Shown here: one piece after another, positions 1 to 64,000 of the stretch
Layout: every line of letters begins with the position of its first letter
Position numbering within the stretch: the first letter of the stretch is position 1
Assembly (NCBI GenBank): GCA_030390025.1
Contig: CM059432.1
Location: 17,796,001-17,860,000 of the forward strand
DNA: 64,000 nucleotides
Reading direction: 5' to 3'
Origin: Squalus acanthias
Taxonomy: Eukaryota
The notes under the pieces: generated by a model
What the model was told of the DNA's origin: nothing
The model's input: only the letters and a program-made list of their open reading frames with translations
Database searches by the model: none
Position numbers and translations under genes: made by a program

Positions 1-604
1 CAGCGACGCCCACTTCCCATGAACGAATTTTAAAAAAAACATACCACCCCAAGTTTGAGACAATGGGGGCTATTGAGCATATTCCAGAACTGTTTGCATC
101 TTTAACGTTAGAATGGCCTTCATTTAATGCACCTAGCAGGGGACTTAGCTAAACAGACAAGGTTGTTGCCATGGCTCTCCTACCGAAGAGGGAGGTTTCT
201 TATTGAAGGTGGTAGCTTTGATTGGCAGCTCAGCAAGCAATGCTTGACACATAGGACCGTCTTCTAATTCTCTCTCTGGACAGAGTCTTGGGCACACTGT
301 GCCTGGAACAGTCCCAGAGGTCTCAGCTTCTCTCCAGTCAGTATAGAATCATAGAATCATACAGATCAGAAGGAGGCCATTCGGACCATCGTGCCAGTGC
401 CTGCTCTTTGAAACAGCCATCAATTCGTTCCACCCCACTCTGTTCTTAACCCTAACCACGCAGCCTGTAATAGGGAGATGTTAGTGGCAGTCAATTCAGG
501 GAGTGAGTTTTCCCATAACACAGGGTATATTTCTATTATTTTGATGATAGGAAGAGTAGTAGGGAATTGACTGAATCTCTGTGTAAAATGATGTTCCGTC
601 CATT

Positions 605-990
605 CATATCATCATCATCGGTCTGCCTGAGGCAGGTTCTGGCTCAATTCTTCCTTCTCTAAAGCACTTTGTCATGTGTCTCTCGCTTCAATGCTCCAAA
701 CTATCTCCCATTCTTCAGGTGGTCCGGAGAAGCATCCTTCTTTTCCTTCCTCTCGGTCTTTTTCCTGCCATCCATCCTCTTAACACCTTTTTCAATGTCC
801 CGTCCCCTCTCAGAACATGCCCAATCCAATTAATTTGCTGTTTTTCTGAAGTCAATCTAACTTAGTTTTATTCTGTATCATTACCTCCACCTCCTCCTCA
901 TTAATTTCCTTATCTATCCACTTGAATTTCTCCCTGCATCTCTAAACCTACATCTCAAAGCCTGACCACCTCTTTCCTTGCAGCTGATAA
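605..990 (-). mobile_element. RTE-clade LINE 3' fragment
   Basis: Minus strand reads QINWIGHVLRGDGTLKKVLRGWMAGKRPRGRKRR, a typical RTE RT C-terminus. (TCA)n tail near 607-618. Confidence 0.65.
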
Positions 991-1049
991 GAGCTTTCTA
1001 ACGTGTCATCTTCCCCTCATCAGCAATACCTTCAGGCTGTGGACCTTAG

Positions 1050-2020
1050 GGCCGTGTCCTTTTTTGCCCTTCTTCTTCTTCTTCATTCACAGAGAGAAGG
1101 AGCAATGCTTTACAAATAACATAATTATAAAACATATAGCATGCCACTTTTATTCTTGAAACTCTTTCGGAGCTGTACGGTTGTGTTCCCTCAGACCTAC
1201 CTAGGCACCTGAAGAAACCCAATGGTCAGCTTAACTGTGATCTTGATGAACTAAGTGCTTCATTGTACATATTCTTCTCTGCTGTTCCTGGATGCCCAAG
1301 TGGGGTCATCACCCTGGTTACAAAGGGTTGCCAAGTAATCACCCACTCACATGCCTCTGGACGAATAATTTCGAGATAGTGGACTGGAGAAGTTCAACGG
1401 CATTGTGGCACACATTCACATGAAGAATTATGCGGCTGTCATCACACGCCAGCTGAACATTGAGGGCGTGCAAACCTTTCAGTTGATACATTTCAGTGGG
1501 TGCTGAAATGGAGCCTTAATTGCCACATGTGTCCCACCTATGGTACCCTGGATCTGAGGAAATCCAACCATTCTGTGATATTAACTGTGAAACCTCCCTG
1601 AACGGCTTAAAGTGGTGGTGCCCCGCAGACTGACTAATGCGACTTAGGTCACCCACGGCAACCTGGAAAGTATCTGATGGCGTAAAAATTCAAATCAATG
1701 ATTACTTTTACAGCCACGGACAGGGCTGATTGAAAATAGGCTGCAATTTAGGGGTCAGCAGCTAGCTTAACTCAGGTATTGCATCAGGTGGGAAGCGTCT
1801 GAGAAGTCAAGGAATAAACTCTCACGTTAGGCCCCCTATTTGCATATGCAAAGAGCTTAACGCCTGTTTCAGGCACAGGCCCTGGACGCCTATACTTCAT
1901 CCTTTACCCATATGACAGGTGGCGCAGAATGTGCGCACGCATGTCGCCCGCCATATTGGATATCGAGCCACCTATTTTACGCCTGTAAAACGGGCGCTGT
2001 GTCAATGAATTAGTAGGCCC
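1050..2020 (-). mobile_element. Degenerate PIF/Harbinger element (HARBI1-like transposase remnant)
   Basis: Minus strand near 1500-1560 reads PQIQGTIGGTHVAIKAP (cf. GAIDCTHV). Right end ggccc followed by TAA at 2016-2023. Left end uncertain. Confidence 0.65.
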
Positions 2021-2384
2021 TAAAGTTTTCCAATATTTTTTTAATTTGGCACAGAGTTTTCCTGCTGTAATTTTACTCCTTCTGAGGTTTAAATGCCTAT
2101 AAACAACACAAAATACTGTCAACTCCTCAAAACCCTTCACAATCTCCTTCTGCTTTTGGGATGTCCTAATAAAATTGACAGCACCATTTTTAAAGTGGGA
2201 TGGGTAAAAAGGTTGACCCGGGAGGAAAATGGTGTCGTGGTTGGAGGGCCTGGCCTCTCGCCGGCACTTACAAGTGGTGGGATGGGCAGCGGATGGGCGG
2301 GCTCAGCTCTGATGTAGAGAAGGCCAGGTGTTACAAGGCCAGGTGTTATTGGCTGTGAGTGCCCGTGCCTCTGTGGGGACATCT

Positions 2385-2817
2385 TAGGTGCCTGCCGGCT
2401 CCCGGTTAAGCAGCGCCTCGATTTCAAAATTCTCATCCTTGTTTTCAAATCCCTCCATGGCCTCGCCCCTCCCTATCTCTGTAATCTCCTCCAGCCCCAC
2501 AACCACCCGCAACCGAGATATCTGCGCTCCTCTAATTCTGCCCTCTTGAGCATCCCTGATTATAATCGCTCAACCATCGGTGGCCGCGCCTTCTGTTGCC
2601 TCGACCCAAAGCTCTGGAATTCCCTGCCTAAACCTCTCCGCCTCTCTTTCTTCCTTTAAGACGCTCCTTCAAACCAACAAGCTTTTGGTCACCTGCCCTA
2701 ATTTATCCTTATGTGGCTCGGTATCAAATTTTTTGTCTTAAAATACTCCTGTGCAGCGTGTGTGACGTTTTACTACGTTAAAGGCGCTATATAAATACAA
2801 GTTGTTGTTGTTGTTGA
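2385..2817 (+). mobile_element. L2 LINE 3' end
   Basis: WLPVKQRLDFKILILVFKSLHG-type coding remnant and tail aaggcgctatataaatacaag(ttg)n. Confidence 0.9.
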
Positions 2818-3351
2818 TAGAGGCTGGGAATCCTGACGTTTGTAAACTTTGCATCAACAAATCTTCTTTTCGGGGTCTGGGCCACGATCCCGGTATGCCT
2901 GGGCTCCTTCGGCATAGCGGCTCGCCAATGCTCAGCCAGCCTTGTCCACTGCTGGCAGAAGCGGCAATGTAATGGTGAATGTATTCCCAGAGCAGAGAGC
3001 TGGGAGTGAGAAAGGGTATTAATGAGCCAGCCAAGAATGGTTTTATCCAGGTGCAGTGGTGGGGGGGTTGCCAGGCTAAGGCTATCTGGGTGTCGGGAAA
3101 GTGCAGGGGACATGGATGGTGAGGGATAGAAAGAAATGATCAGAGATGTTCTTATCATCCATCAGAGACTTGTTAACTCTTCCATCATCACCAGGGCATT
3201 CAAGTAGTAATGTATCATCACTACAAGACTGCCAGTATGCAGTCTGCAGTCGACTACTGATAATTAATACATAATAAGGAGAATCAAGGGATTCAAATGA
3301 TGCGATAAACTCTGAGACTAGGTGAGTTCTGATGAAGGAATACATTTAAAG

Positions 3352-3812
3352 AAAGTAAGACTTGCATTTATTTAGCGCCTTTCACGACCACCGGACATCT
3401 CAAAGCGCTTTACAGCCAATGAAGTACTTTTGGAGTGTAGTCACTGTTGTAATGCGGGAAACGCGGCAGCCAATTTGCGCACAGCAAGCTCCCACAAACA
3501 GCAATGTGATAATGACCAGATAATCTGTTTTTGTTATGTTGGTTGAGGGATAAATATTGGCCAGGACACCGGGGATAACTCCCCTGCTCTTCTTCAAAAT
3601 AGTGCCATGGGATCTTTTACATCCACCTGAGAGAGCAGACCTCAGTTTAACATCTCATCCGAAAGACAGCACCTCCGACAGTGAAGCACCTCCTCAGCAC
3701 TGCACTGGAGTGTCAGCCTAGATTTATGTGCTCAAGTCCCTGGAGTGGGACTTGAACCCACAACCTTCTGACTCAGAGGCGAGTGTGCTACCCACTGAGC
3801 CACGGCTGACAC
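3352..3812 (-). mobile_element. Full-length tRNA-derived SINE with L2-type tail (SacSINE1/DeuSINE-like)
   Basis: Minus-strand head gtgtcagccgtggctcagtgggtagcac (A box) and gggttcaagtccc (B box). Further copies at 17090, 57690, 58020, 58305 and 60780. Confidence 0.85.
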
Positions 3813-4577
3813 TTCAAATGATAACCTAGCTCTCTCTTTCAGACGCTGATCGTCCTATTATGCATTTCCAGCACTTTCGCTGGTTATTTTAGAATTCCAG
3901 CATGTATGATTTTCCTTCATCTCCCGAGTGGTGTTGTTCACCTCCCCAAAACAAAAATCAACAGAAACAGGGAGGGAACAAATAAAATTTGCTTTGCTGT
4001 GCCACCTAGTGCTCAGAGCCTGCAACTGCACACACAACGCAAAGCAGATTCCGTTCCCATCTACTTTCCCTGTAAAATAACTGGTATTGTGTGTGTGAGC
4101 GAGACAGGGAAGAGTGGCACCTTTAACATTAAAAATATCTATCATAGCATCACCTACAGGCATAACAGGTACTGCAGGCACTTATCATAGGTTCTGGATG
4201 AAATGCGTGCCCCACGTACCAAATTTTACATAGAAAGTAGATCGTAAGAATATTTGTTACTTTATAAGGGATTCCTACATAATTTCCACATTGATCTTAC
4301 AAGGCATTGCTCATGGATAAGAAAAAACATATTTACTGCATGTGCTGAACTATATATTTCTTGCTATTCCATTGCTCACCTGCCTGTACAACATCGCTTT
4401 ATTATTTTTTGTAACCCTTTCAATCTCAGATTAAACCCGCAGAGGTGCAAAGGTTTATTCTAAACCAATTTAAAAACAAATACTTTGAATCAGAACCGCT
4501 TCCAGTTTTGCACCACTTCAGTAGTTTGTTTCTAAGTCTATTGTTTTGTTTTAAATGTATTGGATTGTTTTAAATCG

Positions 4578-4830
4578 GATAGAGAATTCGGGAGCAACTT
4601 CTTTACCCAGAGAGTGGTGAGAATGTGGAACTCGCTACCACAGGGAGTGGTTGAGGCGAGTAGCATAGATGCATTTCAGGGGAAGCTAGACAAACGCATG
4701 AGGGGGCAAGGAATAGAAGGATATATTAATGAGGTTAGATGAAGAGGGCTGGGAGGAGGCTCGTGCGGGGCATAAAGACCGGCATAGACCAGTTGAGCGG
4801 AATGGTCTGTTTCTGTGCTGTAACTATGTG
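4578..4830 (+). mobile_element. CR1 LINE 3' end
   Basis: NFFTQRVVRMWNSLPQGVVEA motif plus CR1 3' UTR. Confidence 0.85.
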
Positions 4831-7800
4831 TTGTTCACGAACTGATGCTATATAAAAGTCTGTTGTAGCTGCTCTGTGATGTCATTATGTCGTTTTGCTG
4901 TCATTCCTCTTATGTAGTTACTTGTAAGCCTCGGGAACCAATGACAAATGAGATTTTTAGTTACATTGTTCTCATGGACCAATCGCAGCACTCAATAACA
5001 ATAAGCTGGGGTTACCATGAAAACAGGCGTGTAGTTACCAGGGACCAAACAGAATCCTTGTTTCCACCTAGTCTACCTTTTGTAACATGGTCCAGAGTCC
5101 TGGTAATACGCTGGACTGGATTGGCCAAGTGATTAGTTGGGTCAATGAGATTGTTTAAAAGATCATTGATTTAGTTATTTTCTTGCATACTTTTTTTTAC
5201 ATCACAAGCGAGTAAAGGCACCCGTGATGCGACTGGTCATATTGTGCATAATGGCACACTAAAGTGGAGGATTGGGAGAAAGCGATGGATCAGATGGTGA
5301 GAGCTGGAGGTGGGTGATACTGGGATTGCCTATCAGAGGAAACATTTCTTTTCCTTGTGTGAGAGCATCCCTAGACATTGTACTGAAATGTTAACGCTTC
5401 ATAGCACTTACAGCGCAGAAACAGGCCATTCAGCCCAACAGTTGTATAGAGCCATCTATTGGTCAGAAATTGGATTGGGAAACAAATACTATCGGGGCGA
5501 TTTTAACTTGTTCAGCGGTGGCAGTGGCCCCAAAAAGGTCACTTACTGCCCCATTTACACCGGCGCTCTGGCTGACACCATCTTGGGTATGGGGGTCCTG
5601 AGATGAGCGGCCTGCTTCTGGCGGAAGGCCACTTGTAATATACAAATCGTGATCCTATGACTTACATGGGACCCCCATTGCAATTTCGAGGTACCAATGT
5701 GCGGAGCATGCGCGGCACATACTCTACCGATTATGCACTAGGCTTTAAGTGACCCTGGCTATGCTTAATATTTCTCAAAATAATGACTCAGGCAATTTTA
5801 TGCTCTCAGGTGGACCTGACTGAATATCTTCACTCTGGGGCTTACAATCTCTTATATCATAGAATCATAGAATGGTTACAGCACGGGAAAAGGCCATTCG
5901 GCCCGTTGAACCCGTGCCGACTCTCAGTTAGTCCCACTCCCCCTGCCCTTTCCCCGCAGCCCTGCAATTTTTTTTCCTTCAGATTCTTATCCAACTTCCT
6001 TTTGAAAGATAAGATTGAATCTGCCTCCACCACCCTTTCAGGCAGTGCATTCCAGAGCTTAACCACTCACTGCGTAAAAAGTTTTTACTTGCATCGCCTT
6101 TGGTTCTTTTGCCAATTACCTTAAATCTGTGTCCTCTGGTTCTTGACCCTTCCGCCAATGGGAACAGTTTCCCTCTATCTACTCTGTCCAGATCCCTCAT
6201 GATTTTGAACACCTCTATCAAATCTCCGCTCAATCTTCTCTGCACCAAGGAGTACAACCCCAGCTTCTCCAGTCTATCAACGTAACTGAAGTCCCTCATT
6301 CCTGGAATTATTCTCGTAAATCTTTTCTGCACCTTCTCTAAGGCCTTCACATCCTTCCTAAAGTGTGGTGCCCAGAATTAGACACAATAGTACAGTTGGG
6401 GCCAAACCAGTGTTTTATACAGGTTCATCATAATTTCCACACTTTTGTACTCTATATCTCTATTTATAAAGCCCAGGATCCCATAAGCATTTTTAACTGC
6501 TTTTCTCAACCTGCCCTGCCACCTTCAACGATTTGTGCATATATACCCCCAGGTCTCTGTTCGTGCACCCCCTTTAGGATTGTACCATTTCGTTTATATT
6601 TCCTCTCCTCATTCTTTCTACCAAAATGTATCACTTCACACTTTTCTATGTTAAATTTCATCTGCCACGTGTCTGCCCATTTCACCAGCCTGAAGTCTAT
6701 CACTCTCCTCCTCACTGTTCACTATGCTTCCAAGTTTTGTGTCATCTGCAAATTTTGAAATTATGCCCTGTACACCCACGTCCAAGTCATTAATATGGAT
6801 CAAGAAAAGCAGTGGGGTCCGAGTACCAACCCCTGGGGAACACCACTGTGTACCTTCCCCCAGTCGGATAAATAACCATTCACCACTACTCTCTGTTTCC
6901 TGTCACTTAGTCAATTTCGTATCCATGCTGCCACTGTCCTTTTTATTCCATGGGCTTCAACTTTTCTGGCAAGCCTATTATGTGGCACTTTGTCAAACGC
7001 CTTTTGGAAATCCATGTACACCACGTCAACCGCATTACCCTCATCACCCTCTCTGTTACCTCATCAAAAAACTCGATCAAGTTGTTTAAACACGATTTGC
7101 ATTTAACAAATCCGTGCTGGCTTTCCTTAATTAATCCACACCTATCCAAGTGACTGTGAATTTTGTCCCTGATTACTGTTTCTAAAAGCTTCCCCACTAC
7201 CGAGGTTAAACTGACTGGCCTGCAGTTGCTGGGTTTATGTTTACACCCTTTTTTGAACAATGGTGTAACATTTTCAATTCCCCAGTCCTCTGGCACCACC
7301 CCTGTATCTAAGGAGGATTGGAATATTATTGCCAGTACCTCCGCGATATCCTCCGTCAATTCCCTCAGCACCCTAGGATGCATCCTATCCGCTCCTAGTG
7401 ATTTATCTACTTTAAGTACAGCCAGCCTTTCTAATACCTCTTCTTTATCAATTTTTATATTATCAAGTGTCTCCACTACCTCCTCTTTCACTAAGTCTAT
7501 GGCAGCATCCTCTTCCTTGGTGAAGAGAGATGCAAAGTACTCGTTTAGTACCTCAGCCATACCCTCTATCTCCTTTTTGGTCCCTAATCGGCCCCACCCT
7601 TCCACTTACTACCCTTTTATTATTTATATGCCTATAGAAGACTTTTGGATTACCTTTTACGTTGGCTGCCATTCTATTCTCATACCCTCTCTTTGCCCCT
7701 CTTATTTTCTTTTTCACTTCTCCTCTGAACTTTCTATATATAGCCTGATTCTCAGATGTATTTGCAACCTGACGTCTGTCATACGTGCTCTTTTTCTGCT

Positions 7801-8969
7801 TCATCATATTGGATATCTGTTTCAGCATCCAAGGAGCCCTGACTTTAGTTGCCCTACCTTTTCCCCTTGTGCAATGTACCTTGACTGTACCTGAACTATT
7901 TCCTCTTTAAAGGCAGCCCAATGTTCCACTGCAGTTTTGCCTGTCAATCTTTGATTCCAGTTTACCCAGGCCAGATCCGTTCTCATCCCACTGAAATTGG
8001 CCTTCCCCCAGTTAAACATTCTTACTCTAGATTGCTCCCTGTCCTTTTCCAGAGCTAATCTAAACCTTATGATACATCGAAACATAGAAAAAATAGGAGC
8101 AGGAGTAGGCCATTCGGCCCTTCAAGCCTGCTCCGCCATTCAATATGATCATGGCTGATCTTCTATCTCAATACCATATTCTCGCTCTCTCCCCATACTA
8201 TGATCACTATTCCCTAAATGTTCACCTACTGACACTTGCTCCACTTGACCTACCTCATTCCCCAGAACCAGATCCAGCAATGCCTCCTCCCTCGTCGGGC
8301 CGGAAACATACTGATCAAGAAAGTTCTGAACACACTTCAGAAATTCTTCCCTTTCTCTGCCCTTTACACTATTACAATCCCAGTCTATATTAGGATAATT
8401 GAAGTCCCCCATTATCACTACTCTATAGTTCTTGCACCTCTCTCTAATTTCTCTGCAAATTTGCTCCTCCATATCTTTCCCACTAGTTGGTGGTCTATAG
8501 AATACACCTAGTAGTGTAATGGCACCTCTATTATTTCTTAACTCTAGACATATAGATTTTGTCCTTGACCCCTCCAGGACATCCTCCCTCTCCAGCACTG
8601 TAACATTCTCCTTAACCAATACTGCCACACCACCTCCTATCTTTCCTTCCCTATCTTTCCTGAACACCTTATAACCAGGAATATTTAATACCCAATCCTG
8701 CCCTTTTTTGAGCCTTGTCTCAGTTATTGCCACAACATCATATTCCCATGTGTCTATTTGTGCCTGCAGCTCACTTACCTTATTTACTACGCTTTGTGCG
8801 CTCACATACATACACTGTAAACCCATCTTAGAGCATCCTGTATTCTCTCTTAGTTTGACCCCACCTAATACCTTACTTTAGTGCTCTCTGCCTCTCCCAA
8901 TCCTTTGAGCACTTTATTTCCCCTTTCTAATGTTACATCCTGGTGCCCATCCCCCTGCCAAATTAGTTT

Positions 8970-10052
8970 AAATTGAGAGGTCGCACAACACCAGGTTATA
9001 GTCCAACAGTTTTATTTGAAATCACAAGCTTTCGGAGCTATCGCTCCTTCCTCAGGTGAAGTAAATTGGATACAGAATCGCCAGAGCATATATAGATGGA
9101 AAAAAAAGCATGTGTACTTTACAATTGCAGACCAATAAATTAAATCATCCTGACTATCTGCCGAGGTGTGATAAAGTTAATTAAGTCAGCCAGGAAGGTA
9201 CCACATCAAAAGACATAGCAAGATACAACTGAGACAATGAGGTGTAGTCGCAGGGGTTCCAACGTGTCAAAAGCTGCCGTCTGTATGTAAAACGAAAAGC
9301 TTTAAAAAAAATTTACTTTTTTACTGGGAAAATTTTTACTTTTTTACTGGGAATCACATCTGTGAACAAGCTAACGACGACTCGAGTCCGGATCACGTCA
9401 TGTATCGTGACATAAACCCAAGATCAGCAGTCAAGGACATTCAGCCTCGGATCTGCGGGTAAGCGTTCTCCAAGGCAACCTTAGAAACACACGACAACGC
9501 AAAATCATCGAGCAGAAACTGATAGCCAAGTTCCGCACTCATGAAGACGGTCTCAATCGGGATCTTGGGTTTATGTCACGATACATGACGTGATCCGGAC
9601 TCGAGTCGTCGTTAGCTTGTTCACAGATGTGATTCCCAGTAAAAAAGTAAAAATTTTCCCAGTAAAAAAGTAAATTTTTTTTAAAGCTTTTCGTTTTACA
9701 TACAGACGGCAGCTTTTGACACGTTGGAACCCCTGCGACTACACCTCATTGTCTCAGTTGTATCTTGCTATGTCTTTTGATGTGGTACCTTCCTGGCTGA
9801 CTTAATTAACTTTATCACACCTCGGCAGATAGTCAGGATGATTTAATTTATTGGTCTGCAATTGTAAAGTACACATGCTTTTTTTTCCATCTATATATGC
9901 TCTGGCGATTCTGTATCCAATTTACTTCACCTGAGGAAGGAGCGATAGCTCCGAAAGCTTGTGATTTCAAATAAAACTGTTGGACTATAACCTGGTGTTG
10001 TGCGACCTCTCAATTTTGTCCACCCCAGTCCAACACCGGCATCTCCGCATCA
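8970..10052 (+). mobile_element. 5'-truncated Penelope-like retroelement with inverted pLTR (456-bp inverted repeat)
   Basis: 8970-9425 is the reverse complement of 9561-10016. The spacer and start of the right arm encode a GIY-YIG C-terminus (HSASDLRVSVLQG...RKIIEQKLIAKFRTHEDGLNRDLGF). Target duplication aaattagtttaaa at 8960-8972 and 10053-10065. Confidence 0.92.
9927..9964 (+). ncRNA. Minimal type I hammerhead ribozyme motif (Penelope pLTR); mirror copy on minus strand 9022-9059
   Basis: tcac-CTGAGGA-a-ggagc(gata)gctcc-GAAA-gc-TT-gtga: stem I, conserved core, stem II and palindromic AAGCTT in place of helix III. Confidence 0.8.
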
Positions 10053-12794
10053 AAATTAGTTTAAACCCTCCCCAACAGCACTAGCAAACCTCCCCGCGAG
10101 GATATTGGTTCCAGCTCTGTTGAGGTGCAACCCGTCCGGCCTGTACAGGTCTCACCTCCCCCAGAACTGGTCCCAATGCCCCAGGAATCTAAAACCCTCC
10201 CGCACCATCTCTCCAGCCACGCATTCATCTGCTCTATCCTTCTATTTCTATACTCACTTACACGTTGCTCCGGGAGTAATCCGGAGATTACTACCTTTGA
10301 GGTCCTGCTTTTTAATCTCTTTCCTAGCTCCCTAAAATCTGCCTGCAGGACCTCATCCCTCTTTCTACCTATGTTGTTGGTACCGATATGGACAACGACC
10401 TCTGGTTGTTCACCCTCTCCCCTCAGAATGTTCAGCAGCTGCTCAGAGACATCCTTAACCCTAGCACCAGGGAGGCAACATACCATCCTGGAGTCACGTC
10501 TGCGGCCGCAAAAACGCCTGTCTGCTCCCCTAACTATTGAATCCCCTATCACTATTGCTCTCCCACTCTTCTTCCTCCCCCCTGTACAGCTGAGCCACCT
10601 GTGGTGCCGCGGACTTGGCTCTGGCTGCTCTCCCCAGAGGAACCATCGCCCTCACCAGTATTCAGAACAGAATACTAGTTGGAGAACGCAATGCACTCCG
10701 GGTACTCCTGCACTACCTGCCTAGTTCTCCTTTTCTGTCCGGCGGTCACCCCTTCCCTCTCTGCCTGCACACTCCTTATCTGTGGGGTGACCACCTCCTG
10801 AAACATGCTATACTCTTATTGATTATTAATATTACTCTTCACATATCCCTGTGGATGTTGACCACTTTGATATGGCAGCGCAGGTTCAGTCTCCAATTCC
10901 TGCTTGCTAACAATTACAACTGCGTAAACAAACTAAAATCTTCATTCCGAGTTGCAGAACACAACTGGCACTACAGCTCACCACAAACAGATCACTATCC
11001 AGATCCTAACAGTAAAAACCCTAAATATGGAGATCTCAGTGTAATTTTTCAATTAAAGTTTCTTGAAACTTCATAATTCCAACCCCAATTCCTGTTTTAT
11101 TTCCAAACTCTGGCAATTCTGAAAGTGCTGTGATAGGAATGCTCAGATAAAGCCAGTTAATATATTCACAGCAAGAATAAACACCGAGAATGAACACCGT
11201 ATCTCAAAAAAAGCTTCTGCGTCTAATCTTGACGAAAATTTACCTGCACAAAAGACAACTTTTGGGCATGCTCCAGAAAGTTCTTTGAGGAGAATTTTTT
11301 TTATTTTTTTAAGGAGGCTACATTTTAGTAGCTGCCTTATTTTATATAGATTTTTACAGGAATAAACTATGAGCACACCTGTAATTGCAGCTCTCAGGAA
11401 CCATCAGCTCATCTGAAAAGATTTCTGCCTCACGTTTCTGCACAAACCAACTGTGGGATAAAGTAACGTCTGATTGGTGGCTTCAGTCCAGCCAGTCGGA
11501 CTGGTTGATGCTGACAGCTTCCAATCCAAGCTGGGGAAAAAAATGTGTATTTTTCCTCACGAAATGTTGACAAGGTGACACTTGGGTTAAAACGCAGACT
11601 GTTAGCTTAAATTTCCAATGGTTGGCATGTATGATAAAGCATCAGACAGCCTCCTGTTCAAATAGACTCACCAACCTGTAGAGATCTGGAAGCAGTAGCT
11701 ACTTTTGGACTTTGTAATGAGGGAAAAAATACAAATTTGGTACAAAATAGGAATTTTGAGATTCTTTAGTCAATGGAAATATATATTGTAGTTCCTTTTG
11801 AGGTCGGTGACTGTTACGCCTTGCTTTAATTAGGTCACAGGACTACTTTGAACAAGCACTTTATCGACCAGCTTGGTTCTCCAAGTCCAAGAAGTTCTTT
11901 TGCTGCCAGTGATTCAATCAGTTTCCTCTGTTGTTGATCCTATTATTCTGGCAAAGGCCCAAACCAGATATCTTTCTGAGAGAGCATGGAAGCCGTTCCC
12001 AGTCAGGCATTGATGGTTGAGTTAGAGCTGCCTTTCACTACTGGCTTGTGACTCTTCTGTATTTCCTAGCATTCTGCAAAGACTAGAAAGTCAGATAAAT
12101 CACTAGCACATACGAGATTCCTTGGTGGGAGACTGGCAGGACCCCCAGAGAAATGGCAGAGACCTTGTTATGCCAGGCTTCCACTGTTTCTGGGAGTTTC
12201 CTCAGTAGCTCATGAGAGGTAGAACTTTTGCCCGCCCCCTTGAAGGCAAATGACAGGCCGAAGGTTTCCCTAAGCCAGGAATTTCCACTCCTGAGCCTGG
12301 AACAGGATCCAGAGTTGCCGTTGGTGACCAGTACACCCAGTGAGGTGAGATGTACCGGCCTCCACAATGGTCCATCTGGGGGCCCACTGGTGGAATCTAT
12401 GACAGGTAATACACCAGGACTTCTAAAGGACTACAAAGATTTTTTTCTGGAAGGCAGCCAGATTGACCCCCTAGCTGATCAGACTAGTGTCGTGGTCCAG
12501 GGAGTTGCACGGGCAGCATGGAGATGCTAGATACGAGACCAAAGTTTCCTCATGCTAAAAAAAGGTGCCCTCCAACTAACCCTGCAAACATTGGTGAGGT
12601 TAGAGCTGGAGGTCATCATTGGGCACAACCAAAGCAAATTCAGGTCCATGGCCTTTTGTTGTTACCAAAATTTCCTATGTTCTTATATTTGAGCAGGAGA
12701 GTAGTGGTGTGGTGGGTTAATATTGGGTCTAGGCTGGGCTAGAAGGGTTAGAAATGTATGTCTGTTTTGTTACCTCTAGTGTAGAGGTTTACAT

Positions 12795-13085
12795 ATTACA
12801 TAGAATTTTATAGCACAGAAACAGGCCCTTTGGCACAACAGGTCCATGCCAGTGTTTATGCTCCACACGAGCCTCCTCCCACTTTACTTCATCTCACCCT
12901 TTCAACATATCCTTCTATTCCTTTCTCCTTCATGTACTTACCTAGATTCCTCTTAAATGCATCTATGCTATTCGCCTCAATCACTCCTTGTGGTAGTGAG
13001 TTCCACATTCTCATCACTCTCTGAGTAAAGAGGTTTCTCCTGAATTCCTTATTTGGACTTATTCATGACTACCTTATAATTATGG
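12795..13085 (-). mobile_element. CR1 LINE 3' end
   Basis: Reverse complement of the CR1 tail type seen at 4578-4830. Confidence 0.8.
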
Positions 13086-14129
13086 CTAGCTTAGCGGAAT
13101 TTCTCTGGGTTGGCAGTGTGCTTGGGCAGAGTTACTGCGTAGCTGCCAAACCCATTACAGATTGAGACAAAGCTACTCTTTGTAAAGTTACATTTGACCA
13201 TTTTTGTGTGTTCAATTAGTAAGTGACTCATGTTTACAGAAACATGTAAATTCACTTTTATTGTCAAGCTAGCTGCACTTTTGGATAAATGTGTGGCATT
13301 TGGAGACTTACTTCTCAGAGAAGTCTCAAACATCTTTCACATGTCAGAATTGGCATCTGACCTGTCCACTTTACTAATAAGTGGACAGCATTGTCTACTT
13401 TGGATTTTTCCCATTTAAGCTCCAATATGGTTTTCCTACTGCCTCACTATCTAATGGCCATACAAGTGGGGCATTTCATTGTCCCACCTTGGACTACAGT
13501 CAGCACATAGCTGTAGGTTACTTTGTCTCCGCCCTCCTTACTGGAAAAGTGCTTCCATGGGACACAGCAGCTTCAAAACACATATTGCATCCCTCTTTTA
13601 TCTCTTTACAAAAACTGTTTAGTAATCATGTCGTTCTGTACATGGCACTCTGACAATAGAAAGAGGATAGCAACAGGATATTGCTATTTGTCCCGTGGAG
13701 ACTAGTCTGCTGTTTTGTTAGTTTTAATAGCTCTCTCCCTTTTTAATCCCAATCCCCTGCTTCCCAAATAAGTATGTATTTTCCTTTTTAAACAGATCAG
13801 TTAACTCTTCATTCCACATTCTCACAACCCTTTTCTGTGAAGAAATGCAATGTTCTTTTACAATTTGAACATTACAATATAGTCAGAAAAACAATAGGTG
13901 TTATTTTCTCCTCCCCACCACTCCACATTCCTAGTCCTGCAATGTTCCCTGAATTTTTCGAAGAGTACCAACACTAGGAAGCCAAGAGAGGGGAAAAACT
14001 TGAAGACACATTAGGATGAGCCAACTATGAAACCAGAGGTGGGATGGAGACTGTGATGTTTCCTAATTTAGATGAGTAAGGACAATTCAAAATGTGTGTT
14101 ATGTGCAATGCAGCATACTTGGCACCTCA

Positions 14130-14560
14130 GAGGACTATAGCTGTATCCTTCAGCAGTGCAACAGGTTATGGTTTAGTGAGTTGAGTTTAGTGGTCTGGGT
14201 TAGAAGGTTTATAGTTTATCTGGGCAAGGTAGCTCTTGCATGCACAGTTAGTATCTGGGCAGACGGCAGTGCATTGGAGGGTTTAAGTACTGTCTGTCCA
14301 GATAGGCTTGTGTGATGTGGAGGTTACAGTTCCTGTTTGGATAGGGTAGGTCTGATGTGGAGAGTTAGAAGTGGCTGTTTGGGTAGGGTACTGCTGATGT
14401 GGAGGTTCAGTGGTGTCTGGGCAGAATAGTGCTAGTGTGAAGGGTTATCAGTGTCTTAAGCAGGATAGCTCTGGTTACAGTCTGTTAGCAATGTCTGTGC
14501 AGGACAACTCTGGTGAAGAGGTGTGTCTCAGCAGAGTTAGAGCTAGGTCTAGGTCACGTA
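14130..14560. repeat. Degenerate tandem array, period about 40 bp
   Basis: Recurring gtggagg(t)...gt(c/t)tggg(c/t)ag...ctgat units at about 14317, 14357, 14399 and 14437. Edges uncertain. Confidence 0.55.
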
Positions 14561-14781
14561 GTGCCTAATTGGCAGCAAGTATGTTCAGACAGTGTAGCAC
14601 AGGGAGCAACTAATATTGAGACCGCAGAAATGTCTTTGACACACTCTTACTCTGCCTTTGTCCATATATGGCTTGAAAGTGATATCAAGATAATCAAATC
14701 CATTGAGTATTATCCAATGGGTGTTGAAACCCACCAATATAAGTGATGTGATCAATGATGGGCATCGGTTGTATGCAAAAC

Positions 14782-14830
14782 TACCTTATAAGGTGCTGTC
14801 AGTTTACGTCATAATGCATACCAAATATGG
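14782..14830 (+). promoter_or_regulatory. S1 proximal promoter: two CArG boxes flanking a CRE-like site
   Basis: taCCTTATAAGG 14782-14793, TTACGTCA 14804-14811, taCCAAATATGG 14819-14830. Both boxes fit CC(A/T)6GG exactly. Confidence 0.65.
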
Positions 14831-14972
14831 TTGTTCATACACTACATGGCAGTACTATGTCATTCAACAATCGCGGTCCTAGGCATTAAAAGCTGCCTAC
14901 GGGAGCAAATATTCAATTGAAAATCTCAAATCAGTGAGATAGTATACAAGTCGGTTTGGAAATCAAGGAGTC

Positions 14973-15239
14973 ATGACCAAGTCAAGATATCGCAACAGAC
15001 GCAGTCGTCCACGCAAACGATATGGAAAACGGCTGCGGAAAACAAGGTGTCGAAGAAGAGGAAGGCGGATTAGCCGCAGACCTCGCCATACAACTTACAG
15101 GAGAAGAGTAAGGAAGATTGTGCATCTAAAACGCCGCAGTAGACCGCGAGATGAAATTGATAATTTGAAAGTAAAGAACAACAGACGTCTTAATGAATCG
15201 CTTAAGCAGCATAGAATGCCCATGAGGGTACCTGTCTGA
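14973..15239 (+). CDS. Spermatid-specific basic nuclear (intermediate/transition) protein S1 orthologue, 88 aa, intronless
   Basis: Uninterrupted ORF MTKSRYRNRRSRPRKRYGKR...LNESLKQHRMPMRVPV with 30 Arg + 9 Lys. Near-identical, from memory, to Scyliorhinus canicula spermatid protein S1. Start context gtcATGa, AATAAA at 15282-15287, non-repetitive flanks. Confidence 0.93.
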   Translation: MTKSRYRNRRSRPRKRYGKRLRKTRCRRRGRRISRRPRHTTYRRRVRKIVHLKRRSRPRDEIDNLKVKNNRRLNESLKQHRMPMRVPV

Positions 15240-15259
15240 ATGCCATGTTGCTACTTAAG

Positions 15260-15310
15260 AAAAGATTATCACTTGATATTGAATAAAAAAACAAGTACTT
15301 GAGACTTGGA
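15260..15310 (+). terminator. S1 polyadenylation signal block
   Basis: agattatcacttgatattgAATAAAaaaacaagtacttgagacttgg, homologous to the S2 3' end. Confidence 0.75.
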
Positions 15311-15864
15311 AAACAAATTTGCTGTGTTCACCTTGCATTTTTCTCTTGTGTATATAGGAAGAATAGTGTGCCACTTGTCGTTATTCAGTTAAACTACACT
15401 AATGAACTTTCAGTACCTCTGAAGTTCCCCAAATTATCTCAGAAGGGTACTGATGGTGAAATTTTAATACATTTTCAAAATTTATTTACAAAGGCCCTGT
15501 ACTCTAGGAATAAAGAGATGGGGTTTAGAAATATGGTGGAGGCAGAAAGTTGGGGGTTAAATGGCCATTTCCAGTACTTAACTTGTGTTCTTATGTAAAC
15601 TTAGACTTAGTAGTGAGAATGAGTTGGAGGAAGAAGCCGTATCTTAGAAAATAAATTAACCACAAGCAAGACCTTTCTTGAACATGTGTGAGAACTAATT
15701 GATCCAATATGCTGATCCATTAAGTGATACATCATGGGGGTTGGGGAACTAAAACTTTAGGGAAAGAACAGAGCAAGCCACCCCCCAGGAAACTATAGCA
15801 CATTGCCAAGCAACAGGTTACAGAGTGGCATCATTGGAGAGACAACAGCAACAACTTGCATTTA

Positions 15865-16455
15865 TCTTGTTTATTAATTCTCGGGAGGTGGGCATCGCTA
15901 GCAAAGCCAGTATTTATTGCCCATCCCTAGGTGCCTTTGAGAAGGTGGTAGAAAGCCATTCTCCTTGATTCGCTGCAGTCCATGTGAAGGTGCTCCCACA
16001 GTGCTGTTAGGTAGCGAGTTCCAAGATTTTGACCCAGCGACGATGAAGGACTTGGACATATATTGCCGTATGTGTCCAAGTCGGGATGGTGTGTGACTTG
16101 GAGGGGAACTTGGAGGTGATTGGGGTTCCCATGCACCTGTTGCTCTTGTCCTTCTAGGTGGTAGAGTTTGTGGGTTTGGGAGGTGATGCTGAAGAAGCCT
16201 TGACAAGTTACTATAGATAGTACACCCTGTGGTATAGGGAGTAGATGTTTAGGCTGTAGATGTTTAGGCTAGTGGATGAGGTGCATGGACTGCTTCATTA
16301 TCTGCAAATGGAGCTAAACACTGCAATCATCAGTGAACAACCCCACTTCTTACCGTATGATGGAGGGAAGGTCATTGATGAAGCAGCTCAAGAGAGTTGT
16401 GCCTAGAACGTTGCCCTGAGGAACTCCTGCAGTGGTGTCCTGGGGCTGAGATGTT
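15865..16455 (-). mobile_element. CR1/L2-group LINE fragments (second family)
   Basis: GVPQGNVLG...FINDLPS RT motif and KSWNSLP C-terminus on the minus strand. Tail gggatgggcaataaa. Related pieces at 1-40 and 46465-46990. Confidence 0.75.
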
Positions 16456-16459
16456 TGGC

Positions 16460-17060
16460 CTTTAGCACATTTAACATAGTTAAATGTTCCAAGGCATTTC
16501 ACAGGAGCATAATCAGACAAAAATTGACACTGAGCCAAAGAAAGAGACAGGACAGGTGACCAAAATCTTGGTCAAAGCGATAGGTTTTAAGGAGCATCTT
16601 AAAGGAAGAGAGAGAGGTGGAGAGGTTTAGGGAGGGAATTCCAGAGCTTAGACCATTGAAGGCATTGCCACCAATGGTGGGGTGAAGGAAATGGGGGTTG
16701 CACAAGAGGCCAGAGTTGGAGGAATGCAGAATTCTCAAAGGGTTGTATGGCTGGAGGAGGTTACATAGATAGGGAGAGGCGAGGCCATAGAGGGATTTGA
16801 ACACAAGGATGAGAATTTTGAAATCGAGGCGTTGGTGGATTCGGAGCCAATGCAGATCAGCAAGCGCAAGGGTGATGGGTGAGTGGGACTTGGTGCGAGT
16901 TGGGATATGGACAGAAGAGTTTTGGATGAGCTTAAGTTTATGGAGGGTGTAAGATGGGAGGCTGGCCAGGAGATCATTGGAATAGTCAAGTCTGAAGGTA
17001 GCAAAAGCATGGATGAGGGTTTCAGCAGCAGTTGGGCTGAGGTAGGGGCGGAGACGGGTG
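16460..17060 (-). mobile_element. L2 LINE 3' portion
   Basis: AAETLIHAFATFRLDYSN...LHWL in ORF 16499-17233. Confidence 0.9.
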
Positions 17061-17089
17061 CTATTACAGTGCAGTGCGGAGACAGGTGC

Positions 17090-17382
17090 TTTTACTGAGA
17101 GAGTGCTGCACTGTCGAAGGTGCCGTATTTCGGATGAGACATTAAGCCCGTCTGCTCTCTCAGGTGGACGTAAAAGATCCCATGACACTATTTCAAAGGA
17201 GAGCAGGGGAGTTATCCCTGATTTCCTGACCAATATTTATAGATCAATCAACATTATCATATCAGCTTATCTGGTCATTATCACATTGCTGTTTTGTGGG
17301 ACCATGTGCAAATTAGCTGCCGTGTTTCCTATATTACAACAGTGACTAAACTTCAAAAGTACTTCATTGGCTGTAAAGCGCT
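17090..17382 (+). mobile_element. SacSINE1-like SINE, partial
   Basis: Reverse complement of the core of 3352-3812. Confidence 0.8.
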
Positions 17383-17384
17383 TT

Positions 17385-18380
17385 GAGTCATAGAATGGTT
17401 ACAGCACAGAAGGAGGCCATTCGTCCCGTCGAGCCCGTGCCGGCTCTCTGCAAGAGCATTTCAGCTAGTCCCACTCCCCCGCCCTTTCCCTGGATCCCTG
17501 CAAATTTTTCCTTCAGGTATTTATCCAATTCCCTTTTGAAAGCCACATTTGAGTCTGCCTCCACCACCCTTTCAGGCAGTGCATTCCAGATCCTAACCAC
17601 TCGCTGCGTAAAAAAGTTTTTCCTCATGTCGCCTTTGGTTCTTTTGCCAATCACCTGAAATCTGTGTCCTCTGGTTCTCGACCATTGCACCAATGGGAAC
17701 AGTTTCTCTCTATCTACTCTGTCTAGACCCATCATGATTTTGAACACCTCTATCAAATCTCCTCTCAACCTTCTCTGCTCGAAGGAGAACAACTCCAGCT
17801 TCTCTAGTCTATCCACGTAACTGAAGTCCCTCATCCCTGGAACCATTCTCGTAAATCTTATCTGTACCCTCTCTAAGGCCTTCACATCCTTCCTAAAGTG
17901 TGGTGCCGAGATTTGAACACAGTACTCCAGTTGAGGCCGAACCAGTATTTTATAAAGTTTCATCATAACTTCCTTGCTTTTGTAACTCTATGCCTCTATT
18001 TATGAAGCCCAGGATCCCGTATGCTTTTTTAACCACTTTCTCAACCTGCCCTGCCACCTTCAACGATTTGTGCACATATACCCCCAGGTCTCTCTGTTCA
18101 TGCACTCCTTTGGATTTGTACCCTTTAGTTTATATTGCCTCTCCTCGTTCTTCCTACCAAAATGTATCACTTCGCACTTTTCTGCGTTAAATTTCATCTG
18201 CCACATGTCAGCCCATTCCACCAGCCTGTCTATGTCCTCTTGAAGTCTATCACTATCCTCCTCACTGTTCACTATACTTCCAAGCTTTGTGTCATCTGCA
18301 AATTTTGAAATTGTGCCCTGTACTTCCAAGTCCAAGTCATTAATATATATCAAGAAAAGCAGTGATCCTAGTACCGACCC
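17385..18380 (-). mobile_element. CR1 LINE 3' 1 kb
   Basis: FLIYINDL, KFADDTK, RPQLEYC and NFFTQRVVRIWNALP in ORFs 18060-18455 and 17388-17966. Confidence 0.92.
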
Positions 18381-19444
18381 CGAAACTAACAACTGCTGAT
18401 ATTGAACCTGGGACCCTAGACACTGCTGATATTCATTCATTTCCTTCACATTCATTCAATCTTTCAAGCCACTCCACTTGGGATGTCCTGAGGAAATATA
18501 AGTCTTTTTTGATACAGAGGTGAAAGTGGACGGTCTTTGTGATGGAGAGGATATGGGGTTGGAAGGTCAGCTCAGGGTCAAATAGGGTGCCAAGGTTGCG
18601 AACAGTCTGGTTCAGCCCGAGACCGTGGCCAAGGAGGGGAATGGAATCTGTGGCTAGGGAACAGAGTTTGTGATGGGGGCCCCAGACAAATGGCTTGTCA
18701 GGTTATCTTGGAATAAGTCACATTGAGCCAACATTGAGGAAACCATGTACTGAGCATGCTCATAAACATTTGCATTGTGACCTCATGTGGGAAACATTGG
18801 CAAGGCCACTTTTATTGTCCTTTTTTTCTCACCTGAGTGGTTTACTCGGAACTTCAGAAGACATTAAGGAGTCAACCACAGGTGTAGGCCAGATTTTGTA
18901 GGTTCCCTTTGTCCCTGAACAACATAATGCGTCAGTTTTTATGACAAACTGACAGCTATCATGGGCATGACATTACTGAATTTAGTTTCACAATTTGATG
19001 AGATTTAACATCACGACTTCTGAGTTACTAGAACAGGTCCATACCCACTACACTACCATCAGTTAATGATGATGGGTGGCTACACATTGACTTTCTGTTC
19101 CCACCAGTAGAAAGCTTTAGGACCTGTATTATAGAAACTAGTTGATTCGTCCCCCACTTTGAAAGGTGCTGTGCAACTGCCCAGCTTCTAAAACTAGGCT
19201 CTGTAGCATTTATAAGAAAGGATAAGTACATTTTGAAGCAGTTTTAATCATTTTTGTTAGTGTTTACTGTGTTTTACTCATTTTCCATTTTCAGCTCCTC
19301 TTATGCAGCTTGGCTGACTCCAATATTTAGAATCGTATAATCATAGAATAGTACAGTACAGAAGGAGGCCATTCAGCCCATCGGGTTTGCACCAATGGAT
19401 TGCTCTTTCGAAGAGCAATCCAGTTAGTCCCACTCCCCCGCTCT

Positions 19445-19810
19445 GAGTGTCAGCATACATGTGGAACCTAACACCCAGCTCTACCTCAGAACCACCTCTC
19501 TCGACCCCTCCACTGTCAGACTGCTTGTCCGACATCCAGCGCTGGATGGGCAGAAATTTCCTCCATCTAAATATTGGGAAGACCGAAGCCAGTGTCTTCG
19601 GTCCCCCGCCACAAACTCCGTTCCCTCGCCACCGACGCCATCCCTCTCCCTGGCCACTCTGTCCGAGGCTGAACCAGACTGTTCGCAACCTTGGTGTCGT
19701 ATTTGATCCTGAGATGAGCTTCCGACCACACATCCGAGCCATCACTATGACCTCCTATTCCCATCTCCCGACTCTGCCGCCGCACCCCCCCCCCCCCCGC
19801 CTCAGCTCAT
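19445..19810 (+). mobile_element. L2 RT fragment
   Basis: CLSDIQRWMGRNFLHLNIGKTE...VRNLGVVFD. Confidence 0.85.
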
Positions 19811-20584
19811 ACGCCAGTTGTAGGACCCCAATTGCAGTTTCTAGGTACAAATGGACAGAGTGAAGTGAAAAGTTAATGAAATAAGTTTGTTTCACTGTTT
19901 TTTGGGGGGGAATTTTACTGCAATTTTCTGGGAGCTGCACTGTTGGTCAAGGGGAAGTGTGGTCGGAAGCCTTAAGGAGGCCTTGGCAATTAATTGGTAC
20001 TTCCATCCCTCTCCGCAGTATGGGTGTATTATTTGCAATCCCTTTACACTGGGCATATTTGGAGGAAGAGAAGCAGAAGAAAGAAGAGGCAACTTAGGAC
20101 GACTGAGAGGCCAGACATGATTAGGAGGTGGAAGGAATCTACTTGGCCATTGATTTATCGGCACTGCAGCACTTTTCTGGGCCGCACTGAAGATCCGTGG
20201 AGGCTATGGTTCCCTAAACGAGTGGTCTAGTAGTCGGCTGCAGAAAGACAACACTCATTCACCTTAAATTTGTTTGCCGCGGGGTCTTTCTGATGTCCGC
20301 AATATCGTTCAGTCTGTTGTACATAGCTGCCTCAAACAGGTGACTCATACATTGCTTAAAAGAGCTAACCAATCAAGTTCCCCTTGGAGTAACAGGTTTG
20401 AGCCCTGGGCATTTTCAGACTTCCCCAAAGTTCGGGGTAGTCAATATCACTCACGTAGCCTTTCAGAATCTTCCTCAAGTATGTGCTCCCGATATGAACA
20501 TCAATGTCTAAAATTGGCCACTAATTCCTTCCACGACACCATTCCCCTTGTCTATGCATTATAGACAGGCACCTCTGCAATTAA

Positions 20585-20767
20585 CACAATAGCAAAATAC
20601 TGTGGATGCTGGAAATCTGAAATAACAACAGAAAATGCTAGAAGCACTCAGCAGGCCAGGCAGCATCCGTGGAGAGATGAAGGGTCACAGACCTGAAATG
20701 TTAACTCTGTTTCTCTCTCCACGGATGCTGCCTGACCTGCTGAGTGCATCCAGCATTTTCTGTTGTT
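20585..20767. mobile_element. Penelope (family 2) inverted pLTR remnant
   Basis: Inverted arms of the gatgctgcctgacctgctgag repeat. Flanking duplication acctctgcaattaa 20571-20584 and acctatgcaattaa 20768-20781. Confidence 0.8.
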
Positions 20768-20848
20768 ACCTATGCAATTAAACGCTTCAAGCTTACAGAG
20801 TGATGCGTGCAGATAAGTTTTCTTGGTAAAGTTCTGTGTCTAATCACA

Positions 20849-21240
20849 GGGTATGATAGTGTAGTGGGTATGTTACTGGGCTACCAATCCAGTTGTCCTG
20901 GACTGGACTAATAATCCACAGAATGTGAGTTCAAATCGCCACCATGGTAGTTTGAGAATTTGAATTCTGTTTAAGAAATGTGGAAATAAAAAGGTAGTAT
21001 CAGTAAAAAGTGACCACGAAGCTTGGCGTGAAAACTCAACTGGTTGACTAATGTCCTTTAGGAAAGGAAGCCTGCTATCCTCATCTGGTCTGGCCTATAA
21101 GTGACTCCAGTCACACACCAACATGGTTGATTCTTAACTGCCCTCTTACGTGGCCTAGCAGTCACTCTGTTGTATCACCATCTTCTACTAGGGATGGGCA
21201 ATAAATGCCAGCCTTGCCAGTGATGCCCATATCTCAAGAA
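20849..21240 (+). mobile_element. tRNA-derived SINE with CR1/L2-group tail
   Basis: A-box-like tagtgtagtggg, B-box gagttcaaatc, tail gggatgggcaataaatgccagcc. Minus-strand relatives near 18800-19060 and 39880-40180. Confidence 0.7.
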
Positions 21241-21319
21241 GGTTGTTTGATGTGCCGGACTATCTATTCTGGTGCCTCATCTCAGTGTAATTCCATAGAC
21301 AGGAGACTAGGAGAAGGGT

Positions 21320-21411
21320 CTCCACGGATGCTGCCTGACCTGCTGAGTGCTTCCCTGTGCATTTTCTGTTATTATTTCAGATTTCCAGCATCCGCAGTAT
21401 TTTGTTATTGT
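21320..21411 (+). mobile_element. Penelope (family 2) pLTR tail fragment
   Basis: Flanked by a perfect 14-bp duplication actaggagaagggt at 21306-21319 and 21412-21425. Confidence 0.85.
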
Positions 21412-21429
21412 ACTAGGAGAAGGGTGCCA

Positions 21430-23030
21430 GCTGTGTATCTGGGCGAGGTTCCTGGGATTCAGATGATACTCTGGGGGTACTTGTCAACTGCCATCTTGTC
21501 CAAGCTCAGGTTGGATTGTGGGAGAGAATGTCGGAACATTTGGGCAGTGAGGTCCACTGCCTCACTGCCCCGACTGGAAATTTCCCTCTCGCTGCCACTG
21601 CTGGGACCACCACTAGCTCCTCATTCCCGACCCACTGCATGAAAATATCGATGGGCAGGCAGGGCTTGGTCCACCACAGAACCACAATTACCATCGGCAT
21701 GCAGAAGGTGGCCCTGGGAAGTGGCGGTGGAGGGAGAGGCCTGTAGTGACAGGGGAATGGGCAGGTCACCAGAATCGCTGAGCAATTAACTCATCCCTTG
21801 AGGTGGCCTTCCTTCTTATCCTGCTTTCTCATCTTCATCCTGGCTTTCCTCGTCTGATGAGCACTGCTGCTGTTACTGTGCCTCCTCAAAATGCAGGCCT
21901 CTCTGTATGGCAGGGTTACGCAGGGTGCAGCAACACCACTGTGACGCGGGAGACACTTTGTGACGCATATTGTAGGGAGCCCCCAGGCCTGTCCAGACAC
22001 CTGAACCTCTGTTGCAGAAGCACTATAGTGTGCCTAGGAATCATGCTGGTAGATTTGATTATATCTGTGTTGCTCAGGTGTGCTGGGTTTGCGGAGGGGG
22101 TGTCATGACCTATGTGGGTAGGGGGTATCCAGCAGCTATCCTGTCACATTAGTGGAAGGGTTGAGTGTTGGGGTGGGGGGGGGGGGCGGGGGTGCGGGAT
22201 AGGGATGGTTGAGTGTTGCACATTGTGACAGCTGCCTGGGTATCTTGTACAACTTGCATGATCTTGTTTCTGTGATCAGAGACTAGCCGGACATTAATGG
22301 AGTGGCAGCCCTTCCTATTCACGAATGCTGCTAGCTGGTGTCATGGTGCCCTGATGTCAACACATTCTGGACGTGAGGGAAGCCAGCCACTGCTGTAAAT
22401 CCCGAGCTCTCTCCTGTTGACGTTGAGGTCGATGGGGAAGGTGATGTACCGGTTAGCCCTGCAGCTGTGTACTGCATGTGGGACATGGACCCTGCAGCAG
22501 GGGCTGGAAAGAACCAGTGGCAAAGAAGATAAAGGCTGTGGTGACTTCGTGGCCACTGGCAAAGCATGGTCCCCTGGCACAGCAGGTCCTGTTGCAGGAG
22601 GCTGCAGAGGTCTGCGACAGCCTGCCTGGAGAAGCGCAGCCTTTCTGAGGCATTGATCTTCAGATAGCTCGAAGCAAGTGACTTGGCCTGTGCACCCTGT
22701 GTGCTTGTCTAGGGCCTCCTGCCAGCAGCCCCCTCACCCACTGTCTTCTAATAGGCTCAGCTGCTGAGCGTGCTTGTTGCTGAGGCTGCCACGCCTGCTC
22801 CTCTTCCTTCCACCAACAGCTCCTCCATCCAAATTAAACTGGCGACAATGGCACCCACAATAAGCAGATAGAGGTTACTGAGGTTAAGTAAGGCAAAGCA
22901 AGTGAGAAAGAAGCGATCCGGAAGCTGGAAACTCTCCTGGGAATCCGAATAGCACAATGGCACACAGATCCTCTGATCCAATTACCTGCAGGTGAGTGCC
23001 CCTTTAAATACTGAGAGACCAATCCCACTA
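21430..23030 (-). mobile_element. Degenerate PIF/Harbinger element
   Basis: Minus strand 22500-22650 reads RLRFSRQAVADLCSLLQQDL...LPVA...FFATGSFQ (HARBI1-like N-terminus) across frameshifts. Confidence 0.65.
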
Positions 23031-23099
23031 GGTTTTACTGGTGGGTTGTTCACTGCACCCTGACACCATTCCTCTTAAATTCAACCCTAGGAACTTCCC

Positions 23100-23380
23100 T
23101 TAAAAGGTGGCCGTCCAAAGTCCAGGGTGGACACGGCCCATGGGTGGTGCTCGCTCTGGCTTGCCCGCCTCTCTTCTGTGGCTTTGTCTGTGACCGGGTG
23201 GTCCTGGAGAAGGAGCAGGCGGTGTCCGCCGGTACGCTCGAGGCCTTCTGCGAGCGGTGACTGGAATGCTTGGTCAACAGAGGACATAATATTATGATTC
23301 AATTTGTTAAGTTTCCTCTGTCATTTTTTTTAATGATTTGGGTTTTATTAGTTGTGTCCCTCTAAAAAGGGGGCACTTTT
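23100..23380 (+). mobile_element. Tx1-clade LINE 3' end
   Basis: PLFCGFVCDRVVLEKEQAVSAGTLEAFCER resembles Tx1 ORF2 C-termini as I recall them. Confidence 0.55.
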
Positions 23381-23827
23381 GTTAAGATTCTTTTGGGACA
23401 ACCCAGTGTCTCCTTAAGGGTTTCAATTAAAAGATTAGAGCTGTTAGTTTCGTGCTGATAAAAATAGCAACCTCACCTCCTCTTTGACCTATTCCATCCT
23501 TCCTGAATCCCTTGTAGCCTTTTAGGTGAATTACTGTCCCATCACTTTCATCTAGCCAAGCAACTTGAACCCAGCTCTCCTCAGCTGTAGGTGGTTGGTG
23601 GTTGCTGTTGCTAGTGGTTGGGAGTGTGTGGGTTGTAGGAGTATTGACTAGACCATGGTCAAGCAAAGCAAAGCAAGAGGAGGAACTTCCCTTAAGATAG
23701 TTGCTCGAAGTCAACAACTTTAATTTGAATACTGGATGTTCAATGAGGAACTGAGAAAGAGAAAATGTGCTCCACAAGGGAGGAAGCCCCAATAACCCAT
23801 GAGTGCTAAAATCACAAGTCAGTTATG

Positions 23828-24538
23828 GGGCCAAAAATTCGGCCCTTGCCGGGTGAGTACGCACTGTGTACTCACCCGTAAGGCCTCCTGAAGTGCCGGT
23901 TTCCTGCATGCATTGCGCATGCGCGGCGGTAGAGGCTGCGCGCACGCAGCAAACTTAGGGTTTTTTTCAGGTTTCTCTGGGAGGGTAAGTATTGAAGAAC
24001 CTGCGCTTTTAAAAAGGAGGCACAGGACCTGTTTTCAACAAGGTAAGTGGTTAATTAATTATAATTTAAAAAAAATGTCAACAGGTTTATCTTTTTTAGA
24101 TACTTTAAAGAAAGGTAAGTTTATTTTTAGCACTGTTAAAAAGTATTTTAATTTTTTCAAAAATTTAAATTTTTGTTTAAAGTAGTTAATTTATTTAACT
24201 TATAGTTATTTTATAAATGTGATGGTTTTTAAAAAAAATTATTTTAAGTTTAGCTGTTCTTTTGGGGCCGATTTCAATTCATAGATTTGACAGGTCTTCC
24301 TGTCAAATCTATGAATGAAAGATGGTCTGCTGCCATTGGCTCTCCATGGCCCACGTGATCCCAGGGGACGCATCGCACTAACTACGCCCCTGGGACACGC
24401 AAGCACTGCGCGCCGGCACTTGGAGCAGGCCCAGGAGCTGAAGTTCCCGTGAGCCCAGAGGTCAACGGCAGGCGCGGTAGGTAAGTGCGTGCGCGATCCT
24501 TACCCCCGCGGCAAGCCGGAGAGGTGAATTTCAGGGCC
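23828..24538. mobile_element. Harbinger-type MITE
   Basis: TIRs gggccaaaaattc and gaatttcagggcc; 3-bp TSD ATG at 23825-23827 and 24539-24541. Confidence 0.75.
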
Positions 24539-24673
24539 ATGATCTTGTGCTTTAAGCCTTTCCCTCATTTTAACTGCCGAAAACAAGGTTATGGGGCCAC
24601 AGGCCTGGTTAATATATATAAGTTATGGTTGGTCTATTAGTTGAGAGGGGTGACATTTAATGTGTTACTCAAT

Positions 24674-25407
24674 GGGCCAGATATTCCGATCCCTACGGGT
24701 GTGTACGCGCTGTGTACACACCCGTAGGGACATCGGAATGTCGGTTTCAGGCATGCACAGTGCATGCGCTGAAAACCGGCATTTCCGATCTAAGATCAGA
24801 GGCCTGCCCTGGAGAAGGGCCTCTGCGGGCGGATAGTTACACTTTCTGGAGACCCTCCGCCCGCAGAAAACCCTTAGAAATCTTACGCTTAGTAAAAGCA
24901 GGCCTCAGGCCTGCTTTTACCAGGATAAGAGTTGAAAAAAGTAAAATAAAAATAAAAAATTTCACTCATTTATCATTTGAAAATACTTTAAAAAAAGGTA
25001 AATTTATTTTTAGCCCAGTAAAAAACTTTATTTTTTTCAAAAAATTTAATTTTTGTTTAAAATATTTAATTTATTGTAATTTCAACTAATTTTTAAAATG
25101 TGATTTTAAAAAAAAAATTATTTAATGTTTTAAAGTGTTTTTGGGGTGATTTCCATTCATATATTTGACAGGTCTATCTGTCAAGTGTATGAAGGGAGAT
25201 TCCCTTTTCTTTGATTGACTCCCCATGGCCCACGTGATCCCAGGGACGCTTGCGAACCACCTGCGCCCCTGGGATACGTGGGCCCTGCACACTTGGAGTT
25301 GGGCATCAGAACTATACGCACCTCGGGAGCCCTCAGGTAAGTGCGTAGATTTTTTCCAGATCGGAGGCCTCTGCACGCAGGAAGCCTCCGATCGGAAAAT
25401 ACGGCCC
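24674..25407. mobile_element. Harbinger-type MITE related to 23828-24538
   Basis: TIRs gggccagatattccgatc and gatcggaaaatacggccc; TSD AAT at 24671-24673 and 25408-25410; internal blocks shared with the neighbouring MITE. Confidence 0.8.
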
Positions 25408-25959
25408 AATAAATGTCATTTAATAACCATGAACTATTACTATAAGGATGTAAATATCTGCATGGAGTATGATCAGGCTTATGTTTTTCCATGTTGATAT
25501 TCTGACACATATCTCTGTGACATATATTGTTTCAGCTCAAGTTGGATACTTCACATGCCAGCTCTCGTGTGATCTGGAAGTCAAGTTTTATATTATATTC
25601 GACTCAACATGCTAATATTAAAATAATACATTTGAAAACATTTCAAACCTCTTGTGACAACATTTCTCTACTGGGCAAAGCAGCAGTTACTTTATCATCA
25701 ATAAAAGAATGTAAACCTCAGTAAGATGAATCTCTGCAAAAAATGGCGAGAATGTGTAATCACAATATTTGTGTGTGCTACCATTCAATTGACCATCTAA
25801 TGTAATTGCTGGAAAATGAGCCAGGAGAGCCAAATCAAAATGGGCAAAACCTCTGAAATCCAAACAATTCAAGGAACAGGTGAATGAAGAACAGTTCACC
25901 TCAATGGTCACTTCTCTAAACTAATGAGACCAAGTAGGGCTGTAAACCATACACAAAAA

Positions 25960-26093
25960 TACCTTATAAGGACATAACACCCGTGGTTTATCATGTGAGA
26001 CACATATGTACATCAGTACCTTAAAAGGTAATGCAGTGTCACAAAACAAATTTCAAGTTACATTGTGTAACTTACGCATTGAAAGCTATATAA
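25960..26093 (+). promoter_or_regulatory. S2 proximal promoter: two CArG boxes, a palindrome and a TATA box
   Basis: taCCTTATAAGG 25960-25971, taCCTTAAAAGG 26017-26028, AAGTTACA-ttg-TGTAACTT 26055-26073, TATATAA 26087-26093. Confidence 0.7.
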
Positions 26094-26164
26094 GTAACAG
26101 ATTGACAACCATTTAGTAGAAAAAAAAAGTAGTCTGTTGATAAAGCAGAGGTGAAAGCAAAACC

Positions 26165-26416
26165 ATGGCCAAGTCGAGATACCGTCCGAGACAGAATCGT
26201 GCCCGCAAACGGAATGCTAAAGCAAGGCGAGCGAGAAAGGTGAGGGGCAGAAGAACAAGACCCCAGCGTCGACCTCGCTATGTACCCAACAAAAGAAGAG
26301 CGCCAAAGATTATGAAGCTGAAGTTAGATAATGATGTGGATAATACTTTAAAAGCAAAAAACAAAAGTCTTAATGAAGCGTTGAAGCACCGACTATCCTT
26401 GAGGAAACATGTGTGA
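26165..26416 (+). CDS. Spermatid-specific basic nuclear protein S2 orthologue, 83 aa, intronless
   Basis: ORF MAKSRYRPRQNRARKR...KIMKLKLDNDVDNTLKAKNKSLNEALKHRLSLRKHV with 20 Arg + 13 Lys. C-terminal half matches S. canicula S2 as I recall it and aligns with the 14973 protein. Kozak accATGg, TATATAA 26087-26093, AATAAA 26464-26469. Confidence 0.92.
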   Translation: MAKSRYRPRQNRARKRNAKARRARKVRGRRTRPQRRPRYVPNKRRAPKIMKLKLDNDVDNTLKAKNKSLNEALKHRLSLRKHV

Positions 26417-26442
26417 TTGGCAATTGTGGCAAGTTGTGTCAA

Positions 26443-26495
26443 AGAGATTATCAATTGAATACGAATAAAATAAAACAAGTACCAGAGACTTGCAA
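26443..26495 (+). terminator. S2 polyadenylation signal block
   Basis: agattatcaattgaatacgAATAAAataaaacaagtaccagagacttgc. Confidence 0.75.
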
Positions 26496-27845
26496 ACTAA
26501 TCTAATTCCATTGTGTACCTCTCGTTTTTATTCCTTGATAAAAGTATACAGATGAAGTTAATGCAAGACTTGTGTGAATGTTGGATGGTTTATATTGCTT
26601 GATTTCATAATCATTCACCCCCACGATGCATTGTGAGATCAATAGGTGTTACATATTCAATTTGATGCCAGAAGTATGGATGCAAATTGTGCTGGTAGTA
26701 CCTTATGAGGGAGCAGCACTTCATTGCCCCTAAGTGTACCACTCAAAATCTTCAAAATGCAAAGTAATGATCCAGAAAACAATCCATCCTCAACAAGCCA
26801 AGACCAAGCATGCATTCATACTATTTACAGCAGTACCTTATAAGAGAGCCCCCCCCCCCCCCCTTCATTGATTCTAATTACTTTTAAATATGGGCATCAG
26901 CTTTAAATAGTAATTTAAAGGAAAGATAAGTAAAGGGGTTCCCCTATTTAATAGAAAAAGGCATATGTAATTTTGGAGCCACTCAACCAAAGCTTAAGAT
27001 ATTTTAAAAGCACCTAATTTTTCTTCTTTCTCTTCCGTGCCAATAGCCTTATGAGGCAATCCATTTCTTCCACTCTGAGTTGTGTCCATAACAAAGACCC
27101 ATTTTCGCTCCCAAGATACAAATACAGGTACCCGACTGGATGTCAACCTGAGACACAGTGGGGCTAAATGGAGTGGCGCTCAAACCCATAACCTTACGAC
27201 TGAGAGGCAGGAATGCTACCATTGAGCCAAGGCTCACCCCTCCCTAATTTTCACAATCTGACAAATTTGACAAAATTAAGGGGCTGACAACATGTATCCA
27301 TTTCAAAATCCTTGTCTTCATGTATAAGTCCCTCTGTGTCATTACCCTCCCTAACCTGACTCTGCAATATCCCCCAGCCATATAATCCTCTTCCAAATGC
27401 TCCATTCCTCTGACTGTAGCCTTCTGTGTCTCCCCCTTCCTTTGCCCCCTCCATCGGCCACACAGCTTTCAGCTGGCTCAGTTCTATCCTTTAGAACTCC
27501 CACCCTGAACCTCTCCACCGCTCCCATCCACCTTTAAAACCTCCACAAGACCGGTGAAACACCTTGAGATGTTTCTTTATGTTAAATGATGCTACACATA
27601 GTTGCTGTTCTTGGAAGCTTCTTCACGTGACAAATGGTCAGCTTGTTTCCTTAGATATGTGTCATGCCTACTGTAAGAGTCACCAGACATGCATGAGGAA
27701 AATGGAGTCTGGTGTTTAATAAGTTGCCCTACTACCTGTGAAAACCTGGCTGGGTTGACAGGTTGTTCATTGCAAAAACTGTTTCCCTGTGGGTTTGCTT
27801 TGATAATTATGATCAATATCTGATCATCTTTGTACTAGCCTAGAT

Positions 27846-28336
27846 CAACAACAAGAACAACTTGTATTTATATAGCGCCTTTAACGTAGTAAAACATCCT
27901 AAGGTGCTTCACAGGACCGTTATCAAACAAAATTTGACACCGAGTCACATAGGATATTAGGGCAGGTGACCAAAAGCTCAGTCAAAGAGGTAGGTTTTAA
28001 GGAACGTCTTAAAGGAGGAAAGAGAGGTAGAGAGACGGAGAGGTTTAGGGAAAGAATTCTAGAGTTTGGCAGCTGAAGGCACGGCAACCAATGGCGGAGC
28101 GATTCAAATCAGGGATGCTTAAGAGACCAGAATTGGAGGAGCGCAGATATCTCGGGGGGTTGTAGGGCTGGAGGAGATTACAGAGATAGGAAGGGGCGAG
28201 TCCATACAGGGACTTGAAAACAAGGATGAGAATTTTAAAATCGAGGCGTTGCTTAACCGGGAGCCAATGTAGGTCAGCGAGCACCGGGGGTGATGGGAGA
28301 ACGGGACTTGGTGCGAGTTAGGACACTGGCCGCAGA
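27846..28336 (-). mobile_element. L2 LINE 3' end
   Basis: LADLHWLPVKQRLDFKIL and an L2 tail. Confidence 0.9.
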
Positions 28337-28799
28337 TCAAAGGGAAGGGAGAAGTATAACTGGAGATGGAGTGCTACAGGAAGTTCTTCCCTCATGTCAA
28401 GATTACAGATGAATCACCCAAGGTTCTTGAAGAGAATTTCTCAGGAGCCTTGATTTTTTTTCATTATTTTGGAACTTTTTAAAGTAGCAGCGAAAAATCA
28501 AGGTTGATCTATTTTTGCTTGTGTGTTAATAAGAATTAATTAGTAGCCTTTAGCCTGAATCATATGGCCTGTCAGTGTGTTATTTTCAACTGATTTCGAA
28601 GAGATCAAATATACATAGCTTGCATACATCCAATGGGCAAATAGTTAATTGTTTGCTCAAAGCACTGCTCCCCAGCATAAAACCACAGTTCAGTTCATAG
28701 GGAGCAAGGGCTTGTCAGCGGAAGCAAACTTTTCCATTGGGCATGAATAAATGTGATTGAGGAGAAACCCAAATTCTAACAGTCCTGGATGAACCGCAA

Positions 28800-29330
28800 T
28801 TTCCTCCAGTTAAACACTGGGGAGACCAAAGCCGACGTCTTCAGTCCCGCCACAAACATCGTACCCTCGCCAACAATTCATGCTGCTCCCAGACACATAG
28901 GGAGATATTAAGACAGGTGACCAAAAGACCACGGTCTCAGGTTGAACCAGACTGTTCACAACCTCGGCGTCCCATTTGACCCCAAATTGAGCTTCCAACT
29001 CCATAATCTCTCCAGCACAAAGACTGCCTACTTCCACGCCCGTCTCCACCGCTGCCTTTCGCATCTACTGCTAAAACCCTCCCCCTTGCCTTTGTCATCT
29101 TCAGACTCAACTATCATTGCCAAACTCCCATCCGCCATTCTCCATAAACTTCAGCTCATCCAAAACCTACTGCCCGTATCCTATACCGCATCAAGTCCCA
29201 TTCACCCATCACCCTTGCTGATCTACATTTGCTCCCGGTCCCACAACACTTCAAATTTAAAACTCTCACCCTCCTGTTTAAATCGCTTTAAGGACTCACC
29301 TCTCCCTATCTCTGTAACCTTCGCAGCCCA
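28800..29330 (+). mobile_element. L2 RT fragment, degenerate
   Basis: NQTVHNLGVPFDPKLSF motif; homologous to the other L2 copies. Confidence 0.8.
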
Positions 29331-29422
29331 GTATTCAGTGACCTCCTCCTCAATAGGGCTAGGATGGCTATGATTTGCCCCATCGGATACTAATACCCGA
29401 TTGGATGTTAACCGGAGATGAG

Positions 29423-30468
29423 GGCCGCGATTTTACCGGTGCTCAGAGGGCGGGTTTGGAGGCGGGTCAGAGGTTAAATTCGTTTTGATTGACGGCAGGT
29501 CCCGAACCCGCTGTCAACCCGCCTCCAAACAACTTTCCCAAGTGTCGGGTCCCCGATTTGCGAATGGAACCGACACCTAGCGGTGGGAAACGGATTAAAG
29601 GCAATTATCTGCCTATTACCAGGTACTTGTGAGCAGTTTTTAGGGCCTTTTGCGATTTTCCAGCTTTTGCAACAGGTTTCACGACGTCCGGACAACACGC
29701 CAGGTAAGTGTGGCGTGTTGTGAGTCTGGTCTGATGTTTGTGAAAAGATGACAGCTGCAGAAGTGGTGTCAAGGATGCAATGTTGCACAAGGTGAGTTTC
29801 AGAGCAAGAAAATGTTGGTTACTGCATTTTTAATACATATACAGATTTTTTTAGCTTACAAGTTTCTAAATCCAACTGTATGTCCAGTGCCACCTCATTG
29901 GGAGAACCTCTCTCACCAGTGACGGATCGCTTCTGTCATCTCACCTGCACCTGCATCTATTCCAGCAACATCGGAGCCAATGAAACAATCAGACCTAGTG
30001 AGATGGCGAAGTAATAAAGTAGATAGAGAGGGTTGGGTGGAGGTGCAAGGTAAGTTGATGTCCTGGGGAGGTCTCTTCCACCCTTAGAAGGGAAGAGAAC
30101 CTCCCTGCGTACTGTGACTCCCTTCATAAGCATATGGAGGGAGTCATTGGAGAGCCTGGGTGCAAGAGTTCACCTTTGTGCATTGATTGTCAGTGTTTGC
30201 AGCACCTCAATGCTGTCAAACACTGAAAAATCAACTGTCAAAATAAAATTGTGCATGGTCCCTTTAAGGAAACCGGCAGATGACGCGTCATCAAATGATG
30301 TCATCAGACCGGCTTCCTGTTAATTGGCCGGCAAACCCGCAGGGCGGGCTCAACAAGGCCAATCAAGGGAAAATCCCGATTACAGAGCGGAGGCAGCTGG
30401 GGGCGGGACCGGAACCCGGAAACCACCTGACCCGCCCCCATCCCGACACGGAGGAGAAAATCGTGGCC
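29423..30468. mobile_element. Harbinger-type non-autonomous DNA transposon
   Basis: TIRs ggccgcgatttt and aaaatcgtggcc; TSD GAG at 29420-29422 and 30469-30471; GC-rich subterminal repeats. Confidence 0.75.
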
Positions 30469-32851
30469 GAGAACTCCAGTCTCTGCTTGCGGGGGGGAGG
30501 TGTCTGGAGTGGGCTTGAACCCATAAATATCCGACTCAGAAACAGTAATGCTACTATTGACCCAATGCCTATTCCTTCTCCGACAACTCTGCATTCCTCC
30601 AACTCTGGCCTCATGCATTTCCTCATTCCTTTCGTCCCACCAGTGCCCACCATTGCCTTCAGCCATCTAGAGATGGATAGGCTCTGGAATTCCCTCCCTG
30701 AACCTCTCTGACTCTCCACCACCCTCTCCTCCTTAAAACCCACTTATTTGACCACGCTATTAGTTACCCTTCCTAACATCTCCTCAATTTGTCTCGCCAT
30801 CGATTTTTGTCTGATTACATCTTAGCAAAGTGTCTGGGGACATTTTTCTATGTGTTATATAAATGTAAGTTGCTGTTGTAGCAATTATCTAAAAATCCTT
30901 ACTCCCGATAATTGTGGACAACAGCTTAACCCATTTGAAATGGATGTGTTAATGACAAGAGAAGACCGTGTGAATTTAAATTCATCCCCTATTATTCGAG
31001 GTTGTAGTGCTGCAATTGCCTATGCATCCAGCAGAAGGAGCACGATCACGGAGTTAATACCATTCATTTAATAAGGCCCTGGCTGAGCTGTAAGTGATCA
31101 TTCTAACCACGGCACACCCATACTCCCTGGCCCACCGATGACCACTCCCACGCCTGCTCACTCTCCCTCATTCATCTGCCCTTGTCCCAGCTTGCGCTGC
31201 TCCCAGTCCACCTATTGTCTTCTTTGGGAGATCGGCAATTTGTTTTTAAAGTGCATGCAGCACTATTTAAAGAGACTGTTTAAAAACAAATTGCCGGTTT
31301 CCCAGTGAAAACAGTAAATGGAGGGCCACCAGGAGGGGCACAGGGCAGGTGAAAGCAAACAGGACTGGGACCAAAAGCATGTGGGGCAGCTTATAAGTTT
31401 GAGGCTTTCCTCTGAGGCTGGTATGTCACAGGGGCATAAGACTGTACAAGGGATGGATAAGGCAGATTGGAAGAGGGGTCATGGGAGAATAGGAAGGATT
31501 ATGGGTCTGGAAGCAATAAGGGGCAGGTTAGGGTGAAGAGCAGTAGAAATGGGGATTGGGCAGTGGAGAGCAGGTGAAAGGGGGTGCCTGGAGGGGTACG
31601 ATGGATGAAAGTTAACAGGGAAGTGAGAGGAAGGGTTAGGGGTTGAGCCAAATGGGCTCTTAAAAAGTAGAGGGGCAGTGGGCAGCCGAAGTGAGAGGGG
31701 ACACGATGGAAGCCAGGGAGAGTAGGGATGGAAGTGGGTGTGGAGAGTATGGGAAATGAGCTACTGAGAGATATAGGCCATAATTCTCTGAACTTGCAAC
31801 TACAAAATGTGGTCTGTAGCCTTCAGCAGCTCACTTCCACACCATGCCACTTCACCCATAACCCAACAGAGCCAGAAGCAAAAAAAAGAGTTAGGGAAAG
31901 TGAAGTAGAACAGAAAAGTGTGCGAGAGAGAGAGAGACAGACAGACAGAGAATGTGAGCAAGCCCAGGCCGAGACCCAGTCGCCACTCCAAAGCTGGCCT
32001 GTGGCTCTAGCTAGACCTATTCTCCCCACCCACAATCCTAAAACAGCCCTGCAGCCCTCACCACATCCCTTCTAACGAGCAAGCCACCACTCACAACCAC
32101 AGAGGCACCCTTTGACCTGGCCCAATCCTTCCCCCACCAAACCATTCCATCCAAAAGGACATAAGAGGCAAAGCGAAAGAGAGTTGTAGAACAGGAAGAA
32201 ACGAGAGCGTATCAGGCTTAGGCAGGGAGGTATCATTGGTAAAAGGCATGAAATTATGCAGCATACACCACCACCTTCTGCACAAGGATGCTCAGGACAA
32301 CCCACTCATAACTCCTTCCATGACGTGGACCTGCATGCTCTACATTTCTGTCTTCACAAACCCTCGGAGTGCATCTTCACATACAGGGGTTTGCAAATTT
32401 GATGCAGCCCTTGTTCTCAGCCTTCTGTGTTTGTAGGTGAAGGCAGCACATAACAGGCGGCAAATGTCTACAACTGGAGGGAGGCCAGTAATCTTACGTG
32501 GTCTGACTCCATTTGAGGTGTTTGCTCTCCAAGCGCAATGCTGTTACTTGGAGGAGGAGGCTGGAGTTAGGGAAGTAGCTTCAGCTCAGTGTTAGTCTAA
32601 CATTTATTCTTCCTCGACGCTACAAACAATTTACTCACACAAGTACTGGTTCGCAAGCTTGCTCCATGTCAGCTGTTTGGGAAAGACTACTATCCAATAA
32701 GTTGTTCTGAAGATGTGCTTCCAACACTTTTCTCTTTCTGTCTCTGCAGGCATGGGAGAGGAAGCTGTTGCAAGGTACTCACGACAGGTACTCACTCATC
32801 ACCTCACACTGCATCTCACTCTGCAAGATTTAGCTGACTAGTTTGAGGGCA

Positions 32852-33016
32852 AAAATGAGAAGTCGCACAACACCAGGTTATAGTCCAACAGTTTTATTTA
32901 AAATTACGAGCTTTCGGAGCTGTTGCCCCTTCGTCAGGTAAAGGTACAATGAGGGAATCTATTACACAGTATATATCTCATTTTTGTCCACCCCAGTCCA
33001 ACACCGGCATCTCCGC
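32852..33016. mobile_element. Miniature Penelope insertion (same family as 8970-10052) with hammerhead on minus strand 32904-32941
   Basis: Inverted pLTR piece plus the forward tail gtccaccccagtccaacaccggcatctccgc. 12-bp TSD agtttgagggca at 32840-32851 and 33017-33028. Confidence 0.88.
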
Positions 33017-34239
33017 AGTTTGAGGGCAGCATACAGGGCGATGCACAGAGCACAAGAGAGCAAGTGGGGAAGGGGCAGGAAGCAGATGGCCAGAGAGCGA
33101 GGCTGCCTCCATCCACAGCTGATGAGGCCAGGGGCCAGCTTTAAAAAGAAGGATGCTCTTGGAGTATGAGACGTTGTTGAAATCACTGGGGAATGTGCAT
33201 GACCGCTAGTGTGGACAATTCTCACAACTTGCATGTGTTGGGTGCTCATGCATGGTACTGAAATCTTGTAGGCAACCTAGGAATGAGCTGCAGCCCCTCA
33301 GACAGGCCTTCAATTGTAATGTCACCTTCTCATTGAGAAATCTTCTCACTGAGGCGAGAGATTGCTATGGGTTTGTCGCTGCCTGTTGATCAGTGGGCAC
33401 AGTGGCATGGAGGCTTCCATCAAGGCCTGGGCAGAGCTGGCAATGGGTGATGTTGCTGTCCATCTCAATGGCAACACCTCCACCCAAGTCTCAACCATTC
33501 CCACCCAATGACTTCACGGGAGCCAGAAAGCAGGCAGGGCCAGGTTGCTCCCGCAGCATCGGAACGGCAGCAGGCTGAAACGGACCCATCTGGAAGCCAT
33601 GGTCATAGAAACAATTGACAGGCCACCTGGATGCTAGGAACCTCTCACAGACACTCAGCTGGCAGCCACATCAAAGTTCAAACCATAGGGACACCACTGG
33701 GAAGAAATACTGCAATAAGTAATCAAACCCCAACCTACACCTACTCATAGGAAGGAGAAACACTGCCATACAGGCATTAGGTAGAGAAACATGCAGCACT
33801 CTCCTGTTACAGCTCCTCCAAATGGTGCCTCTTTAAAAGACAATGTTGTGCCGAATGAAACAGCCTATAATGATTCTGCAAGCTTTGGCTGGATTGTACT
33901 GCATGAAGCCCCCCTGATTTGTCAAGGCACCAGGAGTGTTGCTAAAGCGTGGCAATGGTGTTCTTTTTCTCGTGATGACCCTGGTGGAGGCTTCGGCATC
34001 ACATCTGTGGTTGGCTGATGTCAGGGAGGCTGCGGAGGCACCATGAGCTAAGGCAGCAACATGCCGAGGATCAGCAAAGATGATGGTATGACGGACTGAC
34101 ATCAAATGGAAGCACCTTGAGTGCGGTGTGGTAATTTGACACTACTTTGCTTGATGACGTACAGATGATCACACACAACTGCACAATTACAGAGTAGAAG
34201 ACCTTCATAGAAGAGGCACTCCAATTATCAGGAGCACAA

Positions 34240-34500
34240 AGAAGAACATAAGAAATAGGAGCAGGAGTAGGCCATTTGACTCTTCGAGCCTGCTCCACCA
34301 TTCAATGGATCATAGCTGATCTTCTACCTCAACTCCACCTTCCTGCAATATCCCCATATCCCTTGCGTCCCTTATTATCCAAATATACTCAATGACTGAG
34401 CCTCCATAGCCCTTCCAGAATTCCAAAGATTCACAACCCTTTGAGTGAAGAAATTTCTCCTCATCTCAGTCCTAAATGGTCAACCCCTTATTCTGAGACT
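34240..34500 (-). mobile_element. CR1 3' end
   Basis: aagaacataagaaataggagcaggagtaggcc tail, also present at 8080 and 45757. Confidence 0.85.
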
Positions 34501-36274
34501 GTCGACCCCTTATTCTGACACTGAGAATAAGTGTGCCATCTATTACCCCCTGGACTTTGGGGGATTCCGTCGTTCTGAAGAACTCTGGGGCTTGGGCCTG
34601 TTGGTCCAATTGGCAAACGACGTATCAGTCATTTGCTGAATGCACCAATGCACTGATGACTAACTTATCTTGGAAGTTTTGCCAGTGGCTACCTGAAAAC
34701 ACGGTTGTTACATTGACTGTCTTTGGCAGTGCCGTGTCAGCCCTGGAGTGTGTACCTGCAGATCCTCCGGCAGAAGGTCACAGAGCATCTGGACTACCTC
34801 CTGCTTAAGCCTGTGAAGCCTTTGCTTCTCTGTTAGGTCCAGAGGAATCCTGCAGAGCCAATAGATTTTTCTGTTTGGATAAAGGTGATTACAACAGTGA
34901 CTACACTTCAAAAGTACTTCGTTGGCTCTAAAGCACTTTGGGATGTCCTGAAGTCATGAAAGGCGCTATATAAATGCAAGTTCTTTCTTTTTATAAAGGT
35001 GGGTAAGTGACCTTCTCCTCCAATGATGTTTCAGCACCCTACAAGCCAAGGGTGCTTCCTGTACATCTCTTCTCTTCCTCCAAATAATACATGTAACAGT
35101 GTATTTCAAATGGGACCTCCATTCTGTCACGGGGTGGGGAGTGGCCTTCAGCAACTCTTCAGCTGGCCAACATGTTGAGCACAGTGAAACCCCTCGATAA
35201 CCTTTTACAAAGCAAAGCAATTTGACGTTACTTGATCCCCATTTAAATGGAATTTAAATGCCTTCTTGAGGCACAACACCAGACCTGTAACTGGCAGCAG
35301 GGCTGGCACAATCAGGGCTGCGACCCGTCATAACAGGTTTCCCTTCATTTTTCCTCAGCTTTGCACCCCTGAAAATAATCGTACTTGGAGCCCACAGAAA
35401 AGGAAAATCAGTACCTATATATAACAGAATGTTAGTTAGCTATTATTCGACTTGTGTGAGGTATGGCATACTAAACACTTACGAGGACTATTTATCAGCG
35501 TGATAACTGGTAATTGGAGCAGTAAGGGAAGGTATATTGGTATGATGAGGTCAAGGATGTTGGCCAGCTAATGTCGCAGAAGAACAAGGAGACCATGGTC
35601 TAGCACAGAGTTAGATAAATGCTGGTGTGGAACAGCGTGCACGGAAAGCGCCAGGGCACTCTAGTGCAGGAACACTTACGCAAGGTTTGGCTGAGTGAAC
35701 TAAATTTGCACAATGCAAGCAATACTTCCATCAGTAGCAACCTCAGATGTTAGAACATTTAAGATTCTTTAGAACCCAGGACCATCAGTTGAAATTTAAG
35801 GGGGGAAAAAATGCTGGTCTAACACCCCAATGAAAATGTTCAAAGTTAGAGACTCACAGACCGCAGGCTACAATCAGAAAAGAAGCTGCTTCAAAATCAA
35901 TATAAACCAGAAGTCTTTAAACTGAAGAGAATATAAACCAAGATGATTCCACCTTCTGACTTAGCAAACCTGAGTCAGTTCGTCAGAGACTCAGAAATGT
36001 TGTTGGAAATCATGTACAATAGTGCTTCTATGCTATTACATCATATAGCAAGTCTATCCTCTTCCAGAAATGGATGGGAAATTGGTTGACGATACAAGTG
36101 AATTGCTAGAGGATCTGCAAAGGAAACTGTATCAAAACAGTAATTCTAATGAGTATTGAGAATCTAATGCCGTGAGAAGGAAGGATACACGATGATGTGG
36201 TAAGGTTAGAAGGCTATACACAAAATGAGCCCAGTGCAAGAAAAACTATAATACAAAAAGAAAATAAACAAAAA

Positions 36275-38150
36275 GGAAATACTGCAGATGCTGGAAATCT
36301 GAAATAAAAACAGAAAATGCTGGAGAAACTCAGCAGGTCAGGCAGCATCTGTGAAGAGAGAAACAGAGTTAACGTTTCAGGTCGATGACCTTTCGTCAGA
36401 ACTGGAGAAAAGCAGGAAATAGAACAAGTGTAGGGGCTGGGAAAGGGGGGAGGGGATGAAAGAACAAAAGGGAATGTCTGTGATAGGATAGAAGGCTGGA
36501 GAGGTTAAGAGACATTGAGATATTCAAGGCAAAAGAAGATGGTAATGGGACAGGTTAAGAAACAAAGGATGGCTCTAGATGAAGTGTAAATTGCGCTGGC
36601 AGAATGAAAGACAGCTGCCATGTGGGAGAGAAGAAAAGAAAACGCAAACAAAAGGTGTGGATAAAAAAATATATATATGATAGGGGCCGAGGTTATGATC
36701 TGAAATTGTTGAACTCTATGTTGAGTCCAGAAGGCTGTAAAGTGCCTAATCGAAAGATGAGGTGCTGTTCCTCGAGCTTACGTTGAGCTTCAGTGGAACA
36801 ATGCAAGAGGCCGAGGACGGTGAGGTCTGAGTGGGAGTGGAGCGGAGAATTAAAGTGACAGGCGACCGGAAGCTCGGGGTCCCCCTTACGGACTGAATGG
36901 AGGTGTTCCGCAAAGTGGTCACCCAATCTGTGTTTGGTCTCCCCAATGTAGAGGAGACCGCATCATGAGCAGCGAATACAGTATACTAAGTTGCAAGAAG
37001 TACAAGTAAATTGCTGTTTCACCTGGAAGGGGTGTTTGGGGCCCTGGACAGTGGGAAGGGGGGGGAGGGATAAGGGCATGTGTTGCATCTCCTGCACTTG
37101 CACAGGAAGGTGCCAGGCGAAGGGGAAGTGGTGTTGGGGGTGATAGAGGAGAGGACCAGGGTGTCACGGAGGGAGCGGTCCCTTTGGAATGCTGAAAGGG
37201 GAGGTGAGGGGAAGATGTGTTTGGTGGTGGGATCACGCTGGAGGTGGCGGAAATGGCGGAGGATGATCTGTTGAATGTGGAGGCTGGTGAGGTGAAAGGT
37301 GAGGACAAGGGGAACCCTATCGTGGTTCCGGGAGGGAGGGGCAGGGGTGAGGGCAGAAGTGCGGGAGATAGAACGGACACGGTCAAGGGCCATGTCAACC
37401 ACAGTAGAGGGGAATCCTCGGTTGAGGAAAAAGGAAGACATGTCGGAAGCACTGGTATGGAAGGTGGCATCGTCGGAGCAGATGCGGCGGAGACGGAGAA
37501 ACTGGGAGAAGGGAATAGAGTCCTTACAGGAGGCGGGGTGGGAGGAAGTGTAGTCCAGGTAGCTGTGCGAGTCAGTGGGCTGGTAGTGAATGTTTGTCAA
37601 TAACCTATCCCCAGAGATGGAGATGGAGAAGTCGAGGAAGGGAAGGGAAGAGTCAGAGATGGACCATGTGAAGGTGAGGGAAGGGTGGAAATTGGAAGCA
37701 AAGTGGATGAAATTATCTAGTTCAGGGCAAGAGCAGGAAACAGCACCGATACAGTCATCAATGTACCGGAAAAAGAGGTGAGGGAGGGGACCTGAGTAGG
37801 ACTGGAACAAAGAGTGTTCCACATATCCCACGAAAAGGCAGGCATAGCTAGGACCCATGCAGGTTCCCATAGCAACACCTTTGATTTGGAGGAAGTGAGC
37901 GGAGTCAAAGGAGAAGTTGTTCAATGTGAGAACAAGTTCAGCCAGGCGGAGGAGGGTGGTGGTGGATGGGGACTGGTCGGGCCTCTGTTCAAGGAAGAAG
38001 CGGAGCGCCCTCAGGCCATGCTGGTGGGGGATGGAGGTGTAGAGGGATTGGACGTCCATAGTGAAAAGGAGGCGGTTGGGGCCAGGAAACTGGAAACTGT
38101 TAAAGTGGCGTCGGAAGAGTCGCGGATGTAGGTGGGAAGAGACTGGACCT
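36275..38150 (-). mobile_element. Penelope-like retroelement (family 2): RT, GIY-YIG endonuclease and pLTR, 5'-truncated
   Basis: ORF 37019-38059 has DVQSLYT, GVAMG and RYIDD; ORF 36693-36926 has RKLEEQHLIFRLGTLQPSGLN; pLTR at 36275-36405. Confidence 0.93.
36367..36403 (-). ncRNA. Minimal hammerhead ribozyme motif
   Basis: agtt-CTGACGA-a-aggtc(atc)gacct-GAAA-cg-TT-aact on the minus strand; palindromic AACGTT. Confidence 0.8.
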
Positions 38151-38767
38151 ATGTTTACTGTAGGGTAGGGAGGGACATATTTTCATTTTTTACTTTGTTT
38201 TATGAGCTCAAACAAATTCAGGATTTCAAACCAAGTTATTTACATTAGGTCGGCCATGGTTTGTGCATCATAGATACAATGACAAAAAGAAAGAGGTTAT
38301 TACCAGCAAGGACTTAATGAACATAAATATGAGGGAGGGAGGAGGGAATATTTATTATTTTAGAAATGGCATTAGATCTCAGATTTATTGGATTAGAGAA
38401 GACGGGGAGCAAGATTGGATGGATCAAAGTGAACATGGTTAGAGAAAGCAAGGAAGTAAGACTAGATGGATCAGAGTCAATACAGATAAATAATGTAAGA
38501 GGAGCATGATTAGATGGATTAAAGTCAACACGGTTAGAGAGGGCGAGGGAGTCACCACAATGCGAGCAGCTGAATTATAACAGATTTGTCATTAAAAATC
38601 TCTTAAATCTAATGAAGTGACAAAGAATTAGAATACGATTGAATGTATTTTTTGATAATCAGTTTTCTATATCGTCAGCAATGTGCAATACACAAAGGAA
38701 TACGCGTGATAGAACGATACGTTGTAAAGCAGTGATCTCATACCATAGGAAATACATCATAATATAC

Positions 38768-38870
38768 ATGTATATCAGTACCTTAAAAGGCAAGAAAATG
38801 TCCCAAAATGATTATGACTATTGTGCGCATCACACCCTATGTAATACACCCCTCAAAACATTTATAAAAA
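38768..38870 (+). promoter_or_regulatory. Third-paralogue promoter: CArG box and TATA box
   Basis: atgtatatcagtaCCTTAAAAGGcaagaaaatgtcccaaaa aligns with S2 atgtacatcagtaCCTTAAAAGGtaatgcagtgtcacaaaa. TTTATAAAAA at 38861-38870. Confidence 0.65.
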
Positions 38871-38915
38871 TGAATCCTCATCATTTTAAAGCAGGGCTTG
38901 AACACAAACGGAAGC

Positions 38916-39083
38916 ATGACTAAGTCAAAAACCTACACAACCTATAGTAGCTGCCGTCAGTGGCACAAAAAACGGGGCAAGAAAGCAAAGCCTAACAGAC
39001 ACGTGTCCCCGAAAAATGTCCAACGTAGGTCCAAAACAAAGATGAAATCTAACAAAAAGCATAAGAAGAAAGGATGGAAATAG
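38916..39083 (+). CDS. Third S1/S2 paralogue: 55-aa Lys-rich basic protein (truncated gene or pseudogene)
   Basis: ATG at 38916 (the ORF track starts at an upstream TTG). MTKSKTYTTYSSCRQWHKKRGKKAKPNRHVSPKNVQRRSKTKMKSNKKHKKKGWK, 17 Lys + 5 Arg. MTKS start as in S1, promoter block shared with S2, 3' region homologous to S1/S2, ATTAAA 39242-39247. Homology is well supported; function is not. Confidence 0.65.
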   Translation: MTKSKTYTTYSSCRQWHKKRGKKAKPNRHVSPKNVQRRSKTKMKSNKKHKKKGWK

Positions 39084-39194
39084 ACTGTTGCCAATCACTA
39101 GGCTCCAGAAGAAAATTTTAAAAGTGGAACCAGGATCACAGAATTAATGAACTACGCAAATAACATCTTACTACCATTGAAGAGATCTATCTGA
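39084..39194 (+). pseudogene. Vestigial S1/S2 C-terminal coding segment after the stop of the third paralogue
   Basis: Reading through TAG 39081 and TAG 39099 gives APEENFKSGTRITELMNYANNILLPLKRSI then TGA 39192-39194, in frame with the ATG (92 codons). DNA ttaatgaa...ccattgaagagatctatcTGAatgctatg aligns with S1 ttaatgaa...cccatgagggtacctgtcTGAatgccatg. Confidence 0.75.
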
Positions 39195-40194
39195 ATGCTA
39201 TGGGATTATGTTTGTTGCCTTATGGATACAATTTATTATGAATTAAAACAACTAATACTTGAGAACAAAATGTATTAACACTGTGTGCTTCTCTTCCTGT
39301 GTACATGGATTAGGGCAGTGACAATAAAACGTGATTTACAATACTTATTAGACCTTCTTCTACAGAAGAGGTTTACTGTAATTATTACCTGTTACTATCT
39401 ATTCGATAGACCAGTTGGTCTAATGTCAGTTGTGGGCAAACTCTTGCAAGTCATAATTAGCGAGAATGTAGCATTGAATAATCGAGGGCAGGCAACGTGG
39501 ATTTTTTTTTATAGGCACGTCACATTTGATTTTCCTGGGAGAAGTGACTGATTGTATAGATAAAGGGATTGCAGTAGTTGTGGTGTATATAGATTTTTCA
39601 GAAGGTGTTCGATAAGGTAGGCAGGAGGCTAATTGCACAAGTTCAGACATACTGGGAGAGGTAAGAGTTGAATGGATGCTGAGTTTTTGAAGGACTGTTC
39701 GGCCGTAGGAGGCTACAGAGCGATAGGGAGGGTCAAGGGACTTAAACACAAGGATTTAAATTTGAGGCGTTGGGAGCCAATGTAGGTGATGGGTGAACAG
39801 AATTTGATGCGGTATAAGATGTAGGCAGCAGAGTTTTGGATGCACTGAAGTTTATGGAGGATGTAGGACAGCAAGGCCAGCATTTACTGCCTAATCCCTA
39901 ATCCCATAAGCAGGTGGTGCTTTTTTGAATACATACATGGCTTACTGTGAGTCTGGAGTCACATATCGGCCAGACCGGCAGATTTCCTTCCCTAAAGGAC
40001 GTTCGTGTTTTTACAACAATCCAGTAGTTTCACAATCACTGATACTAGCTTTTTATGCCAGATTTTATTTAATTGAATTTAAATTCCCAAGCTGCCATAG
40101 TGGGATTTGAACTCATGTCTCTGGATCATTAGTCTAGGCCTCTGGATTACTAGTCCAATGACGTAACCACTATGCTACCGTACCCACATAACCA

Positions 40195-41960
40195 GGAGAA
40201 TTTTGGAATAGTCTAGTCTGGAGGCAACAAAGGCATGGATGAGGTTTCAGCAGCAGATGGGCTGAGGGAGGGATGGGGTTGGGCAATGTTTTGGAGGTGG
40301 AAGTAGGCGTTCTTTGTGATGGAGAGGATATGGGCTCGGGGCGAAATAGAATGCCAAGGTTGCAAACAGTCTGGTTCAACTTGAGACAGTGGCCAGGGAG
40401 GAGGATGGAATTGGTGACTATGGTATGGAGTTTGTAGCGGGGACTGAAGACAATGAATTGGGTTTCCCCAATGTTAACCTGGAGGAAATTGCAGCTCACA
40501 ACACAGAGGAGGTGGCAGGGTTGAGAGAAGCATTGGAGAGCTGGGTTTTATCAGTGTACATGTATCCAATCTCATGTCCTCAGATAATGTCACCACGGGG
40601 AATGATGTAATTGAGGAAGAGGAGGGGGGCCAAGGATAGATCCTTGGGGGAGTTCAGAGCTAATGGTTTGAGGGCAGGAAGATAAGGCATTGCTGGAGAT
40701 GTTCTAGCTACGATTGGATAGCAAGCAAGGGTAGTCCAACTGAGCTGAACAATGGACGAGAGGTATTGGAAGAAGAAGGTGTGGTCAACCGTGTCAAAGG
40801 CTGCAGAGAGATCGAGAAGGATGAGGAGGGATATAAACACAGAGGATGTCATTAGTGATTTTGATTAGGGCAGTTTCAAGTGCTGTGGCTGGGGCAGAAA
40901 CCTAACTGGAGAGATTTAAACCTGGAGTTGAGGGAAAGATGGGAACTGATTTGGGAGGCAACCATACATTCAAGGACTTTGGAGAAAAAAGGGAGGTTGG
41001 AGATGGGGTGGTAGTTTGCAAGGACAGAGGGGTCAAGGGTGGGCTTTGTGAGGTGACAGGTGATTAGAGTGGTTTTGAAAGGGAGAGGACAGTACCTGAG
41101 TAGAGGTACTGTGTCAATGTCAGCTAGTATGGGAGCCAGGAGGGGAGGTTAGGTGGCCAGCAGTTCGGTGGGATTGGGGTCAAGAGAGCAGGAGGTGGGT
41201 CTCATGGACTAGGTGAGCTTGGAAGGGGTGAGAAGAGATGAGAGAAACAAGGGGATGGTTGGGGGGGTGGTGGAGAGGATGTGGCAGAGACAGCTGAACA
41301 GATGGTCAAAATCTTCAAAAAGACAAAGTTGTCCTGTACAATTGTAGTAAGGGGGATGTGAATGGCGAGGGATACAAGGAAGTGGTCAGAGATGGTCCTG
41401 TCTGTGATTGAGACCATGGGAGCAGAGAGGCCTCGTGAAATGGCATGGTCGAGGGGCGTGGTGAGTTTATATGAAGGGAGAGGTTAAGGGATGATGGAGG
41501 GCAGCGAAATTGAAGGAGAGAGGGCAAGGTGTTGCGATTGAGATTGAGATGACTGAGAATGCAGATGCTAAGGGAGGAAAGATGGTAAATATCTCAGTGA
41601 GAAACTTAGGGTGGGGTTTTGGGGGGACAATGGAGATAGAGGGTGGAGCACGGTGAAGTGCTCGAAGGAAGAGACAGTACTAGAGGAGTAGGGGGCAAGA
41701 GACTAAGGTGTGATATGACCATAAGCGCCATGCCGCCATTGTGGCGGTCTGAGTAGGGCAGATGGTGGAAAATATAGCCAGATGGTGAGGCTTCAGTCAG
41801 GGGCAAAGTGTTGCCGCTCATAAGTCAAGTTTCTGTCAAAACTATGATGTCAATGCAACTATCACAATAAGGTCGTGAATGGCTAGGACCTTGTTGGTGA
41901 GTGAATGGACATTCTGGCTGTAAGTGCAGATAGCCGTGGTGATTGTTGATGCGTTGGCAC
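40195..41960 (-). mobile_element. Old L2 LINE (endonuclease and RT remnants)
   Basis: LLILLDLSAAFDTVDH, ISDHFLVS and NFLQVNIGET motifs in broken frames. Confidence 0.85.
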
Positions 41961-44089
41961 AGTCCAGGGGACAGTGATGGGTGCAGTGAGCAGGAAGGTG
42001 GTTGGTAGGATTAGGCCCCAGCAGACGAACGGTGGCATGAATGGCTGACAGGAAGGAGAGGAGACAGGATAAGGGCCCAAGAGGGGTCAAGAGAAGAAAA
42101 AGAAAGGGGAGATATAAGCACTTGCAAGCAAGAGCGAGTCCCCAGAATTTCAGGCCAATACCTCAGAGATACATAAAAACAGAAACCACGACAACATGCA
42201 GATTGCTATTGTTAACATGATCCTGCAATAAGTCAAATTGTTTGTACTGCCTTGTGGTGCATTTAATATATCTCAGCTACAAACAGAAGATGGTGTAACA
42301 GAGCCCTTGAACTCCTTCTGAATGCCTGATCATTCATTTTGTCAATGCCACAATGCTACTTCGACATCCTAGTGCACCCCTTTGTCTAACTATCTCCAGC
42401 TCTGTTGGTGAGCAGACACAAGTCCTGGTTGTTTTCAATTCTCTCAGTGGGAAACTGCTGTGTCTTTCCCTGAAAGCTCATTACCAAGTCCTTCACAAAC
42501 ACATGTTGTCTTCTTATGAAAAAGTTATTATCGTTAATCAGACATTTTACGAACTGCCAGAAAACTCAAAAGAGCACAAATGTCCATCAGCACTTTTTAT
42601 GCCATTTCTCCCCTGCTTTTAGCACACATTTCCATGATTACTGCATTTTACTCTTGGCAGAAAGAAAAGCCCTTGCTAGTTTAATTCCACTCAGCTATTT
42701 ACCCGCTGCAAATCATCATGCCACTCTTGACTAATCAGCAGTGCTATCTTCTTAAGTCAGTTCAACATGCTCAACAAGCAGAGAGATGCCTGGATTGTTT
42801 GCTGTCACCCACAGGGAGTTCCATTTCCATGGCAACTTTCACTAGGAAACATTCAGCATTGGATTCCAAGGCCAAAAAACATCTTTAATAAAATGGCAAC
42901 AACTTCTCAACCCACAGGACGTCTTTCCAAAAATAACTGTTTCAAAATAAAATAAGAGGGGACTATTTATAAACAGATGTACTTACAGTGGTCTACCATC
43001 ATAAAATTAACAGGCATTGAGCAGATTTTGTTGTTTTGGCAGTTTGTTTCCTGTGGTTAATTTAATCAGAAATCCATAAATATTGGCTCGCTAGTCAACC
43101 GACTGAATCAATTTGCTTCCATCCAGTCACCCACGTCCATCCATCAGAGAGGCCGTGACACGCAAGAGTTCCAGTGAACAACCAAAGGCCTAAATGTAGG
43201 GAACATCCAGGCAACCTCAAGTGCCAATGTTGCTGAAGTGTCCTGCAACTCCGAGTCAGATCCTGTACAGGTCCCCAGCTCAGATCACCTTAACTCTACA
43301 GTTCCACACCAAACAGGTGCTGCTGCCACCCACATGGGAGCGCTCAGACGAATTGTTCAGCCAACCCGTCAAAAGGAAAGGAAAACCATTTGTGAACTTG
43401 TGTTCATGTTATATCCCGCAACAAATCACCTGAACGAACACCATTCTTGAATGCTAGGCTCTGGAGCACTCGATTTTCACGTGAGAGGAAGAGCACATGG
43501 TTCATTATCTTTTAGTGGAGTTAAGGGTCCTCGTCCTTTTTTCTAGTTAGGAGTCTGCGTATAGATACGGTGAGCTGAGTTTATTCCTGCTTAACTGTCA
43601 GAATAAAGGCTAACTTACAGCTTTATTACACAAAACTGCAAGCCATCTGTCTACTTCTACATTGATCCCATATTTCACACAAGTGATGACACTTTTAGAA
43701 GTGAAATATCAACTGGCACCTCACTGCCAAAATGAAGTTTATGATGTAACAGTAACAGAACGGATTTCATTTGTGGCTTGTTTATGACATCATACAGCAC
43801 CTTAGCTATGGTTAACGGTTTGTTTCTAACTCTCACAAAGCCCACGTTTGTTCATGATTTGAATTCATGTTTGAGAGGCTCTTCCAGCACCCGTCTCGCA
43901 CACTACTGGACAGGATACGAGAAAACATTTGTCATGCGATGGATGCGTGATCATTCTTTCACCTCTAGCCTTCAATCGCGCTCTCTCTTCATTGCAACCT
44001 TTCCATTCCATTGATATCGACACTATGAACTTTTCTCTTTTACTCTTCCGCCCTGCTTCTTCAGCGACTTGCAATCAAGACTCATTACA

Positions 44090-44620
44090 CAACCACAACA
44101 ACAACAACTTGTATTTATATAGCGCCTTTAACATAGTAAAACGTCCCAAGTCTCTGCACAGGAGTATTTTAAGGCAACAAATTTGACACCGATCCACATA
44201 AGGATAAATTAGGGCAGGTGACCAAAAGCTTGGCCAAAGAGGTAGGTTTTAAGGAGCGTCTTAAAGAAGGAAAGAGAGGTAGAGAGGCGGAGAGGTTTAG
44301 GGAGGGAATTCCACAGCTTAGGGCCTAGGCAACAGAAGGCACGGCCACCAATGGTTAAGCGATTATAATCAGGGATGCTTAAGAGGGCAGAATTAGAGGA
44401 GCGCAGATATCTCGGGGAGTTGTGGGGCTAAATGAGGTTACAGAGATAGGAAGGGGCGAGGCCATGGAGGGATTTGAAAACAAGGATGAGAATTTTGAAA
44501 TCGAGGCACTGCTTAACCGGGAGCCAATGCAGGTCAGCGAGCACAGGGGTGATGGGCGAACGTGACTTGGTGCGGGTTAGGACACGGGCAGCCGAGTTTT
44601 GGATGACCTCTAGTTTACGT
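44090..44620 (-). mobile_element. L2 LINE 3' end
   Basis: Reverse complement closely matches 2385-2817 and 48490-49087. Confidence 0.9.
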
Positions 44621-45756
44621 AGTTTACACCATCTTCCACTCTAGCTCACTCAGCTAATGAGTGAGATGATCTCAGCCGAATTGGCAGCCTAGATGCTATG
44701 ATGGGCCTCGGTGCTCCCGGGCTAGGTTTACATGCTCCAGTGACATGCATGTGTATATGTTGGGTGCAAGTCCCTCTGTGGCCGAATAACCTGCTGAGGC
44801 TCACAGTCAAGGCTGGCCAATGAAAAAATGGCCGCTTGCTTGAGGAACTGAAAATTGGCCAACACTCACAGAAATGTACTCAGCATGAAGAAGGGGAAAA
44901 AATAGGAGGAAAAGAAATATTCTGAAGATCTGAAGAGAAAAAGGAAACCAACTGCAAAATGAACAAAAAAAGAACAGCATCCTAAATGTTGGAGGAAGAA
45001 ATACACGCCTGTAACTTGAAAGTGCTTGGCGTGCTGATCCAATTGTGAAGCAGCATTAAATAATGGTCATGTCATTGTCCCTGATGGGACTGGGCATCTC
45101 TTGTAACACGCAGACACACTCTATGCTAATTCGCAGCAAAACATCGTAAATCAGAAAGCAAACTCTTAACATTTACTGGTTGCACAAGATTTACAGCCAC
45201 TGTTGGAGGCCAGCGGCTGCGATATGTGGCATTTTACCACAAGTTAAATGAGGCAAAGAACACATTAGAATGCAGCTGAACTGCAGCGGGCAAGAATAGT
45301 TCCTTGTAAGCATAGTTAGGAGAGCTAAAAACCATCATAGTGCTGCTCGGTTTATAACTTCACAGAACGCTGCACTACAACAGTTGTATACATTGTGCGC
45401 ATTCCTCATATCTGCAGTGAAAAATAAAATTACTCAGCTCAAAGATTTTTTTTTTTTTAAACTGAATTTTTAAAAAATGTAATTTTTTTGATACCGATTG
45501 GAGTTGACTCAGAAGAGGCTGCACTATCTTTTTCATGAGCTATTTTGGGCACAGCCCCTGATCTCACAGTGGTTGCTCCTATGTACTTATCAAGGTCCAG
45601 GCAACTGGGGAGTCTGTACACCAGATGGTGGTGTTGTAGGAATTTATGTCTTAGCTCCTTCAACATGACGATGCAACTTAAATTAAACCGCAGTGAACAA
45701 AGCCTCCAAGTTTGCAGACAATACCAAAACAGAAGGGAGGGAGAGCAAATAATAAA

Positions 45757-46360
45757 AACATAAGAACAGAAGAATTAGGAGCAGGAGTGGGCCATACGGC
45801 CCTCGAGCCTGCTCCGCCATTCAATAAGATCGTGGCTGATCTTCAACCTCAACTTCACTTTCCTGCACTATCCCCACATCCCTTAATTCCTCTGGATTCC
45901 ACAAATCTATCTATCTCAGCCTTGAATATACTCAACGACTGAGCATTCACAGCTCTCTGGAGTAGAGAACTTTCTCTGAGTGAAGAAATTCCTCCTCATC
46001 TCAGTCTTAAAAGGCCGGCCCCTTATCCTGAGACTATGGCCCCTAGTTCTAGACTCTCTAGCCAGGGGAAACAATCTCTCAGCGTCTACCCTGTCAGTCC
46101 CCCTCAGAATCTTGTATGCTTCAATGAGATCACCTCTCATTCTTCTAAACTCCAGCGAGTATAGGCCCAATCTACTCTCTCCTCACAGGACAACCCTCCC
46201 ATCCCAGGAATCAATCTAGTGAACCTTCGTTGCACCACCTCTAAGGCAAGTATATCCTTCCTTAAATACGGAGACCAAAACTGTGCACAGTACTCCAGGT
46301 GTGGTATCACCAGAGCCCTGTACAATTTTATAGCAAGACTTCCTTACTCTTATACTCCAA
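45757..46360 (-). mobile_element. CR1 LINE 3' end
   Basis: PHLEYCAQFWSP and GLYSLEFRRMRGDLIE motifs. Confidence 0.9.
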
Positions 46361-46399
46361 CAATGAGCAACAATCTAATCAGATTCAAAAGCATTTAGA

Positions 46400-47670
46400 G
46401 TTTTTAGGTAGCTGGACCAGTAGGTGACAGGTGAAATACAATGCTGACAAGCGTAAAACACACAGGAAGTTGGTTGTGGTGGTCGGAGGCCAATGGCTGC
46501 AGCCCCGGGACATCACTGCTACAGTTCCTCAGGACATCGTGCTTGGCCTAACCATCTTCAGCAACTTCATCAATGGCGTTCCCTCTGTCATTAGGTGAGG
46601 AGTGGGGCTGTGCGCTGACGAATCTACAGTATTCAGCTCCAGTCACAACTCCTCCAGTAATGAAGCAGCCTATGCCAGCCTACAGCAGGACCTGAACAAC
46701 ACCTTGACTGACAAATGGACAGGTAACATTTGCGCCACATAAGTGTCAGGTAATGACCATCTCCAATTAACTCCCCCCGACCTTCAATGGCACCACCATC
46801 CTGGCTTAACTGGACCAGCCATATTGACACAATGATCACAAGAGCAAGACCGAGGCTGGGAACTCTGGGACAAGTGACTCATCTCCTTACCCCTCAAAGC
46901 CTCTCCACAATGTACAAAGCTCAAGTCGGGTATGTGACTCACCACTCACCTGGTCTGGTACAGTCACAACTACACTCAGAAGCTCAATACCATTAGAATG
47001 GGAGGAAGGAACTAAAAGAAGAATGATGGGTTAAAATGGGACAGTCTGCTGATCATAAAGAGATTCAGGAATTGTGGTCGATACATCTGTGAAACAGCAC
47101 AGTGCTTAACTTCAATAAAAAAAGGCAATGTACTGGGCTGCATTAGTAGAGGGACAAAGTACAAATCTAAAGAGGTTGTATCGTTAGTGTATAGTGTTGA
47201 TCAAACACCATCTAGAGTACTGTGTGCAGTTCAGGTCAGCTAATCAGAACTATTGCCCTCTAGAAGGTATAGAAATGAAGGCACAGCTATAAAGATAATT
47301 CTGACTATTAGGAATTTAAGTTTTGAGGAACGGTAAGGAGGTTAGCTTGACTTCTAAGAAGAGGAGGAGATTTGAGTTAATATTATAAAAATTTTCAAGA
47401 TTCCAGGAAGGAAATCTGCAAACATAATCCACGCAAATTGTTTGTCATTGGGAAGATTCGAAAACTTTGGGAAAGAAGTTAAAAGCAGGAGGTTCGAAGT
47501 ATAATGGAAGTTTTCTTGCTCATCGAAGCAAACACTATAAATTAGTTTGAGTCATTTGGATGTGTTTCTTGAGAGAAAGGGATGTGATGAGATGATGAGT
47601 AGGTGCATTTGAACTACTAAAATAATACAAAGGTTTAATGGACCTGATGGCCATTTCCTGTTCCTATACT
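46400..47670 (+). mobile_element. Old CR1 fragments with a nested second-family LINE piece
   Basis: Degenerate catctagagtactgtgtgcagttc (HLEYCVQF) near 47210 and an RT remnant at 46465-46990. Confidence 0.65.
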
Positions 47671-48489
47671 ACATATAAATAACTATAAACTGGCATTACA
47701 CCACTTTAGGATTTTTAAAATCCAATTGACTAGAACTGAACAAATCACCATTGAAACAATATGACCATCACAAGGTCGTAAACCATGCCAATGTCTGGAT
47801 TCCTGAACTTGCCTTGTATTCTTTGCGCGCCTCTACATAAAGATTTTACCAACTGTTGGGGCTACCATCATTGTTAGCTTGGACTGAATTCGGCCTTTAC
47901 TTTGCCCAAGTATGCATTTAAAAAAAGTGAAGGAGCCCTGTGGTAACCACAATGAATCACAACGTGTGCCTTTGACCCTTGTTTTAGATTTCAGCTTCAC
48001 ACAAAAACAACCACCAGCAGGATGAATCACCGGGCTCAATAAGCACAACTTATCAATGATTTTCACTCTTCACCCACTGACACTTCTAGACAGGGACTAT
48101 TTTCTTCACTGGCGCCAACTCTTCACGTAAATGCCACATTGGTATGCCACGTATGGTTTCATTTTTTTCTTAAGTGGTGTTGAGTAATCTTAGGTAAATA
48201 AGCAATACACATTGTCTGTAATATAACTGTATCCATACCCCTCCCATCAGATTAGGGTCCGATTTCTTGGCCAACAACAGTCGAACAATTTCATCCTTTG
48301 AATGTGCTGCTGCGATGTGCAGTGCAGTCCTTCCATCCTGAAACATGGAATGAAAAGCATGTTACAAACAGAATTATGAAAAACATGGGCCAGAATTTGC
48401 TGTGGCAGGGTACCTGCCGTCAGTTACATTTCACTTTGCCAATTTAGGTTATTAATTTCTTTGCGTGGCAAGTTGCTGAAAGTGCGAGC

Positions 48490-49087
48490 TGATACCCTCA
48501 TCCATGCCTTTGTTACCTCTAGTCTTGACTATTCCAACGCACTCCTGGCTGGCCTCCCACATTCCACCCTACGTAAACTTGAGGTCATCCAAAACTCGGC
48601 TGCCCGTGTCCTAACCTGCACCAAGTCCCGTTCGCCCATCACCCCTGTGCTCGCTGGCCTACATTGGCTCCCGGTTAAGCAGCGCCTCGATTTCAAAATT
48701 CTCATCCTTGTTTTCAAATCCCTCCATGGCCTCACCCTTCCCTATCTCTGTAATCTCCTCCAGCCCCACAACCCCCTGAGATAGCTGCACTCCTCTAATT
48801 CTGCCCTCTTGAGCATCCCTGATTATAAGTGCTCAACCTTTGGTGGCCGTGCCTTCTGTTGACAAGGCCCTAAGCTCTGGAATTCCCTGCGTAAACCTCT
48901 CTGCCTCTCTACCTCTCTTTCCTCCTTTAAGACTCTCCTTAAAACCCACCTCTTTGGTCACCTGCCCTAATTTATCCTTATGTGGATCGGTGTCAAAATT
49001 GTTGTCTTAAAATACTCCTGTGCAGCGCCTTGGGACATTTTACTACGTTAAAGGCGCTATATAAATACAAGTCGTTGTTGTTGTTGT
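48490..49087 (+). mobile_element. L2 LINE 3' end
   Basis: TLIHAFVTSSLDYSNALLAGLP and (ttg)n tail. Confidence 0.92.
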
Positions 49088-49125
49088 CGCAGTGAGGGAA
49101 ACCAGGCATCTGGGACCTGAGTGGA

Positions 49126-49400
49126 CAACATCAACAACAACTTGTATTTATATAGCTCCTTTAACGTAGTAAAACATCCTAAGGCACTTCACAGGAGCGG
49201 AATCAGACAAAATTTGACACCGAGCCACATAAAGATACATTGGGGCAGATGACCAAAAGCTTGGTCAAAGAGGTGGGTTTTAATGAGCGTCTTAAAGGAG
49301 GAGAGAGAGGTGGAGAGACGGAGAGGTTTAGGGAGGGAATTCCATAGCTTAGGGCCTTAGCAGCTGAAAGCACGGCCGTCAATGGTGGAGCGATTAAAAT
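49126..49400 (-). mobile_element. L2 LINE 3' end, tail-to-tail with the previous copy
   Basis: caacaacaacttgtatttatatag start; reverse complement of the L2 tail. Confidence 0.9.
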
Positions 49401-49753
49401 CAAACAGGGCAACCAACAGGTTATCTCCTTAACCAATCCGATTGAAAGATTAAGAAAGGAACAGTCCAAAGACTGAGCAGGAAATGTAACTTAGAGTGAG
49501 TGAATTCAATGTCAAATCAGGTACAGAAAAAGAAAGAGAGAAAGGAAGATTGGGTTACGAGAGAGAAAAAAGAGACAGAAAGGAAAAGTAAAAATTCAAT
49601 TGGCATTTTAAAATCTCCAATAACAATTAAGGAATGAGACTTCTCACTTGCAATAGTTAATTTTCAGTGGCAGAGAAGTTGATTGGCAGTAATTAACAAT
49701 AATCACATCGTTAAAAGGATACTTAAACTTGAAATGACACGACGTAACTTTCT

Positions 49754-49855
49754 GTTCTGACGAAGGGTCATCGGCCTGAAACGTTAACTCTGTTTCTCTC
49801 TCCACAGATGCTGCCTGACCTGCTGAGTGTTTCCAGCATTTTCTGTTTTTGTTTC
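49754..49855 (+). mobile_element. Penelope (family 2) pLTR fragment with hammerhead motif 49754-49788
   Basis: gtt-CTGACGA-a-gggtc(atc)ggcct-GAAA-cg-TT-aac. Confidence 0.8.
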
Positions 49856-50044
49856 TGTGGTGAGTTTAGTTCATATCTACCGCGCAAATACAGCAACTTC
49901 ACGCCATACAATGCATTTCAATGGTGATGCAGACAGTGAGATGCCATTTTCGCGAAGCTAACAGTGGAGAGGCGAAACATGAGCAGCAACCTTTGGGTAT
50001 TGGCATTTAACCGGACATCTGCCCCTCACCTTAAGTTGCCGTAC

Positions 50045-50410
50045 CATAGAATCATAGAATCATAGAATGGTTAGAGCACGGAAGAAGGCCATTTGGTCCT
50101 GCAATTCTTTTTCTTTCAGGTACTTATCCAACTCCCTTTTGAAAGCTGTGATTGAATCTGCCTCCACCACCCTCTCAGGCAGTGCATTCCAGATCCTAAC
50201 CACTCGCTGAGTAAAAAAGTTTTTCCTCATGTCGCCTTTGGTTCTTCTGCCCATCACCTTAAATCTGTGTCCTCTGATTCTCGATCCTTGCGCCAATGGG
50301 AACAGTTTCTCTCTATCTACTCTGTCCAGACCCCTCATGATTTTGAACACCTCTATCTTCTCAATCTTCTCTGCTCTAAGGAGAACAACCCCAGCTTCTC
50401 CAGTCTATCC
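50045..50410 (-). mobile_element. CR1 LINE 3' end
   Basis: ORF 50060-50350 NFFTQRVVRIWNALPERVVEA. Confidence 0.9.
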
Positions 50411-50840
50411 ATTTATGCTTAAATAACAGCGAGCGTCATTAGCCAATGTTACAAACAGAGTCAGTGCTGTTACATGGAAGCACACTCGCCTTACATGAGA
50501 TAATATCAGACTGTCTGCACTTACTGATCTGTCTTTACTGACCAGTTAAAGCGTGTTTCACCATCAGACTTCTATTTAAAAATAAGTTTAGAAAGAATTA
50601 TTATTAACTTCAAATTTTGTACTGCCTCTGTAAACAATATTACTCCAATCCCCTCAGGACAGCCATGTCTTTAAATAGCAACTTGTAATTATTTAGCACC
50701 TATCACATAGAAAATGCATTACAGAGGAGAAATGGACAGCACGCAGTAGTGAAGAGGTGAAAATGGTTTGATGGGGATTTTAAACACAGGGACAAAAGTT
50801 GTGAGGCAGAGTGGTTTCAGGACAGAAATCCAGAGAGAGG

Positions 50841-50903
50841 AGCGGAAATGGCTAAAGGCTCTGCCACTGACCATCGGTGGCAGAGCCTTTAGCTATCTCC
50901 GCT
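50841..50903. repeat. 63-nt hairpin (30-bp arms, 3-nt loop)
   Basis: agcggaaatggctaaaggctctgccactga-cca-tcggtggcagagcctttagctatctccgct: 27 Watson-Crick pairs, 2 G:U, 1 mismatch on the + strand. Confidence 0.9.
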
Positions 50904-51049
50904 AAAGATGGTTTGGAAAGGGGGTAGTTAATCCATTGTCAAAAGACTGACAGGCATGGGTTGAGATGCAAGCCTGAAGGAAATTGGAAATGTGAAGTGG
51001 GGCAAGCGCATATTCAGCTCAAATACTGTGAAGCTGAAACAATAAAGGT

Positions 51050-51313
51050 ACGCAGAAGCCCAAGACCGCACAAAGTGGAGGAGAAGCATCCGGGAAGGCG
51101 CCGAACACCTCGAGTGTCTTCGCCGAGAGCAAGCGGAAGCCAAGCGCAGGCAGCGCAAGGAGCGCACGTCAACCCAAGCACCCCACCCACCATCTGCCCC
51201 ACCTGTGACAGAGACTGTAGGTCCCGCATTGGACTCATCAGTCACCTGAGAACTCATTTTTAATGTGGAAGCAAGTCATCCTCGGTTCCGAGGGACTGCC
51301 TAAGAAGAAGAAG
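51050..51313 (+). mobile_element. RTE-clade LINE 3' end
   Basis: C-terminal zinc finger CPTCDRDCRSRIGLISHLRTH and (AAG)n tail. Confidence 0.85.
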
Positions 51314-51399
51314 TCAGGAACTTGCTTTCATGTTGTAATGTGAATCCCATTGTACTAATAAACACTAAAATAACGGAGACAACTTTGTCCGTGTTTTCA

Positions 51400-54300
51400 T
51401 GTGGGAATAGGGAGGCAGTGCTATGAAAATTGGAACAGAGCACTTACTTTCATGTTCCCGCTGCCAATCCGACAGCTGCCATTATGTTGGGGTCTATACA
51501 TAGGTGGCCAGAGAGGCTGCCTGAAACAGGCAGGAGCCTCATTAACATATGCAAATCAGCATCCTATGAAGTCAGTCGGATTCCAATGCTATTTTTTATG
51601 TGGTGAACGCTCTGTGTTGGACCCACCTATCACTACTGGACAGAAGCAGAGAATGCTGCTGGTATTTAAAGGGGCACTCACTCGCAAATAGATCATTGGT
51701 ATCTACCTTGAGAGTTGTAGGAGGTTTACTGAGAGTTGTAGGAGGTTTACTGAGAGTTGTAGGAGGTTTACTGAGAGTTGTAGAAGGTTTACTGAGAGTT
51801 TTTTCTGCCTGAAATTGCGCCATTTCAGCCATTTACCACTGGCTTAGGGTTACCAATCCTCCAGGATCATCCCTGAGTCTCCAGGTATTAGTGTCTCCTG
51901 GACACTACTGCGAGCAACCTGAGAGAAAAATCATTGCGGCATTAAAAGAAATTGAGTTTTTTTTTCCCATTTTCTTTGTTTATTAGTTATAAAAATATTG
52001 GCGATGGGCTGTTTGACTGACGGTCAAGAATCATCCGATTGGGCAACGAAAAGTCTATTCCAATTGGCGTGGGAAGGTGGCGCTCTGCGAGGGTGGATGT
52101 GTCGGGCGGCCAATGGTAGGAGGTCATGTGACAACACCTCCAGGTCTACGTCCAACCAGAGTTGGCAACTCAACACTCGCTGCAGGAAGAGGGGAAACAG
52201 GAGCAGCAGGTGGAGCGGTATCAGGGAGGTGTAGATGGTGACTGGCCATTGCAGAATGCTCCAGCAGGAGCTACAACCAGTACCACAGCTGGCACTGTGG
52301 CAAGTTAAAGTCACCACAGGCCCTCAATTTCTATGCATCAAAATCATTTCAAGCTGCGGATGCAGACCTATGTAACATCTGTCAGGCTGTGCTGCATTCC
52401 GCCATGAAGCAGATCACAGATACGCTGTTTACCAGGGCTAATGATTTCATCGTGTTTCCCACAGGCCCTAGAAGCCAGCAGGAAAGGGCTGCGGGGTTTG
52501 CAGCCGTTGCAGAAGTCCCACAAGTGCAGAGTGCCATCGACTTCACACGCTACCATCAGGGCTCCTGCCAATGATCCCGGCACCTCATGGACCGCAAAGA
52601 GCTTGTGGCCAACTGGTCTATGACCATTGGCAACCATTCATGCAGGCAGCTCCTGTGGTAATCCAGCCTCCCACCTCTCATTGATGAGTAGCAGTATCTC
52701 CCAGGCTGGCTGCGACGAGATAAAGGATATTCTCCCCGCTGGTGACCCCACTCTGAAACCCACAGACACCTGTGGAGAGCAGATACAACAGCTGTCATGA
52801 CTCAACTGGAGCAGTCCCTAGGGGTGCTGAAACAATGATTCCGCTGCCTGGATCAGTCTGGGGAGGGGGTGGGGGGGCGGGGGGGAGCCTACAGCCCTGG
52901 GGGGAGTGTGGAGAATAGTGGTGGTGCGCTGTCTCCTGCATAACTTTACCCTACAACAGGGAGAGCTACTGTTGGTGACAGGTGAAGAGGACCATCCACA
53001 CATGAAGAGAAGGAAGCTGATGAGCCAGAGGATGAAGCAGCAGTGGGAGGTCTGCAACATCAGCCCGCAGCCACAGCTGTATGCCAGCAACTCATTGATC
53101 ATCGCTTCTCCTGAATGATCCCTTCCCTTCACCCCACCACACCCCCCAGAACATCATTTGAACCAGCCTATTTACCCTCCAATAAAGGACTTCCATCCCA
53201 CTGTCCATCATTCATGCACGTTACCTTGGTTTTCCACCTACCACAGAAACAACGTCATGAAGTGAAAGGGTGTTACAGTTTAATCGTGCTAACAAATGAC
53301 ACATAAAATAATAAGTACCCAGGTTCCTTTTTTATGTTGCTTCTCATAACAACAACTTGTATTTATATAGCACCTTTAACGTAGTAAAATGTCCCAAGGC
53401 TCTTCTCAGGAGCGTAATAAAACAAAATTTGACACCGAACCACATAATGAGATGTTAGGGCAGGTGACCAAAAGCTCGGTCAAAGAGGTAGGTTTTAAGG
53501 AGCGTCTTCAAGGAGGAAAGAGAGGCAGAGAGGTTTAGGCAAGGAATTCCAGAACTTGGAAGATGGAAGGGTGCTGATGTTTCGATGGGGGCGTCTGAGC
53601 TGCTCGTGGTCATCGACCTGTAGGAGCTCAGGCTCGAGAGGGCCCGGCTGCAGCATCTCCACTCTGCCAGGGCAGCCTGGCCCAGCTGGCTTCCTGGCAC
53701 CATGGCTGGGGTTGCTCTCATCGTGAAAGAGGGCACGTGCTACTCCTATTGCACCACTGCCAGTACCATGGGGCTGCGGCTCTGTATTCCTACTGGTCTG
53801 TGGGAGAGCAGACTGGAGGAGATCTTTGGTGTGATTGATGGCCCTATAAGTGCATTTCCCCCAGCCTTTCGAATGCGGTGGAGATGGTGGATCCCAGAGC
53901 CTGAATGGCATTAGTGCTGATGTCACAAAATCCTGGACAGAACGCCCAGCTATAGCATCCATAAAGGTAGACCACACACTACATGGTAGACTGCCTTGCA
54001 CCAGAACACTACACATGCTGGAAACGGACTCCACCATACTCTCTGACATGGTGCAATAGTTTTTAGGAGGGCTTTCCAATTGCCTCGATCAATTGATGGC
54101 ACATATGGGAGATCTTTCTTTTAAAAGTTGGGATGCTGAAGTCTGCACCTTCAGCAGAGCTGTGACCTGAGCTTGTCCTCTGGCCAGCCGTCTCCTGGAC
54201 TGTTCTTTCCATTATCATCAGCTCCTGTCAATCGTGATGAATGAAGGAGGGTTTCTGCAGTGTCCCCTTGTGATTGGAGGAGAAGAATGTGGAGCAGGGG

Positions 54301-54900
54301 AGGGAAGCGTTTGGAGTGTTGCGGGAAGCGGGGGGGGGGGGGGGGGGCGGTGGTGGAGGTGGAGAGGGGCATAAGTGCTGTGACAAGGTCTCATCCTGAG
54401 AAAAAGAGATAGCAGGACATCATTCTCACTCTTGCTGTCCGGGTAAGGTTATTGAATGTCTTCCACCATTGTCCCCATGTCCTGGGGATAATGCTTCTGA
54501 CATTGACATTCTCAGCCAACTCCTTCTAGACCTGCTTCAGCATCTGCCTGGGCACCATTCTGCCATTTGCGGGGATATTGACCTATCCCCGGGCCTTCGC
54601 CTGCTCCACCAGGACCTCCCCCGCTGCATTACTGAACCTGAGAGCCCTTGCAGCAGACATCAAACACAAACAGCTTTAGAAATTGCAAAATTTATTTTCA
54701 AATTTAATACGCACTTCACTTCAAGAGGTCCAAGCTTGCTTTAAATAGGCATTGGTCCAGCCAGAAATCCCGCCCTCCAAAGCAGCGAGCTTTAAATGAG
54801 ATCTGGCCATCAAAACAGTTAGATATCTTTTTGTTATCTGTTAACTCATAATATTTTTCTGTTTGGATGCAATGTTGAAAAGGTGAGTTGACATCACTGG
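51400..54900. mobile_element. Degenerate two-gene PIF/Harbinger element with nested insertions
   Basis: Plus strand 52250-53110: PQVQSAIDFT, GWLRRDKGY and FRCLDQSG transposase motifs. Minus strand 54430-54620: Myb/SANT-like ELAENVNVRSIIPRTWGQWWKTFNNLTR. Nested MITE (about 51846-52172) and L2 tail (about 53345-53555). Termini not resolved. Confidence 0.72.
51710..51800. repeat. 21-bp minisatellite, about 4.3 copies
   Basis: gagagttgtaggaggtttact repeated, one variant unit. Confidence 0.95.
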
Positions 54901-54995
54901 AGATCATCATTGACTAAGGGTCCTTTGGAATACTTTGCCACTCATGCCAATTTACCCTCACTTATTAATTCAGCTCCTTTGCACTGACCGACTTG

Positions 54996-55290
54996 GTAAC
55001 AGCAACAACAACAACTCGCACTTAGAATAGCGCCTTTAATTTAGTAAAACATCCCAAGGTGCTTCACAGGAGCGATTATCAAACAAAATTTTAGAAGCCA
55101 CATAAGGAGATATAAGGACAGGTGACCAAAAGCTTAGTCAAAGAGGTAGGTTTTAAGGAGCATCTTAAAGGAGGAGGGAGAGGTAGAGAAGCGGAGAGGT
55201 TTAGGGAGGGAATTCCAGAGCTTGGGGCCTAGGCAGCTGAAGGCACGGCCGCCAATGGTGGAGCGATTAAAATCGGGGATGCGCAAGATA
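54996..55290 (-). mobile_element. L2 LINE 3' end
   Basis: Same tail as 44090-44620. Confidence 0.88.
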
Positions 55291-57689
55291 GTGGGACTCA
55301 GGATAGTGTGTGACTTGGAGACGACTATGGAATTGATAATGATCCCATGATGTTGCTGCTCCTATCCTTCCTGGGTTAGTAGTCATAGGGCTGGTTAGCA
55401 CTGCTTGGTGAGTTGCTGTAGTGCACCTTGTGGACAGTATATTGGTGCTTCAGCAGCAGAGGGAGTTGATATCGAGTCCAGTTGCAGTGGTACCGATTAA
55501 GCGGACTGCCATTAAAGCTAGGGTGCTGATCAAGTGAACTGCTCTGTTCTTCCACCTCCGAGACCTATGTTTGAATCCAGGTTGGTCTGATGGGATAACA
55601 GTTTCTTCCCTCTACTGAGTGTAAGGGTCATTTGTGAAATGTGTTTGAACGGTTTCAGCTTAAGCTTCTACTGGATCAGCCAACATAAAACTGCCAATCT
55701 ATTAAACTAAACTGTCGATCTCACTCCGACAGGCCACAAGGGTAACTGGTGTAGCAAATGGAAAACATAACACAAACGCAGTCGGGGCTGCTCTTCTGGA
55801 ATTAAGCTATGTTGTTGGGAGAATAGTAGACTGAATTTTTCTCTGCGTCAGAACATGCTCGACATGCTGGCATTGAATGGGAGTAATTCCTTCCTTTGCT
55901 ATTTTAACAGGCATCAAACCATTTGAGTCAAACTATCAGAGAGAGGAATTCTCTACAGTAACGTTTGCCGACAATACTTTCTACCCAGTTGTCACAAAGG
56001 GAGGTCTTTGTTCTTCACCCCTGTCACGTCAATGGTTCTGACATGCGAAATGAGTTTGTGATGGACAAGATGTTCATGGAACAGGATGGTTTAAATACAA
56101 AAGAAACTGTTTGCAAATAAAGCAGCCGCCCGCACTGCATTCCAGAGTGAAAGCACCGGTGTCTTGTTTGTCTTGCCACGTTTGATACTGCACTCCTTGT
56201 TCCACCTGAAATACTTTATAGACTGTTGAGCAGAAAACTGCTGTGACTTTGCATGAAACACTTTGGTGACCATTTTACATTGTACAGAACATACAGATCA
56301 AGTTAATGACCCAACTTTGGATTGAGTTCTTTTATAATAAAGTTCAAGCAAAGGCATTTACAGCACAGACCACCAGTGAACTGCCGTTAGTAAAGGCACC
56401 GGGGGGGGAGATTCACTGTGTGCCGGAGAACTCCATAAAAATAAACGTTATTTTAGTCAGCGTTATGCCTGCTTTACCACCAACGTTTCACGAATATGTG
56501 AATTATCGGCCAGCAATTTCCTTCGAGCTGCTCCCGTCCCGCAATCGTAGCTTTGGCGGAGACCCCGTTCGTGCGGTTTTCACCGCACTTCCGGCAAAAT
56601 AACGGCTGGCGGAGCAAGAGCAGCTCCGAGGAAATTCCCGGCCATTATCTTCAGGGAGAGGCCCTACATACTTTCCAGGAATATATTGAAATGAAAAAAC
56701 CGAGGGGGGAAAGCCACGGTTCACAGTACAGGGCAACTACAAGATTAAAAAGTGGAGAAGATATATCCCAAAGTAATGATTAGATGATGCCAAGCTTGGC
56801 TCACAAAAACCTCAAGATTGTTGGCAACAGGAAAGCTGGTCTCTTGAAACTCTGTTGTGAGACATTATTATACGCATGCTTAATGCTTTGTTCACTAGTT
56901 TAACTGTTTATTTAAATGAGCTAATGCCTCCATTAAAATAGTGGGGAAAGGCAATGCTTATGAAACATTAACCATTCACTTGTAAATATTCACACAGCAT
57001 AACTTCAAAGCCTGAGGGGTAGTTTTAAGGGTGTGAAATATTTTTTATCTATCACCATCAGGCCAATTCTCCAACAAAATCTGCAGAAAAAAAGTTGCTA
57101 AGAATTTTACTGATCACAGTATTGGATCAGTTCCAGAGGTCACCTTGGAAACCATGTTGAACAGGAGACCAGAGACGTGAAGTATTTGCCGGCAACAGCG
57201 CTAAGAAGGTAAATAATTAGCAGCTACCAATGCGATGGATGTGGGCCAAGCCCTTTGCGAGGCAATATTTTAACTCCCCTTGCCACTCATATCAGTGCAA
57301 CGTGGAAACCAACCAGATATACAGGGGAACAAAGACAGGTCTCTGACTCATCCCATCGCAACTCAATGTGCTGAGGCTTAGCCCACCAAGCTGCCAATCA
57401 AAGTCACCATCTTGAATTAAATGCCGCTCCCTCAGTATGGGAGCTCATAGCACCTGCATGTTCGTTCAACTAAGTCCCCCGCTGGGCGCATTGAATGAAA
57501 ACTATTCCCAAATCTAACAAAATTTATTATCTCAAAGCTATCCTAACATGCACAACTGCACAGTTTAATGACTATCCTGCCTGGGGTGCACCCTGGGAAT
57601 CATCCTGTTTAACAACCTGAATGGCATTAAATGTTAAGTCAAAATAATGTTGCACCTTTGGGAGTTAACTCTTTATAAGCTTAATAAAA

Positions 57690-58700
57690 AGAAAGAAAGG
57701 CTGGCATTTCTATAGCGCCTTTCAAGATCTCAGGATGTCCCAAAGCATTTTACAGCCAATGAAGTACTTTTGAAGAGTAGTCAATGCTGTAATGTAGGAA
57801 ACACAGCAGCCAATTTATGCACAGCAAGCTCCCACAAACAGCAATGTGATAATGACCAGATAATCTGTTTTAGTGATGTTAGTTGAAGAATAAATGTTGG
57901 CCAGGCCACTGTGGACAACTCCCTTGCTCTTCTTCGAAATAGTGCTATGGGATCTTTTACTTCCAGTTGAGAGGGCAGACAGGGCCTCATTTTAACGAAG
58001 TAAAAAGAAAAGAAAAAAGAAAGACTTGCATTTATATAGCGCCTTTCACGACCACCAGACGTCTCAAAGTGCTTTACAGCCAATGAAGTACTTTTTGAAG
58101 TGGAGTCATTGTTGTAATGTGGGAAATGCGGCAGCCAATGTGCACACAGCAAGCTCCCACAAACAGCAATGTGATAACGACCAGATAATCTGTTTTAGTG
58201 ATATCGATTGAGGGATACATATTGACCCAGGACACAACTCCCCTGCTCTTCTTCAAAATAGTGCCGTAGGATCTTTTACGTCCACCTGAGAGAGCAGACA
58301 GTGGCCGAAGATCAGAAGGTTGTGGGTTCAAGTTCTACTCCAGAGACTTGAGCACAAAATCTCAGCTGATGCTCCAGTGCAGTACAGAGGAAGCGCTGCA
58401 CTGTCAGAGGTGCCGTCTTTCGGATGAGATGTTAAACCGAGGCCCCGTCTGGCCTCTCAGGTGGACATAAAAGATGCCATGGCACTATTTCAGAGAAGAG
58501 GAGTGGAATTCTCCTTGGTGGCCTGGCCAATATTTAGCCCTCAATCATCATAACTTCATTTGTGGGACCTTGCTGTGCATAAATTGGCTGCATTTCCTAT
58601 ATTACAACAGTGACAACGCTTCAAATGTACTTTATTGGCTGTTAAGCACTTTGGGACGTCCTGAGGTCGTGAATGGCGTTATATAAATGTAAGTTTCTTT
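57690..58700. mobile_element. Cluster of three SacSINE1-like SINEs (-, -, +)
   Basis: 57690-57990 and 58020-58300 match 3352-3812 directly; 58305-58700 is the reverse complement. Confidence 0.85.
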
Positions 58701-59780
58701 CATTTTTCTTTGCAGGGATGATGAGAAGAAATATCTTTCTTTGCTTGAAAATTATTTGTTAGCTGCCAACTCATTACTGAACTTTGAAACTTAATTATAA
58801 CGAATGTAATGGCATTGTTCCCGTTACCTTAGAACATGAGTAAGTAAAAAGGATGACTGGTCACAGTTACAATCCTTCCATTAAACAACCTGTGCAACAA
58901 TCTCGTGTAACTTGTAACCAATTAAAGATCACTCAGCATGTGATCTCTGCATACTCCTGCTGACTGAAAAGTGAGATCATCAGACTAAACATAAACTCTA
59001 ATTAAATCTCTATGCGTGTGTGCCTAACTGTTCTTTGCTAACAAAGGGACTTATACATGGAGCGAATTCATTAATCTTCTTTTAATCATTTTTCTCTACT
59101 ACCCTCCTGAATCTCGGACTCCTCCTGGCAGCCAACAGCCCTCCCAGCCCCTGGTCCAAATGACCATTCCACATCTGCAAGCCTAGATAACACATTTTGG
59201 CCGATTATTCAACCATGGAGAGCAATGCAGCAAAGCTCAAAGCTCTTGTCACTCACGTGGTCACTTTCCTGCAGCAGTCCCTGGACGCCGATTAGGAACC
59301 TTGGCTGGCATTTTCCCTTGCCTAAATTTAACTGCAGTGCACTAACTGTTGCTCCACCTCAGGTCAGCTAAGGCCAGAGAGACACGGGACCAGACCTGTG
59401 ATCTTCTGTGTACGGCTTTCTACTGCACCACACAATGGAAGGGTCAGAAATTAGGCCAGAACCTGGATATGCCAGGGTGGCTATTGGCACAAGAGGAAGT
59501 GGGGTCGGGGTGGGGACTCCCTACCATTGTGACCACTGGCAGAAGTGGGGTCCACCTGGAAGAGGAACAGGATTTTGGGGGTGAATTTCCTTGCGGTGAG
59601 TGGCGCTGCTGAACTGCCACGGAAAAAAGATTTGCTTTCTTTATCCTCTTTTCCGACATCCACCTATCCAATCTAGTCTTGGATGTTGATGCAGTTTGTG
59701 CCTCAACAGTTAATCCTGGGGTTCAATTTTACAGCCTCAAACTCTCAGTGTAAAGATGTTTCTCTTGTTTTCTGTTCTAA

Positions 59781-60543
59781 GGGGGAAAAATTCGGTTGCT
59801 TTGCGCCTCCCGTTAGCGCCCTAAGAGGGCGCTAACGGGATGCAAAGCAACTAGCGCCCGGGTGCAGCGCTGTCAACGCCTCCCGCGAAATTCAGCGGTA
59901 GGTTGGTGGCGGCAGTAACCGTTAGCGTCCCGCGGTGCTGCGCCGCCGGTGATGACATCATCGCCGTGCACAGCGCCCCGCTCGCGCCCCAGCCGCAATC
60001 TTCGGTAGCGCCCCCTGACTTACCGCCGGACGCAATGTCCGACGGGGTCAGGGGGCTTACCTGCGGCCGTGGTGGCGCTAATTAAAGGCGAGGTGCCGGG
60101 CGGCCATTTTTGTTGCTGGCCACCTGCCAGCACCTGCCCCCCATTGCCGTCCCCGGCCTTCTGTTCAGCCCCCCCGCAGAGTGCCGGCTGCGCTCCGTGA
60201 GCCCGGCACTTCTCTTGCGTGCCGGGCTCTTTTGCCGGCACTTCGATCCCTGGTGGCCCAGCTGGGCGCCGGGTCACGTTGCGCAAGGCCCCTCCCCTTT
60301 AAGAAGTGGAGGAAGGCCTGCAGTACCGCGGCGCAACGTGCCGCAGCGTGTGGCGCTGCGCCACATAGCGCCACGATATTCCCTCGCAGCGCCCCAAGAG
60401 GGACGAGGGACACTTCCAGTAGCGCCCCTCCTCCCTCTCGGGGCGCTACTTGGGAAAATTGGACGCGGGGCGCTAATTTTTTCGGGGAGTAGCGCTCCGG
60501 CGAAGTTAGCTCCCCAAAGGGGGCGCGACTCAATTTTTCCCCC
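59781..60543. mobile_element. Young GC-rich Harbinger-type MITE
   Basis: TIRs gggggaaaaattcggttgc and gcgactcaatttttccccc; canonical TSD TAA at 59778-59780 and 60544-60546; repeated agcgcc/ggcgct motifs. Confidence 0.88.
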
Positions 60544-60781
60544 TAAGTCTCTTACAATTAATCTTGGTGAACTAGTGAGCTTGCTGACTTATAGTGTTGG
60601 ATTGTCCTCTGAATTACTGCCATTTTGGGGCAGTTTTGGGGCCCAAGGAGTAAAAGGGGTTTATAAAGGTTACTGCTTCAAATATACGACTAAAAACCCA
60701 CACCCAAATAATCCTCCGAGAAAATCACCGATCATGTTTAAGGCCCATTAGAAACCTGCTCCACTGCTTTCAATGGAGTCA

Positions 60782-61240
60782 AAAAAGAAAGACTTGCATT
60801 TATATAGCGCCTTTCTCGACCACCAGAAGTCCCAAAGCGCTTTACAGCCAATGAAGTACTTTTTGAAGTGGAGTCACTGTTGTAATGTAAGAAATGCGGC
60901 AGCCAATTTGCGCACAGCAAGCTCCCACAAACAGCAGTGTGTTAATGACCAGATAGTCTGTTTTTATGATGCTGATTGAAGGATGAATATCGTCCAGGAC
61001 ACCGGGGATAACTCCCCTGCTCTTCTTCGAAATAGTGCCGTGGGATCTTTTACGTCCACCTGAGAGAGCAGACGGAGCCTCGGTTTAACATCTCATCCGA
61101 AAGATGGCACCTCCGACAGTGCAGCACTCCCTCAGCACTGCACTGGAGTGTCAACTGAGATTTTTGTGCTGAAGTATCTGGAGTGAGACTATGAACCCAC
61201 AACCTTCTGCCTCAGAGGGAAGGGTGCTACCAACTGAGCC
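60782..61240 (-). mobile_element. Full-length SacSINE1-like SINE
   Basis: Matches 3352-3812 over its whole length. Confidence 0.88.
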
Positions 61241-61569
61241 TCGACGGAGTCGAGGAGTACGGTTAACCCCTCTGACCCATTTCGTCCAACCTCTGCCCCA
61301 ACACCAGCCTAAATAATTATCACCACTACAGAAGTGGCGGTATGAACTACAGTAAGATATCCCCTGAGGGAGACACCATATTGAGGAGGCCATTTTGTGT
61401 GCTGCAACTAAACAGTGTTGTTACGTTTTCCTGCATATCAATCGCTTTAGTGTTTTCAAGGTTCTGTCAGCTGTCAGGACTTTTGCTGTTAGTTTTAGTT
61501 ATCTCTGCTCAAAGTACTGCTTTGCACCGAGGACATGGATTTCTCAACAGGAATCACTCAATTCTTATG

Positions 61570-62135
61570 CTATGAAGAGGAGGAGGAGGATACGGATGAG
61601 GCTAGATTGGAGGCTCTTAGAGCGAGGCATCATAGAAGGTATATCTTTCCTATATAAATGTACCTACTCACCAGGCTATACAGACCAAGAAGATCTTACT
61701 TAAAAACTTGTTTGACGGTCTGTGCCTCAGAAATGCTGTGCTTCCCCTAGAGGTTATTGAGGAAGTATGTCAACTGCTGGCTGGAGACCTGCAGCCCACT
61801 TCAACCAGGAGCGAAGCATCGTCTGTACCAGTTAGGGATCAGTCAAGGACACCAGTGCCTTGAATTTCTTGGCATCTGGTTCCTTCACTGAATTAAGAAG
61901 GTCAATGATGCTCTATTCAGGGATGCTACCCAATTTGTAACTTTACCAATGGACCAGAGAAACAAAGCGTGAGACAGAGATAGAGAGAGAGAGAGCTATC
62001 CAATTCTACAGACGAGCAGGGTTCCCACAGATGCAAAGATCAATTGACAGAGCAAGCGGCACTCAAAGCTTTCTCAATTTTATGAACAGAAAAGAGTTTC
62101 AAAATATTAAGGTGCAGCTCGTGTGCAATGTCAAT
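61570..62135 (+). mobile_element. Harbinger transposase remnant
   Basis: AGFPQMQRSID...FMNRKEFQNIKVQLVCN (cf. NRKGFHSINVQ); LNFLASGSF upstream. Confidence 0.7.
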
Positions 62136-62140
62136 TACTA

Positions 62141-62179
62141 TCTATATTATATATATATATATATAATATATATATATAT

Positions 62180-62210
<31 letters not shown>

Positions 62211-62224
62211 ATAACATATATATA
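62141..62224. repeat. (TA)n/(TG)n microsatellite
   Basis: Seen directly in the sequence. Confidence 0.95.
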
Positions 62225-62291
62225 GAAGGATACATTTATAAAATCCAATTCTCCATTAAATTATCTTATGATTGTGCAGTGACATCATTAA

Positions 62292-62520
62292 AATAATAGC
62301 AAAATACTGCGGATGCTGGAAATCTGAAATAACAACAGAAAATGCTGGAAACACTCAGCAGGCCAGGCAGCATCCGTGGAGAGAGAAACAGAGTTAACGT
62401 TTCAGGTCTGGGACCCTTCATCAGAACTGGAAAAAGCTGGAGATGTAACAGATATTAAGCAGGTGCAGAGACAGGGTGGGAGGAGAGGAAGGAATTGAAG
62501 GGACATACTGTGCTGAGGTA
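62292..62520 (-). mobile_element. Penelope (family 2) pLTR with hammerhead motif 62392-62428
   Basis: Minus strand agtt-CTGATGA-a-gggtc(cca)gacct-GAAA-cg-TT-aact. Confidence 0.8.
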
Positions 62521-62979
62521 AGAGGCAGGAAAGATAACATTTTGCAAATAAATCATAAAAATAATAGATTGCTGAGGGGTGACTGCATGCATCTAAATTA
62601 AAGATTTGGAACAGTAATATCCTAATATCTCTTTCTTTGGCTCAGTATCAATTTTTGTCTGATTACGGCCCCGTGAAGGAGCTATATAAATGCAAGTTGC
62701 TGTGGTTCGTTTATAAAGAGAATAATGGCCATCTGAGAATGATTATAAGACCTCAATCCAATTACGGGGTTCAGACGGTTGCTATAAACAATAGTAAACA
62801 TTGTGGAGTCATTTCAAGGCGGCAATCTCATTGAGGAATTCAAATGATGGTAATTGTAAAAGCAAAATTTAAGCAAATCATAAATATCATTAGAACTTAT
62901 GAGATTAGATTATGGCATTGACATTGCTTCCTACCATCTGTTTATTTGAAGATATATAGGCTCTTCCAATTTTCAGATT

Positions 62980-64000
62980 GGCCCTGGAGACGCAAATGGG
63001 CAGAGAGTGACGTCACGCCGACTTAATGTCACGCACTACGAACTTTGACCAGAGCTCTGAGTTCAGCGCTGGGTCCTAAGCTCGCTCTGAAAAGCGAGCG
63101 TTCAGCACACTGACAGAGATGCTGTCAGCACTTCTTAAAGGGACACACACATCTTTCAGGTAAGTTTGCATTTAAGCTTTTGGACTGGATTTTTTTTATT
63201 TTATTGAAGTAGTGGCTTGGTGCAATACATGTTAAAAGTATTTTAAGTGTGCAGGGAGTGCAGGGAGTACTGCTGGATGGTTGCAAGACATCAGAAGGAA
63301 GGCCTCTGAGAAGACAGAAAATGCTGGGAATATTCAGCAGGTCAGGCAGCATCCGTGGAGAGAGAAACAGAGTTCACATCTCAGGTCGAGCTGCTGCCTG
63401 ACCTGCTGAGTATTTCCAGCATTTTCTGCTTTTATTTCAGAATTACAGCATCCGCTCGCAGAGGGAAAAGGAAGAAGCAGAAGAGGAAGAAACAGAAGAG
63501 GAGGAAGCAGAAGAGGAGGAAGCAGAAGGAAGGATGCAACCCAGACAGCCCCTTTCTGGCTGGGATATCCAGGATGAAATCATCCGCCTGCGGTACCAGT
63601 GAACACAACCCCCTTTCAACATTTGTCCCACTCCTTACCCTCACTCCTTATTGACCACCACAGCGTCCTCTTGGCCACAATGCTGAAATAAAATCCACCA
63701 CAAAGCAAACCTTGCAATCCATCTTTATACATCTATGCTATTGAGTAGCTGGGAGTGTGAAATCCAGTGACGGTGTTTCTTCTTCTTCTTCTTCTTCTCT
63801 CTCCTCTCCCTCTTCTTGGTCAAGCACTGGCTCGGCAGGCTGCATTTCTTGGGTGTGTGAAATGAGGAAGGCACAAGGGTGGAGTTGTGGTGAGGGAAGG
63901 GCAGGAAAGCAAGAGGTGTATGTGAGAAGGAGGATAACGTATGAGGAGACCAGCATCTTTTATCCTTTCAGCCCCGCCGCTGGCCAGGGGTTCAGCCATG
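62980..64000. mobile_element. Probable Harbinger deletion derivative with a nested inverted Penelope pLTR (about 63312-63452)
   Basis: ttaaaggg...CAGGTAAGT leader resembling other Harbinger copies here; acidic transposase-like C-terminus EEEEAEGRMQPRQPLSGWDIQDEIIRLRYQ ending near 63602. Confidence 0.5.

Follow-up and report, generated by a model that had tools for sequence, protein, structure and literature searches.

In shark spermatids, S1 and S2 (termed spermatid-specific in their Swiss-Prot entry names) bind DNA transiently while the histones depart, and are succeeded by cysteine-containing protamines, which are then locked through disulphides. In the dogfish these protamines, the scylliorhinines, are the major, disulphide-linked component of mature sperm nuclei; they include Z1 and Z2, and the other two are presumably Z3 and S4. 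Sperm basic proteins evolve fast, and for the histone H1-derived PL proteins it has been proposed that a longer basic protein gave rise to a short arginine-rich protamine by domain loss. In mammals, each member of the PRM/TNP2 cluster possesses one intron, the genes are co-oriented, and the separate TNP1 gene adjoins IGFBP genes. The PRM1-PRM2-PRM3-TNP2 cluster adjoins SOCS1 and RMI2, according to the available part of PMC9019162. For sharks, the Scyliorhinus canicula S1 (P13275) and S2 (P11020) are protein entries, for which a search outside the original papers returned no description of gene, promoter or locus, and the literature searched contained no linkage of the scylliorhinines (Z1: P08433, CAA29099) to S1/S2, nor flanks common to them.

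I analysed a stretch of Squalus acanthias DNA of 64,000 nucleotides (hereafter the window), in which a preliminary description had placed a three-gene, tandemly duplicated transition-protein locus. The three + strand ORFs on which it was based, at 14973, 26165 and 38916, are real, with 40-44% Lys+Arg, starts of MTKS, MAKS and MTKS, and ATG spacings of 11,192 nt (S1 to S2) and 12,751 nt (S2 to the third gene, labeled g3). The array is however larger, comprising five genes in the order Z1, Z2-like, S1, S2 and g3, which span 49.7 kb, all on the + strand, within one 68-kb intron of TRPN1. This is very probably a shark sperm nuclear basic protein locus, a nested cluster of five paralogues acting in spermiogenesis. 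Its features are listed below, with unprefixed coordinates referring to the window.

G000:C8:17785351-17785506 (= L013:9351-9506), + strand: protamine Z1, 51 aa (18 R, 7 K, 4 C), E 3.5e-11 to Protamine-Z1 P08433
G000:C8:17790496-17790639 (= L012:4496-4639), + strand: Z2-like protamine, 47 aa (16 R, 6 K, 4 C), found with the S1+S2 profile at E 2.9e-12
1..48238, - strand: the portion of the TRPN1 host intron that falls in the window (total length 68,019 nt, GT..AG, phase 0)
14783..14850, + strand: putative S1 promoter module, with a palindromic CCTTATAAGG box, a CRE-like half site TACGTCA and a degenerate second box
14973..15239, + strand: S1 orthologue, 88 aa, K+R 44%, start MTKS, intronless, E 2.5e-40 to P13275
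15240..15330, + strand: S1 3' UTR, with AATAAA at 15282, a conserved ACAAGTAC..GAGACTTG motif and TGTGT downstream
25961..26093, + strand: S2 promoter module, with two CCTTA(T/A)AAGG boxes (25961, 26018) and a TATA-like element (26086)
26165..26416, + strand: S2 orthologue, 83 aa, K+R 40%, start MAKS, intronless, E 6.8e-22 to P11020
26417..26520, + strand: S2 3' UTR, with AATAAA at 26464 and the conserved motif as in S1
38719..38870, + strand: g3 promoter module, with a degenerate first box, the second box at 38780 and TATA at about 38862
38916..39083, + strand: g3, a Lys-rich, protamine-sized ORF of 55 aa (17 K, 5 R, 1 C; K+R 40%, start MTKS), leave-one-out DNA profile E 5.8e-15
39084..39194, + strand: stretch of the g3 3' UTR aligning with the S1/S2 C-terminal coding segment in shuffle tests
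39195..39290, + strand: distal g3 3' UTR, with ATTAAA at 39242
48239..48337, - strand: TRPN1 (nompC) exon of 33 codons encoding one ankyrin repeat, best NompC stretch 159-193, with splice sites

The host intron was not part of the earlier picture. It spans G000:C8:17844238 down to 17776220, so that 19,781 nt of it precede the window, and all five genes lie within it, antisense to TRPN1. The host gene, on the minus strand, encodes 29 ankyrin repeats in collinear order, and about 29 are expected for NompC. The best-matching NompC stretches (159-193, 295-332, 693-758 and 1141-1612) are collinear, and the channel exon matches NompC at E 1e-131, with TRPC4 second at 2.7e-29. Between the first two of these stretches lie three exons totalling ∼106 codons, and there is therefore no room for a missed exon in the 68 kb.

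In 504 kb scanned, a K+R content of at least 39.5% is found in only five ATG ORFs with a length of 45 aa or more, namely S1, S2, g3, Z1 and Z2-like; the two piece junctions inside the host intron were rechecked for ORFs. A DNA profile identified no sixth member in C8:17,656,001-18,050,000, searched as separate 10-kb pieces, and the ORF scan of the host intron gave no candidate for Z3 or S4. Copies elsewhere in the genome were sought by single-protein, DNA and motif searches; Z1, Z2-like, S1 and S2 are each single copy in this assembly, S2 having one genome match only. Repeats cover at least 54% and at least 41% of the two spacers within the window (lower bounds, from BLAST against the fetched DNA), about the same level as in the rest of the window (40-44%).

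The assignment of the ORFs at 14973 and 26165 as S1 and S2 is confirmed by the protein matches, with 82/87 residues identical to P13275 and 60/80 to P11020 (94% and 75%, full length). The proteins share with those of S. canicula a basic N-terminal two thirds and a conserved C-terminal segment, and the end-to-end matches establish that both genes are intronless, as had been proposed for all three; for g3 this is probable. The chimaera Callorhinchus milii possesses five uncharacterised, S1-like proteins (A0A4W3I4A2, A0A4W3H8T8, A0A4W3K3G7, A0A4W3IS42 and A0A4W3K235), 66-75% identical and carrying the C-terminal segment, compared to a single S1 here. Protein searches returned no S2- or Z-type protein for this species, although a Z-type one could be unannotated. 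In the ESM Atlas, S1 and g3 gave scores of 0.80 at most.

Z1 and the Z2-like gene both lie outside the window, upstream of its start. Z1 matches P08433 as a single ORF, with 40/51 residues identical. The 47-aa gene is a candidate Z2, having the size and composition of that protamine; protein-cluster, protein and literature searches returned no Z2 entry. Both proteins fit the pattern of ∼50 aa, Arg-rich, with several Cys, but g3 (5 R, 1 C) does not. The description of the array as a three-gene transition-protein locus is incomplete: g3 is not of the S1/S2 type, lacking their C-terminal segment, and protamines are part of the same array.

All five genes share ancestry in their promoter and 3' sequences. 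In leave-one-out nhmmer searches of 464 kb, each gene was recovered by a profile of the others (Z1 3e-9, Z2-like 5.9e-12, S1 5.8e-28, S2 2.1e-29, g3 5.8e-15), although for Z1 this was the promoter and not the 3' UTR; the only other match at E ≤0.5 (E 0.41) fell on the palindromic box of the S2 promoter, read on its reverse strand. A profile built from S1 and S2 alone finds Z2-like (2.9e-12), g3 (5.5e-10) and Z1 (3.4e-6). In dinucleotide shuffle tests, none of 500 shuffles reached the score of the 3' UTR pairs S1-S2, S1-g3 and S2-g3, or of the promoter pairs S1-S2 and S2-g3. Tandem duplication, and the homologous promoters and 3' ends cited in its favour, are therefore supported by the shuffle tests and leave-one-out profiles on the flanks, except that the S1 and g3 promoters gave no pairwise homology signal (284/500 shuffles reached the score). 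Over the five genes, no more than 3 of 500 shuffles equalled the score in 8 of the 10 promoter pairs. The promoter boxes are found at about -200 and -140, and the second box of g3 (41 nt) is 83% like that of S2. The 3' motif has three occurrences in 3.7 Gb, in Z2-like, S1 and S2, with no control match, and no conserved RNA structure was predicted in the common 3' UTR. The array very probably arose when one small gene was duplicated in tandem within the TRPN1 intron, on the opposite strand, giving five co-oriented intronless paralogues. The twin-box/CRE-like promoter common to the array may serve to switch it on in haploid spermatids, and the common 3' UTR motif may act in mRNA storage and the order of translation.

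Judged from its DNA, g3 is a paralogue of the other genes, but its product is not an S-type protein. Its protein has no detectable similarity to S1 or S2 (479/1000 and 161/1000 shuffles reach the score; BLASTP E 3.1), and the conserved C-terminal segment of these falls beyond the g3 stop. The TGA matching the S1/S2 stop nonetheless stays in frame, 111 nt past the TAG of g3. An exact look-up of g3 protein relatives was negative. Among 1.84 billion representatives, two matches were obtained, and rejected as both are long tandem-repeat proteins matching over short stretches.

The 3' UTRs of the short genes may hold what remains of an older C-terminus. When aligned from the anchor over the 66 nt before the S1/S2 stop, few of 2000 shuffles reach the score of S2-Z1 (4), S1-g3 (19), S2-g3 (26) and S1-Z1 (27), while S2-Z2 is marginal (56) and S1-Z2 is not significant (1065); the anchor was picked by eye, and these values belong to nine comparisons with a short gene, uncorrected. 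The Z1 and g3 UTRs also align with one another in this test (0/2000), and Z1 retains L-N-E in its UTR, 16 codons from the old stop as in S1. Without the anchor, local alignment of the C-terminal coding part of S1/S2 to the UTRs of the short genes gave a weak signal (18-167/500 shuffles). At the sequence level, there is thus moderate support for a resemblance of the Z1 and g3 3' UTRs to the S1/S2 C-terminal coding sequence, and weak support for Z2. Whether Z1, Z2-like and g3 derive from a long, S1-like ancestor via earlier stop codons is, in my estimate, evenly balanced. Such stops would have removed a less basic C-terminal segment of ∼30 residues, leaving a degenerate 3' UTR as its remnant, and g3 would be the clearest case. 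The long form is old, since the five C. milii proteins carry the C-terminal segment. A similar shortening is proposed for the histone H1-derived PL proteins, but the loss in sharks would be by stop codon, with a remnant in the 3' UTR, and Pfam detected no winged-helix linker-histone domain in the five proteins.

Two alternatives bear on this history. That the coding sequences have separate origins, with only the regulatory flanks in common through gene conversion or the capture of new ORFs between duplicated flanks, is highly unlikely. It would account for the lack of significant coding similarity apart from S1-S2, as comparisons of the N-terminal coding DNA of Z1, Z2-like and g3 to S1, S2 and each other are reached by 43-423/500 shuffles, and the same comparisons as protein by 47-479/1000. 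However, homologous flanks lie to either side of every ORF, collinear and at matching distances, single profile matches run from the promoter to the poly(A) site for Z2-like and g3, and with 56% mean column identity in their alignment the flanks are too diverged for recent conversion. The opposite direction of change, from a short protamine ancestor to S1 and S2 by stop loss and extension into the 3' UTR, is unlikely, though less so. The sequence resemblance is equally expected either way, and the Z1 UTR shows little codon signature (8, 10 and 7 of 17 identities to S1 by codon position). The gene tree has no root and poor resolution (support 50-92), and reads from the related organism of run X4 demonstrate that the g3 stop codon can disappear. 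Against this direction, the chimaera has five long-form copies and no Z-type protein was found for it, with the proviso on annotation given above. The three short genes stop in three different frames, 92, 112 and 111 nt ahead of the common anchor, which later indels or separate events would account for, and g3 has the promoter closest to that of S2 and the old stop in frame.

As g3 has no identified protein relative, and carries a nonsense codon in a related organism, it may be decaying, and I consider a fast-evolving protamine-like gene and a dying copy to be about equally probable. The chance that g3 is a pseudogene or a neutrally drifting copy, leaving a working locus of four genes, is slightly below even. 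In run X4, one contig at depth 22.5 has codon 20 changed from CGG to TAG and the normal stop lost. In run X5, the ORF has at least 5 differences over its 168 nt (those listed include 2 codons with silent and 2 with missense changes), compared to at least 16 in 495 nt upstream and at least 16 in the 742-nt contig that includes it, and is therefore no less changed than its flanks among the differences listed. The weaker poly(A) signal ATTAAA and the degenerate first promoter box also point to decay. On the other hand, the ORF is uninterrupted here and, to judge from the differences listed, in X5, no frameshift falls inside it among the indels listed for X4 or X5, and the TATA, second box and 3' motif are retained. 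The protein has 40% K+R, a content found in only five ORFs of the 504 kb, and zero acidic residues. A listing of sequence runs for g3 named no RNA set, which speaks neither for nor against expression. Contigs over g3 were examined for 4 of the 6 listed runs. Those of X1 (guessed RNA; 38876-39209, depth 2.3, no differences) and X2 (guessed RNA; 39131-39330 and 39501-39650, low depth) may stem from DNA or TRPN1 pre-mRNA, because they are unstranded and inside the TRPN1 intron, and those of X2 overrun the predicted poly(A) site. The remaining question is the relation to mammals. As in the PRM/TNP2 cluster, transition and protamine genes are found here in tandem, co-oriented, in one small domain, and the two probably work alike. 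The analogy drawn in the preliminary description is closer than was claimed, since Z1 and Z2-like belong to the same array, but it does not extend to positional orthology. The mammalian cluster is beside SOCS1/RMI2 and the shark array in a TRPN1 intron; SOCS1 (E 2.2e-71) and the sole RMI2 match are 55 kb apart on another scaffold, C3802, without such a gene between them, and the array therefore looks like a parallel cluster. It is very unlikely to be a true orthologue of the amniote cluster, moved in one lineage, in spite of the shared design, in which genes of both types adjoin one another in a single orientation, and of the small size of C3802 (156 kb, with 501 N inside the interval). The SOCS1-RMI2 interval contains no profile match and no basic ATG ORF of at least 25 aa, and S1, S2 and Z1 each align to the known protein within a single ORF, unlike the intron-containing mammalian genes. 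Pfam returned no protamine or transition-protein family at E ≤1 for any of the five proteins, and no family above cut-off. A TNP1-type synteny is not supported either, the nearest IGFBP-domain match lying on C8 at a distance of 10 Mb.

Four of these proteins have apparently been known for a long time (Z2 presumably, as above), and what appears new is the genome organisation and evolution of the locus rather than any function. In the collections searched, the S1 protein cluster has only two members, the Swiss-Prot entry and an unnamed product from an assembly, and the S2 cluster the Swiss-Prot entry only; the locus thus supplies gene models absent from these collections. In agreement with the preliminary description, a search of the literature (titles and the starts of abstracts) found no locus or genomic description, although the gene lists in papers on shark genomes could already name the genes. 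The available parts of PMC13251019, PMC11607694, PMC8812575, PMC4257556 and PMC3750513 contain nothing on the locus.

A single or multiple origin of vertebrate protamines is hard to test, as their coding sequences change fast and are both short and repetitive. The locus provides two markers that are independent of coding sequence, namely the conserved flanks that tie the shark protamines to the intermediate proteins, and a fixed address in the TRPN1 intron, which can be looked up in any genome of a shark, ray, chimaera, bony fish or amphibian. It is possible, if somewhat short of an even prospect, that Z1 and Z2 are truncated transition proteins and g3 a later repeat with the old stop still in frame, so that in cartilaginous fishes the whole kit for passing from histones via transition proteins to protamines came from one gene in the TRPN1 intron, with an origin separate from that of the amniote SOCS1-RMI2 cluster. 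If true, this would be gene-level evidence for more than one origin of vertebrate protamines.

The preliminary description had counted three basic-protein genes in the window, with 40-44% Lys+Arg, at 14973, 26165 and 38916. All three are present as described in the window, which spans G000:C8:17796001-17860000, but they are part of an array of five, the other two lying upstream on the same strand:

C8:17785351 (start; upstream of the window), + strand: protamine Z1 ORF, 51 aa, Arg/Cys-rich
C8:17790496 (start; upstream of the window), + strand: Z2-like protamine ORF, 47 aa, Arg/Cys-rich
Window 14973-15239, + strand: S1 ORF, 88 aa, 44% Lys+Arg
Window 26165-26416, + strand: S2 ORF, 83 aa, 40% Lys+Arg
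Window 38916-39083, + strand: ORF of the third window paralogue (g3), 55 aa, 40% Lys+Arg

The ATG spacings, in this order, are 5.1, 20.5, 11.2 and 12.8 kb. No other ATG-initiated ORF of ≥45 aa with K+R ≥39.5% is found in 504 kb of fetched DNA. In searches of the whole genome (3.7 Gb), the Z1, Z2-like and S2 queries return one match each, all in the array, and S1 matches S1 and S2 only.

The names S1 and S2 are borne out by comparison with the Scyliorhinus canicula proteins, with 82 of 87 residues identical for S1 (E 2.5e-40) and 60 of 80 for S2 (E 6.8e-22, the one match among three candidates). The two shark proteins are identical at 38 of 83 positions, a score reached by none of 1000 shuffles. 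The ORF at C8:17785351 corresponds to protamine Z1 (E 3.5e-11, one match among four candidates; 40/51 identical; cluster entry named Protamine-Z1). The 47-aa ORF I take to be Z2, and protein searches, cluster names and a literature search returned no Z2 entry for it. Exact look-up, sequence and further protein-collection searches found no relative of the g3 protein, and the exact S1, S2 and g3 ORF sequences are absent from a collection of 15 billion proteins. With S1, all six candidates matched, the other five being uncharacterised Callorhinchus milii proteins (66-75% global identity). The five or more unnamed proteins of S1 type in this chimaera (P0002-P0006) apparently stem from a separate expansion. 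At 94% to the catshark and at the level just given to the chimaera, S1 conservation is well above that of S2 (75%) and Z1 (78%), apparently an uncommon degree for a basic protein of sperm.

When 200 kb of fetched loci were searched with a DNA profile built from the three window genes, two matches appeared upstream, with E 1.1e-15 and 1.9e-6, both of them on the + strand; each contains an Arg/Cys-rich ORF, Z1 in one and Z2-like in the other. In leave-one-out tests on 464 kb, the profile finds each omitted gene (Z1 E 3e-9, promoter only; Z2-like 5.9e-12; S1 5.8e-28; S2 2.1e-29; g3 5.8e-15), in agreement with the proposal of a tandem-duplicated locus. The suggestion that g3 is a third paralogue holds for this DNA kinship, but its protein resembles neither S1 nor S2. 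Eight of the ten promoter pairs have scores reached by ≤3/500 dinucleotide shuffles, with Z2-S1 marginal (10/500) and S1-g3 not significant (284/500). The promoters have in common two CCTTA-x-AAGG-type boxes near -200 and -140, between which Z1 and S1 carry a CRE-like TACGTCA; TATA-like elements are found in the Z2-like, S2 and g3 promoters. In their distal 3' UTRs, S1 and S2 resemble each other as well as Z2-like and g3 (0/500 shuffles in each of six tests), and Z1 more weakly (5/500 and 121/500). A genome-wide search for a motif that follows the poly(A) signal finds three copies, those of Z2-like, S1 and S2 (control matches 0). Homology of promoters and 3' ends, as earlier claimed, is thus retained for the 3' ends and most promoter pairs, but not for the S1-g3 promoter pair. 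N-terminal coding regions can be aligned only between S1 and S2; such divergence is expected of fast-changing basic tracts, but it means that the short genes' coding ancestry cannot be taken as proven.

The array is nested in another gene. Ankyrin-repeat exons flank it on both sides on the minus strand, one within the window (48337-48239), and an ankyrin-repeat profile places 29 repeats in order across 200 kb, a count for which three weak exons (E 2.3, 0.12, 0.31) were accepted from position and sequence, and about 13 further weak rows from the two strands were taken to be chance matches. A 501-codon open segment follows, with NompC as best match (E 1e-131) and TRPC4 next (2.7e-29). Three ankyrin exons are collinear with NompC residues 159-193, 295-332 and 693-758, although the top whole-protein match of these short exons is not NompC; for a fourth, NompC is not among the matches at E ≤0.01. 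TRPN1/nompC, a mechanosensory channel gene, occupies about 17.68-17.89 Mb of C8 and, judged by these repeats and by the 501-codon segment, which covers most of its channel domain, is apparently intact in the shark. A 68,019-nt intron, phase 0 at both ends, runs from the GT donor of the window exon to the AG before the next exon (C8:17776219) and holds all five genes, antisense. As three following exons account for NompC 193 to about 298, no exon was missed within this intron.

The window also contains a 456-nt inverted repeat (8970-9425 and 9561-10016) whose arms are 100% identical and separated by 135 nt; it either arose very recently by duplication or is an artefact of assembly. Retrotransposon ORF fragments, reverse-transcriptase/endonuclease-like as judged by eye from translations, lie at 6943-8826, 17388-17966 and 37019-38059 (all -), and at 57680-61243 an element of ~300-460 nt is present several times, in direct and inverted orientation, within 3.5 kb.

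The array had been likened to the mammalian PRM/TNP2 cluster. A passage of PMC9019162 places cattle TNP2 and PRM1-3 with SOCS1 and RMI2. In the shark, SOCS1 and the only RMI2 match are neighbours, 55 kb apart on another scaffold:

G000:C3802:51936-52613 (L005:6936-7613), - strand: SOCS1
G000:C3802:106564 (in L003): RMI2

The interval between them has ORF fragments of repeat type and no ORF that is protamine-like, and near RMI2 (L011:9242-10000) lies a tandem repeat that is open in several frames. The array profile has no match over 70 kb of C3802 spanning this region, a 501-N run included, and no basic ATG ORF of ≥25 aa lies between the two genes, an interval whose 501 N, like intron splitting, could let genes escape. 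None of the five array proteins matches the Pfam protamine, transition-protein or linker-histone families. The likeness is one of design, while on position and Pfam families the array is not a member of the mammalian cluster.

Whether g3 is functional or decaying stands at about even odds. Sequencing runs of two related organisms (X4 and X5) cover its locus in 30/30 bins at ~97% identity, and both are without 2 nt at 39120 in its UTR; fifteen substitution and four indel rows of this comparison stand beyond the differences listed. In X5 the ORF is open by the listed differences (two silent and two missense codons). Two adjacent changes on one X4 contig convert codon 20 to TAG, and the usual stop is gone there. 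Conservation of the ORF does not exceed that of its flanks.

Aligning the five genes places the first 90-110 nt of the Z1, Z2-like and g3 3' UTRs opposite the last ~30 codons of S1/S2, up to a TGA that matches the S1/S2 stop. This TGA remains in frame in g3, 37 codons past the TAG, and the Z1 UTR reads L-N-E 16 codons from it, the same distance as in S1. Unanchored tests of the S1/S2 C-terminus against the short-gene UTRs gave 18-167/500 shuffles. Anchored tests, the anchor itself excluded from the score, gave, per 2000 shuffles, 4 for S2-Z1, 19 for S1-g3, 26 for S2-g3, 27 for S1-Z1, 56 for S2-Z2 and 1065 for S1-Z2, and among the short genes 0 for Z1-g3, 103 for Z2-g3 and 229 for Z1-Z2. These moderate statistics suggest that the collinear homology is real for Z1 and g3 and weak for Z2-like.

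Such homology does not fix a direction, and the trees are poorly resolved; a short ancestor may have been extended into the long S1/S2 form. The long form exists in the chimaera, however, and the g3 promoter resembles that of S2; these two observations make shortening of a long ancestral gene the likelier of the two routes.

In dogfish spermatids, histones give way to small, basic intermediate proteins and to protamines. The same is described for mammals in a passage of PMC9258737, by which transition proteins and protamines may act together, not strictly in sequence. With the genes of the array, their kinship and their position in hand, a mechanism can be proposed, in which one inherited promoter module would activate the array after meiosis and the common 3' UTR would control mRNA storage and translation timing. 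In S1/S2, which have a less basic tail, DNA binding would be reversible; the Z proteins, which contain Cys and have no tail, would bind finally and cross-link.

S1, S2 and Z1 are already known proteins, whose original papers reportedly date from the 1980s. The literature searched (chiefly outside subscription journals and without the original papers) contains no description of the locus, in line with the preliminary description, nor any of S-Z gene linkage or of the TRPN1 nesting; remarks on common UTRs may exist in earlier literature. The genomic arrangement, of a known kind of system, is real and apparently undescribed, and the array offers a testable route, with moderate support, by which a transition protein could have given rise to protamines.

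Follow-up and report, generated by a model that had tools for sequence, protein, structure and literature searches.

The window, meaning the whole 64-kb stretch of shark DNA analysed, hosts three related genes, all on the + strand, as are the features described below. The gene for spermatid-specific protein S1 (14973..15239) is a single ORF of 88 aa with 44% R+K, the product of which matches UniRef SSS1_SCYCA (E 2.5e-40) and five Callorhinchus milii proteins. The gene for spermatid-specific protein S2 (26165..26416), also a single ORF, encodes 83 aa, with 73% identity to UniRef SSS2_SCYCA (E 6.8e-22) and 44% to S1. For these two genes similarity to catshark S1 or S2 holds over the full length, and the Scyliorhinus canicula proteins (SSS1_SCYCA, SSS2_SCYCA) are orthologous to them, at 94% and 73%, respectively. 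No description of the linkage or promoters of the catshark genes, or of a third paralogue, was found in the literature searched. The third gene, denominated G3 (38916..39083), is a diverged paralogue, an ORF of 55 aa with 40% R+K. Its kinship to S1 and S2 is seen at the DNA level only: the protein search found no homologue of the G3 protein, and matches to two long repetitive proteins were rejected as chance, spurious repeat matches. DNA past the G3 stop codon resembles the end and the 3' UTR of S1/S2, with frame changes, and G3 may be a pseudogene. None of the three proteins has a Pfam match above the curated cut-off, and no further S-type gene was detected in the window by blastn or tblastn.

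All three promoters feature perfect CArG boxes. The five TACC(A/T)6GG boxes reported in the earlier note are found in place, starting at 14782 and 14819 (S1), 25960 and 26017 (S2) and 38779 (G3). Counted from the ATGs at 14973, 26165 and 38916, they start at -191, -154, -205, -148 and -137, respectively, and no paralogue lacks a perfect CC(A/T)6GG at about -125 to -205. The S1 distal box TACCTTATAAGG (14782..14793) has a homologue of identical sequence in the S2 distal box (25960..25971). The second perfect S1 box, TACCAAATATGG (14819..14830), has a different core and keeps the consensus, as had been noted; its register differs from that of the S2 and G3 proximal boxes. The S2 proximal box TACCTTAAAAGGTA (26017..26030) is a palindrome extending through the TA flanks, matches on both strands, and is homologous to the G3 proximal box TACCTTAAAAGG (38779..38790), which sits in a stretch of 41 bp with 83% identity to S2 (E 6e-06). 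A sixth perfect box, CCATATATGG (14662..14671), at -311 from the S1 ATG, is missing from the earlier note. It is preceded by GT, hence the statement that all boxes are preceded by TA is true for the chosen five only. Decayed homologues occupy two other positions: TACACTACATGG (14838..14849) corresponds in S1 to the S2/G3 proximal box, with a shared TGTC 8 bp downstream, and TACGTTGTAAAG (38718..38729) corresponds in G3 to the distal box, 61 bp ahead of the proximal one. One-mismatch boxes, AGTACCTTATGAGG (26697..26710) and AGTACCTTATAAGA (26832..26845), are located about 280 and 420 bp past the S2 stop codon.

Between the two S1 boxes of the earlier note lies, at -169, a CRE-like octamer, TTACGTCA (14804..14811), a 7/8 match to the CRE palindrome. 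A second block conserved in S1 and S2, GCATTAAAAGCT (14883..14894), is found near -90, is identical at 11/12 positions, and overlaps ATTAAAA at -88, the only TATA-like word of S1. The S2 promoter features a GCATTGAAAGCT block followed by the TATA-like TATATAA (26076..26093, -78 from the ATG), and the G3 promoter a TATA-like TATAAAA (38863..38869, -53 from the ATG).

Backgrounds for all motif counts were drawn from the 64-kb window. The count of TACC(W)6GG proposed in the earlier note gave 6 matches (the five boxes plus the opposite strand of the 26017 box) vs 0.64 expected, and 0/100 shuffles reached 6. Window-wide enrichment was found neither for plain CC(W)6GG (10 vs 6.47 expected; 10/100 shuffles) nor for TACC(W)6GG with one mismatch (22 vs 15.96 expected; 10/100 shuffles). 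Six of the 10 CArG boxes of the window are located no more than 350 bp ahead of one of the three ATGs (Poisson P about 1e-10). As partly homologous copies from at most four separate lineages they are not independent; with homologous boxes counted once (4 lineages) P is still about 1e-8. The three boxes of the S1 promoter were reached in 0/20000 shuffles, the two of S2 in 2/20000, the single one of G3 in 1.9%. The six perfect promoter boxes meet the exact CC(A/T)6GG consensus, and include four different W6 cores, all framed by CC..GG. A control with 16 families of the palindromic form XY(W)6Y'X' gave 6 promoter matches for CC..GG, 1 for TT..AA and 0 for the remaining 14. Of the four boxes of the window outside the promoters, the one at 13047 sits within a repeat.

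The promoters are paralogous, as alignment scores are 71.5 vs a shuffle maximum of 19.5 for S2/G3, and 15 vs 6 for S1/S2. The flanks of the S1 and S2 boxes are poorly conserved, as had been claimed, yet are still weakly alignable with boxes masked (3/500 shuffles reached the score); the corresponding S1/G3 alignment is not significant (67/500 shuffles). Aligned promoter identity is close to the shuffled level (0.67 vs 0.63; 0.66 vs 0.65), and the longest exact blocks are the boxes, 12 bp in S1/S2 and 17 bp in S2/G3. The common ancestor of the three promoters carried two boxes, distal and proximal, separated by 56-61 bp and followed downstream by a TATA-like word. The spacing is 56 bp in S1 (to the decayed proximal box), 57 in S2 and 61 in G3. 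Both ancestral boxes are kept in S2, the proximal only in G3, and the distal in S1, so that 2/6 ancestral positions are decayed, and S1 and G3 have no perfect homologous box in common. The register in which 14838..14849 is the homologue of the S2 proximal box was preferred in 10/10 forced alignments, on which homology of the 14819 and 26017 boxes was rejected; the box at 14819..14830, 19 bp from the decayed site, is a candidate replacement.

The paired module attributed by the earlier note to all three promoters is not supported: the two ancestral boxes are intact in S2 only, G3 has one box, and the perfect S1 pair (37 bp apart) is not homologous to the S2 pair (57 bp). Muscle genes driven by myocardin/MRTF typically have paired CArG boxes; two perfect boxes at a kept spacing were not found in every member of the present family. 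Helical phasing of the box pairs is not constant (3.5, 5.3, 5.4 and 5.8 turns), and a fixed-phase model was therefore dropped.

Identity of S1 and S2 is 5/12 at four-fold sites and 46/83 at third positions, and the neutral survival of a given 12-mer between them has a probability of about 0.001-0.014. Neutral simulations at 55-70% identity produce an exact match of 12 bp at some place within 330 bp in 10-77% of cases, and the case consequently rests on the conserved block being a CArG. Box turnover among paralogues suggests that the CArG consensus is kept by selection, since S1 has lost the proximal box and carries another one nearby, plus a third at -311.

Orthologous DNA was compared for the S1 promoter only, in 4/24 listed runs (X6, X9, X11, X16). 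Runs X6 and X9 have identical change lists, and hence almost no added power. Changes were seen for 20/26 in X11, 19/29 in X16 and 6/8 in X6/X9, those near piece ends being unlisted; organism F is covered from 14783 on. In the four runs the S1 boxes show 1 change in 40 box positions vs 2.7 expected, which is not significant (P=0.24). The sole change is an A>G at 14788, seen in organism E, by which the distal box loses the perfect consensus and its core becomes a G-containing CArG-like site. The 10-bp core of the second box has no listed change in 4/4 runs; organism F has flank changes around it at 14817, 14820, 14831 and 14833, none being listed in the core. The TA prefix is not kept with the core, organism F having A>G at 14820 and C before 14783. 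The box at 14662..14671 has no listed change in X11, X9 and X6, the runs covering it (X16 does not), and the block at 14883..14894 has none in any of the four. In organism F, C at 14841 turns the decayed proximal box into CC-N6-GG. The CRE-like octamer is unchanged in organism E despite changes at 14801 and 14803; as the change list is incomplete near piece ends, the distal box and the CRE-like site of organism F are not callable as unchanged.

CREM drives haploid genes through CRE sites. The CRE-like octamer of S1 is found in neither the S2 nor the G3 promoter, and CGTCA does not occur within 240 bp of either ATG; G3 has a half-site at -243, and S2 none within 500 bp. The CRE-like word has 4 matches in the window vs 1.62 expected, which is not above chance (14/100 shuffles). 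The cluster resembles CRE/CREM-driven haploid genes through this octamer of S1, and differs from them in that it is the CArG that all three promoters share. The contrast with CREM drawn in the earlier note was overstated, given the octamer between the S1 boxes and the SRE footprint described for human PRM1.

According to a passage of PMC9185982, CC(A/T)6GG is, as had been claimed, the CArG box or serum response element bound by SRF. The shark promoters share with known SRF/CArG genes the exact consensus, in six boxes, and the presence of several boxes per proximal promoter; they differ in the kind of gene, which here encodes a spermatid nuclear basic protein and is not of the muscle, cytoskeletal or immediate-early type. 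The human PRM1 promoter has an SRE near -190 with an in vitro DNase I footprint, as described in a passage of PMC4607923. PRM1 and shark elements both reside in promoters of sperm chromatin-packaging genes; one element is described in that passage for PRM1, whereas the S1 and S2 promoters have two or three boxes each, with site turnover. The original SRE footprinting in the PRM1 promoter is reportedly due to Queralt and Oliva. No mammalian homologue of S1/S2 was found in UniRef searches, and thus common descent with the PRM1 promoter is not established. For the bull TNP1 promoter, a section of PMC8941572 lists a software-predicted SRF site, the sequence of which is not a CArG. The one passage found on SRF in mouse germ cells concerns spermatogonial enhancers, not spermatids. 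A role of SRF in haploid genes, suggested by the old protamine 1 footprint, was not found established in the literature searched.

The boxes probably form a functional element of the SRF type, a kind already known. The explanation we favour, with evenly balanced confidence, is that they would be a functional promoter element of an old spermatid basic-protein gene family, most likely read by SRF. SRF dimers bind CArG boxes. Selection would keep the consensus in the S1, S2 and G3 promoters, and SRF dimers would bind the boxes and, together with a co-activator, help to switch on the genes in spermatids; in S1 a CREB/CREM-type factor would probably act also on the CRE-like site. SRF would be one input, and no replacement for CREM. 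What stands of the earlier interpretation is the true CArG consensus, the promoter concentration and the footprint between old paralogues, not the paired module in all three.

It is fairly unlikely that the element is functional and read by a non-SRF factor recognising an (AG)TACCTTA-type word, the CArG fit being incidental. AGTACCTTAW, a pattern chosen after being seen, has 4 matches, in the S2 and G3 proximal boxes and at the two sites past S2, vs 0.21 expected (reached in 0/100 shuffles); at these last two sites the left half is kept and the right half broken. YY1 also binds CArG boxes, as stated in a passage of PMC9185982. CCTTA is missing from the S1 boxes at 14821 and 14662, which nevertheless keep CC(W)6GG, and in organism F TA is changed to TG at one box and is CA at the other. 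Only the two S1-specific boxes contain CCAT, the core of YY1 sites. SRF or YY1 might otherwise bind the boxes with a minor or repressive effect, keeping the genes off ahead of the spermatid stage or in somatic cells, activation being due to a CREM-type factor and the TATA-side block. The location of the CRE-like site and its persistence in organism E, along with the conservation of the block at -90, fit this account, as do the enrichment of SRF peaks at spermatogonial enhancers, mentioned in the mouse passage, and the competition of YY1 with SRF at CArG boxes (PMC9185982). We regard it as unlikely, as the CRE-like word is at chance level and S2 and G3 lack CGTCA near the ATG, whereas all three promoters have a CArG.

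The boxes may also be passengers of gene duplication, a chance CArG pair inherited by three copies and having no present function. Promoter paralogy, the decay of ancestral positions and the P value of the orthologue test are in line with this. The distal 12-mer is identical in S1 and S2 though silent sites are near saturation, S1 has two further perfect boxes without a perfect counterpart in S2 or G3, and P is already about 2e-4 to 7e-4 for two independent boxes within 350 bp, all of which makes inheritance without function quite improbable. It is very improbable that the conserved cores are TATA boxes of upstream start sites, with a CC..GG frame due to chance: TATAAG is present in the distal box, and S1 has just a weak TATA-like word near the ATG, but 3/5 boxes lack TATAA, and separate TATA-like words are found at -88, -78 and -53.

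If SRF binds the boxes, as in the favoured explanation, the cluster would be a clean case of SRF control over haploid germ-cell genes. It features binding-site turnover between paralogues with silent sites near saturation; as the type of element is well known, the surprise is limited. It seems doubtful that activation of sperm nuclear basic-protein genes by SRF is an ancient feature of jawed vertebrates. Were this true, a single old regulatory connection would underlie the S1, S2 and G3 boxes as well as the mammalian protamine 1 SRE; through an SRF cofactor that senses actin, and in parallel with CREM, the timing of chromatin-condensation genes would be coupled to the remodelling of the spermatid cytoskeleton. 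In shark testis spermatogenic stages are separated by zone, which makes stage-resolved binding analyses feasible. A CArG-box factor, CBF-A/Hnrnpab, is described as binding Prm2 mRNA.

TACC(A/T)6GG occurs in the window at 14782, 14819, 25960, 26017 and 38779, exactly the five boxes listed in the earlier note for the promoters of the paralogous genes S1, S2 and G3 (ATGs at 14973, 26165 and 38916), and on the opposite strand of the 26017 box. The background count that the same note had proposed puts these six matches above chance (0.64 expected; six reached in 0 of 100 shuffles). A sixth perfect promoter CArG box, CC(A/T)6GG, was overlooked at 14662. It is preceded by GT, so that the TA prefix said to precede all boxes holds for the five named ones only. 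The plain CArG consensus is unremarkable over the whole window (10 found, 6.47 expected); six of the ten boxes lie within 350 bp 5' of the three ATGs, in 1.6% of the window (Poisson P ~1e-10). In shuffles of single promoters the observed box count was reached in 0/20000 (S1), 2/20000 (S2) and 1.9% (G3) of cases. Among 16 families of the form XY(A/T)6Y'X', promoter concentration is unique to CC..GG, with six promoter matches, TT..AA having one and the remaining 14 none.

Promoter alignments scored 71.5 for S2/G3 (shuffle maximum 19.5) and 15 for S1/S2 (shuffle maximum 6); the S1/G3 score, 5.5 against a shuffle maximum of 7, is not significant. Two MAFFT runs identify two ancestral box positions, distal and proximal. 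At the distal position S1 and S2 carry the same box, and the G3 copy (38718) has decayed. At the proximal position S2 and G3 agree exactly, the S1 counterpart being the decayed site 14838-14849. The perfect S1 box at 14819 was rejected as homologue of the S2/G3 proximal box: when each alternative was forced, under five scoring schemes with two partners, the decayed-site register won 10 times out of 10. Downstream bases match S2 at 13/21 positions in this register versus 7/21 in the 14819 register, and distal-to-proximal spacing is 56, 57 and 61 bp. These comparisons establish the homology and registers of the boxes, along with their sequences; box lineages number at most four. The paired-CArG module supposed for the cluster survives as an ancestral pair intact in S2 only, S1 having lost the proximal and G3 the distal member to decay. 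TGTC(A/C) is found exactly 8 bp 3' of the proximal GG in all three promoters (14858-14862, 26037-26041, 38799-38803), S1's decayed site included; its first T is changed in a relative, organism E.

The longest exact S1/S2 promoter block is the distal 12-mer, and the longest exact S2/G3 block is a 17-mer containing the proximal box; overall aligned promoter identity is near the shuffled level. The neutral yardstick for S1 versus S2 was provided by four-fold sites (5/12 identical) and third positions (46/83). Under neutrality at 55-70% identity a particular 12-mer survives with P 0.0008-0.014, and 12-bp exact runs arise somewhere in 10-77% of simulations. Since such chance runs are common, the argument for selection hinges on the CArG identity of the block, CArG being a rare, predefined word. 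S1 contains two more perfect boxes, which differ in core; the decayed site is 19 bp away from one of the two. S2 has three mismatches at the place matching the 14819 box, which may be either a gain in S1 or a loss in S2/G3. Each gene retains a perfect CArG in the same promoter zone, a pattern from which we infer site turnover under stabilising selection. The promoter boxes have a chance probability of ~1e-8 counting four lineages, and of 2e-4 to 7e-4 counting two. Selection on the boxes is judged very likely, and a functional CArG element with site turnover probably operates in this shark spermatid gene cluster.

Orthologues were compared for the S1 promoter, using four of 24 runs, at 80% likeness. 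Runs X6 and X9 have eight changes each in identical lists, with none in a box among the six listed. Organism E (X11) carries A>G at 14788, within the S1 distal box; the two other S1 boxes and a CRE-like site are without change among those listed. In organism F (X16) the box core at 14821 is kept, positions 14817, 14820, 14831 and 14833 are changed, and the TA prefix is lost at both covered boxes; for this run the listing may omit changes in the first ~30 aligned bases, where the distal box falls. A C at 14841 in organism F creates a CC-N6-GG frame at S1's decayed proximal site. Reliable ranges of the four runs contain one change in 40 box positions versus 2.7 expected, not a significant deficit (P=0.24, X6 and X9 sharing one list). 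This sole change, at 14788, runs counter to a strict CArG consensus. The SRF/MADS-box control of spermiogenesis genes advanced in the earlier note is partly supported.

SRF dimers on the boxes, with a co-activator, would help to activate the genes in spermatids, S1 probably using a CREB/CREM-type factor as well; taken as a whole, this reading has about an even chance of being correct. Both the assignment to SRF and the activating sign are deduced from the consensus alone. A factor other than SRF is a rather unlikely reader of the boxes. Passages of PMC9185982 give CC(A/T)6GG as the SRF site and report that YY1 competes for CArG boxes. Passages of PMC8941572 offer no more than a software-predicted SRF site in bull TNP1, and bioRxiv 2020.03.11.987180 reports an enrichment of SRF peaks at enhancers of spermatogonia. 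Term look-ups in PMC3798277, PMC10925299, PMC11466473 and PMC9258737 brought up no further information about SRF at the promoters of spermatid genes. Titles and abstract openings, a scope leaving out most older subscription papers, yielded no literature on shark S1/S2 promoters.

A repressive or minor role for the boxes is a little less likely again than a different factor. We regard a relic, to which the decayed copies in S1 and G3 would point, as improbable. That the boxes are TATA boxes is very improbable, TATA-like words being present at -88 (S1), -78 (S2) and -53 (G3).

S1 has the CRE-like TTACGTCA between its boxes, a word missing from S2 and G3; its frequency alone is not above chance in the window. 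GCATT(A/G)AAAGCT, at about -90 in S1 (14883-14894) and S2 (26076-26087), is 11/12 identical, shows no listed change in the four runs, and is a second S1/S2 promoter footprint. Behind the S2 stop, three one-mismatch CArG-like sites fall within 650 bp (26697-26845 and 27047), versus ~1 per kb window-wide, and form a possible 3' enhancer. Two of them have AGTACCTTA in common with the proximal boxes (4 matches to this type of pattern versus 0.21 expected in the window, the pattern being picked post hoc); they may represent additional weak SRF sites or hint at another factor. The stretch 14200-14600, 5' of the S1 promoter, is G-rich and unique-looking. It contains several degenerate units resembling TCTGGGCAG, and neither organism E nor organism F aligns across this region.

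For S1 (88 aa) the matches are catshark spermatid-specific protein S1 (E 2.5e-40) and five proteins of Callorhinchus milii (6/6 candidates), and for S2 (83 aa) the match is catshark S2 (73%; 1/3 candidates). Both are intermediate proteins of elongating spermatids, and the UniRef names of the catshark matches call them spermatid-specific. A separate comparison of S1 with S2 gave 44% identity. S1 resembles the chimaera proteins (66-75%) more closely than it does the adjacent S2 (51%); thus either S2 has evolved rapidly or the duplication predates the divergence of chimaeras, the comparison being unrooted. The five S1-like proteins (P0003-P0007) are uncharacterised, and the S2 search returned no S2-like match in C. 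milii, which suggests an independent chimaera expansion. G3 is a 55-aa ORF with 40% R+K, and a database search found no homologues of its protein. As DNA, it can be aligned with S1/S2 at its start, behind its stop and in the 3' flank, with frame changes; G3 is therefore a diverged paralogue, live or dead. It may encode a lysine-rich nuclear protein of shark sperm, so far undescribed, or may be a pseudogene, as the frame changes relative to S2 allow. G3 (38916-39290) has retained its CArG box and features TATAAAA at -53, as well as ATTAAA where S1/S2 have the poly(A) signal. GC skew is strongly positive around it (36000-42000), and its source appears by eye to be decayed minus-strand frames for reverse transcriptases of LINE/Penelope-like type. 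Additional S-type genes were looked for in the window and none found, the remaining long frames appearing repeat-derived by eye. Protamine mRNAs carry translational-control elements. The S1/S2 3' UTRs (15240-15340, 26417-26525) are identical at 72/99 aligned bases, poly(A)-signal block included, above the level of silent sites, and possibly harbour such an element.

What the first reader, a model, noticed from the sequence alone, without database searches (positions are those of the whole stretch)
38768..39265. Third paralogue truncated to a 55-aa Lys-rich protamine-sized protein, with the old C-terminal domain left in the 3' UTR
Seen: intact CArG box, TATA box, ATG context and poly(A) block around a 55-codon ORF (17 K, 5 R). 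Two TAGs (39081, 39099) interrupt a frame whose TGA (39192) aligns with the S1 stop, and LPLKRSI* corresponds to MPMRVPV*. The basic half is free of stops while the C-terminal half has stops and apparent compensating indels, and the composition is Lys-rich where S1/S2 are Arg-rich. Inference: either a new short sperm nuclear protein produced by nonsense truncation, or a pseudogene. The asymmetric decay and the preserved promoter favour the first but do not prove it.
Basis: partly seen in the sequence, partly recalled or inferred. Interest (0 to 1): 0.85.

Follow-up and report, generated by a model that had tools for sequence, protein, structure and literature searches.

The report
Decaying third shark spermatid-protein gene copy
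This is a real third copy of two shark genes for basic proteins that repackage DNA in developing sperm; it has lost the family's best-conserved end, keeps a short lysine-rich reading frame that was probably used in the past, and now looks more like a dying gene than a new sperm protein.

Summary
At 38916-39083 (+) there is a 55-codon ORF (17 K, 5 R). In-frame TAGs lie at 39081 and 39099, and a TGA at 39192 aligns with the stops of two upstream paralogues: S1 (14973-15239) and S2 (26165-26416). These match Scyliorhinus canicula spermatid-specific proteins S1 and S2.

Homology covers a promoter block, the ATG context, remnants of the C-terminal domain and the poly(A) block.

Evidence that the short ORF was kept by selection for a long time:
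- Its lysine content and open frame do not fit neutral decay in shuffles and simulation.
- The C-terminal half has stops in all three frames and two frameshifts.

Evidence on its present state:
- Contigs from two small runs, guessed to be RNA, lie wholly inside the predicted transcript and contain both TAGs.
- In one close relative (3.8% diverged), codon 20 is TAG and the first TAG is TTG.
- Both relatives carry K23I and K40P, and the ORF diverges as fast as its flanks.

My odds: 55% a relic that is probably still transcribed and now evolves without protein-level constraint; 30% a working truncated lysine-rich protein in this species. Modest interest.

The parts
14973..15239 (+). Paralogue S1, intact 88-codon gene (reference copy)
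   Evidence: ORF. It is 94% identical to SSS1_SCYCA 'Spermatid-specific protein S1'.
26165..26416 (+). Paralogue S2, intact 83-codon gene (reference copy, closest to P3 in the promoter and 3' UTR)
   Evidence: ORF. It is 73-75% identical to SSS2_SCYCA 'Spermatid-specific protein S2'.
38768..38808 (+). Conserved promoter block including the CArG-like CCTTAAAAGG (38781-38790)
   Evidence: 34 of 41 identical to S2 26006-26046. This is the highest S2-P3 identity window of the gene, 0.75. Compared with the C-half identity, Fisher p = 0.001, with the window chosen post hoc.
38839..38845 (+). TATA-like TATGTAA at -78 from the ATG, the same offset as S2's TATATAA; the likely working box
   Evidence: The X1 contig starts at 38876, about 37 nt downstream.
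38863..38869 (+).
   Evidence: The X1 contig begins 13 nt after its first T.
38870..38923 (+). Upstream ATG at -46 opening a 17-codon out-of-frame ORF that overlaps the P3 ATG; S1 and S2 have no ATG in their last 115-134 nt
   Evidence: (tail of ORF 38681..38923). Whether it lies inside the transcript is not known.
38876..39209 (.). Stretch covered end to end by a 334-letter contig of run X1 with no differences; a 178-letter contig of run X2 covers 39018-39195
   Evidence: table 8. The runs are only guessed to be RNA. The contigs are colinear with the genome, with no joint, and contain both TAGs.
38916..39083 (+). 55-codon Lys-rich ORF plus the first TAG (the basic half)
   Evidence: It is collinear in frame 1 with the basic halves of S1 and S2.
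39084..39194 (+). Relic of the family's C-terminal domain: second TAG at 39099, two frameshifts, TGA at 39192 in register with the S1/S2 stops
   Evidence: All three frames have 2-3 stops in 37-38 codons. A 2-bp indel at 39120 separates species.
39242..39247 (+). ATTAAA poly(A) signal inside the conserved 3' block
   Evidence: S2-P3 identity is 0.68 over 39238-39290.

Best explanation
P3 is the third, very divergent tandem member of the chondrichthyan S1/S2 spermatid-specific basic-protein gene family.

Proposed history (inferred):
1. After duplication it evolved as a coding gene. Its arginines were largely replaced by lysines, through a shift from G to A on the coding strand that has no matching C-to-T shift.
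2. It then lost the family's most conserved part, the C-terminal domain, by a stop or frameshift near codon 56.
3. The 55-codon remainder stayed open and lysine-rich long enough for the C-terminal relic to collect a second stop and two frameshifts. This implies a period in which the short product was used.

Present state (partly shown):
- The promoter block, ATG and poly(A) signal are still there, and the locus is probably still transcribed without splicing.
- The ORF no longer shows protein-level constraint. In close relatives it changes as fast as the flanks, loses lysines, and in one of them is cut at codon 20.

I therefore read it as a probably transcribed relic that is dying or dispensable, not an established sperm nuclear protein.
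For: Family membership and position:
- It lies in a same-strand array of three copies spaced about 11-13 kb apart.
- The promoter block, ATG context, stop and poly(A) block are shared with S1 and S2.
- Only these loci exist in the genome. P3 DNA is single copy, and an S1 protein search finds only S1 and S2 at E < 0.001.

Past coding constraint:
- 0 of 20000 shuffles reach 17 K, and 5% stay open.
- Frame 1 has 17 K and 0 stops. Frames 2 and 3 have 7 and 6 K, and 2 and 7 stops.
- The N-half has T 0.13, like S1 and S2 (0.11-0.14) and unlike the flanks (0.26-0.29). A is 0.455 against 0.36-0.37, and G is 0.20 against 0.27-0.29.
- In the neutral simulation, P(open) is 0.11-0.13 at d = 0.2, 0.02-0.03 at d = 0.4 and about 0.01 at d = 0.6-0.8. 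Lysine stays at 9-14%.

The C-half has been non-coding for longer:
- It carries two TAGs and two frameshifts, and all three frames hold stops.
- A 2-bp indel at 39120 separates species.

The lost part is what the family conserves:
- The window's S2 and S. canicula S2 are 75% identical. Nearly all differences, including R/K swaps, lie in the basic half, and the C-domain is almost invariant.
- Callorhinchus S1-like proteins keep this domain.

No present constraint (codons checked):
- Organism B has codon 20 CGG to TAG, K23I, K40P and TAG56 to TTG.
- Organism C has K23I and K40P.
- Of 7 ORF substitutions, 2 are synonymous. The neutral expectation is 19-24% synonymous and 5-6.5% nonsense.
- ORF divergence is 7 of 165 (A-B) and 5 of 165 (A-C, listed rows only). 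The whole contigs differ at 40 of 1047 and 16 of 739 positions.

Likely transcription:
- Whole contigs of X1 (334 nt) and X2 (178 nt) lie inside the predicted transcript and are identical to the window.
- These runs' contigs total about 109 and 99 million letters, against a 3.71 Gb genome, so they are unlikely to be whole-genome shotgun. That last step is my inference.
Against: - The ORF, ATG, promoter block and poly(A) signal are all intact in the window's species. The ORF was also intact in the common ancestor of A, B and C by parsimony, since A and C share CGG20 and TAG56. Loss may therefore be confined to B or to the B/C lineage.
- Sperm basic-protein genes are gained and lost quickly in other animals (abstract of PMC9917458, seen in the listing). 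A stop in one relative does not prove loss here.
- The substitution counts are tiny (7 in the ORF). A dN/dS of about 0.2 is only weakly disfavoured, p about 0.1 by my hand calculation.
- The direction of K23I and K40P rests on a weak alignment to S1 and S2.
- Rows that only X5 supports were cut from the tables (20 substitution rows and 12 indel rows not shown). The state of the ORF in organism C is therefore incomplete, and unlisted insertions exist in both contigs.
- The simulation is crude: no indels, a guessed mutation model, and the ancestor approximated by S1/S2.
Confidence: 0.55

Rival explanations
1. One reading: in the window's species P3 is a working gene. Its 55-residue Lys-rich product, lacking the C-terminal domain, binds DNA in spermatids or sperm as a new short basic nuclear protein. 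The relative with the stop has simply lost it.
For: - The ORF is open, basic in frame 1 only, and far richer in Lys than composition allows.
- It outlasted the decay of the C-half.
- The promoter block is 34 of 41 identical to S2, the ATG has A at -3, and ATTAAA is kept.
- Contigs of X1 and X2 lie on the predicted transcript.
- Functional family members tolerate R-to-K swaps in the basic half. S. canicula S2 and the Callorhinchus S2-like P0008 are Lys-rich there.
- A and C share the intact ORF as far as the rows are listed.
Against: - Organism B has a stop at codon 20, and B and C carry two radical Lys losses.
- The ORF diverges no more slowly than its flanks.
- It lacks the only part of the family that is conserved from Callorhinchus to sharks.
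- No related protein turns up among 5.8 billion clusters. The profile search of 1.84 billion representatives returned only two full-length Callorhinchus members.
- An upstream ATG at -46, absent from S1 and S2, may interfere with translation.
- There is no protein evidence of any kind.
Confidence: 0.3
2. Plain old pseudogene. The whole gene died at once, and the basic half is open in this species only by luck and because it is poor in T.
For: - Composition alone leaves 5% of shuffles open.
- With only the two stops counted, the chance that both fall in the last 37 codons is 0.16.
- Organism B has a stop in the basic half, and dN/dS is near 1.
- The alignment of the low-complexity halves is uncertain.
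Against: - Lys enrichment is specific to frame 1: 17 K against 7 and 6 in the other frames, and 0 of 20000 shuffles reach it.
- T content has not relaxed towards the flanks.
- The shift from G to A has no matching C-to-T shift, which a strand-symmetric neutral process would give.
- With four disruptions counted, P = 0.026.
- The simulation gives no more than 3% open at d of 0.4 or more, and P3's own branch is about 0.4-0.8 substitutions per site by my hand calculation from the identities.
Confidence: 0.1
3. The RNA, not the peptide, is what matters. The transcript keeps the 3' block that S1 and S2 share, and could act as a non-coding RNA or as a competitor for factors that time S1/S2 translation.
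For: - The 3' UTR is the best-conserved segment between S1 and S2 (72%). It is also the best kept in P3 (58-62%), together with the promoter block.
- Contigs lie on the transcript.
Against: - Nothing was tested directly.
- B and C differ from the window's sequence (shared by organism A) at 39233 and 39249, next to the signal.
- This reading does not explain the frame-specific Lys enrichment.
Confidence: 0.05

Closest known systems
Spermatid-specific protein S2 of Scyliorhinus canicula (SSS2_SCYCA) and the window's own S2 gene
   Same: - Same tandem array and strand.
- Shared promoter block with CCTTAAAAGG and a TATA-like box at -78.
- M-[TA]-K-S start, a collinear basic half, a stop in register and a shared poly(A) block.
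   Different: - P3 is 25% identical to S2 when read through.
- It has Lys 31% and Arg 9%, against Arg 24% and Lys 16% in S2.
- The KIM/VxLK...NTLKAKNKSLNEALK...HV domain is destroyed by stops and frameshifts.
Spermatid-specific protein S1 (SSS1_SCYCA) and Callorhinchus milii S1-like proteins (A0A4W3I4A2 and others)
   Same: Same family and nearly the same ATG context. Read through, the frame has the same overall length: 92 codons against 88-96.
   Different: The S1 proteins are 63-68% identical between shark and chimaera in the search listing (66-75% in the alignment), including the C-domain. P3 keeps 19% identity to S1 and lacks that domain.
Mammalian transition proteins and protamines (functional analogy, from general knowledge; not tested here)
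   Same: They are small, intronless-looking, very basic proteins made in spermatids from clustered genes. Family members vary in copy number and decay.
   Different: No sequence relation was found: there is no Pfam family for S1, S2 or P3. Protamines are Arg-rich, whereas P3 is Lys-rich and has no protein evidence.
Turnover of sperm nuclear basic protein genes in Drosophila (PMC9917458; abstract seen in the search listing only)
   Same: A pattern of expansion, rapid change and loss of individual paralogues within clusters.
   Different: Unrelated proteins and lineage. Here there is a single decaying copy, and no link to sex-chromosome conflict is known.

Membership tests
Chondrichthyan S1/S2 spermatid-specific basic protein family | Gene lies in the S1/S2 tandem array with shared promoter, start and 3' blocks | tested here: met
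   The array is on one strand. A 34/41 promoter block is shared with S2. The ATG context, TGA and poly(A) block are in register.
Chondrichthyan S1/S2 spermatid-specific basic protein family | N-terminal M-[TA]-K-S start followed by a basic half of about 50 residues | tested here: met
   MTKS start and 22 of 55 residues basic. The half is collinear in frame 1 with S1 and S2. It is Lys-rich rather than Arg-rich.
Chondrichthyan S1/S2 spermatid-specific basic protein family | Conserved C-terminal domain (K-I-[VM]-x-L-K ... N/T-L-K-x-K ... L-N-E-[SA]-L-K ... R/K-x-x-V), with invariant columns L65 K66 K68 E75 L77 K78 R85 in S1 numbering | tested here: not met
   In P3 the region has two TAGs and two frameshifts, and no frame is open. 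As a protein P3 is therefore not a full member; as a gene it is a truncated or decayed member.
Chondrichthyan S1/S2 spermatid-specific basic protein family | Protein present transiently in spermatid nuclei | not testable with these tools
   Only the UniProt names of S1 and S2 say this. No protein or staged expression data exist for P3.
Protamine / protamine-like sperm nuclear basic protein | Arg-rich (protamine) or Lys+Arg-rich protein recovered from mature sperm chromatin | tested here: inconclusive
   The composition is 31% Lys and 9% Arg, so it is not protamine-type. Lys richness would fit a protamine-like class, but presence in sperm is untested.
Unprocessed (duplicated) pseudogene | Homology to functional paralogues, with disabling stops or frameshifts relative to them | tested here: met
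   for the C-terminal half.
Unprocessed (duplicated) pseudogene | No purifying selection on the remaining ORF (dN/dS near 1, disruptions in orthologues) | tested here: inconclusive
   A stop at codon 20 in 1 of 2 relatives. Of 7 ORF substitutions, 2 are synonymous. ORF divergence is not below that of the flanks. The counts are too small, and rows that only X5 supports were not shown.

The most novel reading that the evidence does not exclude
In the window's species the 55-residue Lys-rich product is made in spermatids and acts as a new short nuclear basic protein. It would have arisen when a transition-protein-like gene lost its conserved C-terminal domain and switched from Arg to Lys. That would be a datable example of how a small sperm chromatin protein can arise by truncation, with a sister lineage already losing it again.
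Probability: 0.3. Interest if true: 0.6.

Novelty: new member of a known kind. Interest (0 to 1): 0.35.

Why it matters
S1 and S2 are among the few non-mammalian proteins described as spermatid-specific intermediates between histones and protamines. According to my searches, their genes are not discussed in any paper of the held library.

The window shows three things:
- The genes form a tandem array with a third member.
- The C-terminal domain, not the basic half, is what the family conserves from chimaeras to sharks.
- One copy survived for a time without that domain.

If the short product is still made, it would show a sperm chromatin protein arising by truncation and an Arg-to-Lys shift. 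If not, it is a well-dated example of stepwise gene death, domain first and then the rest, in a fast-evolving reproductive gene family. Either way the locus is a cheap target for testis RNA-seq and comparative work in elasmobranchs.

Tried and rejected
- **Sequencing runs:** no RNA holder listed. All six holders are of unknown or guessed kind, so the search itself says nothing on expression.
- **Laid reads:** the unique flanks 38300-38875 and 39210-39379 have no cover in X1 and X2. Contig depths (2.3 and 4.8) cannot rank expression.
- **P3 protein against 5.8 billion clusters:** no candidate.
- **Family profile against 1.84 billion representatives:** only two further Callorhinchus proteins, both full length. 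No P3-like truncated or Lys-only member was found, but shark proteomes seem barely represented there.
- **Pfam:** nothing near any cut-off for S1, S2 or P3.
- **ESM Atlas:** best score 0.80, at the level of shuffled sequences.
- **Earlier findings of this scan:** nothing.
- **Literature:** no paper in the held library on the S1/S2 genes or a third paralogue. In one search I saw only reference-list entries to Gusse and Chevaillier. The original protein papers are not held and are recalled only.
- **Structure:** AlphaFold2 on the 8-sequence family alignment gave mean pLDDT 58. The two helices (S1 residues 42-55 and 60-79) are a weak hint only, so I ran no fold search.
- **Alternative homology rejected:** P3 39106-39129 read in frame 2 (QKKILKVE) could match the KIVHLK motif. 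I rejected this because the spacing to TTAATGAA and to the stop fits the NLKVK assignment.
- **Splicing out the TAGs rejected:** the X1 contig is colinear with the genome across both.
- **Dating:** I tried to date P3 from distances computed by hand. The sequences are too saturated, and no calibrated rate is available.
Full report
**What is there**

The window carries three same-strand ORFs that start M-[TA]-K-S and are rich in basic residues:
- S1 at 14973..15239 (88 aa)
- S2 at 26165..26416 (83 aa)
- P3 at 38916..39083 (55 aa)

They are 3 of the 7 ORFs of 30 aa or more with at least 30% K+R in the window.

S1 is 94% identical to the sequenced 'Spermatid-specific protein S1' of Scyliorhinus canicula. 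S2 is 73-75% identical to 'Spermatid-specific protein S2' of the same species. The window therefore comes from a relative of that catshark.

The genome holds no further copies. P3 DNA is single copy. An S1 protein search finds only S1 and S2 at E below 0.001, plus two chance-level rows at E 3.9 and 9.6.

**Checking the observation**

- The ORF has 55 codons with 17 K and 5 R.
- TAG at 39081, TAG at 39099 and TGA at 39192 are all in the ATG frame.
- CCTTAAAAGG lies at 38781, TATAAA at 38863 and ATTAAA at 39242.

The three-way DNA alignment puts five features in register: a promoter block, the ATG context, an NFK/NLK block, TTAATGAA, the stop codon and the poly(A) block.

The strongest local match is 38768-38808 against S2 26006-26046, 34 of 41 identical, E 3.4e-5. 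At protein level S1 and S2 align to frame 1 of the basic half.

The C-terminal relic is out of register with itself. NFK and LPLKRSI* read in frame 1. The counterpart of the invariant RLNESLK (RINELRK) reads in frame 3. So there are two frameshifts besides the two TAGs, and every frame has 2-3 stops there.

Three details need correcting:
- The CArG-like box at this position is shared only with S2.
- The poly(A) signal is the ATTAAA variant.

**What the family conserves**

A profile of eight family members found only two more proteins at E of 0.001 or less among 1.84 billion representatives. Both are from Callorhinchus milii: one S1-like, and one S2-like that ends ...LKKHV.

A chimaera thus has both types. 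I infer that the S1/S2 split predates the split of chimaeras and sharks.

Between the window's S2 and S. canicula S2, almost all differences lie in the basic half, many of them R/K swaps. The C-terminal domain is nearly unchanged. S1 of shark and chimaera keep the same domain.

P3 has therefore lost exactly the constrained part and kept the free-running part. There is no Pfam family for any of the three. A low-confidence model (pLDDT 58) puts two helices over the C-terminal half of S1.

**Was the short ORF ever under selection?**

Several results say yes.

- *Shuffles.* Mononucleotide shuffles of codons 2-55 stay open in 5% of 20000 trials and never reach 17 K. Frames 2 and 3 of the same DNA have 7 and 6 K, and 2 and 7 stops.
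- *Composition.* The basic half has T 0.13, like S1 and S2, against 0.26-0.29 in the flanks. Its difference from S1 and S2 is a shift from G (0.27-0.29 to 0.20) to A (0.36-0.37 to 0.455) with C and T unchanged. A strand-symmetric neutral process would not do that, but AGR-to-AAR (Arg to Lys) replacement would.
- *Simulation.* A crude neutral simulation started from the S1 and S2 basic halves keeps the frame and ATG in 27-29% of runs at 0.1 substitutions per site, 11-13% at 0.2, 2-3% at 0.4 and about 1% at 0.6-0.8. Lysine stays at 9-14% throughout.
- *Placement of disruptions.* All four hard disruptions fall in the last 37 of 92 codons. That has probability 0.026 if placement is uniform, or 0.16 if only the stops are counted.

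I conclude, by inference, that P3 evolved as a coding, increasingly Lys-rich gene. I also conclude that the basic half stayed under coding constraint for a good while after the C-terminal half had become non-coding.

**Is it under selection now?**

The only relatives I could reach are two coded organisms whose contigs cover the locus:
- Organism B: one contig over 38728-39774, with 40 substitutions in 1047 positions.
- Organism C: one contig over 38728-39466, with 16 substitutions in 739 positions.

Listed differences in the ORF, translated, are:

| Change | Organism B | Organism C |
|---|---|---|
| K18 synonymous | yes | yes |
| S39 synonymous | yes | yes |
| K23I | yes | yes |
| K40P | yes | yes |
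| Codon 20 CGG to TAG | yes | no |
| TAG56 to TTG | yes | no |

Other points from the same data:
- A 2-bp indel at 39120 in the relic separates B and C from the window (organism A's contigs match the window there).
- The ORF differs at 7 of 165 sites (A-B) and 5 of 165 (A-C, listed rows only). It is no slower than its surroundings.
- 2 of the 7 substitutions are synonymous, against a neutral expectation of 19-24%.
- By parsimony the ancestor of the three had the intact 55-codon ORF, and B then broke it.

Limits on this evidence:
- The counts are very small.
- The tables left out 20 substitution rows and 12 indel rows. Every listed substitution row has X4 support, so the missing ones are probably those that only X5 supports, or ones in repeats.
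- Both contigs contain inserted letters that are not listed.

**Is it transcribed?**

No run is on record as RNA.

Two small runs of organism A, guessed to be RNA, each have one contig that lies with its whole length inside the predicted transcript and is identical to the window. X1 has 334 letters on 38876-39209, and X2 has 178 letters on 39018-39195.

Their contigs total about 109 and 99 million letters for a 3.71 Gb genome. Whole-genome shotgun is therefore unlikely, and I rate transcription at roughly 70%.

The contigs are colinear with the genome, so neither TAG is spliced out, and both TAGs are confirmed. This favours the S2-type box.

An upstream ATG at 38870 (-46), which S1 and S2 lack, opens a 17-codon out-of-frame ORF across the P3 start. 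It may lie at the very 5' end of the RNA.

**Verdict**

P3 is a genuine third member of the S1/S2 gene family. It became Lys-rich, lost the family's conserved C-terminal domain, and persisted for a time as a short ORF.

The preserved promoter block, start and poly(A) signal, and the contigs on the transcript, show that the locus is not inert. The interspecies data show no sign of present protein-level constraint, and one close relative has a stop at codon 20.

My odds:
- 0.55: a relic that is probably still transcribed and is dying or dispensable.
- 0.30: a working truncated Lys-rich protein in this species.
- 0.10: a plain pseudogene whose frame is open by chance.
- 0.05: an RNA-level role.

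Calling it protamine-sized is fair as a description of length only. Its composition is not protamine-like, and there is no protein evidence.

The searches found no paper in the held library on these genes. The original protein papers are not held, and I cite S1 and S2 only by the names that the protein sources give.

Noticed in passing
window 15240-15330 and 26417-26510 (3' UTRs of S1 and S2); P3 39195-39290: The 3' UTR up to the poly(A) site is the most conserved segment between the old paralogues S1 and S2. It is 72% identical, and 78% in the best 40-column window, against 59% and 66% for the two coding halves. This suggests a conserved RNA element, perhaps for delayed translation as in other spermatid mRNAs.
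   Followed up: partly
window 14804-14811 (S1 promoter, -169): S1 has a CRE-like TTACGTCA and three CArG-like boxes (-311, -189, -152). S2 has two CArG-like boxes and no CRE-like site. P3 has one CArG-like box. The paralogues may be regulated differently.
   Followed up: no
proteins P0002-P0008 (Callorhinchus milii) compared with window S1 and S2: The chimaera has at least six S1-like proteins and one S2-like protein, all unnamed in UniProt. The family and the S1/S2 split therefore seem to predate the chimaera-shark divergence. S1 is unusually conserved for a sperm chromatin protein, at 63-75% identity.
   Followed up: partly
window 26165-26416 compared with P0009: S2 is 73-75% identical to S. 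canicula S2, while S1 is 94% identical to S. canicula S1. The S2 differences are concentrated in the basic half, with many R/K swaps and small indels.
   Followed up: partly
window 6943-8877, 10061-10651 and 37019-38182 (minus strand): These are LINE-type remnants: reverse-transcriptase and endonuclease ORFs, and an ORF with GDSL-lipase/OSK-domain matches (E 1e-8 and 3e-6) that may be an esterase-type ORF1. One reverse-transcriptase fragment ends about 600 bp upstream of the P3 promoter block.
   Followed up: no
window 38408-38540: A 47-bp tandem repeat, 2.8 copies and 70% matches, lies just upstream of the P3 promoter.
   Followed up: no
window 39812-39865: A very high-copy short repeat. Summed contig depth is about 352000 and 167000 in the two genome-like runs, and 5500-8000 in the two small runs.
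   Followed up: no
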